Assembly: GCA_029569495.1 (NCBI GenBank) | Contig: JAKQTB010000118.1 | Location: 3,628-67,627, forward strand | Length of the DNA stretch: 64,000 nucleotides | From: Pseudomonadota bacterium | Lineage (GTDB): Bacteria > Pseudomonadota > Gammaproteobacteria > Burkholderiales > Methylophilaceae | Direction of reading: 5' to 3' | Part shown: piece after piece, positions 1 to 64,000 of the stretch | How the letters are laid out: the number at the start of each line of letters is the position of its first letter | Position numbering within the stretch: position 1 is the first letter of the stretch | Notes under the pieces: model-generated | Database searches by the model: none | Told to the model about the DNA's origin: nothing | The model's input: the letters and a program-made list of their open reading frames with translations, nothing else | Position numbers and translations under genes: made by a program

Positions 1-193
1 ACGCAGCACAAGGCCAAGAGTAACTTGTAGGAGCGCATTTATTAGTAATGCCTCATGCTTGCATGATAGCAGTACTTATGCCTGTGGTATTGCGCAAAAG
101 CGTTGCAACTCCGCGCCGGCAATCGCGCAATAAATTGCGCTCCTACATGCTAAAATGGTGGTCTTTATCATTCAGTTTCAAGGACAATGTAGC

Positions 194-919
194 ATGGCAG
201 GTCATAGTAAGTGGGCAAACATTCAACACCGCAAAGGGCGTCAGGACGCAAAACGCGGCAAAATCTTTACCAAAATCATTAAAGAAATCACCGTAGCCGC
301 GCGCCTAGGCGGGGGCGATGCCGACATGAACCCGCGCTTGCGTAGCGCCGTGGCCGAGGCAAAAGAAGAAAATATGCCGTCAGACAACATTATCCGCGCC
401 ATCAAAAAAGGCACGGGCGAGCTTGAAGGCGTGAACTACGAAGAGATTCGCTATGAAGGCTACGGCATTAATGGCGCGGCGATTATTATTGACTGCCTCA
501 CCGACAACAAACAGCGCGCGGTGGCCGATGTGCGTCATGCCTTGACCAAATTTGGCGGTAATTTAGGCACTGACGGCAGTGTAGCGTTTATGTTTAAACA
601 CTGTGGCAATTTAGTTTTTGAGCCAGGAACCGACGAAGATAAAGTCATGGAAGTTGCACTTGAGGCAGGTGCTGAAGATATTGTGACAAACGATGATGGC
701 AGTATTGAAGTGATTACCCCGCCAGCGGATTTTGTGGCGGTTAAAGAAGCGCTAGAAGCGGCAGGTCTCAAAGCTGTGCTCGCAGAAGTGACCATGAAAG
801 CCATGAATGAAGTGGAGTTTACCGGGGATGATGCAGTGAAAATGCAAAAAATTCTGGATGCGCTGGAAGACTTAGATGACGTGCAGGATGTTTATACCAC
901 GGCGTTGATTGAAGAATAA
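194..919 (+). CDS. yebC: YebC/PmpR-family DNA-binding regulator
   Basis: ORF 155..919. The family N-terminus [15 protein letters not shown] starts at ATG 194. Full-length family-like sequence. Confidence 0.9.
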
Positions 920-985
920 AAGTTAGCCAATTTTACGTGGGCTTATAACTACAAACTGCTTAATATTTAAGCAGTTTGTATGCAT

Positions 986-1049
986 CTACTTTAACGCTGC
1001 CCTGCAAGCCTTAATTTATAAGGCTCACAGGGCAGCGTTTTTATCTCGG
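986..1049 (+). repeat. 64-bp hairpin repeat, copy E1 (hairpin flipped, left flank degenerate)
   Basis: cgctgccctgcaagcc-ttaatttataa-ggctcacagggcagcg followed by tttttatctcgg. Confidence 0.8.
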
Positions 1050-1072
1050 GTGGATTAAGCCAACTATTTTTT

Positions 1073-2023
1073 CTAAATCAGCGCAGTATTTTCTTCTAAT
1101 AAATGTTGCGCTTGTTCAAGGTGTAGCTGCGTACTTTTGATGTAATCGAGTAGCAACACACTGTCTTCTTCATTGATTTGTGCCACGCGCACGGTTAAGC
1201 CCATTGGCGCAAACATGAGTTTTAGCCATTGTTCGCCCATTTTTTCAATGGCGTGGTCAAAGGCTTTGAGTTCAACGCCGTTGTTAATGCGTTGGTTTAA
1301 ATCTTCACGGTGCGCATCGCTGGCGTGCATGAGCTCGTTGCTATCAAGATTGATGTTGATGCGATTGGGCATGACTAAATTATTTTCATGAATCTGCAAT
1401 TGGCGAAAAAGCCACTCTTCAGTATTGGCAGAAACACCTTGGTATTGCGCGCGCAGTTTGTCCACCAGCAGTTCTTTGCCAATTTGCTGCACACGGATGT
1501 GCGCTAAATCAAGGCCCAGCATGGCTTTGGCTTTTTTACGAATCACGCCGATATATTGCGTTGAGGTTTTACCACCCAGCGTTTTTTCGCGCTCGCCTAA
1601 ATCTTCTTGCTTAAAATCGGTGAGGGATAAATCCACTTCAAGTAGCGTGAGTTTTAGCACGGCCTGAATCTGCTGAAACTGCATTTGCTGTGATTTAATG
1701 CGCTCCAGTTCAATCACCAGTTTGGCTTTGTCTTTGAGCACTTTTTGCATTTCGCTGGCAAGTTGTTTTTGCCGCTCCACGTCGGCAGACACCAGTAGTT
1801 TTGGCAATGTTAAGCTGATGATCAACGCGCCTAAACCAGCACCAATGGCGGCAAGCAGTACCGCGACGCTTTGTTTGTCTAATAGCAAACTGAAGGCGAT
1901 AAATAATACCGCGATACCCACGCCAGTGGCAAAAAACATGCGATAGCCAAACTTTTTGAGTGGTGCAAAAAGCTTAAATGGTGCGGTGAGTAATTTTGTG
2001 AGCATGTGTTGGGTCTTAAGCAT
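1073..2023 (-). CDS. membrane protein with N-terminal TM helices, coiled coil and a DUF4230-like C-terminal half (family tentative)
   Basis: 316-aa ORF with a hydrophobic N-terminus and a heptad-rich middle. No catalytic motif recognised. Confidence 0.5.
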   Translation of the reverse strand: MLKTQHMLTKLLTAPFKLFAPLKKFGYRMFFATGVGIAVLFIAFSLLLDKQSVAVLLAAIGAGLGALIISLTLPKLLVSADVERQKQLASEMQKVLKDKAKLVIELERIKSQQMQFQQIQAVLKLTLLEVDLSLTDFKQEDLGEREKTLGGKTSTQYIGVIRKKAKAMLGLDLAHIRVQQIGKELLVDKLRAQYQGVSANTEEWLFRQLQIHENNLVMPNRININLDSNELMHASDAHREDLNQRINNGVELKAFDHAIEKMGEQWLKLMFAPMGLTVRVAQINEEDSVLLLDYIKSTQLHLEQAQHLLEENTALI

Positions 2024-2230
2024 GATTGGATAATTATTTTACTAAGCTTGATTGTAAGGTAATGCCCAAAAGAAGCAAATTAAATCAGTAAGTAAGCAAG
2101 TGAATGGCTTATAATTTGTGCTGTATTTACCGTCTTAAGTTAACCCAAAACCAATCATTTACGCATGCATTTCACACAAACACTTTGTAAAAAAAGGCCC
2201 TTAAACTTAACCGTAATAGGGTTGGTATAA

Positions 2231-2803
2231 GTGGCGTTAGTTACCACGCGTATCCTTGGTATTGACCCCGGCCTGCGCTTGACCGGGTTTGGTGTCATTG
2301 AAAAGGTTGGTGAAAAAATCGTTTACGTGGCAAGCGGCACCATTAAAACTGCAAGCGGCAAAAAAAATGCCGTTGAGGGCGAGGCCGATAGAGAAGAATT
2401 GCCAGCACGGCTAAAAATTATTTTAGACGGCCTGTTTGAAGTGATTGATACTTATCAACCAACGCAGGTGGCGGTTGAAAAGGTGTTTGTGAATGTAAAC
2501 CCGCAATCTACCCTGCTGCTCGGCCAAGCGCGTGGCGCGGCCATTAGCGCGGCAGTGATTCGCAATTTAATTGTGGCGGAATATACCGCGTTGCAGGTGA
2601 AGCAGTCGGTGGTGGGGAATGGTCACGCACAAAAAGAACAAGTGCAAGAAATGGTGAAACGTTTGCTCAATTTGCCAGCCACACCCAAGCCAGATTCTGC
2701 CGATGCACTGGCTTGTGCGATATGCCACGCACACGGCGGGCAAGGCCTTGGTAGGTTGGCCACGGCTGGTTTTCGCGTCAAGGGCGGGAGGCTGATTGGG
2801 TGA
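2231..2803 (+). CDS. ruvC: Holliday junction resolvase RuvC
   Basis: Motifs [16 protein letters not shown] and [17 protein letters not shown] start. The stop overlaps the next start. Confidence 0.9.
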
Positions 2804-3756
2804 CAAACAATGCGAAACTGTTGCTTGAACCTGCCATTGGCACTTACGCCAATAATATTACTAAGTATTTTTTTGCTACAAGGCCAGCGTTTTTGCTAGC
2901 CGCTTTGGCCGCGTGTTTGCTAGGTTTGGCAAGTGCAAAACTAAGTGGCGTTAATCTGAATGTGGCTTTTGCAATGGCGACAATACTGCTGGCGTTAGTT
3001 GTGCATGCCGCAGTGAACGTCCTTAACGATTATTTTGATGCGTTAAGTAGTGCAGATGCTTTTAATACCGAGCGCGTTTATCCTTTTACAGGTGGCAGTC
3101 GTTTTATTCAGAATGGCCTGTTTACGCCGCAACAAACTGCACGATTTGGCTATGGGTTGTTGCTCGTTGCCATGTTGGGTGGGCTATGGTTGGTGGCTGA
3201 AGTCGGCAAAGGTCTTTTGCTAATTGGTGGCGTTGGTCTATTCATTGGCTGGGCGTATTCGGCCACACCGTTAAGCTTAAATAGCCGCGGTTTAGGCGAG
3301 GTGTGCGTGTTATTGGGTTTTTTAGGTGTGGTAATTGGGGCCGATTTTGTGCAGCGCATCAGCTTTTCTTGGCAGCCTGTGTTTGTGGGGTTTCCCTATG
3401 CATTGCTGGTGACGAACTTGCTTTTTATCAATCAGTTTCCTGATTATAAAGCCGATAAGCTGGCCGGCAAGCATCATTGGGTTGTGCGCTTGCCACTGAC
3501 AACAGCCGCAAATATTTACCCAATATTGGTATTGCTCGCATGTGTTTGGCTGCTCGCGATGGCGTTGTTACAAAGGCTGCCAGCAATGACACTATGGTCA
3601 GCGTTGCCGCTACTATTTGCATTGCGCGCGGCTTGGCTTTTGCAACAACATTATGCTGAACCTGCAAAATTACGCCCAGCGATTCAGTTAACCTTGCTTG
3701 CCATGCTGGGCCATGCCTTACTATTAACTTTATTATTATTTTGGAATGCAAGATGA
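2800..3756 (+). CDS. UbiA-superfamily (MenA-like) membrane prenyltransferase
   Basis: Polytopic membrane ORF with Asp-rich motifs NDYFD and [10 protein letters not shown]. Its start overlaps the ruvC stop and its stop overlaps the ruvA start (ATGA). Confidence 0.7.
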
Positions 3757-4328
3757 TTGCCAGACTTAATGGAATACTGATTGAAAAATCTCCTCCGCAA
3801 ATCGTGATTGATTGCAATGGCGTGGGCTACGAGGTCGAGGTGCCAATGAGTACCTTTTACAATTTGCCAGAATTAGGCAGCAAAGTGAATTTGCTGACTT
3901 ATTTTGTGGTGCGTGAAGACGCGCAACTGCTGTATGGTTTTGGTAGCGAACAAGAAAAAAGTACGTTTAAACAATTGCTTAAAGTCAATGGCATTGGTGC
4001 TAAATCGGCGTTGTCTATTTTAAGTGGCGTAAGTATTGATGATTTGATTCAGGCGGTGAGCATGCAAGAGGTCGGCATGCTCACGCGCATTCCCGGCATT
4101 GGCAAAAAAACTGCGGAGCGTTTACTGCTCGAACTCAAAGACAAATTCAGTGTGGCAGGCTTGGCGCAAACCGCCAATCAGGCAAAGTCTGCCATGCATG
4201 ACATCCTCAATGCACTGGTGGCTTTGGGCTACAATGAGCGCGAGGCGCTGGCCGCCGTTAAATTGCTAGACAAAGAAGTGAGCGTGACCGATGGGATTAA
4301 GCAGGCGTTGAAAAACCTTTCAAAATAA
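3753..4328 (+). CDS. ruvA: Holliday junction DNA helicase subunit RuvA
   Basis: Typical N-terminus MIARLNGIL at ATG 3753 (track ORF starts at 3741). HhH motif [12 protein letters not shown]. Confidence 0.9.
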
Positions 4329-4358
4329 CAACAAAACATTGAAGCAATGTGAGGATGA

Positions 4359-5258
4359 GTGATGAAAAGTTATCTAATTTTTATTGTTAGCTTAGTCGTG
4401 TTTTTGGCGGCGTGTGGCCAGCAACAGCCACCCGTGCCAACGGTAGCGATGGCACCAGCGCCCGCCGAGATGGCAAGAACTAAAATGGCCAGTGCTGATT
4501 CAGTGGCCGTTGCGGGTGAAGGTGAGCAGTCACTTACAGAACTTACAGAGCCTGCTACTGCTCAAAGCGAGGTTAAACGCTTTATCGCATTACGCCATCA
4601 CATGGTGGTGGAAACGCCAACAGAACAAATGCAAGCAAATTTTGATGCCACCGTTGCGCATTGTCAGCAGCTCAAGTGCCAAATTTTGTCGGCCAATTAT
4701 AATCGTGAAACAGCTTATAGCCCGCCATCGGCAAGCCTGTCAGCGCGTATTCCACCAAGATCAGTAGCGGTGTTCTTAGCAGGCCTAGCTAAAAGTGGAG
4801 AAGTCTTACAGCATCACCGTAGCAGCGAAGATAAAACCGATGCGGTGATTGATGCAGAGGCGCGCATTAAAAACCTGACCGAGTTTCGTGATAATTTGCG
4901 CGCAATGCTGAGCGATAAATCTGCCAAATTTAAAGATTTAATCGAAGTGCAGCGTGAGTTAGTCAACACGCAAAGTGAGTTAGATGGTATTCAGGGTGTG
5001 CGCAAAGTGCTGGCGCAAGAAACCGAATTGGTGGCGATTAATATTGATTTTACTGCCAAGCAAGGCATTACTGAGCAAGGCTTTTTTTCACCCGTTGCAC
5101 AAGCTTTTAAAAATGCTGGCCACGTAATGATGGAAAGTTTAGCGAGCGTGATTACTTTTTTTGTAACAATTTTGCCGTGGCTTATTTTTGGCATTCCAGC
5201 ACTGATTTTAATACGCAAACTTTGGGCTAAAATTAGAACAAAAAAACCGCATGTATAA
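4359..5258 (+). CDS. DUF4349-like lipoprotein
   Basis: Signal peptide with lipobox LAAC, coiled-coil middle and two C-terminal TM helices. Confidence 0.55.
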   Translation: MMKSYLIFIVSLVVFLAACGQQQPPVPTVAMAPAPAEMARTKMASADSVAVAGEGEQSLTELTEPATAQSEVKRFIALRHHMVVETPTEQMQANFDATVAHCQQLKCQILSANYNRETAYSPPSASLSARIPPRSVAVFLAGLAKSGEVLQHHRSSEDKTDAVIDAEARIKNLTEFRDNLRAMLSDKSAKFKDLIEVQRELVNTQSELDGIQGVRKVLAQETELVAINIDFTAKQGITEQGFFSPVAQAFKNAGHVMMESLASVITFFVTILPWLIFGIPALILIRKLWAKIRTKKPHV

Positions 5259-5307
5259 ACTTGGCGTAATACATTAATTTACAATTTCAAACGGGTATAA
5301 TACGCAC

Positions 5308-5371
5308 AACCTTTTTGAATGCTCTGGAAGCCTTGTAAATAAAGGCTCGCAGAGCAGTATTTTTGTCTCGG
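5308..5371 (+). repeat. 64-bp hairpin repeat, copy E2
   Basis: aacctttttgaatgctctggaagcc-ttgtaaataaa-ggctcgcagagcagtatttttgtctcgg. Confidence 0.9.
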
Positions 5372-5470
5372 GAATTTTATTGCGGTTTTTGTGATGTTTT
5401 TGTGTAATCAATCAGTTTGTTTTGTGGGTTAAATGTGAGTCAATATAAAAATAAAAATAGCGTATTTTCA

Positions 5471-6403
5471 ATGTGGTTTGCCTGCTGCTTTTTTGCGGTA
5501 ATGTGCCTATTTTCTGAGGTGGCGCTAGCTTATACAGGCGTGACGATTGTCATGAGCAGCAAAACTGAAGCGAATCTGGCGTTTGTTGAGCAGTTTAAGA
5601 CAGAGCTAGCCGGCAATGAAAATAATACACTAAATCTAAAAGTGATTGAGTTGCCAGCACGCAAAAGGCTCGTGGTGGCTGAAAATAGTGAATTGGTGAT
5701 TGCGTTGGGTGCAAAGGCGCTTGAGGCCGCCAGCAAGTTATCGCATACAACGCCGGTTTTGGCAGTGCATACGCCGTCATTAGCCTATGAGCAGATATTA
5801 GAAAAAAGTCGGCGTGATGCGAGTAATATGAGCATGATTATGCAAAATCAGCCTTATGCGCGCCAAATAAATTTTATTCAATTGGTGCTACCGGCGGCAA
5901 AAAATATTGGCAGCTTAGTCAATGGCAACTCGCAAACATATGCGGAACAGTTGAAAACACAGGCTGATAAAAAAGGACTCAATGTGCAGTTAACGCACTT
6001 AAATGATCCATCGATGTTGATACCGGAGCTTAAAACTTTGTTAGAGGCGAATGATGCATTGCTGGCGATACCAGATACAGCTGTTTATAAACCCGATACG
6101 GCGCAATCCATTTTGATGACTAGTTATCAGTTTAAGAAGCCAGTGCTTTGTTATTCACTCTCTTATGCGAAGGCGGGCGCACTGGCGGCGTTATATAGCT
6201 CTAGCCGGCATTTGGCCAAGCAGGCCGCGGAAATTGCGCAGCAATCGCAAAATGCAGAAAGCGCCCTGCCATTGCCGCAAGCGCCAAAATATTTTTCTGT
6301 GTACGTCAATCGGCAAGTGGCGCGTTTGCTCAATATTGAAGTGAACAAAGATGTGGCAATTTTTCAAGAATTAATAGCCACTGATAATTTGCAAAATGAA
6401 TAA
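5471..6403 (+). CDS. periplasmic ABC-type substrate-binding-like protein (PF04392-like, tentative)
   Basis: The track ORF starts at TTG 5417. ATG 5471 precedes a signal-peptide-like segment. The stop overlaps the start of the GGDEF-EAL gene. Confidence 0.5.
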   Translation: MWFACCFFAVMCLFSEVALAYTGVTIVMSSKTEANLAFVEQFKTELAGNENNTLNLKVIELPARKRLVVAENSELVIALGAKALEAASKLSHTTPVLAVHTPSLAYEQILEKSRRDASNMSMIMQNQPYARQINFIQLVLPAAKNIGSLVNGNSQTYAEQLKTQADKKGLNVQLTHLNDPSMLIPELKTLLEANDALLAIPDTAVYKPDTAQSILMTSYQFKKPVLCYSLSYAKAGALAALYSSSRHLAKQAAEIAQQSQNAESALPLPQAPKYFSVYVNRQVARLLNIEVNKDVAIFQELIATDNLQNE

Positions 6404-8540
6404 TATTGGCATTAAAGCGAGGGTGATTTTTTTAGGCACAGTGCCTGCCCTGCTGTTTGCGATTATTTTAATCGGCTACATAATTTCAAATATATTTGGC
6501 ATATTGAATCAATCGCTGGTTGACCGCGGAAAAATCATCGCTACTCAACTTGCCCCTGCTGCTGAATACGGGGTGATTTCTGGAAATCGACAAATGCTGC
6601 AAAAACTTGTGCAGCAAGCGCTTGATAACGAGCAAGATCTTAAAACGGTGATGGTCGTTGATAATCAAGGATTAGTGCTGGCCTACAGTGGACAGGCGAT
6701 TCCTGAAACGCTGATTAGCAAAATCATGCAGGAAAATTTGCCTGAGTACAAACAAGCACGCGGCATCATTTTTTCTGCGCCTATTCATCGAAGTTTAGTC
6801 GAGATTGATGATTTTTCGTCCCAAGAAGAAAATACGCAACAACTGAAAAAAGATTTTTCACCTGAAAAAATCGGTCAGATTTATGTGGAACTAAGTAATC
6901 AAGGACTGCAGAGCTATAAGTTAGTATTTGTCGTAAAAATTGCATCAATTGCTTTATTGGGGCTGTTGCTCAGTGGCTGGCTAGCTTGGCGTATCGGCCG
7001 AAATATTACACAGCCTATTCAAGAAATTGCCCGTGCAGTCAATAAAGTGCGCGAAGGTGTGTTGTCACAAACGTTGGTAGAAAACTCCAGCGGTGAATTA
7101 AAAACCTTACAAAAGGGCTTTAATTCAATGTCGGCGAGCTTGAAGCACGCCTATGATGTGATGCAAGATAAGATTAACGATGCCACCTCTATGCTGCGCC
7201 ATCAAGCGCAACATGATGATTTAACTGGGCTTATTAACCGTCGAGAATTTGAAGTGCGCTTAGAGCGCTGCCTCAAAACTGCTAAAGAAAACAATGCAAA
7301 GCACGTGTTTTGCTTTCTGGATTTAGATCAATTCAAGTTAGTGAATGACACGAGTGGGCATATCGCGGGGGATGAACTACTTAAACAAGTGAGTGTTTTA
7401 CTGGCCATCCGCATGCGTGAAAGAGACACGTTAGCCCGTTTAGGCGGGGATGAGTTTGGCCTGCTGTTGGAGAACTGTACGCAGAAAGAAGCCGACCAAA
7501 TTTGCAGTGCAATTCAACGCATTATTCGCGATTTTCGTTATAGCCATGACGACAAAATCTTTAATATTGGCGTGAGCATTGGTATGGTGGTGATTGATGA
7601 CCATTTTGACAGTGTTAGCGAAGTGGTACACGCGGCAGATATGGCGTGTATGGCCGCGAAAAAGGCGGGACGTAATCAAACGGTGCTATTTAACGCAGGC
7701 GATGTTGAAGTGGTCGAGCAGAAAAATGCAGTAGAAGCGATTGCCGACATCACGGATGAAATCGATGATGATCAGTTTATGCTGTACTGTCAGGCGATTG
7801 TACCGCTCACGCCGAATTTACCGCATTTACCTAATATGCCGGCCATTCCACAGCAACATCACTATGAGATTTTGCTCAGAAAAGTAGATTTAGACGGCAA
7901 GATTATTTTGCCGACGACGTTTATTCCCTCAGCCGAGCGCTATCATCTGATGCCTAATATTGACCGCTGGGTGATTAAAAATGCTTTTATTGCCTATCGA
8001 AAACTGCTTGATATTGATTACGAACACTGCAATTACATCTTTTCAATCAATTTATCGGGCACGTCATTGGGTGACCAAAGTCTGTTGCCGTTTATTCGCG
8101 AACAGTTTGCTAAATACGCTATTCCGCCCGCCTCGATATGCTTTGAAATTACCGAGACGGCGGCCATTGTAAACCTTAAAAATACCATTTTATTGTTTAA
8201 CTCACTGCGTGAAATTGGCTGCAAATTTGCTTTAGATGACTTTGGCAGTGGCATGTCTTCATTTATGTATTTAAAGAATTTTGATGTTGATTACCTTAAA
8301 ATTGATGGCGCTTTTGTCAAAGAGATTCATCAAAACCGGATTGATCATGCCATGGTGCGTTCCATCCACAATGTGGCAGAATCGATGAACATCAAAACGG
8401 TTGCTGAATTTGTGGAAAGTGATGCAATATTGAAACAGCTAGAAATTATCGGCGTGCACTATGGCCAAGGGCTGCATCTTGGCTTGCCGATTACTGTGAA
8501 AGAATTGATTCAACAATATGCTGAATTACATCCGCGCTAA
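6396..8540 (+). CDS. membrane HAMP-GGDEF-EAL cyclic-di-GMP turnover protein
   Basis: N-terminal TM, periplasmic segment and second TM. Intact GGDEF (RLGGDEFGLL). EAL-domain motifs EITET, DDFGSG and KIDG. Confidence 0.85.
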   Translation: MNNIGIKARVIFLGTVPALLFAIILIGYIISNIFGILNQSLVDRGKIIATQLAPAAEYGVISGNRQMLQKLVQQALDNEQDLKTVMVVDNQGLVLAYSGQAIPETLISKIMQENLPEYKQARGIIFSAPIHRSLVEIDDFSSQEENTQQLKKDFSPEKIGQIYVELSNQGLQSYKLVFVVKIASIALLGLLLSGWLAWRIGRNITQPIQEIARAVNKVREGVLSQTLVENSSGELKTLQKGFNSMSASLKHAYDVMQDKINDATSMLRHQAQHDDLTGLINRREFEVRLERCLKTAKENNAKHVFCFLDLDQFKLVNDTSGHIAGDELLKQVSVLLAIRMRERDTLARLGGDEFGLLLENCTQKEADQICSAIQRIIRDFRYSHDDKIFNIGVSIGMVVIDDHFDSVSEVVHAADMACMAAKKAGRNQTVLFNAGDVEVVEQKNAVEAIADITDEIDDDQFMLYCQAIVPLTPNLPHLPNMPAIPQQHHYEILLRKVDLDGKIILPTTFIPSAERYHLMPNIDRWVIKNAFIAYRKLLDIDYEHCNYIFSINLSGTSLGDQSLLPFIREQFAKYAIPPASICFEITETAAIVNLKNTILLFNSLREIGCKFALDDFGSGMSSFMYLKNFDVDYLKIDGAFVKEIHQNRIDHAMVRSIHNVAESMNIKTVAEFVESDAILKQLEIIGVHYGQGLHLGLPITVKELIQQYAELHPR

Positions 8541-8599
8541 TGATGCATTGTTACTAATGCATTGGTTCGCGCACAACACCCATCAGCGAAAGCACCATC

Positions 8600-9652
8600 A
8601 TGATAGAAACTGACCGCCTGATAGCTCCAGAAACCGAAAGCCCGCGTGAAGAAGCGCTGGAGCGCGCACTTCGCCCCAAACTATTAGATGAATACGTCGG
8701 CCAGGAAAAAGCGCGCGGTCAGTTAGAAATTTTTATCAATGCGGCTCGCGGCCGCAGTGAACCGTTGGACCACGTGCTCTTGTTTGGCCCGCCAGGCCTG
8801 GGTAAAACCACACTCGCACATATTATTGCCAAAGAAATGGGCGTGAATATGCGCCAAACTTCAGGCCCAGTGCTAGAGCGCGCGGGTGACTTAGCAGCGT
8901 TACTCACCAATTTAGAACCCAATGATGTACTATTTATTGATGAAATTCACCGCTTGTCGCCCGTCGTAGAAGAGATTTTATATCCAGCGATGGAAGATTA
9001 TCGTCTGGATATCATGATAGGCGAAGGCCCCGCCGCGCGCAGTGTTCGGCTAGATTTGCCGCCATTTACCTTGGTGGGCGCCACCACGCGCGCCGGTATG
9101 CTCACTAACCCGCTGCGTGACCGTTTTGGCATTGTTTCGCGTTTAGAGTTTTATACGGCTGAAGAATTAAGTCGCATTGTGCAACGCTCTGCCGGGCTGC
9201 TAGAGGTAGAGTTGGTTGATACCGGCGCGCTTGAAATTGCCAAACGTTCTCGCGGTACACCGCGCATAGCCAACCGTTTATTGCGCCGTGTACGTGATTA
9301 TGCTCAAGTTAAAGCCAATGGCAAGGTCAGTGCAGAAATTGCCGATGCCGCCCTGAAAATGCTCGATGTTGATAAGCTTGGCTTTGATGTCATGGATAGA
9401 AAACTGCTGCAGGCGGTGCTAGAAAAATTTGGCGGCGGGCCAGTAGGTTTGGATAATTTAGCCGCAGCGATTGGCGAAGAGCGCGACACGATTGAAGACG
9501 TACTCGAGCCGTATTTAATTCAGCAAGGCTATTTAATGCGCACACCACGTGGGCGCATGGCTACCAGCTTGGCCTATCAGCATTTTGGTTTGAGTGTGCC
9601 GGCAAGTTTGTCGACTGGTGAGCTTTGGCAATCGGTAAACGGCAACGATTAA
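8600..9652 (+). CDS. ruvB: Holliday junction DNA helicase RuvB
   Basis: Walker [10 protein letters not shown] and conserved RuvB N- and C-terminal regions. Confidence 0.95.
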
Positions 9653-9728
9653 TTTTTGCGTATCACACGCGCAGCTTTTGTTTAAAAATAAGTGGTTTTT
9701 TCTTGGTTTAAATTGGGCTTAATTTGCA

Positions 9729-9792
9729 CCGAGAAAAATTTATGGCTCTGTAAGCCTTTATTTATAAGGCTCACAGAGCATCGAAAAAGGTT
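9729..9792 (-). repeat. 64-bp hairpin repeat, copy E3
   Basis: Reverse complement reads aacctttttcgatgctctgtgagcc-ttataaataaa-ggcttacagagccataaatttttctcgg. Confidence 0.9.
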
Positions 9793-9922
9793 GTGCTGTA
9801 AATTGCCTAAAAATTAAGCAATTTCAGTGTGCTCAAAGCATCTGCTATTTTGTCATTTTTGAAACAATTACTTAACAATTTGACACGCCACCATATTAAG
9901 TTGGCTGTGTTAAAATTTGCCC

Positions 9923-10357
9923 ATGCAAAACACGGGCAATTTCATCTGGCCAATTCGCGTCTATTACGAAGACACTGACGCGGGTGGCGTAGTTTATCAT
10001 TCAAATTATCTTAATTTTATGGAGCGCGCCCGCACCGAATGGCTGCGTGCTTTGGGGTTTGAGCAAACGCATTTAAAAGACGATTTAGGTGTGATGATTG
10101 TCATCCATAGCTTGAATATTGCTTTTAAGAGCCCAGCGCGTTTTAACGACTTATTGCAAGTGCATTGCCAGTTTGCAAACGCAGGGCGCAGCAGTATGGA
10201 CATCGCCCAAACAATCTTTCGTGACGGCGTGATGCTGGCCGAGGCAAGCGTTAAAGCAGTGTTTGTGGATGCTGCGAGCTTTCGGCCAGTGGCTATTCCA
10301 CCAGCAATTAAAGACGCTGCCATGGGATTAACCGAAGCAGCGCTTACAAAAACATGA
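9923..10357 (+). CDS. ybgC: tol-pal-associated acyl-CoA thioesterase YbgC
   Basis: 4HBT motif YYEDTDAGGVVYHSNYLNFMERAR. Sits immediately upstream of tolQ. ATG 9923 lies inside the track ORF that starts at 9917. Confidence 0.85.
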   Translation: MQNTGNFIWPIRVYYEDTDAGGVVYHSNYLNFMERARTEWLRALGFEQTHLKDDLGVMIVIHSLNIAFKSPARFNDLLQVHCQFANAGRSSMDIAQTIFRDGVMLAEASVKAVFVDAASFRPVAIPPAIKDAAMGLTEAALTKT

Positions 10358-10415
10358 TGACGGTGCAATTTCCCCCAACTTTTTATACTATTAAAACTAA
10401 ACTATTGGAGCTTTT

Positions 10416-11096
10416 ATGAGTGTGGACGTAGCGAATGATATGTCGATTTTTTCGCTGGTGGCGGGTGCGAGTTTACCCGTGCAACTGGTGATGATAATTT
10501 TACTCCTCACGTCTTTATTTTCATGGTGGTATATTTTTATTAAAGTGGCCACCGTCAAGCGCGCTGAAACCAATGCCGAAGACTTTGAAAAAGCCTTTTG
10601 GACCGGTGGCGACTTAAATAAACTTTATGAAGGTTTAAGTGTAGGCCGCCGAAAACCACAAGGCATGGCGAGCATTTTTGAAGCGGGTTTTAAAGAATAT
10701 GCGCGCCACAAGCAACAAGGCCGCACTGAGGTTTCAGACATTATGGAAGGCACACGCCGTGCCATGCGCGCCGCCTATAACCGTGAGATGGACGATTTAG
10801 ATGCGCATTTGCCGTTTTTAGCCTCGGTCGGCTCGGTGAGTCCGTATATTGGTTTGTTCGGCACGGTGTGGGGTATTATGAATTCGTTCAGAGGCTTGTC
10901 TAACGTTGCGCAAGCCACGCTCAGCCAAGTGGCTCCGGGTATTGCAGAAGCGCTCATTGCCACGGCCATTGGCTTATTTGCGGCAATTCCAGCCGTCATT
11001 GCCTACAACCGTTTTGCCTCAAGTGTTGACAGGCTTTCAGTGCGTTACGAAAGCTTTATGGAAGAATTCACCAACATCTTGCAAAGAAAGAGCTAA
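10416..11096 (+). CDS. tolQ: Tol-Pal system protein TolQ
   Basis: MotA/TolQ/ExbB-type three-TM protein in tolQRAB-pal order. Confidence 0.9.
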   Translation: MSVDVANDMSIFSLVAGASLPVQLVMIILLLTSLFSWWYIFIKVATVKRAETNAEDFEKAFWTGGDLNKLYEGLSVGRRKPQGMASIFEAGFKEYARHKQQGRTEVSDIMEGTRRAMRAAYNREMDDLDAHLPFLASVGSVSPYIGLFGTVWGIMNSFRGLSNVAQATLSQVAPGIAEALIATAIGLFAAIPAVIAYNRFASSVDRLSVRYESFMEEFTNILQRKS

Positions 11097-11099
11097 ATC

Positions 11100-11498
11100 A
11101 TGGCGCGCACCCGTAAACGCCGCATGATGAACCAAATCAATGTCGTGCCCTACATTGATGTCACCTTGGTCTTGCTGGTGATTTTTATGGTGACCGCCCC
11201 CATGACAAATCCTGGCGTGGTGGATTTACCTAAAGTTGGGCAAGCACTCAATCAGCATCAGGTGCCCCCTGTGGTGCTTACTGTAAAGCTCAATAACAAA
11301 ATTGAGTTTGATAACAAAGCCATGGCGCGTGACGAATTATTGTTGGCAATTCGCCAAACACTGCAAAAATCACCTGAGCGCGCTGTAGTAGTAGCAGCAG
11401 ATAAAAATGTGAAATATGACGATGTGATTGGCGTGATGGATTTGCTCAAGCAAAATAAAGTTGAAAAAGTTGGCCTGCTGTTAGCGCCAGCGCCTTAG
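11100..11498 (+). CDS. tolR: Tol-Pal system protein TolR
   Basis: ExbD/TolR motif INVVPYIDVTLVLLVIFMV. Confidence 0.9.
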   Translation: MARTRKRRMMNQINVVPYIDVTLVLLVIFMVTAPMTNPGVVDLPKVGQALNQHQVPPVVLTVKLNNKIEFDNKAMARDELLLAIRQTLQKSPERAVVVAADKNVKYDDVIGVMDLLKQNKVEKVGLLLAPAP

Positions 11499-11525
11499 TT
11501 TATTCAAGCGATAAATTTAAATTTG

Positions 11526-12356
11526 ATGCAACGCGCAAACCAAACCACAATGCTTAAAAGCTATGAAAAAGAAATTTCATGGAAGGCGGGCGCGTACGCG
11601 ATTGCCGTGCATTTAGCGTTATTGGGTGGGCTATTGATTTCATTTAATTGGAAAGCCGCACACCCAGTGTTAAACGTGGCGGAAGTCGAGCTTTGGGAGA
11701 GTATTCCTAATACCGCACCCCCGCCGCCGCCCGTGATTGTACCTAAAATTGAACCAGCCCCAGTGGTAAAAGACGTGCCAGAACCAAAGCCAGAGGCGAA
11801 GGTTGAAGAACCAAAAGTCGATATTGCGCTTGAAAAGAAAAAAGAACTTGAACAGAAAAAGCTGGAAGAAAAAGCTGCGAAACAAGAAGCTGAGAAACTT
11901 AAGAAAGAGCGATTAGCCGCAATTCAGGCAGATACACTAAAAGACGAAAAGCGTGATAGCGAAAAGCAATTAAATGATAAAAAAGCTAAAGACGAGCTTA
12001 AAAAGTTGCAGCAAGAATTAAGTGCAGAGGGCGATCAGCAAGCGCTGGCAGCTAAAGCCTCGGCTAATGCAGGAGTTATTGATGAATATAAAAGAAAAAT
12101 CCAAGATAAAATCAAAGGCAACGTCAATAACGAACTTTGTGGTGACGGCAAGCCTGTATTGAAATTTAAAATTGATTTACTGCCATCGGGCGAACTAAGT
12201 GGCAACCCAAAACTCACCAAAACTAGCGGCTTAGAGGCGTGTGATGATGCAGTAGAACGTGCCATTATGGCTTCGCAGCCATTGCCGTTGCCTGAGGATG
12301 TCGCTTTGAAGTCGCAATTCAGGAACTTAAATTTAACTTTTACACCTAATAACTAG
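11526..12356 (+). CDS. tolA: Tol-Pal system protein TolA
   Basis: N-terminal TM, Pro/Lys/Glu-rich helical domain and TolA C-terminal domain. Gene position supports the call. Confidence 0.8.
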   Translation: MQRANQTTMLKSYEKEISWKAGAYAIAVHLALLGGLLISFNWKAAHPVLNVAEVELWESIPNTAPPPPPVIVPKIEPAPVVKDVPEPKPEAKVEEPKVDIALEKKKELEQKKLEEKAAKQEAEKLKKERLAAIQADTLKDEKRDSEKQLNDKKAKDELKKLQQELSAEGDQQALAAKASANAGVIDEYKRKIQDKIKGNVNNELCGDGKPVLKFKIDLLPSGELSGNPKLTKTSGLEACDDAVERAIMASQPLPLPEDVALKSQFRNLNLTFTPNN

Positions 12357-12495
12357 CAATTTGTTAGTGCGCGGTATTGGATGGCTTTTGTAACAAAGTG
12401 TAAATCGTGTGGCATCAAAATGGTTTTGCGGTTAAATTTACACGAATAAATATCAGGGGCTCAATTTAACAATCGAGACGATAAAACATAACACC

Positions 12496-13779
12496 ATGAA
12501 AATATTTAGATTTTTAGCTTTTTTTACTTCATTTTTCGCATCAACATTCTTATTTACTCCCGTCGCCAACGCTGCTTTGGAAATTGAAATCAGCGGGGGT
12601 AGCGCACAGCAAATTCCAATCGCCATTGTGCCTTTTGGGCAAGGTGAGCATGCCGCCACCATGAGCGGCATTATTGCCGCTGACTTAAAGCGTAGCGGTT
12701 TGTTTCGTGTGCTTGAAACTGGTGGTGTGGCTAGTCGCCCAACCGATATTACGCAAATTAAATTTGCTGAGTGGTCGGCATTACAAGCCCAAGCCATGTC
12801 GGTTGGCACCATTGAGCCACAAGCGGATGGCAAGTTAAAAGTATCGTTTCAGTTGGCCGATGTGCTAAAACAAACGCAGCTTACCAGCGGTCAATATAAT
12901 ATTAGCCCAAGCCAGCTAAGAATTACCGCACATAAAATTGCCGATGCGATTTATCAAAAACTTACCGGTGAATCAGGTATTTTTGCCAGCCACATTGCTT
13001 ATATCAACAAATCAAAAGGCCGCTACACTTTGCAGGTGGCCGATGCGGATGGTGCGAACCCGCGTACGATGTTGTCATCAAAAGAGCCGATTATTTCACC
13101 TGCCTGGGCGCCAGATGGCAACCGCATTGCCTATGTTTCTTTTGAAAAGAAAAAACCGATTATCTATGTACAAACTCTGGGCGGACAACGTACCACCGTG
13201 GCGAGCTTCAAAGGCAACAACAGCGCACCTGCTTGGTCGCCAGATGGTAATAAGCTCGCTATTGTGCTCACGCATGGGGCTAATTCGCAGTTATATACCA
13301 TTAATGCAGATGGCTCAGGCTTAAAGCAGGTGACTAAGAGTTCTGCCATTGATACCGAACCGACATGGTCAACCGATGGGCAGTGGATTTATTTTACCTC
13401 TGACCGTGGTGGCCGCCCGCAAATTTACAAGGTTTCATCACAAGGCGGTGACCCAAAACGGGTGAGTTTTGAAGGCGCTTATAATGTAAGCCCGCGTTTT
13501 TCACCAGATGGTAAATCATTAGCGATGATTCGTAATGATGGCGGCAGATTCCGCGTGGCGCTGCAAGATTTAAACAGTGGTCAAGTGCAGTTGCTAAGCG
13601 ATGGCGGCCAAGATGAGTCGCCCAGTTTTGCGCCAAACGGACGCGTAATATTGTATGCTACCCGTAACGGTGGCCGTGGCGCATTGGCGGCGGTGTCGGC
13701 CGATGGGCGCGTGAAACAGCGCTTAAATGAGTCTGGTGGCGATATTCGCGAGCCGGCTTGGGGCCCTTTGATTAAATAG
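12496..13779 (+). CDS. tolB: Tol-Pal system beta-propeller protein TolB
   Basis: Signal peptide and repeated SPAWSPDG/SPRFSPDG propeller motifs. Confidence 0.9.
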   Translation: MKIFRFLAFFTSFFASTFLFTPVANAALEIEISGGSAQQIPIAIVPFGQGEHAATMSGIIAADLKRSGLFRVLETGGVASRPTDITQIKFAEWSALQAQAMSVGTIEPQADGKLKVSFQLADVLKQTQLTSGQYNISPSQLRITAHKIADAIYQKLTGESGIFASHIAYINKSKGRYTLQVADADGANPRTMLSSKEPIISPAWAPDGNRIAYVSFEKKKPIIYVQTLGGQRTTVASFKGNNSAPAWSPDGNKLAIVLTHGANSQLYTINADGSGLKQVTKSSAIDTEPTWSTDGQWIYFTSDRGGRPQIYKVSSQGGDPKRVSFEGAYNVSPRFSPDGKSLAMIRNDGGRFRVALQDLNSGQVQLLSDGGQDESPSFAPNGRVILYATRNGGRGALAAVSADGRVKQRLNESGGDIREPAWGPLIK

Positions 13780-13861
13780 TAATTTTTAGCAGCAATGTGT
13801 AGTCGATTAAATTTACAATTTTTATGTAGCAGTTTAAGCAATTTTTAGTATTTTATTTTTT

Positions 13862-14446
13862 ATGGAGAGCACTATGAACAACCTGACTTTTAACAAAAAA
13901 CTACTCAGCACATTGATGTTGGCTTTGGTATTAACCGCTTGTAAAAGCACACCAATGACTAAACCTTCTATTGAAGACAAAAGCGTAGGCCAAAACACAA
14001 CCACCACCACGCCAGCTGCTGGTGCGGATGATGGCTCAACCGTTAAAGAAGTGTCACTTGATGACGCCAATGCCAATGATGCAGGCAACCCATTAAAAGA
14101 TCCTAACAATATTTTGTCAAAACGTAATATCTACTTTGACTTTGATAGCGATGCTGTCAAGGCAGAATATCGCCCATTGGTAGAAGCGCATGCAAAATAC
14201 CTACTAAGCCATAAAGATGCGCGTGTGATTGTGCAAGGCAATGCCGATGAGCGTGGTACACGTGAATACAACTTAGCCCTTGGCCAACGTCGTTCAGTTG
14301 CGGTGAAAAAAGCATTGAACGTGTTGGGTGTGCAAGATGAACAGATTGAAACCGTGAGTTACGGTGAAGAAAAAAGCACCGGTTGTGCTGATGAGGCTTG
14401 TTTCAGCAAAGACCGCCGCGCAGATATCGTGTATCAAGGCGAGTAA
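13862..14446 (+). CDS. pal: peptidoglycan-associated lipoprotein Pal
   Basis: Lipobox LTAC and OmpA-like domain NIYFDFDSD...GNADERGTREYNLALGQRR. An alternative ATG lies at 13874. Confidence 0.9.
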   Translation: MESTMNNLTFNKKLLSTLMLALVLTACKSTPMTKPSIEDKSVGQNTTTTTPAAGADDGSTVKEVSLDDANANDAGNPLKDPNNILSKRNIYFDFDSDAVKAEYRPLVEAHAKYLLSHKDARVIVQGNADERGTREYNLALGQRRSVAVKKALNVLGVQDEQIETVSYGEEKSTGCADEACFSKDRRADIVYQGE

Positions 14447-14460
14447 TAGAAACTCGGTTA

Positions 14461-14500
14461 GCCGCTATCAAGTTCTGATAGCGGCACCTTCTTTTAATTT
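14461..14500 (+). terminator. possible intrinsic terminator after pal
   Basis: 10-bp stem gccgctatca/tgatagcggc with a 5-nt loop, followed by an interrupted T-rich tract. Confidence 0.4.
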
Positions 14501-14519
14501 TTAGATGCATGCTTAAAAT

Positions 14520-15374
14520 ATGATGAAAAAACTCAATCTGGTCAGCTTGTTTTTGCTGGTGCAACTTTTTGCGATCAATAGCCATGCGGCTTTGTTCGAT
14601 GATAAAGAAGCGCGCAAAAAAATCTTGGAAATTGAAGCGACCATGACGAGTCAACATCAGGCGACGCAAAATGAGCTGGCTAATTTGAAAAAAAGCCAGC
14701 AAGCGCTTGAGCAGCGCGTGATTGCGATTGAGGCCATTACCAAAGGCCAGGTTTTGGGCGATATGCAAAACCATATTGATACGCTCAATCAGGAAATCGC
14801 CCGACTAAAAGGTGAACTGGAAGAAGCAAACCATCATATTGAGGCCACCCAGCAGCGCCAAAAAGATTTGTATGGCGATACCGATGCGCGTTTGCGTAAA
14901 TTAGAGGGTGGAGATACGGCTGCCGCAACCACAACAGCGCCTGATGCCACTGCAGCAGCGCCAGCCGCTACAGCCACGCCGAATAAAAATACCCAAGAAT
15001 ACCAGTTGTTAGAGCTTGCCAATGGCTTATCCAGGGAGGCCAAGCATAAAGATGCTTACAATGCCTATGACAAATTCTTGAAAGACTACCCAGATAGCGC
15101 ATTGACGCCCGAGGCCAAATATGGCTTGGGTTACACGCAATTTGCGCTTAAAAACTATAAATCAGCCATTATCACACAGCAAAAAGTCATTGATTTGCAT
15201 CCAGATAGCCCAAAAGTACCCGATGCAATGCTGAATAAAGCCAACAGTCAAATCCAGCTTGGGCAAGTGGCAAATGCTAAAAAAACGTTGCGTGATTTAA
15301 TTGCGAAATTTCCAGAGAGCGAAGTAACTCCCACGGCACAAAGGCGCTTAAAAGCGCTGGAAGCCATCAAATAA
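14520..15374 (+). CDS. cpoB: cell-division coordinator CpoB (YbgF)
   Basis: Signal peptide, coiled coil and C-terminal TPR region. Last gene of the tol-pal cluster. Confidence 0.8.
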   Translation: MMKKLNLVSLFLLVQLFAINSHAALFDDKEARKKILEIEATMTSQHQATQNELANLKKSQQALEQRVIAIEAITKGQVLGDMQNHIDTLNQEIARLKGELEEANHHIEATQQRQKDLYGDTDARLRKLEGGDTAAATTTAPDATAAAPAATATPNKNTQEYQLLELANGLSREAKHKDAYNAYDKFLKDYPDSALTPEAKYGLGYTQFALKNYKSAIITQQKVIDLHPDSPKVPDAMLNKANSQIQLGQVANAKKTLRDLIAKFPESEVTPTAQRRLKALEAIK

Positions 15375-15413
15375 AAACAGGTTTTTTTCACGTCAGATTC
15401 ACCCTATTTTCTC

Positions 15414-15478
15414 TCGAGAGATTTTTGATGCTCTGTAAGCCTTTATTTATAAGGCTCGCAGAGCAGGTCAAAAGGGTT
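15414..15478 (-). repeat. 64-bp hairpin repeat, copy E4 (flanks diverged)
   Basis: Reverse complement reads aacccttttgacctgctctgcgagcc-ttataaataaa-ggcttacagagcatcaaaaatctctcga. Confidence 0.85.
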
Positions 15479-15613
15479 GTGACTATTTAAGCACATCATT
15501 TTTCATTTTTACGAACCTTGTTTGTTTGCCGATTGCGCTTATATTTTAAACAGCCTTTGGCTTTCGCGGTAAAATAGCGCCAACGCAATTGTTGGCATTT
15601 TTTATCATCTCTC

Positions 15614-16252
15614 ATGGCACTTAAAATTCACGAAATTTTCTATTCGCTGCAAGGCGAATCTACGCGTGTTGGCTTGCCAACGGTGTTCGTACGCCTTACT
15701 GGCTGCCCAATGCGCTGCGTATATTGCGACACTGCTTACGCGTTTAGTGGCGGCAGCAATATGGAAACTGCTGATATTTTGGCTAAAATTGCCGAATATG
15801 GCACTAAATATGTGACTGTTACCGGTGGTGAACCGCTGGCGCAGAAAGAATGCATGGTGCTGCTTAAAGCGTTGTGCGATGCAGGTTACAACGTCTCTCT
15901 TGAAACAGGAGGGGCCGTCGATATTGGTCCAGTGGACAGTCGCGTTTCAGTCATTTTAGACATTAAAACGCCAGATTCAGGTGAGCTCAAAAATTACCTG
16001 TGGGAAAATCTAACCCACCTTAAAAAGACCGATGAGGTGAAGTTCGTTTTATGTAGCCGCGCTGATTACGACTGGGCAAAGCAGATTTTGGTGCAATATC
16101 ACCTTGTTGAAAAATGTAGCGTATTGTTCTCACCTGTTTATAGCCAAATTAACCCAACGGATTTAGCCAATTGGGTATTAGCCGACCAATTGCCAGTGCG
16201 TATGCAACTTCAATTACACAAAATTCTTTGGGGCGAGGTGCCGGGAAAATGA
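15614..16252 (+). CDS. queE: 7-carboxy-7-deazaguanine synthase QueE (radical SAM)
   Basis: Motifs [10 protein letters not shown] and a [10 protein letters not shown] cluster. The stop overlaps the queC start (ATGA). Confidence 0.85.
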
Positions 16253-16929
16253 CCAAACGTGCTGTGGTATTGCTTTCTGGCGGGCTGGATTCTGCCACGG
16301 TACTCGCCTATGCGCGTAGTCTTGGCTTTGAATGCTATTGTTTAAGTTTAGATTACCATCAGCGTCACATCGCTGAACTGCATGCGGCCAAAAATATCGC
16401 CAAATTAATGAATGCTAAAGCGCACAAAACCGCGCAGCTTGATTTATCCTTATTTGGCGGTTCGGCCCTCACGGATGATGCCATTGCTGTGCCAGAAAGC
16501 GCCACAACAGGCATCCCGATTACTTATGTGCCGGCGCGCAACACGATTATGCTGTCACTCGCTTTGGCTTGGGCTGAAGTGCTTGAAGCGCAAGATATTT
16601 TTATTGGCGTGAATGCGCTAGATTATTCTGGCTACCCAGATTGCCGTGGTGAATATGTCAAAGCGTTTCAAAGCATGGCCAATTTAGCAACTAAAAGCGC
16701 GGTAGAAGGCAAAACGATTACGATTCACGCCCCGCTGATAGATATGACCAAGGCGCAAATTGTGCAGTTAGGTACCAAGTTGGGTGTGGATTATGCCATG
16801 ACTGTTTCATGTTATCAGGCTGATGAACACGGTGAAGCATGCGGCCTGTGTGATTCTTGCCGTCTGCGTCGCGATGGCTTTTTAGCGGCGGGTATAGATG
16901 ATCCAACGCGGTACAAAGCACTTCCCTAA
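16249..16929 (+). CDS. queC: 7-cyano-7-deazaguanine synthase QueC
   Basis: True start [15 protein letters not shown] at 16249 (track ORF starts at 16171). C-terminal zinc motif [10 protein letters not shown]. Confidence 0.9.
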
Positions 16930-17058
16930 ACATTGGGCACAAACTTATTTGTAAATAAATGCAGTGCGACTTGATAAATAGCTTGTCAAAAGCACAATAA
17001 ATAGCGTAAAATCCGCGCCTTTCTGCTTTAAAATTTCTATTAAAAGAGAACTAAGATT

Positions 17059-17538
17059 ATGGTTATTATTCGTTTAGCTCGTGGTGGCGCGAAAAAAACT
17101 CCTTTCTACAACGTGGTTGTAGCTGATTCACGCAATCGTCGCGATGGCCGCTTTATTGAGCGCGTAGGTTTTTACAATCCATCTGCCAAAGCAAATGCTG
17201 AAAGCTTGCGCATTGATTTAGCGCGCGTTACGCATTGGCAAAATAACGGTGCGCAATTGTCAGAAACCGTAGCGCGCTTGGTTAAATTCCACGCTAAAGG
17301 CCCGGAGCACGCAATTGCTGCAAAAGTTAAAGATGCTGCTAAAGCCGATGCTGCTAAAGCTAAAATTGCTGCTGCTGAAGCAGCAAAAGTAAAAGCTGCT
17401 GCCGATGCTGCTAAAGCTGAAGCGGATGCAAAAGCCGCTGAAGAAGCTGCCGCTGCAAAAGAAGCTGAAGCCGCTGCCAAGGCTGCTGAAGCAGAAGCTG
17501 CTGCTGCACCTGCTGAAGAAGCACCAGCTGCAGAATAA
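17059..17538 (+). CDS. rpsP: 30S ribosomal protein S16 with long Ala/Lys/Glu-rich C-terminal extension
   Basis: N-terminal roughly 80 aa are canonical S16 ([25 protein letters not shown]). Followed by a roughly 75-aa low-complexity tail. Confidence 0.9.
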
Positions 17539-17584
17539 ATCAAAGCACTCGGGCGTTAAAACGCCTTGGTGAATTAAGTTTATT

Positions 17585-18154
17585 TTGGAAGCAAGTCATT
17601 TAGTTATCATGGGGCGCATTGTTGCGCCTTATGGCGTTTTTGGTTGGCTAAAAGTCATTCCCGATACAGAAGCGCTCGATGGTCTGCTTGATTACGAGTC
17701 ATGGTGGCTAGGCAAAGGCAATGATTGGCGTGAATTGAAGGTTGTAGAGGCCAAAATACACAATGATGTGATTGTGGTGAAGCTTGAAGGCATTAACGAC
17801 CGCGACGCAGCATTTGCATGTAAGGGTAAGCAGGTCGCTGTGCCAAGAGATGCGCTCCCAGAGCCTGAAGAAAATGAATATTACTGGTCAGACCTGATTG
17901 GTTTGCGTGTAAAAAATAAGCAAGATATTGATTTTGGCACTATCGTGGATGTGTTTGAAACAGGCGCAAATGATGTGCTTGTTGTGAAGGCCGATGTTGT
18001 TCAACCGGAATTGGCAAAGTCAGCTTCGGATAAAGTTGTAGAAGTTAAAAATGAAAAGCCGCAGGAAAGATTGTTGCCTTTTATTGCATCAGTGGTTTTA
18101 GAAGTGGACTTGAAAGCTCAAACGATGTTGGTCGACTGGGACGAAGACTTTTAG
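17585..18154 (+). CDS. rimM: 16S rRNA processing protein RimM
   Basis: Motif GRIVAPYGVFGWLKV. rpsP-rimM-trmD-rplS order. TTG start inferred. Confidence 0.85.
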   Translation: MEASHLVIMGRIVAPYGVFGWLKVIPDTEALDGLLDYESWWLGKGNDWRELKVVEAKIHNDVIVVKLEGINDRDAAFACKGKQVAVPRDALPEPEENEYYWSDLIGLRVKNKQDIDFGTIVDVFETGANDVLVVKADVVQPELAKSASDKVVEVKNEKPQERLLPFIASVVLEVDLKAQTMLVDWDEDF

Positions 18155-18169
18155 TTTAGTACAGCAACC

Positions 18170-18907
18170 ATGGCTTATCAGTTTTATGTAGTAACGTTAT
18201 TTCCTGAAATGTTTGAGGCCATTACCCAGCATGGCATTACCAGCAGGGCGTTGCAACATAATATTTATCACGTGCAGTTTTGGAATCCACGTGATTACAC
18301 TACTGATAATCATAAAACGGTTGATGACAGGCCGTATGGCGGTGGCCCTGGCATGGTGATGCTGGTTGAGCCGCTCGAAAAGGCAATAGCGGCTGCAAAG
18401 ACGGCGCAACAAGAAAAGCATATAGAAAGTTGGGTTGTCCATCTTTCACCAGCGGGAAAGCCGCTGACGCATCAAAAAGTGATGCAGTTAAGTAAAAAGC
18501 CAGGCTTAGTATTACTGGCTAGCCGTTATGAAGGGGTTGACCAACGCCTGATTGATGCTGAAGTAGATGAAGAAATATCCATTGGTGATTATGTTCTAAG
18601 TGGCGGAGAGTTACCTGCCATGGCATTAATGGATGCGATTATTCGCCAATTGCCAGGAAGTTTAGGGGATGGGGATTCGGCCATTGAAGATTCATTTGTC
18701 GATGGATTGTTGGATTGCCCACACTACACTAGGCCTGAAGAATATAAAGGTGTCAAAGTGCCTGAAGTGTTGTTATCAGGCAATCATGCAAAGATTAAGC
18801 AGTGGCGTTTAAAAGCGGCATTGCAAAGAACTCGGGATTTACGTCCCGATTTATTGGCCGTAAGGCCGTTGACGAAAGAAGAAACACGACTGCTACAGCA
18901 TGATTAG
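18170..18907 (+). CDS. trmD: tRNA (guanine37-N1)-methyltransferase TrmD
   Basis: TrmD family sequence and synteny. Confidence 0.9.
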
Positions 18908-18971
18908 AGAGCAGGAACAAGTTACTTCATAATTAAAAGGAACCCCGCAAGGGAGAAAAAAGGTAAAAAAG

Positions 18972-19367
18972 ATGGCAGATATCATTAAAATGTTAGAAGA
19001 GGAAGAAATTGCTCGATTAGGCAAAACAATTCCTGATTTTGCGCCAGGCGACACAGTCGTGGTTGGTGTAAACGTTGTTGAGGGTACTCGTAAACGTGTA
19101 CAGTCATATGAAGGTGTTGTGATTGCTAAACGCAACCGTGGCTTAAACTCATCATTCATCGTGCGTAAAATTTCTTCAGGTGAAGGTGTTGAGCGTACAT
19201 TCCAAACCTATTCACCATTAATTGCGAGCATTGAGTTGAAACGTCGCGGTGATGTGCGTCGCGCTAAACTTTACTACTTGCGTGAGCGTTCAGGTAAATC
19301 TGCGCGTATTAAAGAAAAATTAGTTGCACGTGACAGAGAAGTATTGGCGCCAGTAGAAAAAGCATAA
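18972..19367 (+). CDS. rplS: 50S ribosomal protein L19
   Basis: Canonical L19 sequence. Confidence 0.95.
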
Positions 19368-19394
19368 CAAACGCTTTAACGCAGTCACAAAAAG

Positions 19395-19428
19395 GCCCTA
19401 AAACTGTACGCGGTTTAGGGCTTTTTTA
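19395..19428 (+). terminator. intrinsic terminator after rplS
   Basis: Stem gccctaaa/tttagggc followed by TTTTTT. Confidence 0.7.
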
Positions 19429-19464
19429 TTTGCACTAACATCAATAATAGCGTTTAATTACTGT

Positions 19465-19968
19465 ATGAAAAGCCAGCATAAACACATTCAAGTATACGAG
19501 GCGGTTGTTGAAACGCCATTTGGCGCGGTGGGGATTGTGTCTCAAGGAATGCAAGTGGTCATTGATTTATTGCCAGAAAAGCTTGAACAAAAACCCACCA
19601 CGCAAAAATTAGCACAAAACATTGCCGCACAAATTGAAGCGTATTTAAAAAACGCCAACAGTGGATTTAACTTGCCCATCAAACTGAAGGGTACGCCATT
19701 TCAGCGCAATGTTTGGCAGATAATAGATGCAATTCCAAGTGGGCAAGTGCTCACTTATAGCCAAATTGCCGAACAGCTTAAATCAAGCCCGCGCGCTGTG
19801 GCCAATGCATGCGGCGCAAATTTTCTTCCTATCGTCATCCCGTGTCATCGCGTGGTGGCAAAAGATGGTTTGGGCGGTTTTATGCGAGATGCTGAACATG
19901 GATTAACTATAAAAAAATGGCTTCTCAAGCATGAAGGTGCCATTGATGAAAATGGCAAATTAGTTTGA
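19465..19968 (+). CDS. ogt: methylated-DNA-protein-cysteine methyltransferase
   Basis: Active-site PCHRVV motif and GTPFQRNVW. Confidence 0.8.
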   Translation: MKSQHKHIQVYEAVVETPFGAVGIVSQGMQVVIDLLPEKLEQKPTTQKLAQNIAAQIEAYLKNANSGFNLPIKLKGTPFQRNVWQIIDAIPSGQVLTYSQIAEQLKSSPRAVANACGANFLPIVIPCHRVVAKDGLGGFMRDAEHGLTIKKWLLKHEGAIDENGKLV

Positions 19969-19972
19969 ATCA

Positions 19973-20872
19973 ATGGCGTTAGAAAGCGCAGAAGCCCAGC
20001 AGTTAGATAGCTTTATTGACCACCTTTGGTTAGAAGATGGCCTATCCAAAAACACGCTTGAAAGCTATCGCCTCGATTTAACCAGTTTCACACATTGGTT
20101 GCCCACACAAAAAAAACAGTTACTCACAGTTGAAGAAACCGATATTCAACAATATCTCGCGGTTAAATTTCCACAAAGTAAGCCACGCAGTATCAGCCGA
20201 TTGATAGCCACTTTGCGGCGTTTTTATCGTTATTGTTTGCGTGAAAATCTTATTAAAACAGACCCGACCATTCAAATTCAGTCGCCTAAGTTGCCTCGTA
20301 GTTTGCCCAAAAGCCTGAATGAAGAAGAAGTCATCGCGCTACTCAACGCGCCTAATTTAAATGCGCCAGCAGGCATACGCGATAAAGCTATGCTGGAGCT
20401 ACTGTACGCCTGCGGTTTGCGGGTATCAGAGCTGGTCAACATTAAAGCGACCGAAGTGAGCATCAATGATGCTGTTGTAAGGGTGACGGGAAAAGGCAGT
20501 AAAACGAGATTAGTGCCAATGGGTGAAGATGCAGCCGATTGGATTTCACGTTATTTGCGTGAGGCAAGGCCAGCGTTGCTGCATAAACGGCTGTGCGATG
20601 CGCTGTTTGTAACTAATCGCGGCGAGGCGATGACGCGCCAAGCTTTTTGGTATTTGATTAAACGCTATGCCTTGCTGGCTGGCATTACCAAGCCTATGTC
20701 GCCACACGTATTGCGCCATGCGTTTGCCACGCATTTGCTGAATCATGGCGCCGATTTACGTGTAGTACAAATGTTGTTAGGGCATGCGGATATTTCAACC
20801 ACGCAGATTTATACGCATGTGGCGCGGGAGCGATTGAAGCAATTGCATAGTGTGCATCACCCACGAGGATAG
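19973..20872 (+). CDS. xerD: site-specific tyrosine recombinase XerD
   Basis: Motif RHAFATHLLNHGADLRVVQMLLGHADISTTQIYTHV. Housekeeping context. Confidence 0.85.
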   Translation: MALESAEAQQLDSFIDHLWLEDGLSKNTLESYRLDLTSFTHWLPTQKKQLLTVEETDIQQYLAVKFPQSKPRSISRLIATLRRFYRYCLRENLIKTDPTIQIQSPKLPRSLPKSLNEEEVIALLNAPNLNAPAGIRDKAMLELLYACGLRVSELVNIKATEVSINDAVVRVTGKGSKTRLVPMGEDAADWISRYLREARPALLHKRLCDALFVTNRGEAMTRQAFWYLIKRYALLAGITKPMSPHVLRHAFATHLLNHGADLRVVQMLLGHADISTTQIYTHVARERLKQLHSVHHPRG

Positions 20873-20927
20873 GTGTGGTTGCATCATTTAAATTGTTAAC
20901 GCCTTAACGGCTAAATGCAAAATCGAG

Positions 20928-21281
20928 TTATGTTTTTGCTCGCTCAACGACCACTCCCAACGATTTTAACCCTGCCAAAATCGCAGGCTTAGCCACTTTT
21001 ACCTTCACGTTTAACGCACCAAATTCTTGTAAAATCAATTGGCAAATATGCTCAGCGAGGGCTTCTACTAGCTGAAAGCTGTGTTCTGATAATGTTTCGC
21101 GAATGCGACCCACCACAGCGCCGTAGTCGATGGTGTCGGCAATCGCGTCGCTTTTGCAGGCCTTAGTTAAATCGTAGCCAATCTCAATGTCTAAAATAAT
21201 GGTTTGCGCGGTCATGCGTTCCCATTCTGGCACGCCCAGTTTGGTCTGTACTTTGAGTTCGCTAATAAAAATGGTGTCCAT
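20928..21281 (-). CDS. folB: dihydroneopterin aldolase
   Basis: FolB-like 117-aa ORF, divergent from plsY as in many proteobacteria. Confidence 0.8.
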   Translation of the reverse strand: MDTIFISELKVQTKLGVPEWERMTAQTIILDIEIGYDLTKACKSDAIADTIDYGAVVGRIRETLSEHSFQLVEALAEHICQLILQEFGALNVKVKVAKPAILAGLKSLGVVVERAKT

Positions 21282-21348
21282 ACAATGTTTGTTTATCGTA
21301 TAAAATATAATGCTGTAATTTTAGAGCATCTCAAGAAGGTTGGGCAAA

Positions 21349-21969
21349 ATGAATGAGTTAGGTTTTATTCCGGTGACGTTAGTCCCTGCTGTGTGGATTG
21401 TTGCGGCGTATTTGCTGGGTTCGGTAGCTTTTGGTATTTTGGTGAGCAAGGCATTTGGTCTGCCAGATCCGCGCACCGTAGGCAGCGGCAATATTGGCGC
21501 CACAAATGTAGCGCGTAGCGGTAAAAAATCTGCCGCTGTGTTAACGCTGCTGGGTGATGTCCTAAAAGGCTGGCTACCGGTATGGCTGGCGTTACAGTCA
21601 GACATGTTAATGTGGGTGGTGGCTTGGGTTGGATTGGCTGTGTTTTTTGGTCATTTGTACCCGATTTACTATAAATTCAAAGGTGGCAAAGGCGTGGCGA
21701 CCGCACTGGGCGTGATGTTGGCGCTTTCCCCATGGGTTGCGTTGGCGGCACTGGCAACTTGGTTGGTGGTGTTTGCCATTTCACGCTACTCATCTCTTGC
21801 TGCAATTTCCGCTGCCGCACTGGCGCCCGTGTATGCGTGGTTTTTCTTGTCTGCGTATAAAGACTATTTTATGACCGTGCTGGTGATGGCGCTATTTTTG
21901 ATTTGGCGTCACCGCGGCAATATTCAAAAATTGCTGGCAGGCACCGAATCTGGTTTTGGCAAAAAGTAG
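21349..21969 (+). CDS. plsY: glycerol-3-phosphate acyltransferase PlsY
   Basis: GSGNIGATNV motif. ATG 21349 has an AAGAAGG RBS 9 nt upstream (track ORF starts at TTG 21340). Confidence 0.9.
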   Translation: MNELGFIPVTLVPAVWIVAAYLLGSVAFGILVSKAFGLPDPRTVGSGNIGATNVARSGKKSAAVLTLLGDVLKGWLPVWLALQSDMLMWVVAWVGLAVFFGHLYPIYYKFKGGKGVATALGVMLALSPWVALAALATWLVVFAISRYSSLAAISAAALAPVYAWFFLSAYKDYFMTVLVMALFLIWRHRGNIQKLLAGTESGFGKK

Positions 21970-22029
21970 CGCTTTTGCAACATCAAATTGGCATTAAAAA
22001 ATACGCTTAATTCACCTAAATTTAACACC

Positions 22030-22093
22030 AACCTTTTTTGATGCCCTGCGAGCCTTATAAATAAAGGCTCGCAGGGCATAAATTTTTTCTCGG
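22030..22093 (+). repeat. 64-bp hairpin repeat, copy E5 (perfect stem)
   Basis: aaccttttttgatgccctgcgagcc-ttataaataaa-ggctcgcagggcataaattttttctcgg. Confidence 0.95.
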
Positions 22094-22108
22094 ACGAAAA
22101 CGAGGCCA

Positions 22109-23161
22109 TTAAGGTGCTTTTAATTCGCCTAAATCCCATCTTGGTTTTACGCTAAAACTGTAGTCGATTTCATTTATTTGTTGCATGGCTTGCAACCGCA
22201 TTGCACTGAATCTCATTGCCCCGGCAAAAGCAATCATCGCGCCGTTATCTGTGCAAAACTCTAATCGCGGATAACTCACTTTGCAAAGTTTGCGCTTAGT
22301 TGCGGCGTTGAGCTTTTCGCGTAGTTTGCTATTGGCGCCTACGCCGCCAGAAACAATCAAGTTATCTAAGCCCGTTTCGCGTAATGCCGCCATACATTTT
22401 GTGGTTAAGACTTCGGTGACGGCTTCTTGAAACTCCCAAGCAATATCCACTTTGGTTTGCAAATCAAGGTCTGTGTGAGTGTTTACTAGCGTTAAAACGG
22501 CTGTTTTTAAACCACTAAAGCTAAAATTCAAATCACCGCTATTGAGCAGTGGGCGCGGTAATTTAAAGCGCGGTTTGCCATGGGTTGAATGAGAAAGCTC
22601 CGCTAGTTTGGAAAGCGCTGGTCCGCCTGGATAGCCGAGCCCCAACAATTTAGCTGTTTTATCAAACGCCTCACCTGCGGCATCATCTAAGGTGTCACCT
22701 AGCAATTCGTATTGGCCAATACCATCAACGCGCATCAACTGACTATGCCCGCCAGAAACCAGCAGCGCCACAAACGGAAAAGCTGGTGGATTATCTTCAA
22801 GCAAAGGGGCTAATAAATGGCCTTCTAAATGATGCACGCAGATGGTCGGTATTTGCAGGCTAAACGCCAAGGATTCGGCAAAGCTGGTGCCAACCAGCAA
22901 TGCGCCAGATAGCCCTGGTCCTTGTGTATAGGCGATTGCATCAATGTCACTTAGTTTCTTGTCGGCATCTTTTAAAACGCGCTCGGTGAGCGGCAATACG
23001 CGCCGAATATGGTCACGCGAGGCGAGTTCTGGTACCACGCCACCGTACTCGGCGTGCATTTCAACCTGTGAATGCAAGGCGTGCGCCAGTAAACCGCGTT
23101 CGGTGTCGTATAATGCAAGCCCTGTTTCGTCACAGGAAGATTCAACGCCTAAAATTAACAT
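22109..23161 (-). CDS. tsaD: tRNA N6-adenosine threonylcarbamoyltransferase TsaD
   Basis: [14 protein letters not shown] start at 23161 (track ORF starts at 23203). HLEGHL metal motif. Confidence 0.9.
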
Positions 23162-23353
23162 GAATGGTGATGGATGAACTGTAAAGGTTGAATTATTGCG
23201 CATTTAACTGATTAATGCATAAAAGTAATTGAATAAAAACAATTATGCGATTAAAATAGTCGGCTTTTCTCAGTTTATAAACCTTGCATGTGCAAAATGG
23301 TTAAGAACTTGAGCATAATTTAAACTAACTTCTTACCAAATAAGAGAGATTGA

Positions 23354-23566
23354 ATGTCTAGTGTACGCGTAAAAGAAAATGAGCCGTTTGACGTTGCCCT
23401 TCGCCGTTTTAAACGCTTAATCGAAAAAACTGGTTTATTGAATGATCTTCGCGCACGCGAATTTTATGAAAAACCAACTTGGGAACGTAAACGTAAAGCT
23501 GCAGCCGCAGTTAAGCGTCAATATCGTCGCCTGATGAAGCAAACATTGCCAGCTAAACTTTACTAA
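23354..23566 (+). CDS. rpsU: 30S ribosomal protein S21
   Basis: Canonical S21 sequence. Confidence 0.95.
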
Positions 23567-23575
23567 GTTAGTCTG

Positions 23576-23884
23576 ATGGCTGATTCCAAGGAAGTTGAAG
23601 CAAAGCCTGAAGATGTATTTTGGCAGTTGACTGATAATTTTATTGGCCATGCCAATTCGCTAGTGCCGGCGCACGACGTTGGTGTTGTGAATGCGAGCAT
23701 GATATTTGCATCGGCTCGCTTTAATACTTTTGTCATCGCTTCGCAGTGTGGCACTAAAGAAGCATTTGAGGCCGAAAAAGCCGCTGCTTTAGAATATTTT
23801 GTAAATCAATACAAAATTGCGCTTACAGAACACATGGCAGAAGTGCAAACAAATTTCGACAAATACATTAGTCCAAGCGCCTAA
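23576..23884 (+). CDS. small conserved protein (DUF3144-like, tentative)
   Basis: 102-aa ORF 10 nt after rpsU, same strand, tightly packed. Confidence 0.5.
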   Translation: MADSKEVEAKPEDVFWQLTDNFIGHANSLVPAHDVGVVNASMIFASARFNTFVIASQCGTKEAFEAEKAAALEYFVNQYKIALTEHMAEVQTNFDKYISPSA

Positions 23885-23889
23885 AATCC

Positions 23890-24333
23890 ATGAGTCTCAA
23901 GCAACAAATCTCCGAAGACATGAAAAACGCGATGCGCGCTAAAGATAGCGCGCGTTTAGGCGCAATTCGTTTGCTGCAAGCCGCCATTAAGCAGCGCGAA
24001 GTGGACGAGCGCATAGAGATGACCGATGCAGATGTGATTGCTGCGATTGAGAAAATGCTTAAACAACGACGCGATTCAATCGCCGCGTTTGAATTAGCCA
24101 ACCGCACAGATTTAGCCGATATTGAAAAGTTTGAAGTGAGCGTGTTGCAAACTTACATGCCGCAACAATTGAGCGATGAAGCCATTCACCAAATTATTAA
24201 CCAAGTGATTGCCGATACCGGCGCGCAAGGTGCTAAAGATATGGGTAAAGTGGTTGGGTTGGTCAAACCGCTAGTCGCAGGTGTTGCAGATATGGGTAAA
24301 GTGTCGGGCTTAATAAAGGCGCGACTAAGTTAA
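23890..24333 (+). CDS. GatB/YqeY domain protein
   Basis: YqeY-like sequence MSLKQQISEDMKNAMRAKD. Confidence 0.8.
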   Translation: MSLKQQISEDMKNAMRAKDSARLGAIRLLQAAIKQREVDERIEMTDADVIAAIEKMLKQRRDSIAAFELANRTDLADIEKFEVSVLQTYMPQQLSDEAIHQIINQVIADTGAQGAKDMGKVVGLVKPLVAGVADMGKVSGLIKARLS

Positions 24334-24371
24334 ATTTGGATAATCCGCAATCCAGCGATTAAAAAAACAAG

Positions 24372-24395
24372 GGAGCGACATCGCTCCTTTTTTTA
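24372..24395 (+). terminator. intrinsic terminator or attenuator before dnaG
   Basis: Stem ggagcg/cgctcc with a 4-nt loop, followed by an 8-T run. Confidence 0.65.
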
Positions 24396-24417
24396 TTGAT
24401 GCTTTATACTCACGCAT

Positions 24418-26187
24418 ATGATTCCAGAAAGTTTTATTCAAGAATTACTGAATCGCGTTGATATTGTCGATGTGGTTGATAAATCTGTCCCGCTTAAAAA
24501 GGCTGGTGCAAATTATTCTGCTTGCTGCCCGTTTCATAATGAAAAATCCCCCAGTTTTACCGTGAGTCCAACCAAGCAGTTTTATCACTGTTTTGGTTGC
24601 GGTGCGCATGGTACGGCGCTGGGTTTTTTAATGGAATATCAAGGTCTTAGCTTTGTAGAAGCTGTTCATGAACTCGCTAAAATGGTGGGCCTGCAAGTGC
24701 CACAAGTGCAAGCAACACCAGAAGCGCGAGAGCAAGCGCATGCGCAACAAAAAGTGGCGGCAAGTTTGCAAGAGGTGTTACAGCAAGCGGCTGATTATTA
24801 CAAGGCTGAGCTTAAAAAATCACCGCGTGCGATTGAATATTTAAAAGCGCGCGGCTTAAGTGGTAAAGTTGCTGCAAAATTCCAGATTGGTTATGCGCCC
24901 GCTGGCTGGCAGAATTTGCAAAGTGTGTTTCCACAATATGAAAACGAAGCGCTCAATGTTGCAGGGTTGGTCGTTGAAAATGAACAAGGTAAACGTTACG
25001 ACCGCTTTCGAGACCGTATTATGTTTCCAATTCATGACCAAAAAGGCCAGGTGATTGGCTTTGGTGGGCGCGTGATTAACCCAGAAGATACGCCTAAATA
25101 TTACAACTCCCCTGAAACGCCGTTATTCCAAAAGGGCCATGAGCTTTACGGCTTGTTTTTAGCGCGTCGTGCAATTCGTGATGCTGGTCGTGCGCTGGTG
25201 GTAGAAGGTTATATGGATGTGGTGGCGCTTGCACAATACGGCATTGAATATGCTGTTGCGGCGCTAGGTACCGCAACCACACCTGTTCATATTGCTAAGC
25301 TCATGCGTCAAGCAGATGAAATCGTATTTTGCTTTGATGGTGATAACGCTGGCCGCACGGCCGCTTGGCGTGCGGCAATGAATGCGTTGCCAGCACTGAG
25401 TGATGGCTTAAAGTTATCTTTCTTATTTTTGCCAAAAGAACACGACCCTGATTCATACGTGCGTGAATTTGGAAAAGAAAAGTTTGAGGCTGAAATGAAG
25501 GTGGCTATGCCGCTTTCGCAATATATTCTTAAGCATTTAAGTGAAAATAATACCTTGCAAAGCCAAGAGGATAAAGTACGGTTTTTGAATGAAGCAGAAC
25601 CAATTTTGCAGCAAATTAAGGCACCACGCAGTGCAATGTTTTTGCGTAAAAAAGTGGCGGAGCTCGCGCAACTTTCGACAGATGAAATGCATAGTATGCT
25701 TAAACTGCCCAGCTTGAACAAAGCACCAGTGCAAGCAAGGCCAAAGTTTTCACGCACGCCTAGTTCATTACATAAGCGTTTTTGCCTCATGCTGCTAATG
25801 CAGCCAAGTTTTGCAGCCGCAGAAGATTTATTGTGGGTGGTTGGTCAAGGGGATGAGACGCAATTATTGCGCCATACTATTGAAACTTGTCTAATTCACC
25901 CTCATTCTAAGCCTGTGGTCATTATGCGAGCGCTTGAAACGAAAGTGGACGCAAAGTTATTGCGCGATTTAGAGCGGGACTTGCATTTACTAGATGAAAC
26001 ATTAGACATGGCACTTGAGCTCACTGGCGCAAGACACCAGCTAAAACAAACTTACACTCAACAGAGTAGCAATGTTTTGTTGGCTCATTTGAGTGAAAAG
26101 CCCTTAAGCGACCTCACGGAAGATGAGAAAGCAATGTTAAGGACGGTTGGGTTTAAAACTTTAGCTACTAAACTCGAGCCAAAATAG
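24418..26187 (+). CDS. dnaG: DNA primase
   Basis: Zinc finger CCPFHNEKSPSF...CFGCGAHG and TOPRIM EGYMDV. Confidence 0.9.
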   Translation: MIPESFIQELLNRVDIVDVVDKSVPLKKAGANYSACCPFHNEKSPSFTVSPTKQFYHCFGCGAHGTALGFLMEYQGLSFVEAVHELAKMVGLQVPQVQATPEAREQAHAQQKVAASLQEVLQQAADYYKAELKKSPRAIEYLKARGLSGKVAAKFQIGYAPAGWQNLQSVFPQYENEALNVAGLVVENEQGKRYDRFRDRIMFPIHDQKGQVIGFGGRVINPEDTPKYYNSPETPLFQKGHELYGLFLARRAIRDAGRALVVEGYMDVVALAQYGIEYAVAALGTATTPVHIAKLMRQADEIVFCFDGDNAGRTAAWRAAMNALPALSDGLKLSFLFLPKEHDPDSYVREFGKEKFEAEMKVAMPLSQYILKHLSENNTLQSQEDKVRFLNEAEPILQQIKAPRSAMFLRKKVAELAQLSTDEMHSMLKLPSLNKAPVQARPKFSRTPSSLHKRFCLMLLMQPSFAAAEDLLWVVGQGDETQLLRHTIETCLIHPHSKPVVIMRALETKVDAKLLRDLERDLHLLDETLDMALELTGARHQLKQTYTQQSSNVLLAHLSEKPLSDLTEDEKAMLRTVGFKTLATKLEPK

Positions 26188-26276
26188 GGTTTAATTCTGT
26201 TATAATTGAAGGTTACAAAAAATCATTTGCCAGATACTTTTTTAGAAATCTGGCGTGCAAAATTTAGAGGTAAGTC

Positions 26277-28217
26277 ATGGCGAGACCAAAGAAAAGCGAA
26301 CAAGAAGCAGCAAAAGAAAAAAATGAATTTATGACACCTGCTATTCAAGAAGCAAATGCGGAAGAGCGTCGTGTTCGTTTAAAATCGCTGATAGTACTAG
26401 GCAAAGAACGCGGCTATTTGACCTACGCTGAGATCAATGACCATCTGCCCGATGACGTGCAAGGCTCTGAGCAGATTGATGGCATTATCGGCATGATTAA
26501 TGACATGGGTATTCAGGTTTATGAAGAAGTCCCTGATGCCGAAGTGTTATTAATGTCAGATGCCCCAGCAGCCGTTACTGATGAAGATGCCGTTGAAGAA
26601 GCTGAGCAGGCGCTGGCAACGGTAGATTCCGATTTTGGTCGTACTACTGACCCCGTGCGCATGTACATGCGTGAAATGGGTACGGTTGACCTGCTCACAC
26701 GTGAGAGCGAAATCGAAATTGCGCGTCGTATTGAAGATGGCCTCAAGCATATGGTGCAAGCGATTGCCGCCTGTCCAACTACGATTGCTGCGCTTTTAGA
26801 AATGGTTGATAAAGTTGAAAACGATGAAATGAGCGTTGACGACTTAGTCGATGGCTTAATTGATGCCGATGTTGGCCTAGATGATGCCATGACGGTAGAG
26901 GCCGCAGAAGATGAAGAACCAGAGTTGGTTGATGATGACGAAGATGACGGTGATGAAGATGGTGCAAAAGCTGCGGCCATTTCTGCTGAAGCATTAGCAA
27001 GATTAAAAGAAGAAGTTGTGAATCGTTTTGCGGTAATTCGGGCAGCAAATCAAAAAATGCAGTTAATTTTAGCTGAGAGCGGCTCGCAAGATTCAGAATA
27101 TCAAAGATTGTTAGCAGAAATTTTAGAAGAACTGACAGCGTTTAGGTTCTCAGCAAAACAAGTAGAAGGCTTGTGCGACCAAGTGCGTGCAATTATTGAA
27201 GCAGTGCGTGGCCATGAGCGTAAAGTGATGGATTTCTGTGTTGAAAAATCGGGTATGCCTAGAGCGCATTTTATTAAATCATTCCCAGGAAATGAGTGTG
27301 ATTTAAGCTGGCTGGAACAAGAGTTAAAAGCTGAAAAACCCTACATAGAAAAATTAGCAAGGTATAACCACTCGATTATTGACCAACAGCAACGACTGAT
27401 TGATTTGGAAAATAAAGTCGGTATTCCAATCAGAGAGTTAAAAGAAATCAACAAGCAGATGTCCACTGGCGAGGCGCGTGCAAGACGTGCTAAACGCGAA
27501 ATGATTGAAGCAAACTTGCGCTTAGTGATTTCAATTGCAAAAAAATACACTAACAGAGGCTTGCAATTTCTAGATTTAATCCAAGAAGGTAATATTGGTT
27601 TAATGAAAGCGGTTGATAAATTTGAATACCGACGCGGCTTTAAATTTTCAACTTATGCTACTTGGTGGATTCGTCAGGCAATCACTCGCTCAATTGCTGA
27701 CCAAGCAAGAACGATACGTATTCCTGTGCATATGATTGAAACGATTAATAAAATGAATCGTATCAGCCGACAAATCTTGCAAGAAACCGGAGTGGAGCCA
27801 GATCCAGCGACATTGGCAGAGAAAATGGAAATGCCTGAAGATAAGATTCGTAAAATCTTAAAAATTAGTAAAGAGCCGATTTCGATGGAAACCCCAATCG
27901 GAGATGATGAAGATTCCCACTTAGGCGACTTTATTGAAGATAGTACAACGTTAGCACCTGTAGATGCTGCTGTTTACGCTAGCTTGCGCGATGCGACAAG
28001 TGAAGTATTGGAATCTCTCACGCCGCGTGAAGCAAAAGTGTTACGCATGCGTTTCGGTATTGAGATGAATACTGACCATACGCTAGAAGAAGTAGGTAAA
28101 CAATTTGATGTAACGCGTGAGCGTATTCGTCAGATTGAGGCTAAGGCGCTACGTAAACTGCGTCATCCAACACGTTCGGAAAGATTAAGAAGCTTTTTGG
28201 AAACAGGCCAAGACTAA
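26277..28217 (+). CDS. rpoD: RNA polymerase sigma-70 factor RpoD
   Basis: Acidic region 1, conserved regions 2-4 ([12 protein letters not shown]) and C-terminal HTH. Confidence 0.95.
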
Positions 28218-28245
28218 ACATAAATAAAAATATACAAAAGGTTTT

Positions 28246-28324
<79 letters not shown>

Positions 28325-28334
28325 ATATAAAAAA

Positions 28335-28364
28335 GGCTTGCAGCGATGTAAGCCTTTTTCTTTT
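28335..28364 (+). terminator. intrinsic terminator after tRNA
   Basis: 8-bp stem ggcttgca/tgtaagcc followed by TTTTTCTTTT. Confidence 0.65.
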
Positions 28365-28488
28365 CAATAAATTTTTTACGTCAACCTTGAAGCCGCGTTA
28401 GTAAGTAGATTAAAGGGCTGTTTGTAATTTACCGCCCAGTCATTGGATACTAATATAGAATCAAGCTTCTTCCTTAATTCAAGTGTAG

Positions 28489-29841
28489 ATGATAAGAAAC
28501 AGTATGAAGTGGCTTAAATTCACGGGGATTATTTTCTTGCTGTTGCTAGCAGTTTTAGCCGCTCTGCCATTTTTTATTTCTTTGAATGATTATATTCCAC
28601 TGATTGAGAATAAACTTTCTGCAAAGATTGATGAGCCAGTTACAATCAATAATATTCAACTTAGATTGCTGCCAACGCCACATATCAATGTAAATGACGT
28701 AATGGTAGGCGTTGAAGGTGATTTAAAACTGGCTAGGGTGGTGTTGACACCAGATATTTTTTCAATATTCAAATCACTCTATGTAATCAAAGATATTGAG
28801 ATTGATGCGCTTGTTATTAATCAGAAAGCAATTAATCGGCTGATGAAATTTACTAAGGAAGCGTCATCTCCTCCACATGCAAAGCCTCAATTTAGAGTAG
28901 GTAGACTTAGTTTTACGAATGCTCAGTTAAATTTAGGTAAATTGTATTTTGGGCCGTTTCATGCAAATGTTAATTTAGACAGTAATGGTAAGTTGTTGGA
29001 GGCCTCTTTAGCAACAGTGGACAGTAAATTTCGCGCATTGATCAAACCTGAAAACTTGAATTATTCTATAGTGGCAAGTGCTAAAAATTGGACCTTGCCG
29101 TATGAACCAAGATTTAACCTAGATGAATTAAGTCTATTGGCGGTAGCGACAACAAATGATATTCAATTTAGTAAAGTGGATGCTAAGCTTTATGGGGGTA
29201 CAGCGAACGGCCAAATGGCTATAAATTGGCGAAAGGGGCTGAAAGTGAATGGCAGCGTTGATGTAAGGCAAGTCGAGTTGGAAAAAATCGCTAAAATATT
29301 ATCCTCTAAGACGCATGTAAGTGGGCAAGTCACCGCGAAACCTGTTTTCTCTGCATCTGCAAATTCGATAGAACATTTGATGCAATCAATGCGCTTAGAA
29401 GCCTCTTTTGATGTTCAAAAAGGTGTGCTGTACGGTGTTGATATACAGTCCGCAGCAACAAATGTTATCAAGCAAGGGACGACTGGCGGTCAAACAAATT
29501 TTGAGCATCTGTCTGGTTATTTTGTGATGGCGAAAAGCAGTTATCAGTTTTCAAAATTAAAAATTACATCTGGAACATTGTCTGTGGAAGGCAATGTCAA
29601 TATATCTCATAAAAAAGAATTATCTGGTCGAATTAACACACAAGTTAAAGTAGCTGGCATTAGCACAATAGTCCCTTTGAATGTTGCGGGCACATTAGAT
29701 GCACCTAGGCTACACCCTACAGCTGCAACAATGGCAGGGGCAGCACTGGGCACTGCGGTGATGGGGCCTGGCGTAGGAACATCTGTGGGCGCTAAGGTGG
29801 GAGGCTGGGTGGATGATTTGTTTGGCAAAAAGAAAAAATAA
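28489..29841 (+). CDS. AsmA-family outer-membrane biogenesis protein (tentative)
   Basis: N-terminal TM anchor, long beta-rich periplasmic region and Gly-rich C-terminus. Confidence 0.55.
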   Translation: MIRNSMKWLKFTGIIFLLLLAVLAALPFFISLNDYIPLIENKLSAKIDEPVTINNIQLRLLPTPHINVNDVMVGVEGDLKLARVVLTPDIFSIFKSLYVIKDIEIDALVINQKAINRLMKFTKEASSPPHAKPQFRVGRLSFTNAQLNLGKLYFGPFHANVNLDSNGKLLEASLATVDSKFRALIKPENLNYSIVASAKNWTLPYEPRFNLDELSLLAVATTNDIQFSKVDAKLYGGTANGQMAINWRKGLKVNGSVDVRQVELEKIAKILSSKTHVSGQVTAKPVFSASANSIEHLMQSMRLEASFDVQKGVLYGVDIQSAATNVIKQGTTGGQTNFEHLSGYFVMAKSSYQFSKLKITSGTLSVEGNVNISHKKELSGRINTQVKVAGISTIVPLNVAGTLDAPRLHPTAATMAGAALGTAVMGPGVGTSVGAKVGGWVDDLFGKKKK

Positions 29842-29939
29842 GTAGAAAGGTAAACAATCAGCCAATGTTGTTAAATTGGCGTATAAAGTAATCATTCAGG
29901 TCGTAAATAATTACGATATGCGATAGAGGAAAACTAAAC

Positions 29940-31025
29940 ATGGATGAAATAGTATCTACCGAACGAGATGTACCACAAGACGATGATTGGGGAACTATTG
30001 GCCATGTGCAAACGCTTGTTCTCATGATGGTAACCGTGCTTGGTATTTATTTGTGTTACAAAATGGCGTTGCCGTTTTTGGCTGTCGTTGCTTGGGCTTT
30101 GACACTAGCCGTTTTATTTACACCGCTACAAAACTGGCTTGAAGCTAAATTAAAGCGCACTGGTTTGGCAGCATTCATTTCAATTTTATTGATTGGGGTG
30201 ATTGTTGTCATTCCTACATTATTTGTAGGGCAGCAACTCGTGATTCAGGCAGTTAAAGGTTCGCAGATAGTCGAGCAAAAAATAAACTCCGGAGAGTGGC
30301 GGCGTTCGCTAGAGGCGCAGCCTCAACTGGCGCCTATTATTGATAGAGTTGAGAAATATGTCGATTTACCCGGCACGCTTAAAATTTTTACAACGTGGCT
30401 GGGTAGCGCTGCAGGAGCCATCGTTAAAGGTTCAGTGTATCAAGTATTAGGAATCTGTTTGATTTTTTACATGCTGTTTTTTTTCATTCGTGATCGTCGC
30501 TTAGCGCTTGCCGCCATCAAAGCGCTATCGCCACTTTCAGAAAATGAGATGGACACCATGATACGGCGCGTTGGCGACACCATTCATGCAACCGTTTATG
30601 GCACCTTTGCCATTGCAGCAGTGCAAGGACTATTAGGCGGGCTAATGTTTTGGTGGCTTGACTTACCTGCGCCATTTTTATGGGGTTTGGTGATGAGTTT
30701 GCTGGCTATTGTGCCAATGTTGGGAGCCTCCATTATTTGGGCACCTGCGGCGCTATTTTTGGCATTAGATGGCAATACGAGCAGTGCATTGATGCTGACG
30801 ATTTGGGGTGTATTCGTTGTGAGTACGATTGATAACATACTCAGGCCAATATTTGTTGGAAACAGGTTAAAACTTCATACCGTTTTAGCCTTTATGTCCG
30901 TTGTTGGTGGGCTGTTGGTTTTTGGCGCAGCAGGCCTTATTTTGGGACCAGTCACGTTGACAATAACCATCACTTTGTTAGATATTTGGGCCAAGAGAAC
31001 GGCCGTAAAGACGACTGATGCATAA
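29940..31025 (+). CDS. AI-2E (PerM/YhhT) family transporter
   Basis: Polytopic membrane ORF with a family-typical C-terminal half. Confidence 0.75.
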   Translation: MDEIVSTERDVPQDDDWGTIGHVQTLVLMMVTVLGIYLCYKMALPFLAVVAWALTLAVLFTPLQNWLEAKLKRTGLAAFISILLIGVIVVIPTLFVGQQLVIQAVKGSQIVEQKINSGEWRRSLEAQPQLAPIIDRVEKYVDLPGTLKIFTTWLGSAAGAIVKGSVYQVLGICLIFYMLFFFIRDRRLALAAIKALSPLSENEMDTMIRRVGDTIHATVYGTFAIAAVQGLLGGLMFWWLDLPAPFLWGLVMSLLAIVPMLGASIIWAPAALFLALDGNTSSALMLTIWGVFVVSTIDNILRPIFVGNRLKLHTVLAFMSVVGGLLVFGAAGLILGPVTLTITITLLDIWAKRTAVKTTDA

Positions 31026-31890
31026 CGTTCAACAAGAAAATGATTGTTGCTTGTCGCTGGAAATGTTTAACGGCGACCTGCCACAGCGTCATGCAAATGC
31101 GCACAAAGGCACTTTTGGCAGTGTTGCTGTAATCGGTGGAGCTACCGGCATGGTCGGGTCGGTTTTGTTGGCCGCGCGCGCGGCACTGCACAGCGGAGCT
31201 GGCCGCATATATGTGGCACTGTTAAGTGAAAACGCCCCCGCAGTTGATTTTATACAGCCAGAAATCATGCTACGCGCTTTAGACGACATTGTGCAATTAC
31301 CACAATTAAATTGCCTAGTGATTGGCCCCGGTTTAGGTCAGTCAATGGTGGCGATTAAGCAACTTGAATATTGGGTGAATCAAAGTGTTCCAATTTTGCT
31401 TGATGCAGACGCGCTCAATCTTATTGCTAGTCAGCCACATTTAGCGAGCGCAGTAGCTAGCCGCACTTCACCAACAGTGATGACCCCACATGCGGGTGAA
31501 GCAGGGCGTTTGCTGGCTTTCAGCACTGAGGCGGTGACGCAAAATCGGCTAGAAAGCGCAATAATACTTGCCGAAAAGTTTAACGCGATATGTGTACTTA
31601 AAGGCGCGGGTACGCTCATTGTGCAAGACAAGCATCATTACTTTATCAACACCACTGGTAACGTCGGGCTGGCAAGTGGCGGCACAGGAGACGTATTAAG
31701 TGGCATCATTGGCAGTTTAATGGCGCAGGGCCTCGCGGCAATCAATGCTGCAAAACTTGGTGTTTTTGTGCATGGTGCGGCGGCTGATGCGCTGGTAAAA
31801 AAAGGGATTGGCCCTATTGGGTTAACAGCCTCAGAAGTTATTTTGGAAGTGCGTCATCAGCTAAATCAATTGCACAAAAACGTAGCATAA
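31018..31890 (+). CDS. nnrD: ADP-dependent NAD(P)H-hydrate dehydratase
   Basis: Motifs HKGTFGSVAVIGG and GGTGDVLSGIIG. Overlaps the upstream gene by 8 nt. Confidence 0.8.
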   Translation: MHNVQQENDCCLSLEMFNGDLPQRHANAHKGTFGSVAVIGGATGMVGSVLLAARAALHSGAGRIYVALLSENAPAVDFIQPEIMLRALDDIVQLPQLNCLVIGPGLGQSMVAIKQLEYWVNQSVPILLDADALNLIASQPHLASAVASRTSPTVMTPHAGEAGRLLAFSTEAVTQNRLESAIILAEKFNAICVLKGAGTLIVQDKHHYFINTTGNVGLASGGTGDVLSGIIGSLMAQGLAAINAAKLGVFVHGAAADALVKKGIGPIGLTASEVILEVRHQLNQLHKNVA

Positions 31891-31950
31891 CTTTTTAGAT
31901 GCTCTGGAAGCCTTTATTTACAAGGCTCACAGAGCATTTATTTTTTCACG
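31889..31950 (+). repeat. 64-bp hairpin repeat, copy E6 (hairpin flipped; clips the nnrD stop codon)
   Basis: aactttttagatgctctggaagcc-tttatttacaa-ggctcacagagcatttattttttcacg. Confidence 0.85.
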
Positions 31951-31982
31951 TAGATTTTCTTTGTTGATTTGAATAAAAATAG

Positions 31983-33365
31983 CTAGGTTAATTCTACAGT
32001 TTCAAGATACTCAGCGACTTCAACATTCCAGCGTAATTGCTCTTCAATATGCAAGCGCATGGCATCCGCCGCAACGGGTTCGCCGTGAACCAAAAAGGTC
32101 TTTTTCGGTGGGTTTTCAAAACCGTTTAGCCAAGTAATGATTTCTGAATAATCTGCATGGGCGGATAAGTTAGAAACATATTCCACTTGTGCGCGTACTG
32201 GTACGTATTCGCCATGAATTTTAATACTTTCAGCGCCATCAAGCATGGCCGCGCCGCGTGTGCCGGCTGCCTGAAAACCAACAAAAAGAACGGTGTTTTT
32301 AGGGTCTGGCGCGAACGCTTTTAAATGATGTACTACGCGCCCGCCAGAGGCCATGCCACTTGCAGATAAGATTATCATTGGCCCTTTTGAAGTGTTGAGT
32401 CGTTTAGATTCATCTACACTATTAACAATGTGGGCGGTGTGACAGAGCGCCTGGCTTTGCTCATGCGTTAAGCGATGTTCATCTTTAAAGTGATTAAATA
32501 TGGCGGTGGCATCAACTGCCATGGGGCTATTGAGGTAAACAGGCGTGTCCTTGGCGATGGCATTAGATGCTTTAAGTAGGTGAATGTAATACAGCAACTC
32601 TTGCGCGCGGCCCACGGCAAAAACGGGAATGATGACAACGCCTTTGCGTTTGACGGTTTGGTTGATAATTTCAGCGAGTTTAATTTTGGGGTCTGATTTG
32701 TCGTGCAGGCGATTACCATAAGTGGATTCCAGCACTAAATAGTCAGCTTGTTGGATGATTGCAGGGGCTTTCATCAAAATGTCGTGTGGTCGCCCAATGT
32801 CACCAGAAAAAACAATTGACGTTTTTTGGTTGTGAATGCGCACAAAAGCTGAGCCCAATATGTGCCCATTTGGATATAGCTTTGCGAATAAGCCGTCACC
32901 TAAATCAATGTCTTGCTCGTACGGCACAGGTGTTAGTAGTGCTATGGCTTTTTGAGCATCTTCCTGTGTATAAAGCGGCAGCGCGGGGGTATGTTTAGAA
33001 AATCCTCCTTTATTGGCGTATCTCGCTTCTTCTTCCTGCAAATAAGCTGCGTCTAAAAGTAAGACTTCGCACAGGTCACGTGTGGCTTCGGTGCAATACA
33101 CTTTGCCAGAAAAGCCGTTTTTAACTAACAATGGTAAATAGCCACTGTGGTCAATGTGCGCGTGGGTCAAGATGACTGTTTGGATTTCTTGCGGGTTAAT
33201 TGGCAATGCGGCCCAGTTTCTCAGCCGTAATTGTTTAAGCCCTTGAAATAAGCCACAGTCTATTAAAACGCGCTTTTCGTCCCCTTGGGATGATTCACTT
33301 GTTAAGAGATATTTAGAGCCTGTTACCGTGCCTGTAGCGCCTAGAAACGTGATTTTCATTTGCAA
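31983..33365 (-). CDS. MBL-fold beta-CASP hydrolase (RNA-metabolising type)
   Basis: HAHIDHSG motif, beta-CASP region and C-terminal RMMBL-like end. 460 aa. Confidence 0.8.
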   Translation of the reverse strand: MQMKITFLGATGTVTGSKYLLTSESSQGDEKRVLIDCGLFQGLKQLRLRNWAALPINPQEIQTVILTHAHIDHSGYLPLLVKNGFSGKVYCTEATRDLCEVLLLDAAYLQEEEARYANKGGFSKHTPALPLYTQEDAQKAIALLTPVPYEQDIDLGDGLFAKLYPNGHILGSAFVRIHNQKTSIVFSGDIGRPHDILMKAPAIIQQADYLVLESTYGNRLHDKSDPKIKLAEIINQTVKRKGVVIIPVFAVGRAQELLYYIHLLKASNAIAKDTPVYLNSPMAVDATAIFNHFKDEHRLTHEQSQALCHTAHIVNSVDESKRLNTSKGPMIILSASGMASGGRVVHHLKAFAPDPKNTVLFVGFQAAGTRGAAMLDGAESIKIHGEYVPVRAQVEYVSNLSAHADYSEIITWLNGFENPPKKTFLVHGEPVAADAMRLHIEEQLRWNVEVAEYLETVELT

Positions 33366-33976
33366 TCTCCCGAGCTGGATTGGTCTTCTTGGTATTCTTT
33401 ATTGAGCGCTACGCGTATTGCTTCCAGTTTTGCTTCATAGTTGTCAGCTTCGCCGTATTCTAGAAAGTGCGCATAACGGCTATGTGTGCCTAAAATTTTG
33501 CGTGCGTGTTTAATGGGGCAGAAATATTGCTCAGTTCGCGCCACAATTTCACTAATGTAGGCAATCATGCCTGTGCCGTAGGCGCAGTAAGTGCAATGAA
33601 ACTTTTCAATAAAATTAAGATAATTGAGCTGCTGACGGTCAAAAATAATGTAGTCAGAACGTTTTACTTTTTTAATCCCGTAGATTGGAAAGCAGGTGAG
33701 TTGATAAAAGGTGATAAATAAATCCGTGATGAGTAAAGGCACAATCATTGAATAAATAATGGGCCCCGTAATTAAGTTTTGTGGCCTATCGGTGATGAGC
33801 CAGCGAAAGAAATTTCGTTTTAGCCGACGATGCGTTTCTTTGATGGATTGTTCAAACTCAACGCGTTTACCTTTAATTTGAAAAAATATACTGGATTGTT
33901 GTTCGTTAAGGGCTGTGCGAAGCTCATCTTCGAGCGAGGTGATTTGGGCTAACAGTTGCTGAATACGGTCGTTCAT
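33356..33976 (-). CDS. uncharacterised membrane protein with coiled coil and Cys/His-rich C-terminal region
   Basis: 206-aa ORF. Its stop overlaps the MBL gene start by 10 nt. Contains a TM hairpin and the motifs HCTYCAY and YFCPIKHA. Confidence 0.5.
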   Translation of the reverse strand: MNDRIQQLLAQITSLEDELRTALNEQQSSIFFQIKGKRVEFEQSIKETHRRLKRNFFRWLITDRPQNLITGPIIYSMIVPLLITDLFITFYQLTCFPIYGIKKVKRSDYIIFDRQQLNYLNFIEKFHCTYCAYGTGMIAYISEIVARTEQYFCPIKHARKILGTHSRYAHFLEYGEADNYEAKLEAIRVALNKEYQEDQSSSGDCK

Positions 33977-34068
33977 CGGTGCTCCAGTTTTTATGGCACA
34001 TTATTATTTAACGCACAGACGCCGATGCTTACTCTTTTGAGGTGAGAGTAAGCACTCACATGGTAAGT

Positions 34069-34635
34069 TTACCAGGTTCTAATTCGACCAACGTCCATGT
34101 GCACAAAATTTGAACCCGGGTAATAGCCGACACCGCCTCCTTGCAACGCAATTGCAGCTTCTCTCACATGTTTTAAAGGCGTGCCTTCAATGCGAATATC
34201 AATGGCTTTACCTTGCATGTGCAAACTGCGTTTGGCGACGCCGCCAGAATTAGCGGCTAAGTTTGCATTGGTTTTGGGTGAGCGGTAGCCTGAAATAATT
34301 TGGAATGGTTGATTGGTACCGAGTGTGCTACGTAAGCTATGAAGCAAATCTAGTAGTTGCGGGTCCATTGGCAACACTTCATCTGTACGAAAATCGCGTA
34401 AAATGTGGTCAATGCCAGCCAGTGCATCTGGAATGTAGCCACCTTCAGACCAATATTCGGCTTTGAGATTTTCGCCAGTGTGTAGATTATAAAAAGCCAA
34501 CTCGCGAACGATAGTATCTTTGGCATCTTGTGGCTTGAAAGTAGCAAGCGCAGGGCGACTGCTAAGGCCTGCCAAAGCGAGCGCCATGCTACTTTTCAGT
34601 AGATTGCGGCGTGTTTTGCAAATTTCATTTTTCAT
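34069..34635 (-). CDS. DUF882 / peptidase M15A (YcbK/MepK-like) periplasmic peptidase
   Basis: Tat-like signal TRRNLLKSS and SGYRSP...H..G.A.D-type motifs. Confidence 0.75.
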   Translation of the reverse strand: MKNEICKTRRNLLKSSMALALAGLSSRPALATFKPQDAKDTIVRELAFYNLHTGENLKAEYWSEGGYIPDALAGIDHILRDFRTDEVLPMDPQLLDLLHSLRSTLGTNQPFQIISGYRSPKTNANLAANSGGVAKRSLHMQGKAIDIRIEGTPLKHVREAAIALQGGGVGYYPGSNFVHMDVGRIRTW

Positions 34636-34661
34636 GGTTTGGTACCTCTTTATTAACTTAG

Positions 34662-35591
34662 CTAATATTCGCGCGTGACATCTCTTGCAATGCCGTCGCG
34701 CGCTTCTAGCACATGCTTTGCGCGCTCCCAGTCAATGCGCTCTGCTAACATGGCGTCATTTGCCATTTGTTCAAGTGCCTTTAGTGAAGCATCCAGCTTG
34801 CGATACGCACGCTGGTTTTTATAAATGTTTTGATGAGCCTCAACAAAAATTCTACCCTCAGATTCTGCTAAAAGCAAAGGGGCATAAATAATATTGCCTG
34901 TGGCTTCTGGTTCAATCTGGTTAAACAAAACTTCAATATCATCTGGATGCAAACGGATGCAGCCGTGACTTTGAAAGCGATAAATACTGGCAGGTGCCGT
35001 GGTGCCATGAATGCCGATACCAGACAGGCTTAAACCCAGCCAATATTTACCCAGCGGATTATTTGGGCCGGGCGGTACATGCGTTTTCACGGCTTTACCT
35101 TCACGTCGCATTTCTTCTTGAATCGATATCGGCACAATCCAAGTTTTATTGGCTATTTTGTTCTTAACTTTAAATTCCCCTGTAGGTGTTGGCCAAGTGG
35201 GCTTGCCCAACGCCACAGGATAGGTCAGATTCAATAGCCCATCTTGATAAAAATAAAGCATGCGCTGCGGCAGGTTGATCAGTAAATCCAGCCCCTGAGC
35301 ATCGGGCACGATATGCCGATTATCGATTTGCAAGGTTTGCTCGGGTGTTAGTGCTGCATTTGGCTTTAAGCCATTTTCCCGCGCTAACACCGCGCTTGAT
35401 ATACCAAAACGTGCGCTAATTTTAGTGAGTGTATCACCAGCCTGCACTGTATACTCAAATACGTTGCCACTTAACTGCCAAGATGCAGACTGGGCGAACG
35501 GAAGTGTGGTACTTGTCAGGCAACTGGCAAATATTAACCAGCGCGCCCATTGCAACCAGTTTACATGTTGTTTATCGCTTAAAAAACCCAT
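34662..35591 (-). CDS. L,D-transpeptidase with LysM domain
   Basis: LysM motif YTVQAGDTLTKISARFG and YkuD catalytic motif SHGCIRL. Confidence 0.8.
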   Translation of the reverse strand: MGFLSDKQHVNWLQWARWLIFASCLTSTTLPFAQSASWQLSGNVFEYTVQAGDTLTKISARFGISSAVLARENGLKPNAALTPEQTLQIDNRHIVPDAQGLDLLINLPQRMLYFYQDGLLNLTYPVALGKPTWPTPTGEFKVKNKIANKTWIVPISIQEEMRREGKAVKTHVPPGPNNPLGKYWLGLSLSGIGIHGTTAPASIYRFQSHGCIRLHPDDIEVLFNQIEPEATGNIIYAPLLLAESEGRIFVEAHQNIYKNQRAYRKLDASLKALEQMANDAMLAERIDWERAKHVLEARDGIARDVTREY

Positions 35592-35730
35592 TGATTAATA
35601 TCACCAGTTTAACAGTTAATCGACAGTATACCTCTACGTGCTAGCACGCATTCTTAAATGTGGAATGAATGTTTATATTGGAACAATAAGCTTTTATTGG
35701 TTCAAATTGAAAAAAAGTATAGGAGATACT

Positions 35731-36102
35731 ATGACCGCAATCAACAAGCAACACATTGCCACACTTAAACTTGCGATGGAATCTGAGTTAGCGCGATTGT
35801 TGCATGAAGTAAAAGATGAGATGGACCCAGCACTCAGGCCGAGTTTTGCCGATGTGAGCGGCGAAGTGACTGATTCTGGAGATGAATCTATTGCGGAATC
35901 TGTGGTGGATTTGGACAACGCCATGATTGGTTTGCATCTGCAAAAAGTGAATGATTTATATGCTGCACTCGATAGAATACAGGCCGGTGTTTATGGCATT
36001 TGTGGTGACTGTGGTGAATCGGTCAGTGTAGAGCGATTAACAGCCTACCCGACAGCTAAACGCTGTATTAACTGTCAAACAGTGCGTGAAAAAAGAGCAT
36101 AA
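35731..36102 (+). CDS. DksA/TraR-family C4 zinc-finger regulator
   Basis: CGDCGESV...RCINCQ zinc finger. ATG 35731 has a GGAG RBS (track ORF starts at 35638). Confidence 0.75.
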   Translation: MTAINKQHIATLKLAMESELARLLHEVKDEMDPALRPSFADVSGEVTDSGDESIAESVVDLDNAMIGLHLQKVNDLYAALDRIQAGVYGICGDCGESVSVERLTAYPTAKRCINCQTVREKRA

Positions 36103-36175
36103 ATGCTATTTATATCAAATCAAAAAAACACGAAAAAATCGGGCTGAAATATGTAATTTATATTGCCACTTTCAC

Positions 36176-36239
36176 ATGAGAAAAATTTAATGCCCTGCGA
36201 GCCTTTATTTATAAGGCTCGCAGGGCAGCGAAAAAGGTT
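36176..36239 (-). repeat. 64-bp hairpin repeat, copy E7 (perfect stem)
   Basis: Reverse complement reads aacctttttcgctgccctgcgagcc-ttataaataaa-ggctcgcagggcattaaatttttctcat. Confidence 0.9.
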
Positions 36240-36269
36240 GGCAATGAATTGGCGCTGTAAATGTAAAAT

Positions 36270-36770
36270 CTAGCGCGTCCAATACACCCGAACCAAATTT
36301 TCTCCAGGGGTATGTTCTACTTTTAATTCACCTTGATAGGCGTGGTGGATTGCTTCACCGATACCGCGGGCTAGATGCGTATCCGTTGTTGTGACTAGCA
36401 ATGCCCCAGCTTGATTTTCTAATGCAATGATACGCTTTAGTGGGTGCTCTGAGCGCTCATGTTCAGCATGATGTTGAATTAAGCGCCTTATTTCTTCACT
36501 ATGGCTGTCAAAAAATGGGCCTTTCAATGTCACGTAACCCGCAGGTGCGTTGTCATTCATGCGGTGACAAGCTGGGCATGTGACATGGTCGGCATCGGTA
36601 GGCGCATTTATCCATTGCCATCGCCCTTCATGATAAACCGCACCGCATTGCCCACAGACCGCAGGCTCTGCTAATTTACCCTTGCTTTTATAAGCGTCCG
36701 CATCTTGCTCAAAACCTGGGCGATTAAAGTTACCGGGATTGTGGGTTGAAGATGTTTTGTTGATAGTCAT
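36270..36770 (-). CDS. uncharacterised zinc-ribbon protein
   Basis: 166-aa ORF with CGQCG...CPACH. I recall similar proteins in USP-rich stress loci, but this is unverified. Confidence 0.45.
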   Translation of the reverse strand: MTINKTSSTHNPGNFNRPGFEQDADAYKSKGKLAEPAVCGQCGAVYHEGRWQWINAPTDADHVTCPACHRMNDNAPAGYVTLKGPFFDSHSEEIRRLIQHHAEHERSEHPLKRIIALENQAGALLVTTTDTHLARGIGEAIHHAYQGELKVEHTPGENLVRVYWTR

Positions 36771-36832
36771 GGTATATTTCCTTTCGTGTGTAGTTAATAT
36801 GCTTTTTAAAATGCGTTTGCAGAGGCCAGTCC

Positions 36833-37282
36833 CTAGCGCCGTTTCGTTGCTTCGTTTTTTTGTTCGCGAACCACTAACTTACTGAACGCACCAAGCTCTT
36901 TGCCGAGTAGTAGCAGTAGGTCGTCCAAAGTGATGATGCCGAGCAGACTGCCTTCATCGCCTACGACTGGCAGGCGCCGTATGCCTTTGCTTGACATCAA
37001 TGTAATGGCCTCTAAAACACCTGAGTTTTCTTTTATGGTTATCAGGCCATGCACCATGATATCGCCGGCAGTAATCACCGCGCTATCGAGCTCCGTGGCC
37101 ACCACTTCCACTACGACATCACGGTCAGTGACAATGCCAACCGGTACGGTTTTATCTTTGTGGTTTTCAATCACCACCACATCACCGACATGATATTGAC
37201 GCATGAGCGAGGCCACATGCAGTATGGTGGCATCACGTTGCACGGTAATGACTTCACGATTACAAATTGCACTTATGGTCAT
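36833..37282 (-). CDS. CBS-domain pair protein
   Basis: Two CBS repeats. 149 aa. Overlaps the ackA stop by 4 nt. Confidence 0.8.
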   Translation of the reverse strand: MTISAICNREVITVQRDATILHVASLMRQYHVGDVVVIENHKDKTVPVGIVTDRDVVVEVVATELDSAVITAGDIMVHGLITIKENSGVLEAITLMSSKGIRRLPVVGDEGSLLGIITLDDLLLLLGKELGAFSKLVVREQKNEATKRR

Positions 37283-38394
37283 GAGGTTTCTCCTTTTATT
37301 GTTATCGGGTTTGTTAAATACCAGCGTCGAGCTAAGCGTTCAATTTCCGCTTCTTCATCGGCTGGAATAATTAAGATAGGTTTCGATGTAAGGGTGTTGA
37401 GGAAGGTCAGGTTGAGTGCATTTGCGTCGGTATTTAAATGAAAGCCAAGAAACGCTAACGGCTCACAAATCAATGCGCGAACCAGCGCGGCGTGTTCGCC
37501 GATGCCGCCGGTAAATACTAGTGCATCAATGCCGCCCACCTTGGCAGCATATCCACCAATTGCGGCACGTACTTGCCGTGCAAAATAGGCCACTGCGAAC
37601 TTGGCACTTTCGCTTTCACTTTCAATAAGCGTCTGCATATCACTGCTTTCACCATCAGATAGCGCAATTAAGCCCATTTGGTGATACACAAGCTTAGATA
37701 ATTCCGCGGCATCAAATTGTTTGCTGAGTTCTAACATGACACCTGGGTCGATTTCACCACTGCGCGTCCCCATCGGAATGCCGCCCGCTGTGCTGTAGCC
37801 CATGCTGGTATCAACAGAAACAAGATTTTCCAGTAGACATAAACTGGCGCCATGACCCAAATGCGCAATGACGATACGTCCATTTGCAGTCTCGCCCAAG
37901 AGCAGAGATAGCTGCCGCGCAACATGCGCATAATTGATGCCATGAAAACCAAAACGCCGTATTTTGAGTGACTGTGGAATCGGTAAGCGGTACGCAATTT
38001 CTGGTAGCGTGCTGTGAAAGCTGGTATCAAAGCAGGCAATTTGCGGGCAAGTAAACTGCTTGGCACATAAATCTACCCCCAGTAAATTACTGGCAAGATG
38101 CAGAGGTGCTAATGGAGTCAGGTTTTCAAGCCGAGCGCGTTCTGCCTCATCTATCAGTCTAGCCGCGTCCGCGACTTCGCCACCATGCACAAACCGATGC
38201 CCGATAATATCGGGTTGGATGTTTGCCAAATCTTCTAGCAATGCTTTAAAAGCGTTGGCATAATTTTTTGCTTGATTGCTATCAAGATGTTTGTAATGAA
38301 AGTTCTTTCGTTCACTACCAGCCTGAAACAAGCTCGCTTTCAAGCTAGATGAACCGCTGTTGATGGTTAGTATGGTAAGTTCGGCCATGTCCAA
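37279..38394 (-). CDS. ackA: acetate kinase
   Basis: N-terminal [12 protein letters not shown] motif and acetate/propionate kinase family sequence. Its start overlaps the end of the phosphoketolase gene by 28 nt. Confidence 0.85.
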
Positions 38395-40772
38395 GCGTCT
38401 TCTTCGGGTAAATCTACCCCATATTCATATGCATAACTACAGCATTCTATTTGTCTATTGCGTAACTTTTCTTGCACATGCGCGCCTATCGTTTGCAATG
38501 CGGGGATGCGATTAATCGCAGCAATTGCTAAGCTAAAACGGTCAATTTCATTTTGAATGGCGAGTTCTAAAGGTGTATTGATGCTGCCCTTTTCTTTATA
38601 GCCACGCACATGCAAGTTGTCATGATTGGTACGACGATACGTTAGCCGATGAATGAGATACGGGTAACCATGGAAGTTAAAAATAATCGGTTTATCTGTT
38701 GTGAATAAACTATCAAAATCTCGGTCAGAAAGGCCATGCGGGTGCTCATTTTGGGGGGTTAATTTGTACAAATCCACCACATTGATAAATCGAATTTTTA
38801 GCTCCGGAAAATACTCGCGTAATAGCGCAGTGGCTGCCAGTGCCTCTTTGGTTGGAATGTCCCCAGCGCACGCCATGATTAAATCTGGCTCAAGTCCTGC
38901 ATCGTTACTCGCCCACTCCCAAATGCCCAAGCCTTTTGTACAATGCTGGATGGCGGCATCCATATCTAAATATTGCAGGTGTTTTTGTTTGTCGCAAACA
39001 ATGACGTTGATATAGTCGGTGCTATTAAGGCAATGGTTTGCCACCGTAAGCAAGCAATTCACATCGGGCGGCAAATAAATACGCGTGATTTCAGGGCTTT
39101 TATTCACAACAATATCAAGAAAGCCAGGGTCTTGATGCGTGAACCCATTGTGATCTTGCCGCCAAACAGTAGAAGTGATGAGCAAGTTAAGCGATGAAAC
39201 TGGCGCACGCCAGGCAACCGCTTTTGACATGGCCAACCATTTGGCATGCTGGTTGAACATCGAATCAATGACATGTACAAAAGATTCATAGGTCGAGAAA
39301 AAACCATGTCGCCCGGTAAGCAAGTAGCCCTCTAACCAGCCTTCAACAGTGTGCTCAGAAAGTATTTCCATCACACGACCATCAGGGGACAACTCTCCAC
39401 CATCTGCATCTTCTGGCAGATAGCCATTGACCCAAGTTTTTTTACTCACCTCATAAACGTCATCCAGTTTATTGGAGCTATTTTCATCCGGGCCGAATAC
39501 GCGAAAGTTCTGGCTGTTTCGTTGCATGATGTCACGCAGGAACTTGCCTAGCGGCTTGGTATTCGGGGCTGAAATTTTCCCATGAGCGTCTAAGGCTAAT
39601 GCATGGTCTTTAAAATCAGGCATGCGTAAGGCTTTACGAATGAGACCACCATTGGCTTGTGGGTTGGCGCTCATCCGCTGGTTACCGGATGGCGCGAGCG
39701 CCTTGAGTGAAGGTATAAGTCGCCCATTATCGTCAAATAACTCTTCGGGTTGATAGCTGCGTAGCCAGTTTTCTAACTGCGCTAGGTGTTTTGAATCTTC
39801 TTTCACCTTACCTAAAGGCACTTGATGCGCGCGCCAAAACCCTTCCACTTTGTGACCATCCACTTCTTTTGGGCCAGTCCAGCCTTTTGGGCTGCGCAAC
39901 ACAATCATTGGCCAGCTAGGACGCGTAGCGCTATTATTTTCCCTCGCATTTTTTTGAATGCGCCTGATTTCATTGACGCATGTTTCTAGCGTGCTGGCCA
40001 TTATTTTGTGCATCGTGAGGGGGTCGTCGCCCTCAACAAAATAGGGTTCCCAGCCATAGCCCTTAAACAGACTTTCAAGTTCTGCATGCGGAATGCGCGA
40101 GAGAATCGTGGGGTTGTTGATTTTATAACCGTTGAGGTGCAGGATGGGTAACACAGCGCCGTCATGAATAGGGTTTAAAAATTTATTTGAGTGCCAAGAA
40201 GTCGCAAGCGGGCCTGTTTCTGATTCGCCATCCCCTACAACAACAGTCACCAATAAATCGGGATTATCGAAAGCCGCCCCAAAAGCATGTGAAATGCTGT
40301 AACCCAACTCACCCCCTTCATGAATTGAGCCCGGCATTTCTGGCGTGCAGTGGCTACCGATGCCGCCGGGGAATGAAAACTCTTTAAAAAACTGGCGTAA
40401 TCCCTCTTCATCTTCGCCTTTGTTTGGATAAACCTCGCTGTAGGTGCCTTCTAAATAAATGGGTGCTAGTACACCAGGTGCACCGTGGCCAGGGCCTGCA
40501 AGAAAAATAGCATTCAGACCATATTTTTTAATTAAACGATTGATGTGAATATAAGCAAAACTTAGCCCTGGACTTGAACCCCAATGCCCAAGCAGGCGCT
40601 GTTTAATATGTTCAGGCTTGAGCGGTAATTTTAATAGTGGATTATCGCGCAGGTATATCATGCCAGCCGCCAGGTAATTACATGCGCGCCAGTAGGCATT
40701 GATTTGTTGAAGTTCATGCGCTGATAGCAGCTGTTGTTCTGCATGCTCGATACTGCTTTTTGAACGGCTCAT
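38367..40772 (-). CDS. xfp: xylulose-5-P/fructose-6-P phosphoketolase
   Basis: 801 aa with signatures [11 protein letters not shown] and EGGELGYS and a TPP-binding GDGE. Confidence 0.9.
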
Positions 40773-40801
40773 TTTCCCACCTGTAAAAACGCTAAAAGTG
40801 A

Positions 40802-41266
40802 TTATTTATCTGATTCAGCCGCATGCATATGCTTAACCAGCAAGACAGGTACTGAACTTTTGCGTATGACGGTTTCAGCATCACTGCCTAGCACTAGACG
40901 TTCGACGCCTCTAAGGCCGTGCGTTCCCATCACAATTAAATCAGCAGGCCACGCATTTGCTTCATCTAAAATCAGTTTTGAAACGCGGTGACCAAAAGTC
41001 TCTACCATTTTAGTCTCGGTTTTAACACCTACGTTGGCGGCTTCAGTCTCTGCACTTTTAAGTACCTTGTGTCCATTTTTGCGTAATATATCGTCGATAT
41101 ACACCACATTGAAGTCACCTGTGGCATCGGCGATTGGAAAATAAAGGTCAATTACATTGATAAAACGCAACGTTGCTTGCTGGTTTTTAGCCAGTTTTAT
41201 CGCCTCTATCATGCCGCAGTTTGAAGTGGCGCTGCCATCCACTGGGCAAAGTATGTGTTCGTACAT
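40802..41266 (-). CDS. universal stress protein (single UspA domain)
   Basis: UspA fold motifs ILCPVDGS and [15 protein letters not shown]. Confidence 0.85.
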
Positions 41267-41319
41267 TTTTTATCCTTTCGACTGAATTAACTTTATTCTA
41301 TTGAGCCGTGATGTTTAAT

Positions 41320-41901
41320 TTACGGGCCAGTTACCTCTGAAATATTGGCAAGTATCAGCGGGCTTTTTCGTTTTGACGGGGTAATTTCATCATCGGGATA
41401 GCCTACAACAATAGGGGCTACAACGGTATAGTCGGCCGGAATGGCTAACATTGACCGCACTTTAGCGATGCTAAAGGCAGGCATGGCGCTGCCAATAATA
41501 CATGTGCCAAGGCCCATCGCGCAGGCTGCTAACATTAGGTTTTCGGCGGCCAGCCAACAATCAGCCTCAACAAAAGGAACGGCAGCTTTACCGCAAATAA
41601 GAATAAGTGTGTTGGCGTTATAAAAAATGTTGAAATCTGTTTGGTTGAAGTCTTCTAATTTCTGGTTGTTGTGCAATGCTTGTTGTTTTATTTGCTCCAA
41701 AAAAATTGGCCTAGCTATTGCGGAAAGTTGCAAGAGCAAATTTATATCTTGCACAATAATAAAGCCCCACGGCTCTTGATGCATGGCGGTTGGCGCCCTC
41801 ACTGCTGCTTCAAGCAGGGTGCGGAGGATGGTTTGATCGACCACGCGCGCTTTGTATTGCCTGACAGAGCGCCTTGCAAGTATCGTTTCAAAAATATTCA
41901 T
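41320..41901 (-). CDS. nitroreductase-family protein
   Basis: MNIFETILARRSVRQY start at 41901 (track ORF starts at 41925). Confidence 0.8.
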   Translation of the reverse strand: MNIFETILARRSVRQYKARVVDQTILRTLLEAAVRAPTAMHQEPWGFIIVQDINLLLQLSAIARPIFLEQIKQQALHNNQKLEDFNQTDFNIFYNANTLILICGKAAVPFVEADCWLAAENLMLAACAMGLGTCIIGSAMPAFSIAKVRSMLAIPADYTVVAPIVVGYPDDEITPSKRKSPLILANISEVTGP

Positions 41902-42167
41902 ATCAACCTTAGGGGCTAGCATCATAGATTGCCCTTTTCAATATAGGCCTAGTAACAGTGCAACCACAGTAGCAAGAATATGCGCCCTAAGAAATCCGCG
42001 CGAACACGTATAGTTTGCGGGAGATTCTTTTTGAAGAAAATGAGGTGCGTTGGCTTTGAGAGGGGTATTTGGCTGAGTAGTTTGTCGCCAAAATGTTGGG
42101 GCTATATTCGTTGTGCCTAAGGTTTTAGTTTCAACTGAACCATCGGCGCAACGATTATTTAAAAGCG

Positions 42168-42716
42168 TTATTTACGATTCGGCAGCATTCTAACGAGCGT
42201 ATTGTCTTTTACAACATAGTGATGAAATAAGGCCGCCACGGCATGTATGCCTATCAGGTAATAGCCAACGGTGCCGATTGTTTGGTGAATCTCTTTGAGC
42301 CATTTGCCAGTTTCTTTATTTTCGGCAATCATGGCGGGCAACTCTAAACCAAAAAACGGAATTGGTTTTCCGGCAGCGCTTAACAATGCCCAGCCTAACA
42401 GCGGCATCACAATCATCAACGCATAAAGCGCCAAATGCACAAGTTTTGCCAGCACCATTTGCCAGCCTGGCGGATTAGGCACAATGCTGGGCGTGGCGCT
42501 GGTAACTCTGGCAAACAAGCGCAGCCAAACCAGCACAAACACGGATAAGCCCAGCATAAAGTGCCAAGTTTTAAGTGCCTCGCGCGGGTCACTGCCTTTG
42601 GGGTACAGTTCGCGCAATTCAATGCAGGCGTAGACAGCAATGAACAGCAGTAGCATCAACCAATGTAGTGCGATAGTCAGTGTGCTGTAACGGCTGGTGG
42701 GTTGGGTTGCATTCAT
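42168..42716 (-). CDS. cytochrome b561 (CybB family)
   Basis: Four TM helices with conserved His residues (ALHW, HFMLG, HxxxG). Confidence 0.8.
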   Translation of the reverse strand: MNATQPTSRYSTLTIALHWLMLLLFIAVYACIELRELYPKGSDPREALKTWHFMLGLSVFVLVWLRLFARVTSATPSIVPNPPGWQMVLAKLVHLALYALMIVMPLLGWALLSAAGKPIPFFGLELPAMIAENKETGKWLKEIHQTIGTVGYYLIGIHAVAALFHHYVVKDNTLVRMLPNRK

Positions 42717-42780
42717 GATTGCCTCCCTAGGCATTGATTGAAATAATTATTTTTCTGCTTGTAGCATTTAGATATTACGC

Positions 42781-44142
42781 TTAAACGGACTTTTTGCCTA
42801 AAAACCACAGCCAGATATATCCAATAACTCCGGCGAATAGCGAAGCTAACAAAACGCCAGTTTTGGCCATGAGCAAGTTTTCTGGCTGCCCCATAAAACC
42901 AAGTTCTGCGATAAAAATTGACATGGTAAAACCAATGCCACCCAGAATAGAAACAGCCGCAATTTGGCTAAAACGTGTGCCTGTGGGTAGCTGGCCAATG
43001 CCAAATTTTAGTGCCAGCCAACACGCACCTGTAATGCCAATAAATTTACCAAAAAACAAACCAAACGCAACGCCGAGCATCACTGGATGTGTCAGCGTGT
43101 CACTTAGCGAATTGAATTGAATTGGTATGCCCGCGTTAAAAATAGCAAAAATCGGAATCACGATAAACGCCACTGGTAGGTGCCAAATATGTTCTAAACG
43201 TTGTAAGGGAGTTTGTACGCCATTGACGCTTTCTTCTAAGTTTTGTACCACCGTATAAAGTTTTTTATTTGTTAAAGGGCTATCATCTTTTTTTCTGCTA
43301 GCAATGTAGCGGTCAATCAATTCATTAATGCGGTCCGCGAATAAGTTGGGGTCATATTTTGATCTTGCTGGCACGCTGAATGCACCTAGCACCCCCGCAA
43401 GCGTTGCGTGTACGCCAGATTGAAGCAAGGCGTACCAAAGAATGACCGCAATCACAAAATAAGGTATCGCATTACGGATTCCTGCAAAGTTAAAGGTTAA
43501 CAGCACCGCGAAAAAAGCAGCGGATACTGCCAGCCAAAATAGTGACAATTCGTTGGTGTAAAAGAGCGCAATGACTAACACTGCCCCTAAATCATCTGCA
43601 ATGGCGAGGGCCACTAAAAAAGTAATCAACGCTTTTGGCACGCGGTTAGCAAGCAAGGCCAACGCACCTACCGCAAAGGCAATGTCGGTTGCCATGGGTA
43701 TACCCCAGCCATGCATAGCCGCACCTTCATGATTAAAGGCTATGTAAATAAGTGCAGGCACCACCATGCCGCCAATGGCTGCGACAATAGGTAATGCTGC
43801 TTGTCGTATGTCTGATAATTCTCCCGCCATAATTTCGCGTTTAAGCTCCATCCCGACAACAAAGAAAAACAGCGCCATTAAAGCATCGTTCACCCAGTGA
43901 TGCAGGCTCATATCGATGCCCCAGTCGCCAATGGCTACTTTGACGGGCGTGTGGATGAAGTGCTGATACGCTTCAGCCAAACTGCCATTTGCTAAAAACA
44001 GCGCAATAATCGCAGCACCCATCAGCAGCAAACCGCTGGTGGTTTGGTGATGAATAAATTCTTCAAAGGGGGTTAACACGCGTTTAAATGCGCGCTCCCA
44101 TGGTGCGTAAAGGATGTCTTTTTCTGATGATTTATTGGCCAT
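42781..44142 (-). CDS. nhaA: Na+/H+ antiporter NhaA (long form)
   Basis: NhaA family sequence including the DDLGAV region. 453 aa. Confidence 0.85.
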   Translation of the reverse strand: MANKSSEKDILYAPWERAFKRVLTPFEEFIHHQTTSGLLLMGAAIIALFLANGSLAEAYQHFIHTPVKVAIGDWGIDMSLHHWVNDALMALFFFVVGMELKREIMAGELSDIRQAALPIVAAIGGMVVPALIYIAFNHEGAAMHGWGIPMATDIAFAVGALALLANRVPKALITFLVALAIADDLGAVLVIALFYTNELSLFWLAVSAAFFAVLLTFNFAGIRNAIPYFVIAVILWYALLQSGVHATLAGVLGAFSVPARSKYDPNLFADRINELIDRYIASRKKDDSPLTNKKLYTVVQNLEESVNGVQTPLQRLEHIWHLPVAFIVIPIFAIFNAGIPIQFNSLSDTLTHPVMLGVAFGLFFGKFIGITGACWLALKFGIGQLPTGTRFSQIAAVSILGGIGFTMSIFIAELGFMGQPENLLMAKTGVLLASLFAGVIGYIWLWFLGKKSV

Positions 44143-44256
44143 GCAAATTTTTTCTGGTGAGGCGATGCGTTAGCTTAAAACATATCACAAATTTGGCGCG
44201 TTTTTTTTGTATTTTTGCAACGCATCAATGCGATGATTTATGCTAATTTTAACACT

Positions 44257-44320
44257 AACCTTTTTCGATGCTCTGGAAGCCTTGTAAATAAAGGCTTCCA
44301 GAGCATAAATTTTTTCTCGT
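44257..44320 (+). repeat. 64-bp hairpin repeat, copy E8 (perfect stem)
   Basis: aacctttttcgatgctctggaagcc-ttgtaaataaa-ggcttccagagcataaattttttctcgt. Confidence 0.95.
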
Positions 44321-44349
44321 GCGCATAGATGATACATTTTTTGCAATTA

Positions 44350-45249
44350 TTAGGCTAATTTAGTATTGGTAACCACAATCACATCGCACGTTGCTACCTG
44401 GGAAACATCTTTGCTGACGCTACCTAATAGCCATTCTTGAAAACCGCTCATGCCATGCCGGCCAATCACAATCAGGTCGGCAGGTAATTCGGTAGCGCGC
44501 ACGCAGATTCCAGATGCTGGGTAGCCAGTCACGACTTTACTTGTAACACGATTGTCACTTAGTTTCGCCAGTATTTTATCAAGCTGTTTGCCCACTTCCA
44601 TGAGCGCACTATTTTGGTATAGATGAAGTTTTTCATCATCAAGGCCTATTTGACGCATACGAGCTTCCTGTGTCACGTCAAAGACATGTAGTGTTTCGAC
44701 AGTAGCTTCTGGCGCCAAAGTGCAGGCGATTGTTGGAACCGCTCTCGATCCTTCTGAAAAATCAACGGCAGCAATTACCTGTTGATAGGGTGAAACTTTC
44801 TTGTTTTTAACAATCAGTACTGGGCAGTTAGCTGACCTTAGTAAGCGTGTAGCCGTGGAACCTAATAGTAGGTTAAGGATAGCATTTTCATGCTGCCCTC
44901 TCGCGCCCGCCACAATCAGGCAGCCTGCTTTGCTTGCGGCGTAGCTTGCGATTTCTGCGTGAGCAAGACCAATTCGCGTCGCTATTTCTATTGGTATATC
45001 GAAGTCTTTTTTGAGATTGTCAGCAATAACGCTTAGTTGACTGATGTTAGTTGATTGTTGCATGTGTGCAATTTGCTTTTGAGACCCAAAAGACAACTCT
45101 GTTCCCACATATAAATCTAAGGGATGTGCTACGTGAATAAGGCTCAAATTTGCGTTGAGTTGTTTTGCAATGAGTGCGGCACGATAAACGGCTCGTTCGG
45201 CGGCAGGCGAAAAATCGGTGGCGGCAACAATGTGAGAAATAGCTTGCAT
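44350..45249 (-). CDS. tandem-domain universal stress protein
   Basis: Two UspA domains. 299 aa. Confidence 0.85.
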   Translation of the reverse strand: MQAISHIVAATDFSPAAERAVYRAALIAKQLNANLSLIHVAHPLDLYVGTELSFGSQKQIAHMQQSTNISQLSVIADNLKKDFDIPIEIATRIGLAHAEIASYAASKAGCLIVAGARGQHENAILNLLLGSTATRLLRSANCPVLIVKNKKVSPYQQVIAAVDFSEGSRAVPTIACTLAPEATVETLHVFDVTQEARMRQIGLDDEKLHLYQNSALMEVGKQLDKILAKLSDNRVTSKVVTGYPASGICVRATELPADLIVIGRHGMSGFQEWLLGSVSKDVSQVATCDVIVVTNTKLA

Positions 45250-45323
45250 GACGTTCTCCTGATAATTGAAGTATATTTTTTTTTTAAATATGATGACTAT
45301 GAGGTAAATACTAAAAGGTCATA

Positions 45324-48020
45324 TCAATGATGAGTGGCAATCCGCGCTTTTGTTTCACGGTACAACCAACCTTGCCGTATCAACCATTTTTCAATTTCTA
45401 CTGCAATAAATACAACACTAGATAAAACAAGACAAAGAGCAAGCTCGTGCATACTCAGCGGTTCGGTTTTAAAAATGGCGTTAAATGCAGGCACGTATAT
45501 GGTTGCCATTTGTAACATAAACGTCACAGCAACGGTGATTACCAATGGCATGTTCGAGAAAATGCCGATGCTAAATAGCGACTCTTTTTCAGAGCGTATT
45601 GCCATGACATGCGCTAATTGAGATAACGTTAACACAGTAAATGCCATGGTTTGCCAGTGAGAAGACCCTGTGTGGTATGCCCATGCCTGTACAAATAGGG
45701 TTAGCCCCGCCATGAGCAGACCTACCCAAATGACGTGCTGCCACATCCCATGTGCAAACAAGCTTTCTTGTGGTGCGCGTGGCGGACGGCGCATTACACC
45801 GCGTTCGGCAGGTTCGGCGGTCAGCGCCAAAGCCGGTAAGCCGTCAGTGACCAGATTAATCCACAATATATGGGTTGGTAGCAATGGGATTGGCAACCCT
45901 AAAAAAGGCGCCAAGAAAATCGTCAATACTTCTGCCGAGTTTGTGGTGACTGCGTAGCGAACAAATTTACGAATATTGTCATACAGGCGCCTACCGTAGC
46001 GGACAGCATTGACTATTGTGGCAAAGTTATCGTCTAACAACACCATGCGCGATGCTTCACGTGCGACATCGGTGCCGCCCTTGCCCATGGCAATGCCAAT
46101 GTCTGCGGCTTTAAGTGCTGGCGCATCGTTGACACCATCGCCTGTCATGGCGACAATCTCGCCTTTATCTTGCAGCGCGCGTACGATTTTAATTTTTTGG
46201 GCTGGGTCCACGCGCGCATAAACGCGTACGCGTTCAACTTCAGCTTTAAATGTTTTTTCATCTAAACTGGCCAAATCGGCGCCAGTCATTACTCTGCCAT
46301 CGCTATCAGCCAATATACCAAGTTGATGCGCGATGGCACGCGCGGTGGCAGGGTGGTCTCCCGTAATCATCACAGGCGTAATGCCGGCGGATTTGCATAA
46401 TGAAACCGCCTCTTTTGCCTCGCTACGTGGCGGGTCAATCAAGCCGATTAGCCCAATAAACACCAGGTTTTGTTCCAACTCATCAGGCTGCTGGCTGTCA
46501 GGCAGTGCAGGCCAATGACGATAGGCAAACGCAAGCACGCGTAGTCCATTGGCTGCCATTGCTTCAGCCTGTTGCAGCAATGCTAATTGGTCTATGGCTT
46601 GCTCACCACTTGAAGTGAGTGCGCGCGTACATTGTGATATCAGCGCCTCTGGCGACCCTTTAGTGTAAGCAATCACGCTATCCGCTGTCTGATGAAAAGT
46701 AGTCATACGCTTACGCTCAGAATCAAACGCGAGCTCTTTTAGCCTTGGATAATTTTGTTCTAATATCACTTTGTCCCAGTCGGCTTCTTTGGCAGCACGC
46801 AAAAAAGCAGCTTCTGTCGGCTCGCCTTGTATTTTTCCGAGGCTATCAAGATGCGCGTCATTACTCAATGCTAACGCCTGAAACAAGGTAAGCCACGGCT
46901 TATCTTTGTTTTCAATCAAAGATTCGTGTTCAATCAAAGTGTTCTTATTCTGCCATGTGCTACAAAGCGCGCCATCTACATACAAGGTGGTTACATGCAT
47001 TTTATTCTGCGTCAGTGTGCCAGTTTTATCAGAGCAGATAAAAGTCACTGAGCCTAACGTTTCAACGGCTGGCAAGCTTTGAATCAAGGCATGCTGCTTG
47101 ACCATTTTATGCGCGCCAAGCGCGAGTGAAATCGTCACCACGGCCGGCAATGCCGATGGAATGGCCGCTACAGCCAAACTCACTGCTGTCATAAACATCA
47201 GCAATAAGGGCTCGCCTCGGGTAATACCAATGACAAACACCAGTACGCAAATCGTCAGCGCAGCAAGTGATATCCACTTACCAAAGCCAGCCAAGCGTTT
47301 TTGTAATGGCGTTTTGCTGTCGTCACCTTCGCTTAGTAATCTGGCGATTTTACCCAATTCACTTTGCATGCCCGTGGCGATGACTAAGCCACGTCCGCGT
47401 CCGTAAGTCACAACTGTACCTTTGTAAGCTAGGCAGGTTTTGTCGCCCAAAGGAGCATCCACTACAGATAGGGGATGAATTTGTTTTTCAACCGCGACTG
47501 ATTCACCAGTCAGCGCTGATTCATCAATTCTGAGTTGTGCCGCCTCAATCAGTCTGAAATCGGCTGGCACCACGTTGCCAGCTTCCAGCAGTACAACATC
47601 GCCTGGCACCAGTTCGGATGCGTTAATGGTCTTTACTTGGCCATCGCGTAGCACACGTGCGCTTGCTTCAGACATGCGCTTGAGAGCTGCCATTGCGCGC
47701 TCTGCACGAAACTCTTGGATAAAACCAACAATCGCATTCAGAATCACAATCACGATGATAAATAAAGTATCGCCAACATCGCCCAAAAATCCTGAAATGA
47801 TGGCCGCAACAATGAGCACCATAATCATGAATTCGGTAAATTGATCGAGCAGCATGCGCCAAGGTGAACGCCTGCGCTTTTCTTGCAGGGCATTAGGGCC
47901 GTGCCGTACGATTCGTTCTGCCACTTGTGTAGCGTTTAGGCCGGTTTGGTGATTCGTTTCAAGTTGCAGCGCCACTTCATCTGCTGATAGTGTGTGCCAA
48001 TGGTGCAGAAGAATTTTCAT
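45324..48020 (-). CDS. P-type cation-transporting ATPase (type II-like, specificity unclear)
   Basis: Motifs [23 protein letters not shown] and TM6 [11 protein letters not shown]4 reads IPSALPAV instead of IPEGLPAV. Confidence 0.9.
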
Positions 48021-48099
48021 ATGATCAATAAACGGCGGTATTGCTTGAAAAAATCCAACTAAGTAATGGCGTCATGGTAAGTACCTGATATCTATTTTA

Positions 48100-49101
48100 T
48101 TACCCATGCTGAAATTGTATCCATGTGTTAAGAATGTACAACAGAAACAGGCCCAGACTAATCCAAGTGAGTTTTAGTACAGCACGGTGCTGCGGGCGAA
48201 AAATAATTCCAACGATTACCAGCGCACTCATCATCACTGCAGTAAAGGCCGTCATGGCGTGACCGGCATCTACGCTGGCAAGTAAAGGGCCTTTGGTGTA
48301 AAACAAGTCATCTACCGCTAGGTAAATAATGTTAAACAAATTGCTGCCCAACAAGTTGGCAATCGCCATATCCAGCGCGCCGATACGTAATGCAGATATG
48401 GTAACCACGATTTCCGGTGCGGAGGTGACCGCAGCCACTAACAAAGTGCCAACGAAGCTTTGTCCCCAGCCCATCAGTTCGGCAATGTCTTTAGCTACGA
48501 AAGGCAGCCAGGAACCTGCTGCTACCACTGCCATTGCCGCCATTGCATAACCGGCGATTGCTTGACGCAATGTCACTTGCGGATAGCGTTCTGTCGAGGC
48601 TTCGGTATAGGCGTCCAGCGTGCGCCGCTCATAGCGGTGAACAGCACGGATGGCTACAAAATAAACTAGCACAAAAAATGGTGCATACAACCCAACGTGG
48701 CCGAGCGCGGGGCTTATACCAGCATGGTCGAGTAATAGGCTAAATCCTGCAAAAGCAATCATCAGTGCGCCCAGCGAGGCAGACAAAATATGCCCTTGTG
48801 CGGCGCGGCTGTATAGCGTTTCGCGCTGATATAGCGCATCTAGTATCACCAGAAAGCCAAGATTAAATACGGTGCTACCCAATGCGTTGCCGACTGCGAT
48901 ATTGGGGGCGTTGGCCAGTGAGACTGCGGAAATTCCAGTCGCCAATTCCGGCAAAGAAGTAGCGGTGGCTAGCAAGATGAGGCCTACCCAAGAGGCCGAC
49001 ATCCCCGTTTTTTCAGCAATGATGTCACCATAGCGTGAAAGGTAATAGCCTGCAAAACCAATGGTAATCAAACAGGTGAGAAATTGTAGCCAAAGAAACA
49101 A
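48100..49101 (-). CDS. CaCA-family (YrbG-like) cation/Ca2+ exchanger
   Basis: Two alpha-repeat motifs GNALGSTVFN and ANLLGSNLFN. TTG start. Confidence 0.8.
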   Translation of the reverse strand: MFLWLQFLTCLITIGFAGYYLSRYGDIIAEKTGMSASWVGLILLATATSLPELATGISAVSLANAPNIAVGNALGSTVFNLGFLVILDALYQRETLYSRAAQGHILSASLGALMIAFAGFSLLLDHAGISPALGHVGLYAPFFVLVYFVAIRAVHRYERRTLDAYTEASTERYPQVTLRQAIAGYAMAAMAVVAAGSWLPFVAKDIAELMGWGQSFVGTLLVAAVTSAPEIVVTISALRIGALDMAIANLLGSNLFNIIYLAVDDLFYTKGPLLASVDAGHAMTAFTAVMMSALVIVGIIFRPQHRAVLKLTWISLGLFLLYILNTWIQFQHG

Positions 49102-49248
49102 TGGATTGACCTTACCTTATAGTGTTATTGCATACTGATCGTTCGCTTTGGTTTTTATCTGACATCAAAGCACTTATTTAGGGTTGATTTTACCGCCATC
49201 GAAATTTGCTTGCTACGCGTGTGAACACGTAGCTTCATCTTGCAAGAC

Positions 49249-49866
49249 TTAAGTCATTAAATCACTTTCATGCACAATGCGAGCGAGGTCTAGCAAGTTT
49301 GTAGCCCCTGTTTTATGCATAATTTTAGATTTGTGAATTTCTACCGTGCGATGGCTAATGCCTAGTTCACGGGCAATATGCTTATTTGTATGGCCTTGCA
49401 CAGCAAGTAGCATCACATCACGCTCTCTATCGGTAAGCTCAGCAAGTCGCGACAAGGCTTCTAGATGATGAGAGTTTTCCGATAACACCCGTTCAGACTT
49501 TAGTATTGCCGCTTTTACTGAGGCTAAAAGCTTTTCGCGTGTTACAGGTTTGGTAAGAAAGTCTACTGCGCCTGCTTTCATGGCCTGCACGCTCATTGGA
49601 ATGTCGCCATGGCCGGTGAGGAAAATGACCGGTAATAATATGTGGCGTGCCAACATCGCTTTATGCAAATCCAGACCACTCATGCCAGGCATGCGAATAT
49701 CAATGATGGCGCAGCCGCGGCACTCTGGCTGATAATGGGTTAAAAATGCTTCAGCGCTCTCATAAGTTTGTACAGCAACGTTGTCCAAATCAATCATCAG
49801 AGACAGCGCGTCACGAATAGCGGGGTCATCATCCACAATAAAAATCGTCGTGCTGTTGGCGTTCAT
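49249..49866 (-). CDS. FixJ/NarL-type response regulator
   Basis: Receiver domain (IFIVDDDPAIRD) plus LuxR HTH. ATG 49866 avoids overlap with the kinase (track ORF starts at 49929). Confidence 0.85.
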   Translation of the reverse strand: MNANSTTIFIVDDDPAIRDALSLMIDLDNVAVQTYESAEAFLTHYQPECRGCAIIDIRMPGMSGLDLHKAMLARHILLPVIFLTGHGDIPMSVQAMKAGAVDFLTKPVTREKLLASVKAAILKSERVLSENSHHLEALSRLAELTDRERDVMLLAVQGHTNKHIARELGISHRTVEIHKSKIMHKTGATNLLDLARIVHESDLMT

Positions 49867-49918
49867 AGGATTGTATTTTCCGAGTGTTTTAAAAGTTAAT
49901 GAACCGATATTGCATATT

Positions 49919-51415
49919 TTATGGTGCAAAAGGTAATGTAAAGTGAAAAATAGCGCCTGATTCTACGTTAGGTTCCAGCCATAGCTGCCCACCGTTCGAT
50001 TCGACTAAAGCACGGCTAATGGCAAGTCCCATTCCGATTCCTGTAGGCTTGGTGGTAAAAAAAGGCTCGAATATTCGCTTCACCGCTTCTGCGGGTATGC
50101 CTGGCCCACTATCCTGCACTGATACATGCCCCATATTAAGGTTTTTGTTCGTGCGTACCGTTACGGTAATGGTTGAGTTGTTGGTGCCAATGCTACGCAT
50201 GGCTTCCACGGCATTACGAATTAAATTAACCAGTACTTTTTGTATTTGTATACGATTTGCTAATACCTGAGGCAAATTTTGCTCGAGTTCCAGTGCCGGT
50301 TGAAATTCTTTATAACCGTCAGATCTGGCAATATTCAGTGCATCTTTCACAAGCATATTTAAATCAAAGGGTGCAACCACAATGTTGCCAGCTTGCAAAA
50401 AGGCAAGTAATTCATGCAAACTGGTTCCTGCACGTTGCGCTTGGGCAACACAACCCTCAAGTGCACGCTTTAGTTTATCCGTGTTGAAATTAGCATCACT
50501 CAGTGCATGGAGGGCAACTTCACTGTAAGCTGAAATGGCAGCTAAGGGTTGATTTAGCTCGTGTGCAATCGCAGAGGCCGTTCTTGCTGCGACTTGTTGT
50601 TTAAATATAGATTCTGTTTCTGAACGTTGTTCTTGTAGTTTAGTTTCAAGCTTTTTACGTTCAGTAATGTCTTGTGCAATACCCACCAGTCTCGTGGCAT
50701 GATTGTCCTCAAAGTGCATGCGCCCTGTCGTGGCAATCCAATGTTCTGTGCCATCTTTTGCATTAATGATGCGAAATTCAGCATTATATTCCCCTGTGCC
50801 ATCGGGGTCGGTGGCTAAAATTAAGGCGGCTTGTCTGGTTTCACGGTCTTGAGGATGAATCGCTTCAATAAATTTTTCGTATGAAATTGTGCTGTCTGAA
50901 TCTCCACCCCACAATTCGCGCATGCGCTCGTCCCAATGCACGATATTCTGCTTGGCATCAAAATCAAAAACCCCTAATCCAGCAGAACGCCTCGCCAGTT
51001 GTAAACGCTCTTCACTGATTCTTAACGCATCTTCAGCTTCACGGCGATGACCAGCCACATAAAAAGTAGTGAGTACGTAAACTTGGTCTTTAATAGTAAC
51101 GGGACTCAAACTAATATCCACGGCAATTTTTTTGCCAGAACCCGTTAAAGCGAAAAGCGCTTTATCTTTGCCCATCGCGCGCTTTTCGGGCTTGTTAAAA
51201 TAAGATTGGCGCTGATGTTGGTGATGATTGCGATAGCTGACAGGAATAAGTGCCTCAACTGCAAGGCCGCACATCGCTTCGGCAGAATACTCAAGTAGCG
51301 ATAGCGCCGAGGCATTGGCTTGAAGAATAATGCCCGCATTGTTTACCAATAACATGGCATCTGCAGCGGCTTCAAAAATCGCTTCAAAACCCAGGTGTTT
51401 GATTAAATCTTTCAA
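49919..51415 (-). CDS. FixL-like PAS-PAS sensor histidine kinase (cytoplasmic)
   Basis: H-box AHELNQPLAAISAY is typical of FixL. The first PAS aligns with the FixL haem pocket. No TM segment. Confidence 0.8.
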   Translation of the reverse strand: MKDLIKHLGFEAIFEAAADAMLLVNNAGIILQANASALSLLEYSAEAMCGLAVEALIPVSYRNHHQHQRQSYFNKPEKRAMGKDKALFALTGSGKKIAVDISLSPVTIKDQVYVLTTFYVAGHRREAEDALRISEERLQLARRSAGLGVFDFDAKQNIVHWDERMRELWGGDSDSTISYEKFIEAIHPQDRETRQAALILATDPDGTGEYNAEFRIINAKDGTEHWIATTGRMHFEDNHATRLVGIAQDITERKKLETKLQEQRSETESIFKQQVAARTASAIAHELNQPLAAISAYSEVALHALSDANFNTDKLKRALEGCVAQAQRAGTSLHELLAFLQAGNIVVAPFDLNMLVKDALNIARSDGYKEFQPALELEQNLPQVLANRIQIQKVLVNLIRNAVEAMRSIGTNNSTITVTVRTNKNLNMGHVSVQDSGPGIPAEAVKRIFEPFFTTKPTGIGMGLAISRALVESNGGQLWLEPNVESGAIFHFTLPFAP

Positions 51416-51682
51416 TGGATTTACAGCCTAATTATTTGGTTTATCGTGTTGGAATCTAGCAACGCAGTCTAGTAAAAAAGTTAAATGATGTCCAATCATT
51501 ACAGATGCATTCTCCAGTTTTTGATATAAGGGCTTGCCCTTACGTGCTAGCCCGAATTTACGTAGAGGGTTTAGTCCAGTACATTGCAAGTGTCGATGGT
51601 GCTTAACTTGCAACGGCTAGTTGCACTAATCCCCCTAGATGAGTGCCGTCGACATTTTTTGGTGTAAGCGAGGAGAAATGCG

Positions 51683-51928
51683 ATGCAACTTTCAAAAGTT
51701 ACACAGCTTAACGCAAATAACCCAATTCCTGTGTATGGGGTTGAAGCCAAAGAAAAAAAACAAGTTAAAGCCAAGGCTGAAAGTAAGAAAACAGAAGTGG
51801 CGGTGGACGGTCAAGAGATGAGTTGTCGTGTGGCGATGTGCGCTTACTTTAAAGCGGAGGCGCGAGGTTTTGAGCCCGGCTATGAGTTAGAAGATTGGCT
51901 AGCGGCAGAGGCTGAGGTGGGGAAATGA
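51683..51928 (+). CDS. DUF2934-family small protein
   Basis: C-terminal motif YFKAEARGFEPGYELEDWLAAE. Confidence 0.6.
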   Translation: MQLSKVTQLNANNPIPVYGVEAKEKKQVKAKAESKKTEVAVDGQEMSCRVAMCAYFKAEARGFEPGYELEDWLAAEAEVGK

Positions 51929-52362
51929 GGTCCGCGCAATTGGTGCAGCTGCAAGGTCAAGTTAAGCGGCGTGGTAGTTTTGTGGCTGTAAGTGCTGAAC
52001 ATGCGAGCTTATGCCCAAGTGAGAAGATGACAGCTGTACTCACGCTGGATGAAAATGGCACCATTTTTGACTGTAACCAAGCGGCGGCAAAGTTGATTGA
52101 TTGTGTACCGAGTAGGCTTAAATGGAAGCATATCTCCAAAGTGATTCCAGAGTTCGCGGAAACGGCTTTGGTGCAAGGCGGTATTGTTAACCCAAATCTG
52201 CGATTTTTATCGCATATCGGTTATCAATTTGAATTGGTGGGTTTAAACGGTGTACATATTGCTTGTGCGCTATTTTTTAATGAAGTTGAAGATTTTGGTC
52301 GGCATTGTTTAAGAATGATTATTCGACCAGTAACAGAAGAAAATCAACTTGTATTTGAGTGA
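51925..52362 (+). CDS. small stand-alone PAS-like protein (tentative)
   Basis: ATGA overlap with the DUF2934 gene. The LDENGTIFDCNQAAAKL segment resembles a PAS core. The true start may be the internal Met at 52027. Confidence 0.45.
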   Translation: MRSAQLVQLQGQVKRRGSFVAVSAEHASLCPSEKMTAVLTLDENGTIFDCNQAAAKLIDCVPSRLKWKHISKVIPEFAETALVQGGIVNPNLRFLSHIGYQFELVGLNGVHIACALFFNEVEDFGRHCLRMIIRPVTEENQLVFE

Positions 52363-52381
52363 AGTTGCAAAAAGGAAAAAA

Positions 52382-52858
52382 ATGGTTCATTTGATTAAAA
52401 AGCGTTTTATTGTTACAGCAGCCGTGCTGTGTGGTTTTGTGTTACCTCAGTATGGTAGTGCTTCGGCCTTAATGCCGACGCAAGCGCAAAATGAAAGTGG
52501 CGTGACCTATATCACTGGCGGTATTGCTGAAGAAGCTGAGATGATGCGGAGTGTCGCTAAAAACTACACATTAGAAATGGCGTTTGTACAAAAGCTTAAA
52601 CAACAAGAAGAATTTATCTCTGAAGTAACCGTTAAGCTCATCAACGCCAAAAAAGACGTTGTACTGGACACCATTACCAAAGGGCCTTATTTATATGTGA
52701 ATGTGCCGTCTGGGCGTTACACAATTGTTGCCGAGTTTAATGGGGTAGAAAAACACCAGCAGGTCGTGGTCAATGCTAAAAAACATCAAAAAGTAGTATT
52801 TTGGTGGCCTATTACTGAGTTGCCGCAGCCGGAAGATCGTTCAGAGCCCATTGAATAA
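52382..52858 (+). CDS. secreted carboxypeptidase-regulatory-like domain protein (tentative)
   Basis: Signal peptide after ATG 52382 with an AAGGA RBS. Contains the PSGRYTIVAEFNG beta-sandwich-like motif. Confidence 0.5.
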   Translation: MVHLIKKRFIVTAAVLCGFVLPQYGSASALMPTQAQNESGVTYITGGIAEEAEMMRSVAKNYTLEMAFVQKLKQQEEFISEVTVKLINAKKDVVLDTITKGPYLYVNVPSGRYTIVAEFNGVEKHQQVVVNAKKHQKVVFWWPITELPQPEDRSEPIE

Positions 52859-52915
52859 AAGTAGTTGAACTATAACGAGATTGAATAAAAGAAAACTAAC
52901 AAAAGGAGAATAAAA

Positions 52916-53230
52916 ATGGATTTGTCTAACAAAAATGCAAGTAAAGACCAATTGGTGAGTGATTTTAAAGTGGTGGTGGCTGATGCTGAAGCGCTGTTGA
53001 AAGCTACCGCGAGCCAAGGGGGTGAAAAAGTGGCGGAAGTGCGTGCAAAAGCAGAAAAATCACTCCATGCCGCAAAAATTGCCCTAGCTGAAGCGCAATC
53101 TGTGGTGGTTGAAAAATCAAAAGAAGCGGCAAAAGCCACTGATGTTTATGTGCATGACCATCCTTGGAAATCAATTGGTTTTGCTGCCAGCGTGGGCTTG
53201 GTGGTTGGCTTGCTTATTGGCCGTAAATAG
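52916..53230 (+). CDS. YqjD/ElaB-family (DUF883) membrane-anchored stress protein
   Basis: C-terminal HPWKSIGFAASVGLVVGLLIGR anchor and a helical N-terminal region. Confidence 0.75.
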   Translation: MDLSNKNASKDQLVSDFKVVVADAEALLKATASQGGEKVAEVRAKAEKSLHAAKIALAEAQSVVVEKSKEAAKATDVYVHDHPWKSIGFAASVGLVVGLLIGRK

Positions 53231-53254
53231 TTTATTTGCTGACGAGGCGATTAA

Positions 53255-53635
53255 ATGGCTGAGGACAGCAGGGGGTTGTTTGACTCGCTGACCGCGTTTG
53301 CAAGTACTTTAGTCAGTATTGCGCATACGCGGTTGGCGTTGTTATCGAATGATTTAGAAGAAGATCGCGCCCGTTTATTTTCGTTGGTTTTGCTCTATGT
53401 TGCCGCGATGTTTTTTATGATTGTGGGCGTGGTGCTCGCCATTATTTTAGTGGTCTACATCTTGTGGGAAAGTCATCGATTGTTGGCGCTTTCTTCTTTA
53501 GCAGGCCTATTTTTGCTGTTAGGCGTTGGCCTTTGCATCACTGCATTGCGAAAATCCAAAACAAAACCTAAATTGTTTTCATCAAGTTTGTCTGAGTTGG
53601 TTAAAGATAAAGATAGGCTAGATGCGCATGAATAA
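53255..53635 (+). CDS. YqjE-like two-TM membrane protein
   Basis: Follows the yqjD-like gene. Two TM helices. Confidence 0.55.
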   Translation: MAEDSRGLFDSLTAFASTLVSIAHTRLALLSNDLEEDRARLFSLVLLYVAAMFFMIVGVVLAIILVVYILWESHRLLALSSLAGLFLLLGVGLCITALRKSKTKPKLFSSSLSELVKDKDRLDAHE

Positions 53636-53918
53636 AAAGCTCAAAGCATTGGCTGATAGGCGTGAGCGATTACTTCGTGATTCTGATTTGCAGCGCGAGC
53701 AACTCGCCGGCGCTGTCAATGGATTACGCGCACCGCTTGCGTTGGTAGACCAAGGGGTGGCGTTGATTGGTTTTTTTAAGAAGCACCCAGTATTACTTGC
53801 AAGCAGCAGTGCGCTGATGTTCAAAGTATTGCGGCCAAGTCGGCTGGGAAAATGGCTAAGTCGCGGATTATTTGCTTGGCAGATGGCGCGTAAGCTACAT
53901 TCTAAATTTTTGGCTTAG
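53622..53918 (+). CDS. YqjK-like protein
   Basis: Overlaps the end of the yqjE-like gene. Position and size match the yqjD-E-K arrangement. Confidence 0.45.
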   Translation: MRMNKKLKALADRRERLLRDSDLQREQLAGAVNGLRAPLALVDQGVALIGFFKKHPVLLASSSALMFKVLRPSRLGKWLSRGLFAWQMARKLHSKFLA

Positions 53919-53928
53919 GGGCAAAGCG

Positions 53929-54495
53929 TTGGATATTGCGCCGGCTGGTCATCGCACTTGCTTATATCAAAGTGAGCAATTGGAGGCCGTATTGGATCAA
54001 ATGGCTTGGCAAGCGGCAGGGTATTTGGCAGGAAAACAGCGCGTCATGATTGTTGGAATTTTACGACGCGGCGCGCCTTTAGCGCAAATGCTGCATAACA
54101 GGCTGGTGCGTAAGTTTGATATGGCGCATGTTGAATTGATGCACTTGCAAATTAAGCGCTATGCAGATGATTTAACTTTACTTCACCCAGAAACCCAGCT
54201 GACTGAAAACCCGATGCAGGCAACATTGAATCTCGCACATACTTCGGTGCTGGTGGTGGATGATGTGATGTATCACGGGCATTCCATGCTGCGTGCAGTG
54301 GAATATTTAGCCAGAAAGCAGGCGTTGGAAATTAGAACTGCGGTGCTGGTTGACCGCGGTGCGAATAAACTGCCTGTGCGGGTGGATATTACAGGCGTGA
54401 GACTGGATGTGGCACCGTCAGACATCATTGAGTGCAATGTGCCGCCTTACGAAACAAGTTTTAAAATTGACTTACTGAAGCCTAGTATCAAATAG
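53929..54495 (+). CDS. type I phosphoribosyltransferase-fold protein (PyrR-like architecture)
   Basis: PRPP motif VLVVDDVMYHGHSM. The track ORF starts at 53872, inside yqjK. TTG 53929 with an upstream AGGGG is the likely start. Confidence 0.6.
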   Translation: MDIAPAGHRTCLYQSEQLEAVLDQMAWQAAGYLAGKQRVMIVGILRRGAPLAQMLHNRLVRKFDMAHVELMHLQIKRYADDLTLLHPETQLTENPMQATLNLAHTSVLVVDDVMYHGHSMLRAVEYLARKQALEIRTAVLVDRGANKLPVRVDITGVRLDVAPSDIIECNVPPYETSFKIDLLKPSIK

Positions 54496-54506
54496 GTACC
54501 TGAGTA

Positions 54507-55136
54507 ATGTTTTATGACCGTGAAGATGCAGCCCGCCAGTTAGCTAAAAAACTAGAGCATTTGCGTGGCAAAAATCCGCTCGTGTTGGCGATTCCTCGAG
54601 GCGCTGTCAACATGGCGAAAATCATCGCCGACAAACTAAGTGGAGATTACGATGTTGTGCTGGTGCGTAAGTTACGCGCGCCCTATCAGCCGGAATTAGC
54701 CATTGGCTCAGTGGACGAAAGTGGTTGGACCTATATTGCAGATTATGCGGCTTCCGTAGGTGCTGATAATGCCTATATAGAGAATGAAAAAAATCTTCAA
54801 CTGCGTACAATTCAACAACGCCGCGCTATTTATACACCAATACGTGCGCCACTGGCGGTGGAAGGACGTGTGGTTGTGGTAGTGGATGATGGGTTGGCCA
54901 CGGGCGCCAGTATGATTGCAGCATTGCATAGTTTGAAAAACAACCATACAGCGCGACTGATTTGTGCTGTTCCTGTGTCGCCGCCAAGCACTTTAAATAA
55001 AATCGCCCAATATGCAGATGAAGTCGTTTGTTTGGCGTCACCCGATGATTTTCAGGCAGTAGGTCAATTTTACCTGAATTTTCCACAAGTGGAAGACGAT
55101 GAGGTGATTGAGATTTTAAAGGCGCCTGTAGAATAG
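54507..55136 (+). CDS. phosphoribosyltransferase-family protein
   Basis: PRPP motif VVVVDDGLATGASM. 209 aa. Confidence 0.75.
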   Translation: MFYDREDAARQLAKKLEHLRGKNPLVLAIPRGAVNMAKIIADKLSGDYDVVLVRKLRAPYQPELAIGSVDESGWTYIADYAASVGADNAYIENEKNLQLRTIQQRRAIYTPIRAPLAVEGRVVVVVDDGLATGASMIAALHSLKNNHTARLICAVPVSPPSTLNKIAQYADEVVCLASPDDFQAVGQFYLNFPQVEDDEVIEILKAPVE

Positions 55137-55176
55137 GGTTGTTGGATTTTATAGATGGAATAGCTGAAAAGATTGA

Positions 55177-55653
55177 ATGATGAAAATTAAATTATTAACA
55201 GCAGCAATGTTGTTTTCGGCATTCTTTAGTAAGGCACATGCAACCGACGTGGGCGTTTCGGTCAGTATTGGTCAACCCGGGTTTTATGGGCGAATTGATA
55301 TTGGCGATTACCCTTACCCGCCTCCGCGCGTAATTTATGGCCAGCCTAGAATTGTTGAGCGTGTGTACATAGAACGCGAGCCTATTTATTTGCGCGTTCC
55401 GCCGGGTCATGCCAAAAATTGGCCCAAGTTTTGCGGGCGATATCATGCCTGCGGTGAGCCTGTCTATTTTGTTCAGGATAACTGGTATAACAATGATTAT
55501 GCACCGCTTTACCGTGAATATCATCATGATGACAGCCATGAAGCCTATGACGACTCAAAACATGACAAGCATGAATATAAACGTCAAAACAAAGGTAAAT
55601 CAAAAGGGAAAAGTCACAAGCATTTAAGCGATGAGAGGCATCGTCATCTTTAA
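55177..55653 (+). CDS. secreted protein with His/Lys/Asp-rich C-terminal tail
   Basis: Signal peptide ending AHA, Pro-rich core and tail HHDDSHEAYDDSKHDKHEYKRQNKGKSKGKSHKH. Confidence 0.5.
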   Translation: MMKIKLLTAAMLFSAFFSKAHATDVGVSVSIGQPGFYGRIDIGDYPYPPPRVIYGQPRIVERVYIEREPIYLRVPPGHAKNWPKFCGRYHACGEPVYFVQDNWYNNDYAPLYREYHHDDSHEAYDDSKHDKHEYKRQNKGKSKGKSHKHLSDERHRHL

Positions 55654-55705
55654 GGCTATGCTTTAGCGTTATGAATTTAACTTACAATCGCTCAACAAAC
55701 CAAAC

Positions 55706-56659
55706 ATGAAATTTAAAGATTATTACGAAATTCTTGGTGTATCGCGGACGGCAACAAGTGATGAGATTAAAAAAGCTTATCGAAAACTGGCGCACCAGTA
55801 TCACCCAGATATATCAAAAGACCCTGCGGGAGAAGAAAAATTTAAAGAAATCGGTGAAGCGTATGCCACATTAAAAGACAGCGAAAAACGTGCAGCTTAT
55901 GACGCGTTAGGCAGTCACCCATCCGGCCAGGAATTCAGGCCGCCGCCAAATTGGTCAGGCAGTCAGGGTGGCCAGAGTTATTCATTTGACGACATCGATT
56001 TATCTGATTTATTTGCAAATTTTACTGGCAGGCGGCAGGGTGAGCAGCACCACGGCGGGCATAGGCCAATACCAGGTCAGGATTATGAACTTGCCATACA
56101 GATTTCACTGGAAGACGCCTATCACGGCACGATGGTTGATTTGAATTTCACCGTACCTGAATATGACAATCAAGGTCAACTCAAACGCGTTGCACATACT
56201 TTTAAAGCAAGGATTCCTAAGGGCGTGAGCCATGGCCAAAAGTTGCTACTCCGAGGTAAAGGTGGCAAAGGCGCAAATGGCGGTAAAAACGGCAACTTAT
56301 ATTTAAATATCGGCTTCATTGCGCATCCATTATTTCGTGTGGCTGAGCATGATCTGTTGATTGATTTGCCGGTTACCGTTTGGGAAGCCACTTTAGGCGC
56401 AACTGTAAAAGTGCCCACTTTAGATGGGCCAGTAAATCTTAAAATACCAGCTGGTATGAATAGCGGCAAAAAATTGCGCATCAAAGACCGTGGCTTGCCC
56501 AAGCAAAATCAAGCACATGGTGATCTTTTTGCTGTGGTACAAATTGTTGTTTCGCCCAACCCGTCTGAACAAGAAATTGCATTGATGAAACAGGTGGCGG
56601 AAATTTCAAGTTTTAATCCACGCGTGCATTTTGGATTGGATACTACAAATGAAAAATGA
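55706..56659 (+). CDS. cbpA: curved-DNA-binding DnaJ-like co-chaperone CbpA
   Basis: J-domain DYYEILGV...HPD, no zinc-finger region, followed by cbpM. Confidence 0.85.
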   Translation: MKFKDYYEILGVSRTATSDEIKKAYRKLAHQYHPDISKDPAGEEKFKEIGEAYATLKDSEKRAAYDALGSHPSGQEFRPPPNWSGSQGGQSYSFDDIDLSDLFANFTGRRQGEQHHGGHRPIPGQDYELAIQISLEDAYHGTMVDLNFTVPEYDNQGQLKRVAHTFKARIPKGVSHGQKLLLRGKGGKGANGGKNGNLYLNIGFIAHPLFRVAEHDLLIDLPVTVWEATLGATVKVPTLDGPVNLKIPAGMNSGKKLRIKDRGLPKQNQAHGDLFAVVQIVVSPNPSEQEIALMKQVAEISSFNPRVHFGLDTTNEK

Positions 56660-56981
56660 TGACGCAGAATTGTTATGGCTAGATGAGCAGCATGAAGTCA
56701 CAGCAAGCGAACTCTTAGAGCTTTCTGGCTTATCTGCAGAAGAGCTGGAATGGCTGGTAGAAGCCGGTGCCCTTAAACCTATTCGGCGTGTTCCGGCAGC
56801 GGTGACGCAGCAAAGTAATGCGTGGTGCTTTAGTGGTCAATGCCTTATTGCCATCAGAATGGTGTCAAGACTGAAGAGAGATTTTGATTTGGCACCCGAT
56901 GCGTTGAGTTTGACCTTGGTGCTTCTAGAGCGCATTCGAATGCTCGAACAACAGTTACAGCAAAAAAACTCGCAAGCATAA
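56649..56981 (+). CDS. cbpM: chaperone modulator CbpM
   Basis: MerR-like small protein overlapping the cbpA stop by 11 nt (track ORF starts at 56631). Confidence 0.7.
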   Translation: MKNDDAELLWLDEQHEVTASELLELSGLSAEELEWLVEAGALKPIRRVPAAVTQQSNAWCFSGQCLIAIRMVSRLKRDFDLAPDALSLTLVLLERIRMLEQQLQQKNSQA

Positions 56982-57062
56982 AGTACTTGGGCATAGTATT
57001 TTTAATCTTTATTATATAAAAAATACTTCTTTAAAATCCTTTAATTTAAACACAACCTTTTT

Positions 57063-57126
57063 CGATGCCCTGCGAGCCTTTATTTATAAGGCTCACAGGG
57101 CGTTATTTTTTTCTCGGACGATTTTC
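57063..57126 (+). repeat. 64-bp hairpin repeat, copy E9 (hairpin flipped)
   Basis: aacctttttcgatgccctgcgagcc-tttatttataa-ggctcacagggcgttatttttttctcgg. Confidence 0.9.
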
Positions 57127-57238
57127 GTCTATTTTTTCATGTTTTTTTCGCATTCAAAAAAAACATTTTTCCAATTAAGGTTATGTTAAGAATCGCGTTC
57201 TAGAATGCATTCACCTTTAAATAAAAAGGAGTGCAAAA

Positions 57239-57901
57239 ATGCAAACATTCACGTATCAGCGCGTAAAAATTTACGACCCAATATTACGTTTGATTCACCT
57301 TTGGAATGGGCTGGCGATTGTTTTTTTAATGGCAACAATTTGGTTGTCAGAGCTGTTTGAAAAAGGCGCAGGTGAAGACACTTTATGGCAGTTACATATT
57401 TATATTGGCTACGCATTAGTGGTGGGTGTGGTCGCGCGCTTGGTGTGGGGTTTTGTGGGGCCGCGCCATGCGAGGTTTTCAGATATGTGGCACCCAGCCG
57501 CGTGGTGGGGTGCGGTACGCCATGTTAACTTTAAAGCCATACCGCGCTTTGGGCATAACACGCTCGCCAGTGGTGCTTATTTGCTCGTGTATGGCTTGCT
57601 TGTCATCATGGCTGTGACTGGTTTAGGGCTTGCCGCCATTGAGCATAGTGCTGGGCCGTTCAATGCTTGGTTGGGTGACGCGGCTTGGTTAGAAGACTTT
57701 TTTGAAGAGCCACACGAAATTATTTACTACTTTTTAATGGGCTTTGTCGTCATCCATATCGCCGCGCTTATCTGGCATGAAACACAAGACAAAACGCCAC
57801 TGGCGCAAGCGATGGTGACAGGCTATCAATATGAAATTGAAGCCAATCCATCACCAATGACTGAAGTCAGTCATTACATTCAAGGAGAACATCATGCGTA
57901 A
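57239..57901 (+). CDS. membrane b-type cytochrome (Ni/Fe-hydrogenase cytochrome b family)
   Basis: Four TM helices and an N-terminal RLIHLWNG motif. First gene of a three-gene cytochrome operon. Confidence 0.75.
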   Translation: MQTFTYQRVKIYDPILRLIHLWNGLAIVFLMATIWLSELFEKGAGEDTLWQLHIYIGYALVVGVVARLVWGFVGPRHARFSDMWHPAAWWGAVRHVNFKAIPRFGHNTLASGAYLLVYGLLVIMAVTGLGLAAIEHSAGPFNAWLGDAAWLEDFFEEPHEIIYYFLMGFVVIHIAALIWHETQDKTPLAQAMVTGYQYEIEANPSPMTEVSHYIQGEHHA

Positions 57902-58301
57902 GTCAATGTTAATTATCGGACTTTTGTTAAGTTTTAAAACATTTGCCGCTACACCTCAAGAACTACTAAAGCAGTATGAATCGCAAGCCAAACAAGAACA
58001 TTCGGCATTTGCAGGGTTTTCTGCAGAAAAAGGCGCTACTTTCTTTAAAACAGAACGCTTACATAGCGATGGCAAAAAGGTGAGTTGCGCCACTTGCCAC
58101 ACGGCTGACCCGCGCAACCAAGGCAAAACACGCGCGAATAAAGTCATTGAGCCGATGGCGCCAATTGTTAACCCGAAACGCTTTACCGATAGAGCAAAAG
58201 TGGAAAAATGGTTTGGCCGCAATTGTAGGGATGTGCTGGAGCGCGCTTGTACCGCGCAAGAAAAAGGCGATTACGTTGCCTACATGTTAAGCATTCAATA
58301 A
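57894..58301 (+). CDS. monohaem c-type cytochrome of the SHP / cytochrome c-double-prime (DUF1924) type
   Basis: Signal peptide, a single CATCH haem motif and a C-terminal Cys pair (NCRDVLERAC). Confidence 0.6.
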   Translation: MRKSMLIIGLLLSFKTFAATPQELLKQYESQAKQEHSAFAGFSAEKGATFFKTERLHSDGKKVSCATCHTADPRNQGKTRANKVIEPMAPIVNPKRFTDRAKVEKWFGRNCRDVLERACTAQEKGDYVAYMLSIQ

Positions 58302-58313
58302 AGGAGAATCATC

Positions 58314-58826
58314 ATGAAAAACTGGATGCAATTAGTGTTACTTTTCACGAGTATCAGCGCAACAAGTGCCTTACTCGCCAGTGGCGGAATGGAAGAAGGC
58401 GGTAGAGCAATGCCTGTGGTGAGCAATGCAAAATGGGCGGCAGAGTGCAGCAGTTGCCATATGTTATACCATCCGGGCTTATTGCCAGAGCGGTCTTGGC
58501 GCAAAATGATGCTGGGCCTAGATAAACATTTTGGTGAAAACGCAAGTCTAGATGCAGCAATGCAAAAAGAGATTACCGCTTTTCTTGCTTTGAATAGTGC
58601 CGATAAACAAGATAACCGACGCGCTAAGCGCATCAATCAGTCGATTCCAGCCAATTCAACGCCATTACGCATTACTGAAACACGCTACTTTACTGATAAG
58701 CATGATGAAGTTTCTGCCAACACGTTTAAGCGTAAAAGCATCGGCAGTGCATCAAACTGCGTGGCGTGTCATAAAAATGCAGAAAAAGGTAATTTTTCAG
58801 AGTCGCAGATTAAGATTCCGCGCTAA
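58314..58826 (+). CDS. dihaem cytochrome c (DHC family)
   Basis: Signal peptide and two haem motifs, CSSCH and CVACH. Confidence 0.65.
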   Translation: MKNWMQLVLLFTSISATSALLASGGMEEGGRAMPVVSNAKWAAECSSCHMLYHPGLLPERSWRKMMLGLDKHFGENASLDAAMQKEITAFLALNSADKQDNRRAKRINQSIPANSTPLRITETRYFTDKHDEVSANTFKRKSIGSASNCVACHKNAEKGNFSESQIKIPR

Positions 58827-58835
58827 TATAAAGCC

Positions 58836-59507
58836 ATGCGAATACTGTTAGTTGAAGATGATGCCCTGTTGGGCGATGGTGTGCGGGCAGGTTTAAAGCA
58901 GGCCGGCTTTGCGGTGGATTGGTCGCAAGATGGCCAAGTGGCAAAGTTGGCACTAGAAACTGAAGAATATGCGGTGGTAGTGCTTGATTTAGGCCTGCCA
59001 AAATTAAGCGGTACAGATTTGCTTAAATGGTTGCGTGCAACGCTTTCTAAAGTGCCGGTGTTAGTGCTTACTGCGCGTGATACCGTTGCCGACCGTGTGT
59101 CTGGCTTAAATGCGGGTGCAGATGACTACTTAATTAAACCGTTTGATTTAGACGAGCTGATTGCCCGTATCAATGCGCTGTTACGTCGCAGTGCAGGCCA
59201 AGTCACGCAAAACTTACAGCATGGCAACATTATTCTGACGCCCGCCACGCATCAAGTGACGCAGCATGGTAAAAGTGTCGATCTATCAGCGCGAGAATTC
59301 ACTTTGCTGCACGAACTTCTGTTGCACGCGGGTCGCGTGCAATCGCGCGAGCAATTAGAGCAACATTTGTACGGCTGGGGTGAAGAAGTTGAAAGCAACT
59401 CGATTGAAGTGCATATTCACCACTTACGAAAAAAACTCGGCAGTGATTTGATTCGCACCTTACGTGGCGTCGGATATGTGATTGATCAGGATGCGTCCGA
59501 AAAATGA
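58836..59507 (+). CDS. OmpR-family response regulator
   Basis: Receiver domain plus winged-helix domain. Confidence 0.85.
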   Translation: MRILLVEDDALLGDGVRAGLKQAGFAVDWSQDGQVAKLALETEEYAVVVLDLGLPKLSGTDLLKWLRATLSKVPVLVLTARDTVADRVSGLNAGADDYLIKPFDLDELIARINALLRRSAGQVTQNLQHGNIILTPATHQVTQHGKSVDLSAREFTLLHELLLHAGRVQSREQLEQHLYGWGEEVESNSIEVHIHHLRKKLGSDLIRTLRGVGYVIDQDASEK

Positions 59508-60880
59508 ATTCACTAAGACTACGCTTGGTTTTATTGTTGTCCGCAGGCCTCGGCCTTGTGTGGTTGGTTGCTGCATGGTTTACGCATTTGGAATCGCGCG
59601 AAGAAATTGACCGCTTATTTGATGCACAGCTCGCGCAATCTGCCCAAGTGCTATTAGGCACTACGCGGCATGAAATACACGAGCGCATTGAGCATGGTGA
59701 AGAAGAAATTGCCATCAAACACGAGTATGAGCAAAAGTTGGCTTTTCAGATTTGGGATGAGCATGATTTATTGATGCGCTCAACTTCTGCACCCACCACG
59801 GTGATGGGCAGCAATCGGGAAGGCTTTAGCGAAGCCATCATTGATGACGCTGCTTGGCGGGTGCTCACGCGTTGGGATTCGCACCATGAATTTATGATAC
59901 AAGTGGCTGAGCCTTTATCTGGTCGCGAGGCGTTGGCGCGGCATATTACACTGAAGATGTTCATGCCTACATTTTTTGCGTTGCCCGTGCTGGCATTGCT
60001 CATTTGGTTTGGTGTGGGCGCAGGCTTAAAACCATTAAATACGCTTAAACAAGAAGTCAAACAAAGAACCGCAAATCGCCTTGAACCAGTGGCAATGACG
60101 GACGTGCCTGAAGAAGTGGCGCCTCTGATTCAGTCGTTAAATGATTTATTTGCCCGATTAGCAGAAGCCTTTGATGGCGAGCGCCGTTTTACGGCAGATG
60201 CCGCACATGAATTACGCACGCCGCTCGCAGCGCTCAAAATTCAAGCACAAGTTGCCCTGCGTGCAAAAGATGATGCAGAACGCCAAAAGGCACTAGAAAA
60301 TGTATTACACGGTGTAGACCGTGCAACTCGGCTGGTTGAGCAATTGTTAACCTTGGCTAGAGTGGACCCAGAAACTGCACTCACGCACTATCATCCGCTC
60401 GATTTGCGTGCGTTGGCGAGTGCAGTCTTGGCTAATATGGCGCCGCTCGCGCAGGCAAAAAAAATTGAGCTGCAATTGGCCGAGGGTGGCGTATGTCAGG
60501 TGGTCGGCGATGAAGATCAACTCGGGTTGTTGCTACGCAATTTATTGGACAATGCCATTCGCTACACACCAGATGGCGGCCAAGTAAGCGTGAAAGTTTA
60601 TGAAGGCCATGTGGCTGAAACTACGGTGTATGAAAGCCAAACGCCCAAAAATACTGGCACGGTACTTGAAATTACAGATACTGGGCCAGGTATTTCACCG
60701 GCAGAGCGCGAACAGGTACAAAAGCGTTTTTATCGAATTGCCGGCAGTGGCGAAGAAGGCAGCGGTTTAGGGCTGTCGATTGTGCAACGCATTGCCACGT
60801 TACATGGCGCGACGCTGGAACTTCAAGATAGGCCGCAAGGCCATGGCTTGCTGGTCAAAGTCATTTGGCCTTCAAAGTAA
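59504..60880 (+). CDS. membrane sensor histidine kinase (QseC/PmrB-like architecture)
   Basis: Two TM helices, periplasmic loop, H-box AHELRTPLAAL and an ATPase domain. ATGA overlap with the regulator gene. Confidence 0.85.
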   Translation: MNSLRLRLVLLLSAGLGLVWLVAAWFTHLESREEIDRLFDAQLAQSAQVLLGTTRHEIHERIEHGEEEIAIKHEYEQKLAFQIWDEHDLLMRSTSAPTTVMGSNREGFSEAIIDDAAWRVLTRWDSHHEFMIQVAEPLSGREALARHITLKMFMPTFFALPVLALLIWFGVGAGLKPLNTLKQEVKQRTANRLEPVAMTDVPEEVAPLIQSLNDLFARLAEAFDGERRFTADAAHELRTPLAALKIQAQVALRAKDDAERQKALENVLHGVDRATRLVEQLLTLARVDPETALTHYHPLDLRALASAVLANMAPLAQAKKIELQLAEGGVCQVVGDEDQLGLLLRNLLDNAIRYTPDGGQVSVKVYEGHVAETTVYESQTPKNTGTVLEITDTGPGISPAEREQVQKRFYRIAGSGEEGSGLGLSIVQRIATLHGATLELQDRPQGHGLLVKVIWPSK

Positions 60881-60904
60881 GGTTTTTTTCACTTTTTTCA
60901 TACC

Positions 60905-60968
60905 AACCTTTTTTGATGCTCTGCAAGCCTTATAAATAAAGGCTTGCAGAGCAGTAAAATTTTCTCGG
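60905..60968 (+). repeat. 64-bp hairpin repeat, copy E10 (perfect stem)
   Basis: aaccttttttgatgctctgcaagcc-ttataaataaa-ggcttgcagagcagtaaaattttctcgg. Confidence 0.95.
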
Positions 60969-61004
60969 CAGTTTTGCTATCTTCAGCAATGTGAAATTTT
61001 AGAG

Positions 61005-61207
61005 ACCTTTGCACAACTCAAAATATGTTGAAATTTTATCTGAAAATTGTCTAGATCTGTCATTCCCGCGTAGGCGGGAATCTAGGCTTGGTAAATGGTT
61101 AAAGCATTTAATTACAATCAGTAATCTTGAAAATTAACTGGATTCCCGCCTACGCGGGAATGACGAGATTGTGATTTTTTCAGCTTAAATCTGCCTCGTG
61201 CAAAGGT
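61005..61207. repeat. nested inverted-repeat (MITE/NIME-like) element with two dRS3-type palindromes
   Basis: Outer IR acctttgcac (61005-61014) / gtgcaaaggt (61198-61207). Inner perfect 24-bp IR gtcattcccgcgtaggcgggaatc (61059-61082) / its reverse complement (61141-61164). Each inner arm contains ATTCCC-N8-GGGAAT. Confidence 0.75.
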
Positions 61208-61285
61208 TTCCTTTCAAGGATTTTTGCAACAAAATTCATGAGCAGCTACGTTAGATTTTCTTGAGTACACTTAAACTATTCTGCA

Positions 61286-61299
61286 TTGATATGTGTCAA
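61286..61299 (+). promoter_or_regulatory. FNR/FixK-type box TTGAT-ATGT-GTCAA upstream of ccoI
   Basis: Matches the TTGA-N6-TCAA core exactly. TATGCT at 61321-61326 would place the box centre about 41.5 bp upstream of a predicted start site. Confidence 0.5.
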
Positions 61300-61359
61300 T
61301 GTTGGGTAAAGCGCCTATGTTATGCTCACCAGCAAATTACTCAGTGGTAAAATATCGAC

Positions 61360-63690
61360 ATGTTAACGCCAGCACTACCTCAAGCCCAACCTTCATCCAC
61401 GTCGCTGGAGTCAGACCAGCGCGCATGGATTGCGCTGGATGACCCGGCTGAGTGGTCCGGTTTTAGTCAAGCCCTTGAAAACGAACAGCAAGACTGGGAA
61501 TCGCGCTTAGCCATTGAGGGCATGCATTGTGCGGCTTGTGCATTTAATGTTGAAAGAGCACTCAAGGCAGTGCAGGGCGTCAGCAGTGTTGAAGTGAATG
61601 CCACCAGTGGCCGCGCACGCATTGTGTGGTCGGCAGCGCTCACCAAACCTTCCGACTGGCTAAGTGCAGTCAGCAAAGCGGGCTATCGCGCTTTGCCTGC
61701 GGCTGATGCTTTTGCACAAGATACGCGCCGTAAAAATCAACGTTTAATGCTGTGGCGCTGGTTAGTGGCAGGTTTTTGTATGATGCAAGTCATGATGTAT
61801 GCCTACCCAGCCTATGTTGCCAATGCCGGCGAAATGACACCTGATATGTTAAATTTGTTGCGTTGGGCTTCTTGGGTACTGACGCTTCCGGTATTGCTGT
61901 TTTCTTCAGGGCCGTTTTTCAGTAACGCACTCAATGATTTAAAAATGCGGCAAATTAGCATGGATATGCCGGTGGCGTTGGGCATATTGATTACGTTTAT
62001 TGTGAGCACGGCAGCCACATTTGAGCCGAATGGTTGGTGGGGTGAAGAAGTGTATTTTGATTCGCTCACCATGTTTGTGTTTTTCTTGCTCACGGGTCGA
62101 TGGATAGAATTACGCATGCGTGATCGCACTGCGGGCGCGCTCGATGCACTCATGCTCAGGCTGCCTGCAAGTGTGGAGCGACAAAAAACCGATGGCAGTT
62201 TTGAGCGCGTGGCCGTACGTCAACTGGCGTTAGGCGATGTCGTGCGCGTGTTGCCCGGCGAAACATTTCCGGCAGATGGCACGATTACGCTTGGCATTAC
62301 CAGCGCGGATGAAGCTTTATTAACAGGGGAGTCGCGCGCGGTGCCTAAAGGGTTAGGCGCTGAGGTGATTGCGGGGAGTTATAACTTATCGGCTGCCGTG
62401 CAGGTGCGCATTGATAAGATTGGTCAAACCACACGCTATGCGCAGATTGTGGCGTTGATGGAACGTGTTTCTGCAGAAAAGCCTCGTTTAGCCATACTGG
62501 CGGACCGCATCGCCCGACCATTCCTGATTACCGTGCTGTTTGCCGCCGCCGCTTCGGCCGCTTTTTGGTGGCAAGAAGATCATGGCCGTGCGCTCATGGC
62601 CGCAGTGGCAGTGCTGATTGTCACTTGCCCATGCGCACTTTCTTTAGCAACACCTGCGGCGATGTTGACAGTTTCTGGTGCGCTTGCAAAAAGTGGTGTG
62701 CTGGTCAGAAAAATGCAGGCACTAGAAGCGCTGACGACTATTGATACAGTGGTATTTGATAAAACAGGCACGCTCACGCATGACCGCATGGAAATCGGTA
62801 AAATTTCTACAGCCCCGCATATCAGCCAGTCAGCAGCGCTGGCGGTTGCTTCCAAAATGGCGCAACATTCGTTGCATCCAGTGTCGCGCGCACTGGTGCA
62901 GGCAAGCCAAACCCAGTTAGCGGATGAGGCGCAAATTGCGGTGAGTAACGTACAAGAGATTTCAGGCTTTGGCTTGGTTGCAGATGCCAGTTTAGGTAAG
63001 CTTAAATTGGGTTCTGCAAAGTTTTGCGAAATCACAGACGAGGTATTGCAAAGTCTACAAAAGCCAGCTGAAAGCGAACAGAGCTCTGTGGTGTACTTGG
63101 TGGCTAACCAAGTTTGGCTGGCAACTTTTGAAGTGATAGAAGCCGTTAAAGAGGATGCCGCCAATGCAGTCAGTGCGTTGCAATCTTTGGGCTTAGGGGT
63201 TGAGGTGTTGTCTGGGGATAAATTACAGTCAGTCACACGTATTGCAAATTTGGTTGGAATTTCTCAGGTGAACGGCGGGTGTACACCACAAGAAAAACTG
63301 CAACGCCTGCAGTTTTTACAGCAGCAAGGTCATCAGGTTGCGATGGTGGGCGACGGCTTAAATGATGGACCGGTGCTGGCCGCAGCCCATGTGTCGATTG
63401 CGATGGGACAAGCGGTTCCATTAGCCCAATCGCAATCAGATTTTGTTATAATGAGCGGAGAATTAAATATGGTGCCGCATTTAATTCATCAGGCAAAGCG
63501 CACCATGCGTATTGTGAAGCAAAACTTAATATGGGCCGCTGTTTATAACGCAACCTGTGTTCCATTGGCGGTGGCGGGCATGTTGCCCGCATGGCTTGCT
63601 GGCTTAGGAATGGCCTTGAGTTCGTTACTGGTCGTACTTAATGCGGCACGGTTGGCGAATGCGACTAAACCCATAGTGCCAAATTTATAA
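61360..63690 (+). CDS. ccoI: copper-translocating P1B-type ATPase CcoI/FixI
   Basis: HMA domain GMHCAACA, CPC motif, DKTGTLT and GDGLNDGP. Followed by ccoS. Confidence 0.85.
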   Translation: MLTPALPQAQPSSTSLESDQRAWIALDDPAEWSGFSQALENEQQDWESRLAIEGMHCAACAFNVERALKAVQGVSSVEVNATSGRARIVWSAALTKPSDWLSAVSKAGYRALPAADAFAQDTRRKNQRLMLWRWLVAGFCMMQVMMYAYPAYVANAGEMTPDMLNLLRWASWVLTLPVLLFSSGPFFSNALNDLKMRQISMDMPVALGILITFIVSTAATFEPNGWWGEEVYFDSLTMFVFFLLTGRWIELRMRDRTAGALDALMLRLPASVERQKTDGSFERVAVRQLALGDVVRVLPGETFPADGTITLGITSADEALLTGESRAVPKGLGAEVIAGSYNLSAAVQVRIDKIGQTTRYAQIVALMERVSAEKPRLAILADRIARPFLITVLFAAAASAAFWWQEDHGRALMAAVAVLIVTCPCALSLATPAAMLTVSGALAKSGVLVRKMQALEALTTIDTVVFDKTGTLTHDRMEIGKISTAPHISQSAALAVASKMAQHSLHPVSRALVQASQTQLADEAQIAVSNVQEISGFGLVADASLGKLKLGSAKFCEITDEVLQSLQKPAESEQSSVVYLVANQVWLATFEVIEAVKEDAANAVSALQSLGLGVEVLSGDKLQSVTRIANLVGISQVNGGCTPQEKLQRLQFLQQQGHQVAMVGDGLNDGPVLAAAHVSIAMGQAVPLAQSQSDFVIMSGELNMVPHLIHQAKRTMRIVKQNLIWAAVYNATCVPLAVAGMLPAWLAGLGMALSSLLVVLNAARLANATKPIVPNL

Positions 63691-63704
63691 GGAATATCAA
63701 TATC

Positions 63705-63842
63705 ATGGACATTCTATTTTTGCTTATTCCGTTGTCGGTAGTATTGGTGTTTGCGGTATTGGGTGGACTTTGGTGGGCAATATACACAGGTCAGTTTGAA
63801 GAGGTTGAAGCGGAAGGCGAGCGCATTCTGCACGAAGATTGA
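63705..63842 (+). CDS. ccoS: cbb3 oxidase maturation protein CcoS/FixS
   Basis: 45-aa ORF below the track cutoff, translated by hand: MDILFLLIPLSVVLVFAVLGGLWWAIYTGQFEEVEAEGERILHED. Matches the CcoS pattern (TM helix plus SGQFDD-like motif). Confidence 0.75.
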   Translation: MDILFLLIPLSVVLVFAVLGGLWWAIYTGQFEEVEAEGERILHED

Positions 63843-63957
63843 TTTGAATCAAATGAATTTAAAGTCTTGTGCGGCAAAATGCCGCATGTGACTCATTAAA
63901 GATGTAAAATGTTAACTGGTACAAAAGTAGTGAAAAGCACAAAAACGGGAGAATTAA

Positions 63958-64000
63958 ATGCAAGACTTAAATTTACAATCAAATGCGTATAGCGATGGGG
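63958..64000 (+). CDS. 5' fragment of an unidentified CDS (MQDLNLQSNAYSDG...)
   Basis: GGGAGA RBS 8 nt upstream. Truncated by the window end. Confidence 0.3.
   Translation, partial: MQDLNLQSNAYSDG

Follow-up and report, generated by a model that had tools for sequence, protein, structure and literature searches.

REP and BIME elements have been credited with side-roles as terminators, mRNA 3' stabilisers and gyrase or IHF sites, and the BIME-2/REP elements of E. coli bind gyrase. ERIC is a 127-bp imperfect palindrome, and Correia elements (CREE) are built of 26-bp terminal inverted repeats with a TA duplication and an IHF site. Repeats of another kind have been recruited as terminators, namely inverted pairs of DUS in Neisseria and of USS in the Pasteurellaceae, and in USS sites a conserved core is accompanied by AT-rich tracts in helical phase. 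In chloroplast DNA, and by quasi-palindrome template switching, hairpin loops flip in situ and arms are corrected towards complementarity. Genomes with REPs or REPINs contain a cognate RAYT (Y1/HUH) gene, as a rule bordered by the repeats. REPs and REPINs are distinguished by a tetranucleotide head, GT(A/G)G, on the 5' side of their palindrome (PMC2817692), and the REPs tabulated by Nunvar et al. have shorter palindromes and short central loops (Nunvar 2010, PMC2817692). The repeat examined here differs in consensus and architecture from the classical GTAG-headed REPs, from ERIC and from Correia elements, in keeping with the initial annotation, and neither GTAG nor GTGG stands beside its stem on either consensus strand.

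The repeat unit and its copies in the window

The window is the whole stretch of 64,000 nucleotides that was analysed. Ten copies of a ~64-nt unit had been annotated in it, and exactly ten are returned both by a degenerate 40-nt hairpin pattern (10 matches vs 0 in 100 shuffles) and by a covariance model. This model, for which 74 members of the family were used, was applied to the window with filters off; it scores the copies at 70-89 bits and the next best match at 17 bits. The annotated consensus is correct, the strands (defined by flank orientation) agree, and nine sets of coordinates lie within 1 nt of ours; copy 9 had been placed 9 nt too high, at 57063-57126. The copies are as follows.

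986-1049, plus strand: copy 1, in the gap that separates yebC from a convergent gene; form B loop TTAATTTATAA, inverted relative to the flanks; 69.8 bits
5308-5371, plus strand: copy 2, tandem gap, co-oriented with the genes; form A loop TTGTAAATAAA, central dinucleotide mismatched; 76.2 bits
9729-9792, minus strand: copy 3, ruvB-ybgC gap, antisense to both genes; form A; 81.1 bits
15414-15478, minus strand: copy 4, cpoB-queE gap, antisense to both genes; form A; 71.9 bits
22030-22093, plus strand: copy 5, convergent gap of plsY and tsaD; perfect 16-bp hairpin, form A; 88.8 bits
31888-31951, plus strand: copy 6, convergent gap, overlapping the nnrD stop codon; form B; 72.2 bits
36176-36239, minus strand: copy 7, convergent gap between dksA-like and BCAM0308-family genes; form A, perfect stem; 81.7 bits
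44257-44320, plus strand: copy 8, antisense to the two minus-strand genes that border it, a usp-like gene and nhaA; form A, perfect stem; 83.7 bits
57054-57117, plus strand: copy 9, tandem gap, co-oriented with the genes; form B; 82.1 bits
60905-60968, plus strand: copy 10, tandem gap 3' of a histidine-kinase gene, co-oriented; form A, perfect stem; 84.8 bits

Each unit consists of CAACC and a run of five or six Ts, then a GC-rich arm of 15 bp that is separated from its complement by an AT loop of 11 nt, and finally zero to five As, four to eight Ts and CTCGG. The resulting stem is 15-16 bp long and 89% paired, and the CTCG box, about 10 nt 3' of the hairpin, is nearly invariant. The two ends, CAACC-T-run and T-run-CTCGG, are asymmetric and are not inverted repeats of one another; beside the stem the consensus reads TTTTTYGATGC... 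on one strand and AAATTTATGC... on the other. Folding energies of the two strands are nearly equal, both as RNA (-32.5 vs -32.3 kcal/mol) and as DNA (-21.2 vs -20.9 kcal/mol), which supports a palindrome at the DNA level. Two stem features had been described correctly: a Y:R pair that is C:G in four copies and T:A in six, and the central dinucleotides of the four perfect copies (CG/CG twice, GA/TC and CA/TG).

All window copies are intergenic, as had been stated, including the one that overlaps the nnrD stop codon. The further claim, that almost all gaps above 150 bp are occupied, is roughly true of the non-divergent gaps, but five gaps hold no copy, namely three divergent ones (2024-2230, 23204-23575 and 51416-51924), 28218-28488, which contains a tRNA, and 41926-42167. 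The TATAAA of the loop was considered as the -10 box of a promoter, together with the upstream AT patch, and was discarded by eye on account of spacing and an unfit -35 box. At one site in a relative (L075:18233) the CTCGG coincides with the conserved P-R-G codons that end the upstream gene, a single case and a lead for CTCGG as a pre-existing target box.

Distribution and orthologous sites

The family extends beyond the window, to at least 74 core-pattern loci among the matches listed; these come from no fewer than four related MAG species, and four such species account for almost all of them. With the covariance model the repeat is found in only 2 of 80 tol-pal loci of relatives (four copies in L075 and one in L119). 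The family is thus confined to a narrow Methylotenera clade. Extrapolation from the window density, 10 copies in 64 kb or 1 per 6.4 kb, makes hundreds of copies genome-wide plausible. No Rfam family matches any copy, either at the gathering threshold or at E<=5; the plasmid and phage collections searched gave no match, and the repeat was not found in the literature searched by organism and repeat terms and by literal loop-plus-stem strings. Twenty-five matches to a 19-nt core in IMG/VR are ascribed to chance, because they share the AAGCC-loop-GGCTT hairpin alone, without the arms and flanks, and the GCYTAA..TTARGC palindromes near copies 1 and 3 are too rare to form a second repeat family. Contig breaks lie in or adjoin the repeat at about 10 of the 74 loci listed (e.g. 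L009, L010, L018, L019, L021, L040 and L069), and the covariance model is usable to mask or annotate such sites in MAGs.

Copies 3, 4 and 6, as well as a pair in L017 and L055, sit at orthologous sites. Copy 3 has its orthologue in L028, and copy 4 in L005 (form A), L028 (form B, with a flipped loop) and L075 (a different loop); the orthologue of copy 5, in L075, has a variant loop, and that of copy 6, in L037, is likewise form B. The ruvB-ybgC gap measures 265 bp in the window and L028 vs about 0 bp in relatives with TolB of no more than 82% identity, and the plsY-tsaD gap 139 nt in the window vs about 5-10 nt in L076 and L077, outgroups that lack the element. Between the window and L005 the element is 88% identical and the flanks 59-66%, a difference of which selection for termination could be an alternative cause. 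Four assemblies that have the same TolB also have an identical copy 4, and fast, phase-variation-like flipping of the loop was rejected for this reason. Recent transposition was not seen, in that copies are identical among strains with the same TolB and common to several species. Around copy 5, a long direct repeat (GCTTAATTCACCTAAAT vs GCTTTTAATTCGCCTAAAT) and an apparently duplicated ancestral tsaD 3' end were considered, and neither is general across copies.

Loop inversion, strand symmetry and the origin of the family

When the copies are oriented by their asymmetric flanks, seven have the 11-nt loop in one direction, and copies 1, 6 and 9 have its reverse complement. The same two states divide the 74 matches listed into 46 of form A and 28 of form B (~38% inverted), and every well-sampled genome has both. 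An inversion in situ is seen at the copy-4 site, where L028 differs from the window and L005. In L075, all four copies have loops of the ARTATCYATGC type, including those at the orthologous cpoB-queE and plsY-tsaD sites, and the cpoB-queE copy retains its site-specific flank variant GAGAGATTTTT; the basis for a concerted loop change is these four copies on one contig. Loop inversion, the sister-lineage loop, the parity of G:U and A:C and the phased T-tracts described below are absent from the initial annotation.

The stem covariation reported there is real, with the observed score attained in 0 of 500 shuffles, and is in part subfamily structure; by inspection of the listed copies, the Y:R pair seems to change together with columns 15-53. 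The reading of the covariation as a sign of structured RNA is not supported. A functional RNA strand tolerates G:U, avoids A:C and keeps its loop sequence in one orientation, whereas here the mismatches are strand-symmetric: among the matches listed the stems contain, in flank orientation, 941 Watson-Crick pairs, 40 G:T and 41 A:C, the mismatches in loop orientation are 43 G:T vs 38 A:C, and those in mRNA sense 20 G:U vs 24 A:C. Because no strand has an excess of G:U, and because the conserved loop is found in both orientations, the covariation suggests a DNA palindrome more than an RNA. Textbook-like covariation in a repeated hairpin therefore need not imply a structured RNA, and comparison of G:U with A:C by strand, together with loop orientation, offers a simple discriminator between the two.

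The repeat may well be a REP-like dispersed DNA palindrome of a new family, one restricted to a single Methylotenera clade. The palindrome would have proliferated in the clade's common ancestor, where it would have filled existing spacers behind genes or created them, and would have been held in place since. Constraint would act on the DNA, either strand of which could form the same hairpin, as a cruciform or in single-stranded DNA, with the arms kept complementary and the loop occasionally inverted or replaced. These changes may arise by template switching or conversion, from arm to arm or from copy to copy, or through a hairpin-specific enzyme. Read forward, hairpin and U-run would act as a strong intrinsic terminator, as a by-product; read in reverse, the element would supply a stable 3' hairpin only. 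The repeat resembles a REP in being an abundant, extragenic, GC-rich imperfect palindrome found in both orientations, and the CTCG box, superfluous to any terminator, also counts in favour of a REP-like palindrome, as do the orientation-bound T-tracts described below. Against this reading stand the want of a GT(A/G)G head, of a target-site duplication and of a copy-specific terminal inverted repeat. A weaker point against it is that tblastn with E. coli RayT, a single query of low sensitivity applied to the window and 1.73 Mb of partial genomes, gave no RAYT/Y1 transposase; inspection of length and N-terminal sequence revealed no RAYT-like ORF between closely spaced copies, and the supplements of RAYT survey papers that were searched do not mention the Methylophilaceae.

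The copies are biased to gene 3' ends without strict orientation. Gaps of at least 120 bp hold the repeat in 21 of 28 convergent, 40 of 85 tandem and 3 of 23 divergent cases; among the matches listed, 26 copies are tandem and co-oriented, 14 tandem and antisense, 20 convergent and 2 divergent. A gene 3' end lies upstream in sense orientation in 46 of 62 of these, the median position is ~49 nt past the stop codon, and all but 2 of the 64 listed copies classified by an ORF heuristic are intergenic. Orientation has no bias with respect to local GC skew (29 vs 22), and copies are single, the closest pair among the matches listed being 436 bp apart in L058.

Such placement, with convergent gaps mostly filled, divergent gaps avoided and a weak co-oriented excess among tandem copies, tentatively points to another possibility, namely that the family consists of intrinsic (Rho-independent) terminators whose hairpin and U-run end transcription of the upstream gene, and that its repeat-like appearance comes only from the copying or homogenisation of a single terminator design throughout the genome. 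The forward strand is indeed textbook-like (-22 to -34 kcal/mol in five window copies, then T4-8), the upstream U-rich run, hairpin and 3' U-tail resemble the Hfq-binding module of small RNAs, and after cpoB L114 carries an ordinary terminator whose arm is similar (ATACCCAGCAAACC). However, 14-15 of the 40-42 tandem copies, about a third, run antisense and have no U-run after the hairpin, and in mRNA sense G:U does not exceed A:C. A terminator has no need of a sequence-conserved 11-nt loop, an invariant CTCG box or a CAACC box, nor would it be expected to have its loop reverse-complemented while the copy persists, or to be accompanied by phase-locked T-tracts for ~85 nt beyond its end. A simple terminator scan of 20 kb recognised copy 3 alone of the four copies there and is uninformative on this point.

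It is rather doubtful that the family is maintained by an undescribed hairpin-specific DNA transaction. An enzyme or replication-coupled process would recognise the hairpin framed by CAACC ... CTCGG in single-stranded or cruciform DNA, and the hairpin alone would be copied or re-pasted between dispersed copies, from either strand, with the phased T-tract arrays serving as curved, extrusion-prone landing pads at gene ends. If true, this would explain the invariance of the loop within a lineage and its wholesale exchange at the same sites in a sister lineage, as well as ~38% loop inversion, arm complementarity on two strands and the survival of site-specific outer flanks.

The element usually lies within an array of T-tracts, which have a period of ~11.5 nt and are phase-locked to it over ~150-190 bp, with peaks at -41, -30, +49, +60, +71, +82, +94, +106 and +118 that track element orientation in all gene contexts. 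Readings of IHF and H-NS motifs gave no fit by eye. The tracts raise an explanation that we consider unlikely, in which the repeat would be a structural DNA site at gene ends, bound by a protein that wraps DNA or recognises cruciforms, such as gyrase or a nucleoid protein, much as gyrase is bound by BIME-2/REP elements in E. coli, the hairpin core being a recognition or cleavage centre and the T-tracts supplying curvature for wrapping. Strand-symmetric constraint, the preference for convergent gaps, the use of either orientation relative to genes and a loop conserved both ways, which fits a reader of double-stranded DNA or of the two cruciform loops, are consistent with such a site. Yet a protein that reads double-stranded DNA has no need of compensatory arm changes, the different loop of the sister lineage would require it to have co-evolved, and spacers without the element also show a weaker T-tract periodicity of ~12 nt.

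It is very improbable that the repeat is a classical MITE, which would derive from a DDE insertion sequence, lack autonomy, and be bounded by terminal inverted repeats and target-site duplications. The repeat is short, multi-copy, intergenic, present in both orientations and limited to one clade, but its own flanks have no excess of direct or inverted repeats over the flanks of unrelated copies (means of 6.69 vs 6.61 and 6.65 vs 6.70 in the direct/inverted test, where fuzzy element boundaries put a 2-4 bp duplication below resolution), its ends are not mutually inverted, and neither a nearby transposase nor recent insertions were seen.

Comparison with described repeat systems

The repeat shares features with several known systems. 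An integron attC site was rejected by eye, since the boxes are CAACC/CTCGG and not RYYYAAC ... GTTRRRY, and since the copies are scattered among housekeeping genes, whereas attC sites stand in cassette arrays beside an integrase. Correia and ERIC elements are likewise small, lineage-restricted intergenic repeats and possible terminators, but neither architecture nor sequence fits the Methylotenera repeat, and the duplication and inverted-repeat test was negative. As with the DUS and USS terminators, one repeated sequence would form a terminator hairpin behind many genes. The Methylotenera repeat differs from these in a longer conserved block (64 nt) and in having all its window copies intergenic, at about 1 per 6 kb and not 1 per kb. 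Its arms vary with compensation while its loop is constant, the opposite of an uptake signal, which is a short invariant motif common within genes, and a DNA uptake sequence was rejected on these grounds. The in-situ flip at the copy-4 site recalls the loop inversions of chloroplast DNA and quasi-palindromes; those occur at unique hairpins, whereas here a multi-copy family is affected whose loop sequence is otherwise constant.

In-situ inversion, lineage-wide loop replacement and the T-tract arrays provide handles on how palindromes are homogenised and on their possible part in organising supercoiling or termination where genes end. The closest likeness is to REP and BIME elements, which are also short GC-rich imperfect palindromes (here with an estimated hundreds of copies), extragenic, concentrated past gene 3' ends in both orientations, upheld as palindromes by compensated changes, and lineage-specific in sequence even at shared positions, with long vertical persistence. 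In contrast to REPs, the Methylotenera hairpin is longer (15-16 bp), has an 11-nt AT-only loop that occurs in both orientations, and is flanked by conserved T-runs and CAACC/CTCGG boxes; unlike REPINs and BIMEs, its copies are single, without inverted doublets or BIME arrays. The family would add a REP-type repeat system, described neither in Rfam nor in the literature searched, to the Methylophilaceae, methylotrophs that are abundant in fresh water.

Copies, anatomy and distribution of the repeat

A degenerate 40-nt hairpin pattern matches the window ten times and finds no match in 100 dinucleotide-preserving shuffles. A covariance model of the family (R1), trained on 74 family members and applied to the entire window with its filters disabled, recovers exactly the same ten copies at 70-89 bits, the runner-up scoring 17 bits. 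These are the ten copies listed in the initial annotation, and their coordinates and strands stand for all except copy 9, which lies at 57054-57117 and not at 57063-57126. The consensus given there is also borne out, as are the 4:6 split between C:G and T:A at the variable stem pair and the presence of four perfect copies with CG/CG, GA/TC and CA/TG. The genes around the copies are ordinary chromosomal ones (yebC, ruvCAB, ybgC-tol-pal-cpoB, queE, plsY, tsaD and nnrD, together with genes for a beta-CASP RNase and a histidine kinase, a dksA-like gene, nhaA, usp, cbpA and copA). Two reverse-strand ORFs in the window are without a domain assignment: 1073-2023 (316 residues) matches neither Pfam nor NCBIfam, and 33356-33976 (206 residues) has no Pfam match.

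Information content is high from -21 to +43 nt relative to the start of the 19-nt core, an element of about 64 nt that reads in order:

CAACC box
T-run
15-bp arm, GATGCYCTGNNAGCC
11-nt loop
complementary arm
0-5 A, then 4-8 T
CTCG(G) box, nearly invariant

The same 16-bp hairpin folds from either strand, with RNA folding energies of -32.5 and -32.3 kcal/mol (z-scores -8 and -6) and DNA folding energies of -21.2 and -20.9 kcal/mol. The outer boxes bear no inverted-repeat relation to each other, and every copy therefore has a defined flank orientation. Read in this orientation, seven window copies have a form A loop, TTRTAAATAAA, and copies 1, 6 and 9 have its reverse complement, form B (TTTATTTAYAA). 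Both forms occur in each well-sampled genome, at ratios of 27:18, 11:4 and 7:3.

Scanning species-representative genomes for the core pattern reveals at least 74 loci; as anticipated, the copies are not confined to the window. Nearly all of the loci listed lie in four related MAG species that carry a Methylotenera or Betaproteobacteria label (USOA134_metabat.83, MFD13448 bin13, HGW-Betaproteobacteria-20 and P-RSF-NP-04), and four further matches listed, which fall in Bacteroidota- and Arenimonas-labelled bins, probably reflect contamination of those bins. In a loop-agnostic search of the window and the core-pattern loci (506 kb), 93 elements had the canonical loop and a single one a divergent loop. 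When R1 was applied to 80 TolB-centred metagenome loci (TolB 86-56% identical to the window protein, 978 kb), the family was found only in L075 (four copies) and L119 (one copy). The window's exact TolB protein is present in many assemblies, including MAG GCA_029562015.1. Plasmid and phage collections contain no match to the element; 25 IMG/VR matches to the 19-nt core were rejected as unrelated small hairpins without the arms and flanks. The suggestion that the family is new survives comparison with Rfam, where no family matches even at E<=5, and a search by element sequence found it in no paper of the collection covered. The repeat family is real and previously uncatalogued. MAG contigs end within or beside a copy at L009, L010, L018, L019, L021, L040 and L069, which suggests that the repeat breaks short-read assemblies.

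Constraint on the stem, loop and flanks

In an alignment of 74 copies, 89% of stem cells are paired and the covariation score exceeds that of 500 of 500 shuffles. Pair 19-49 is C:G in 29 copies, U:A in 29 and U:G in 11, pair 15-53 is A:U in 37 and C:G in 15, and the two central pairs are hypervariable, being unpaired in 28-31%. Because the Y:R pair, by inspection of the listed copies, seems to accompany pair 15-53, part of this covariation is probably subfamily structure.

A selected RNA helix tolerates G:U but not A:C. The stem mismatches of the repeat are without such a strand signature: across 77 copies and 14 pairs, flank orientation gives 941 Watson-Crick pairs, 40 G:T and 41 A:C, loop orientation gives 43 G:T and 38 A:C, and the surrounding mRNA sense gives 20 and 24. 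These symmetric mismatches argue against an RNA constraint acting on one strand. The loop supports the same conclusion. Its sequence hardly varies among species with spacers only about 60% identical, but it is accepted in both orientations, as would be expected of double-stranded DNA, of both loops of a cruciform or of hairpins on either DNA strand, but not of a transcript.

Outside the 64-nt block, T-richness is the only positional signal. It peaks at about -64, -41, -30, (-15), (+35), +49, +60, +71, +82, +94, +106 and +118, a period of about 11.5 nt, on the strand of the element's own T-runs, and the phase is kept in co-oriented, antisense and convergent contexts. Element-free spacers of the window and of the core-pattern loci (L001-L074) exhibit a weaker T-tract period of about 12 nt, which suggests that intergenic DNA in these genomes is generally curved. 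Thus, the phasing is general to these spacers but is here locked to the element.

Gene context and history of orthologous sites

As judged by a long-ORF heuristic, 62 copies have two neighbours and are tandem co-oriented (26), tandem antisense (14), convergent (20) or divergent (2); spacers of at least 120 bp are occupied in 21 of 28 convergent, 40 of 85 tandem and 3 of 23 divergent cases. The median distance from a copy to a gene's stop codon is about 49 nt, and that to a start codon exceeds 110 nt. Copy orientation is not biased with respect to local GC skew. Other features of the window lie near copies:

951-979, perfect or near-perfect AT-rich palindrome ACAAACTGCTTAATATTTAAGCAGTTTGT beside copy 1
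9800-9824, perfect or near-perfect AT-rich palindrome AAATTGCCTAAAAATTAAGCAATTT beside copy 3, conserved in L028
9880-9916, strong promoter-like site (TTGACA, 17 nt, TGTTAAAAT) ahead of ybgC/tol-pal, conserved in L028 and inside a 265-bp spacer that is absent where ruvB and ybgC abut
15568-15603, hairpin and T-run (GGTAAAATAGCGCCAAC..GTTGGCATTTTTT) directly upstream of queE

The last of these has no Rfam match, is kept in nearly all TolB-centred relatives, even those without the repeat, and could be a queE leader or attenuator or the terminator of the tol-pal operon. The two AT-rich palindromes share a GCYTAA..TTARGC core and were rejected as a family, this core being rare elsewhere.

Three loci syntenic with parts of the window, L028 (85% nucleotide identity), L005 (76%) and L037 (84%), carry copies at the spacer positions of window copies 3, 4 and 6, and L017 and L055 are another pair with copies at an orthologous site. 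Between the window and L005, the most distant pair, the element is 88% identical and the 110-nt flanks 59-66%. At the copy-4 site, in the cpoB-queE gap, the rare flank variant TTTTGAC...AAAAATCTCTCGAG occurs in the window, L028, L005 and L075 alike, and copy 4 is therefore of common descent. The loop at this site has the opposite orientation in L028 and is a different one in L075 (AATATCCATGC in flank orientation); this other loop type is present in each of the four L075 copies, that at the orthologous plsY-tsaD site included. Copy 4 is identical in four assemblies with identical TolB, and loop flipping is thus slow.

The window's 265-nt ruvB-ybgC gap is missing from relatives with TolB at <=82% identity, in which the two genes abut, and its 139-nt plsY-tsaD gap compares with about 5-10 nt in the TolB-centred relatives L076 and L077; the spacers themselves are therefore clade-specific. 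Other outgroups have short plsY-tsaD gaps, up to about 130 nt, without the element.

In the sister lineage L075 (18210-18280) an extra copy adjoins a gene ending ...HHPRG*, its CCGAG box being formed by conserved P-R-G codons; these are also present at the window equivalent (20870-20930), which is empty, a hint that CTCGG may serve as a target and not itself belong to the mobile DNA. In the distant relative L114 (12819-12886), cpoB is followed by an ordinary terminator, one arm of which, ATACCCAGCAAACC, resembles the repeat arm ATGCCCTGCGAGCC; this terminator could be a remnant of the family or the sequence from which it arose. The ruvB-ybgC gap of L110 (449-477; TolB 74% identity) holds a short hairpin, CTGTAAGCC-GCATGGATATT-GGCTTACAG, with exactly the L075-type loop and without T-runs or boxes. 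Between ruvB and ybgC in L075, a 1348-residue ORF is inserted on the opposite strand (3351-7397).

Nature of the element

The element fits best as a REP-like dispersed DNA palindrome. Supporting this reading are the confinement of its expansion to a single clade, its location behind genes in either orientation, its long vertical persistence, a palindromy that is kept symmetrically, the presence of conserved boxes some 10 nt away from the hairpin foot, and replacement of the loop lineage-wide while local outer flanks survive. This last feature and the loop inversions suggest that short tracts are copied from arm to arm or copy to copy, which the palindromic arms would allow to align in either orientation; alternatively, a hairpin-specific enzyme might be responsible.

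A possible structural DNA role at gene ends, by analogy with BIME/gyrase sites, would be compatible with the phased T-tracts. Read in forward orientation, the element makes an excellent intrinsic terminator and probably works as one. Several features are left unaccounted for by termination on its own: the one third of tandem copies that are antisense, the conservation of the loop and of the CTCG box, the inverted loops and the lack of a G:U bias. Direct and inverted repeats between a copy's own flanks show no excess over those between unrelated flanks, and the element is unlikely to be a classical MITE.

Membership in the REP/RAYT family proper is not established: the element differs from that family in having neither the GTAG head nor a doublet arrangement, and a tblastn search of 1.73 Mb from partial genomes with E. 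coli RayT, a weak test, gave no RAYT match. The element is an addition, with some unusual properties, to the known REP-like palindromes and terminator-like repeats.

Follow-up and report, generated by a model that had tools for sequence, protein, structure and literature searches.

Gene content of the locus

The 25-kb locus described here (31983-56981) lies within a 64,000-nt stretch of DNA (the window) from a Methylophilaceae (Methylotenera-like) assembly of 2.25 Mb, labelled G000. It is flanked by the gene for NnrD (31018-31890) and by a cytochrome b/SHP/DHC operon. All the gene classes that the initial annotation had assigned to it were recovered in place with Pfam and NCBIfam, and are given below with the operator boxes found at their promoters.

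31983..35591 (-): beta-CASP RNase and 206-aa protein; M15 (DUF882) peptidase and YkuD L,D-transpeptidase (Pfam); boxless here
35633..35653 (+): Box 3, TCTACGTGCTAGCACGCATTC, with -10 TATATT at 35674-35679; 25.7 bits, third in the genome
35728..36102 (+): DksA/TraR-type zinc-finger protein, corrected start (Pfam; DksA-like in NCBIfam)
36270..41925 (-): operon 1 (Pfam, NCBIfam), with nitroreductase (41320-41925), USP of one domain (40802-41266), phosphoketolase (38367-40772), acetate kinase (37279-38394), CBS pair (36833-37282) and BCAM0308-family zinc-ribbon protein
41992..42012 (-): Box 1, TATACGTGTTCGCGCGGATTT, with -10 TACTGT at 41966-41971; 31.4 bits, top match genome-wide
42168..44142 (-): NhaA (42781-44142) and cytochrome b561 (42168-42734) (Pfam)
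44350..49101 (-): probable operon 3 (Pfam, NCBIfam), with CaCA exchanger (48100-49101), PMR1/SERCA-like P-type ATPase (45324-48020) and tandem USP of two domains (44350-45249)
49213..49233 (-): Box 4, degenerate, GCTACGTGTTCACACGCGTAG, with -10 TAAAAT at 49187-49192; 3.3 bits
49249..49929 (-): FixJ-like response regulator, receiver plus GerE/LuxR HTH (Pfam)
49919..51415 (-): FixL-like kinase, soluble, with PAS1 (haem-PAS-like), PAS2, HisKA and HATPase (Pfam)
51539..51559 (+): Box 2, CTTACGTGCTAGCCCGAATTT, with -10 TACATT at 51580-51585; 29.5 bits, second in the genome
51683..56981 (+): operon 2 of 11 genes (Pfam; gaps of at most 57 nt), in the order DUF2934, stand-alone PAS (145 aa), secreted beta-sandwich-like protein (169 aa), DUF883/YqjD/ElaB, YqjE and YqjK (the three at 52916-53918), two PRTases (53872-54495 and 54507-55136), 158-aa protein, and CbpA and CbpM (55706-56981)

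The base composition of the locus is the same as that of its flanks, the sole tRNA lies 3.6 kb to the left, and no integrase domain was found among the locus ORFs scanned. The genes of operon 1 overlap or are separated by short gaps, and its 166-aa zinc-ribbon protein belongs to the NCBIfam equivalog NF040826 lxa_BCAM0308 (202 bits vs. a cut-off of 100). It is only in this lineage that a 7-kb ion module is placed between the regulator and the nitroreductase promoter. A REP-like hairpin stands between NhaA/cytochrome b561 and the USP gene.

Two start codons deserve mention. For the DksA/TraR gene, GTG 35638 was rejected in favour of ATG 35728 on the basis of the ribosome-binding site, the ATG itself and the alignment with relatives. 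As for the response regulator, its true start is probably downstream of the annotated TTG, since the protein counts 226 aa here vs. 202-205 aa in its relatives.

A common operator box and the genes behind it

The operator, a finding that goes beyond the initial annotation, is a conserved 16-bp palindrome of 7-2-7 layout, TACGTGY-NN-GCACGNA, located 20 nt upstream of a -10 hexamer. Strong boxes precede three units: the nitroreductase operon, the 11-gene DUF2934...cbpAM operon and the DksA/TraR gene. Box 1, upstream of the nitroreductase gene, is kept in eight genomes, and a box-driven equivalent of its operon occurs in G057, G119, G088 and others. Box 2 sits within a 267-bp region divergent from the kinase gene; in most relatives its orthologues are found some 120-140 bp away from the kinase gene, and the order of operon 2 is found again, box-driven, in L001, G119 and L004. 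Box 3 orthologues precede DksA/TraR in G088, G057, G119 and L079. Concerning Box 4, its left half-site is intact and its right half weak, with the -10 at the canonical 20-nt spacing; the box and its -10 form the conserved islands of their spacer, and the orthologue in L001 reaches 18 bits with TAAAGT at +20. Also, P-type ATPases and tandem USPs recur within box-driven operons of relatives.

When the matrix was derived from relatives alone, the three strong sites scored 25.7-31.4 bits, while all other matches in the 2.25 Mb reached at most 17.4 and were located in coding sequence or lacked a -10; G000 being a 94%-complete MAG, further box sites or a FixK target may sit on missing contigs. At the family level, TAnnnT stands exactly 20 nt downstream of 71 of the 85 sites, and the operator pattern has 78 matches in 151 family genomes vs. 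7 for the reversed control. The block is not scattered in related genomes: its genes stay linked across relatives, with synteny in other Methylophilaceae genera, and the box tracks the kinase gene through the 151 genomes (34 with both, 6 with the kinase only, 5 with the box only and 106 with neither; Fisher p = 2e-22). The clustering thus exceeds chance, as a common operator marks three, and probably four, promoters inside the locus and none elsewhere in the genome, and as the block is syntenic in other genera.

Family-wide, the box-driven genes include those for Hsp20, an Acg-like nitroreductase, USPs, CFA synthase, Zn-ADH, an APH/AAA_33 protein and P-type ATPases. Within the 25-kb stretch, about 19 genes are downstream of a strong box and three more downstream of the degenerate one, whereas seven have none. 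The proposal of the initial annotation that the whole block forms one regulon is thus supported for these boxed genes, while NhaA/cytochrome b561, M15/L,D-transpeptidase and beta-CASP/206-aa are boxless in this genome. No site of at least 4 bits was found by the matrix scan upstream of NhaA (44143-44349), and NhaA and cytochrome b561 are in no box-driven operon of relatives. In G057, G088 and L004 the beta-CASP/206-aa pair keeps its synteny with the locus, and it comes last in box-driven operons of L062 and L004.

The two-component system and its probable signal

In a comparison with B. japonicum FixL chimeras, the DHp/CA region of the kinase reaches 176 bits, and FixL is the best NCBIfam model for the kinase (244.7, below the cut-off of 850). 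By sequence, the structures matched by PAS1 are haem-PAS only (10jx, RmFixL 1d06 and EcDOS); its proximal histidine, His65, corresponds to RmFixL His194 in the alignment and does not vary among 20 orthologues. PAS1 is accordingly a predicted haem-binding gas-sensor domain, with oxygen as the presumed signal. As for the regulator, its PDB matches are StyR (1yio, 160 bits), FixJ (5xso, 156 bits) and DevR (48 bits), with the phospho-acceptor Asp and the conserved Lys aligned; FixJ is its best NCBIfam model (216.6, below the cut-off of 255).

No CRP/FNR (FixK-type) gene was found in the locus, and the locus promoters contain no FNR box (TTGAT-N4-ATCAA, up to two mismatches), the sole perfect match of the scan being inside the ackA coding sequence. 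Elsewhere in G000, none of the five CRP/FNR genes has the box upstream. Given this lack of FixK/FNR gene and FNR boxes, the FixJ-like regulator most likely activates the stress genes directly, without a FixK/Anr step.

Taken as a whole, the locus is fairly likely to be a self-contained regulon of a FixL/FixJ-type system, with a haem-PAS kinase, direct operator control and an anoxic-survival cargo. The single FixLJ-centred regulon with DosR- and lxa-like content put forward by the initial annotation is supported in silico by the linkage, the common operator and the BCAM0308 equivalog. The soluble kinase would sense a diatomic gas, most likely falling O2, via haem on PAS1, and would phosphorylate the FixJ-like regulator, a dimer of which would bind the observed 16-bp palindrome. 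The palindrome centre would be about 42-43 bp upstream of the transcription start, in place of the -35 element, which would amount to class II activation of sigma-70 promoters in a cascade without FixK step. The first target would provide ATP from substrate-level phosphorylation together with stress proteins (nitroreductase, USP, phosphoketolase, acetate kinase, CBS and BCAM0308-family), the second growth arrest (DUF2934, stand-alone PAS, YqjD/E/K ribosome-tethering proteins, two PRTases and CbpA/CbpM), the third a DksA/TraR-type RNA-polymerase factor and the fourth, probably, ion homeostasis (CaCA, Ca-type P-ATPase and tandem USP).

In lakes and groundwater, Methylophilaceae live with methane oxidisers, as their partners, where oxic and anoxic zones meet. 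The regulon would allow an obligately respiratory methylotroph to survive periods of anoxia: with ribosomes, nucleoid and transcription on hold, RuMP-cycle sugar phosphates would serve phosphoketolase and acetate kinase as a source of ATP.

The signal is the part of this reading with the most serious competitor. At the position of FixL's O2-discriminating distal Arg, the G000 kinase has Lys, so its ligand selectivity may differ from that of FixL; DosS/DosT respond to NO, CO and O2 (PMC3721108), Methylotenera are described as denitrifiers (PMC11978286), and the most conserved operon is headed by a nitroreductase. The same circuit could then respond to NO, CO or nitrosative/redox stress from denitrification, and guard against reactive nitrogen. 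We consider this rather unlikely: most orthologues have Arg at the distal position, the cargo is one of energy and growth arrest (phosphoketolase, acetate kinase, ribosome tethering, CbpA) instead of NO detoxification, and neither Hmp, NorB nor NnrS was found downstream of a box, in the locus or in the box-driven operons of relatives.

A general stationary-phase or energy-starvation regulon, whose PAS domains would sense a metabolite or a redox cofactor with no haem or gas involved, is less likely still. In E. coli, YqjD/ElaB, CbpA/CbpM, USPs and DksA-type factors serve in stationary phase, so that the likeness to hypoxia regulons might reflect common growth-arrest functions, and haem binding by PAS1 is a prediction. 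The exclusive match of PAS1 to haem-PAS structures, its invariant proximal His and the FixL-type kinase core nevertheless speak for the gas sensor.

That the palindrome is read by a regulator encoded elsewhere, with the adjacent two-component system controlling something else, appears very improbable. In minimal loci (e.g. the regulator and kinase genes with nitroreductase-USP-CBS), the adjacent regulator is the sole gene resembling the DNA-binding regulators of this locus, and the box adjoins the kinase gene in most genomes. NarL-family dimers have this 7-2-7 layout, which fits a NarL/FixJ protein. The half-site TACGTG also resembles the FixJ SELEX consensus GTAMGTAG (PMC4999443; PMC13327599). 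On the other side, binding of the palindrome by this regulator is something that we infer; part of its co-occurrence with the kinase would be expected anyway under inheritance of the locus as one block, and this co-occurrence alone is no proof of the binding protein's identity; and a pattern match exists in 5 of 111 kinase-less genomes, the three sites of G018 looking genuine. Finally, a chance neighbourhood of unrelated stress genes without co-regulation, to which the seven boxless genes and the lineage-specific ion module might point, is hardly credible, being already contradicted by the matrix ranking, the kinase co-occurrence, the fixed -10 spacing and the synteny across genera.

Comparison with DosR, lxa and FixL-FixJ-FixK

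With the DosS/DosT-DosR (DevR) system of M. tuberculosis, the locus shares a NarL/LuxR-family regulator, palindromic boxes at many stress promoters (binding being predicted here), a kinase that is a haem-based gas sensor (also predicted here), and a cargo of USPs, nitroreductases, CBS protein, P-type ATPase and PRTase-domain protein, to which relatives add the Acg-like nitroreductase and Hsp20/alpha-crystallin. It differs by a haem-PAS sensor (FixL-type) vs. haem-GAF in DosS/DosT, a regulator nearer to FixJ/StyR than to DevR, an operator other than the Dev box, a regulon confined to one locus, and the inclusion of phosphoketolase/acetate kinase, YqjDEK, CbpAM and DksA/TraR.

The lxa locus of Burkholderia cenocepacia (PMC3721108) is also a compact chromosomal cluster of an aerobic betaproteobacterium without compositional sign of a genomic island. 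Both contain USPs, nitroreductase, acetate kinase, a metallo-beta-lactamase-fold RNase, two-component systems, a BCAM0308-family protein, and a cation ATPase beside USP and cytochrome b561, whereas PHA synthesis, class II RNR, ribokinase and ABC transporters are in lxa only. Its promoters carry an Anr/FixK-type TGA-N6-TCA motif, in a current model running FixL, FixJ, FixK and lxa (PMC12071387); here, promoters without such boxes and a locus without CRP/FNR gene are combined with a FixJ-type box at three strong and one degenerate sites. The parallel with lxa drawn earlier is thus supported for the cargo, whereas the mode of control most likely differs.

As in the rhizobial/Caulobacter FixL-FixJ-FixK cascades, a soluble PAS-PAS-HisKA-HATPase kinase with the B. 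japonicum FixL architecture is paired with a FixJ-like regulator and a GTAMGTAG-like half-site, although the haem-like PAS is the first domain here and the second there. The direct FixJ regulons known so far are very small, with fixK, nifA and a few other genes, and work by way of FixK, whereas FixJ here appears to activate some 20 structural stress genes without an intermediate and has no FixK target. In this locus a FixLJ system would most likely serve as master regulator, acting directly on a set of genes of dormancy type; the circuit is compact, fully delimited and testable, and comprises the sensor, the regulator, the operator and some 20 target genes. The literature search gave no publication on this system in Methylophilaceae.

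A 2025 review of hypoxia responses asks whether the likeness of DosR, Anr and lxa comes from common ancestry or convergence (PMC12071387); here the cargo recurs, BCAM0308 equivalog included, with a different regulatory tier. More tentatively, Methylophilaceae may possess a DosR-like persistence programme run by a FixJ-type regulator without FixK tier, plus a stand-alone PAS feedback partner and a phosphoketolase-acetate kinase route to anoxic ATP, two parts that are not described elsewhere in such programmes. If so, actinobacterial and proteobacterial hypoxia/dormancy regulons would have been assembled repeatedly from a single gene pool, with interchangeable NarL-family switches.

Boxed candidates for new functions in anoxic survival are DUF2934, the 145-aa PAS, 169-aa and 158-aa proteins and the BCAM0308 family. 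Of these, the 145-aa protein, whose PAS fold was obtained from an AF2 model with Foldseek, may be a partner that feeds back on the kinase by way of haem or redox chemistry, functionally analogous to FixT. It is family-restricted, has conserved His and Cys residues, and is always encoded by the first or second gene after the box beside the kinase gene.

Gene content and surroundings of the locus

Open reading frames were listed for the 29-60 kb part of the window, and all 29 genes of the locus (31983-56981) were scanned against Pfam and most of them against NCBIfam. Each of the gene classes named in the initial annotation was recovered at its place by Pfam, and by NCBIfam for most. Its reading of the block as one FixLJ-centred regulon akin to DosR of Mycobacterium tuberculosis and to lxa, the low-oxygen-activated locus of Burkholderia cenocepacia, was both supported and sharpened, namely by an operator of its own, by the synteny of the block and by an equivalog of BCAM0308. 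The latter, a 166-aa zinc-ribbon protein, reaches 202 bits (cut-off 100) against the NCBIfam equivalog of this lxa gene, a family that is widespread (1667 clusters). The literature search turned up no description of this system in Methylophilaceae.

Concerning gene starts, the DksA/TraR gene begins at ATG 35728, with a good ribosome-binding site upstream, and not at GTG 35638, from which the longest reading frame would engulf the gene's own promoter box. The regulator frame from TTG 49929 is ca. 20 codons longer than the versions of its relatives, so the true start probably lies downstream.

Core genes flank the locus on both sides: dnaG, rpoD, a tRNA-Met, an AsmA-like gene, an AI-2E transporter and NnrD on the left, and on the right a cytochrome operon with its own OmpR-type system, followed by CopA. 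This operon carries no FixJ-type box in the matrix scan; it still adjoins the locus in L001, a 93%-identical metagenome-assembled genome (MAG).

Features at the right flank and repeated elements of the window
57239-60880: cytochrome b / SHP (DUF1924) / dihaem cytochrome c operon and OmpR-type two-component system, directly right of the locus
989-1049, 5311-5371, 9731-9793, 15420-15480, 22033-22093, 31891-31951, 36182-36242, 44260-44320, 57057-57117 and 60908-60968: ~60-nt intergenic elements, ten of them in the 64 kb, oriented either way

The ~60-nt elements have a TTTATTTATAA-like loop on a GC-rich stem of 14-16 bp, are REP- or terminator-like and stand mostly at gene ends. Those at both ends of the locus were rejected as mobile-element boundaries, the same hairpins being found throughout the window. 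Another repeat, 27-nt periodic and Ala/Lys/Glu-rich (AAKA...), occupies positions 17314-17547 in the C-terminal part of a 159-aa reading frame (17059-17538) and resembles histone-like or AlgP-type tails. Recent horizontal acquisition of the locus was rejected on several features: GC content is flat across it, with no break in GC or skew beyond gene orientation, no integrase domain occurs among the reading frames scanned, the sole tRNA is 3.6 kb away and the locus lies beside dnaG-rpoD.

The operator and its promoters

An alignment of eight genomes revealed an invariant element, TATACGTGYTNGCGCGGATT, upstream of the nitroreductase gene. When the relatives' loci were scanned with a matrix of these sites, the same element was found before other operons of the block, by which its nature as a 7-2-7 palindrome, TACGTGY-NN-GCACGNA, was recognised. 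Such a layout is that of NarL-family dimers. The source genome (2.25 Mb, 94% complete, the window being contig C96) was then scanned with a matrix built from the relatives' sites only. The three top matches, at 31.4, 29.5 and 25.7 bits, all fall within the locus, the next best scoring 17.4 bits, and every lower-scoring match lies within coding sequence or lacks a promoter.

Operator boxes of the locus (21-mers) and their -10 hexamers
41992-42012, minus strand: box 1, before the nitroreductase operon; -10 at 41966-41971
51539-51559, plus strand: box 2, before the DUF2934 operon, divergent from the kinase gene; -10 at 51580-51585
35633-35653, plus strand: box 3, before DksA/TraR; -10 at 35674-35679
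49213-49233, minus strand: box 4, degenerate, between regulator and CaCA; -10 at 49187-49192

Among the 85 family sites scoring at least 20 bits, a TAnnnT hexamer stands exactly 20 nt 3' of the 21-mer in 71 and within one nt of this spacing in 78, which puts the centre of the dyad at about -42/-43, on the -35 region. This is the position of class II activators. In box 4 the left half-site is intact, with a TAAAAT at the usual spacing, and the right half is weak; its orthologue in L001 scores 18 bits, box and -10 forming the conserved islands of the spacer. A sigma-54 reading of a conserved TTGCT near the nitroreductase promoter was discarded, the -24 GG not being conserved among the eight genomes. 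The operator sequence TACGTGCTTGCACGTA is a candidate target for the regulator.

When 401 genomes of the order were scanned for the box outside the family, it was only weakly enriched over the control, much of this enrichment plausibly being due to chance in larger genomes, and three other families showed a few convincing-looking palindromes. In one genome of another family (G255:C113:12617-13664), four exact TACGTGCTGGCGCGGAT copies are spaced by ~343-344 bp; they are a tandem repeat, not a promoter set.

Regulator, kinase and PAS protein

In the 151 family genomes, exact matches to TACGTGYNNGCNCGNAT number 78, vs. 7 for the reversed control. The same genomes, split by presence or absence of kinase and box, fall as 34/6/5/106 (Fisher p = 2e-22), an association that inheritance of the block as a whole would by itself produce in part. 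One box lies ~120-140 bp from the kinase gene in most genomes, and minimal loci contain a single gene resembling a DNA-binding regulator of this locus, namely the regulator itself. The half-site resembles the SELEX consensus of FixJ, GTAMGTAG / GTACGTAG (PMC4999443, PMC13327599). From these sequence data, we infer that the adjacent regulator binds the box.

The regulator (49249..49929, minus strand) is closest to StyR (160 bits) and FixJ (156 bits), DevR reaching 48 bits, and its phospho-acceptor residues are present. The kinase (49919..51415, minus strand) has a FixL-type core, both proteins scoring below the NCBI equivalog cut-offs for FixL and FixJ. Sequence matches of its first PAS domain are to haem-PAS structures only (RmFixL, EcDOS and 10jx, the last described as a haem-binding PAS); the proximal His aligns, His65 is invariant in 20 orthologues, and the distal-Arg position of FixL holds Arg in most orthologues and Lys in this genome. 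The kinase is predicted to bind haem.

Behind box 2, a 145-aa protein without a Pfam match represents a family of 89 clusters, all of them seen in Methylophilaceae. Its AlphaFold2 model, from 32 sequences, has a mean pLDDT of 71 (75-91 over residues 31-140), and Foldseek assigns it a stand-alone PAS fold with EcDOS, FixL and the 10jx haem-PAS among the top matches, at TM-scores of only ~0.5 that non-haem PAS domains equal. No similarity to the kinase was detected by BLASTP, the PAS fold coming from structure prediction only. Two of its cysteines (Cys50 and Cys114) do not vary, and four histidines (His69, His97, His111 and His127) hardly do; the protein could conceivably serve the kinase as a haem-based or redox partner.

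In the current model of lxa, FixL acts through FixJ and FixK (PMC12071387), and lxa promoters carry an Anr-like TGA-N6-TCA motif (PMC3721108), whereas here, to judge by the genome, the FixK step is absent. The 94%-complete assembly has five CRP/FNR-family genes, none of them in the locus and none boxed. FNR/Anr-type control was rejected as the main control, since the scan found no FNR-type boxes in the locus promoters. A perfect FNR/Anr-type palindrome, TTGATTGCTATCAA, at 38272-38285, falls ~120 nt into the coding sequence of acetate kinase, and a one-mismatch copy, TTGATTAATATCAC, at 35591-35604, is ~30 nt upstream of box 3; both may be due to chance, though they could also mark a second input of FNR type. 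The locus is best supported as a hypoxia-type regulon, like DosR and lxa, in which a FixLJ-type system would drive the genes of a single locus directly through their own operator.

Distribution and regulon members across the family

The relatives of the kinase are found in Methylotenera and Methylophilaceae MAGs, and the kinase is present in 40 of the 151 family genomes and 14 of the 41 genera; so patchy a distribution speaks for gains and losses inside the family rather than for a recent island. The linkage of the genes was confirmed in related genomes, where they are not scattered: they lie together, in conserved order, in three genomes of other genera (G119, G057 and G088) and in L001. On one side, the regulator-kinase pair adjoins nitroreductase-USP(-phosphoketolase-acetate kinase-CBS-zinc ribbon), and on the divergent side DUF2934-PAS145-(169 aa)-YqjDEK-PRT-PRT-(158 aa)-CbpA-CbpM, PAS145 being the 145-aa protein. 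The block is built of modules: the nitroreductase promoter comes directly after the regulator in most relatives, and in this lineage only the two are separated by an ion module of 7 kb, made up of cytochrome b561, NhaA, tandem USP, P-type ATPase and CaCA.

Around box matches, ca. 50 further regions were fetched, the genes behind each box listed and their classes confirmed by Pfam.

Recurrent boxed units
nitroreductase-USP(-phosphoketolase-acetate kinase-CFA synthase-CBS-BCAM0308-Zn-ADH)
DUF2934-PAS145(-169 aa or Hsp20-YqjDEK-PRT-PRT-158 aa-CbpA-tandem USP-CbpM-P-type ATPase)
DksA/TraR, at times preceded by a small cytochrome c
Acg-like 366-aa nitroreductase with DUF302
APH/AAA_33 protein with ADH and SDR
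beta-CASP/206-aa at operon ends

In these regions, CaCA, NhaA and cytochrome b561 were never behind a box in other genomes. The signal would be a fall in O2 and not NO, CO or redox state, and the output would be anoxic persistence. Following established pathways, phosphoketolase of RuMP-cycle methylotrophs would split fructose-6-P or xylulose-5-P to acetyl-phosphate, from which acetate kinase would make ATP with no need of respiration. In E. coli, growth arrest is the function of YqjD/ElaB-type proteins, of CbpA/CbpM and of a DksA-type factor.

In Methylotenera mobilis JLW8, the PAS-protein orthologue is preceded by a box of 19.7 bits with its -10 at +20; the strain is not among the best 120 matches of the protein search with the kinase. 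In G079, of the same genus as the source genome, the kinase orthologue is an orphan, a search of ~20 kb to its left and right revealing no regulator gene; boxes are kept elsewhere on the chromosome, before nitroreductase-USP-CBS and before PAS145-169 aa (L076), so the regulator may lie elsewhere.

In a Sulfuritalea MAG (L103/L104, 6845-19117), where the Methylophilaceae box is absent, a BCAM0308-family gene is divergent from a different pair, a PAS-HisKA_3 kinase and a GerE regulator, its neighbours including radical-SAM, PRTase and methyltransferase genes, DksA/TraR, RtcB and a fusion of a ribosome hibernation factor with a cold-shock domain. This is a second stress cluster, wired differently and with several cargo families in common.
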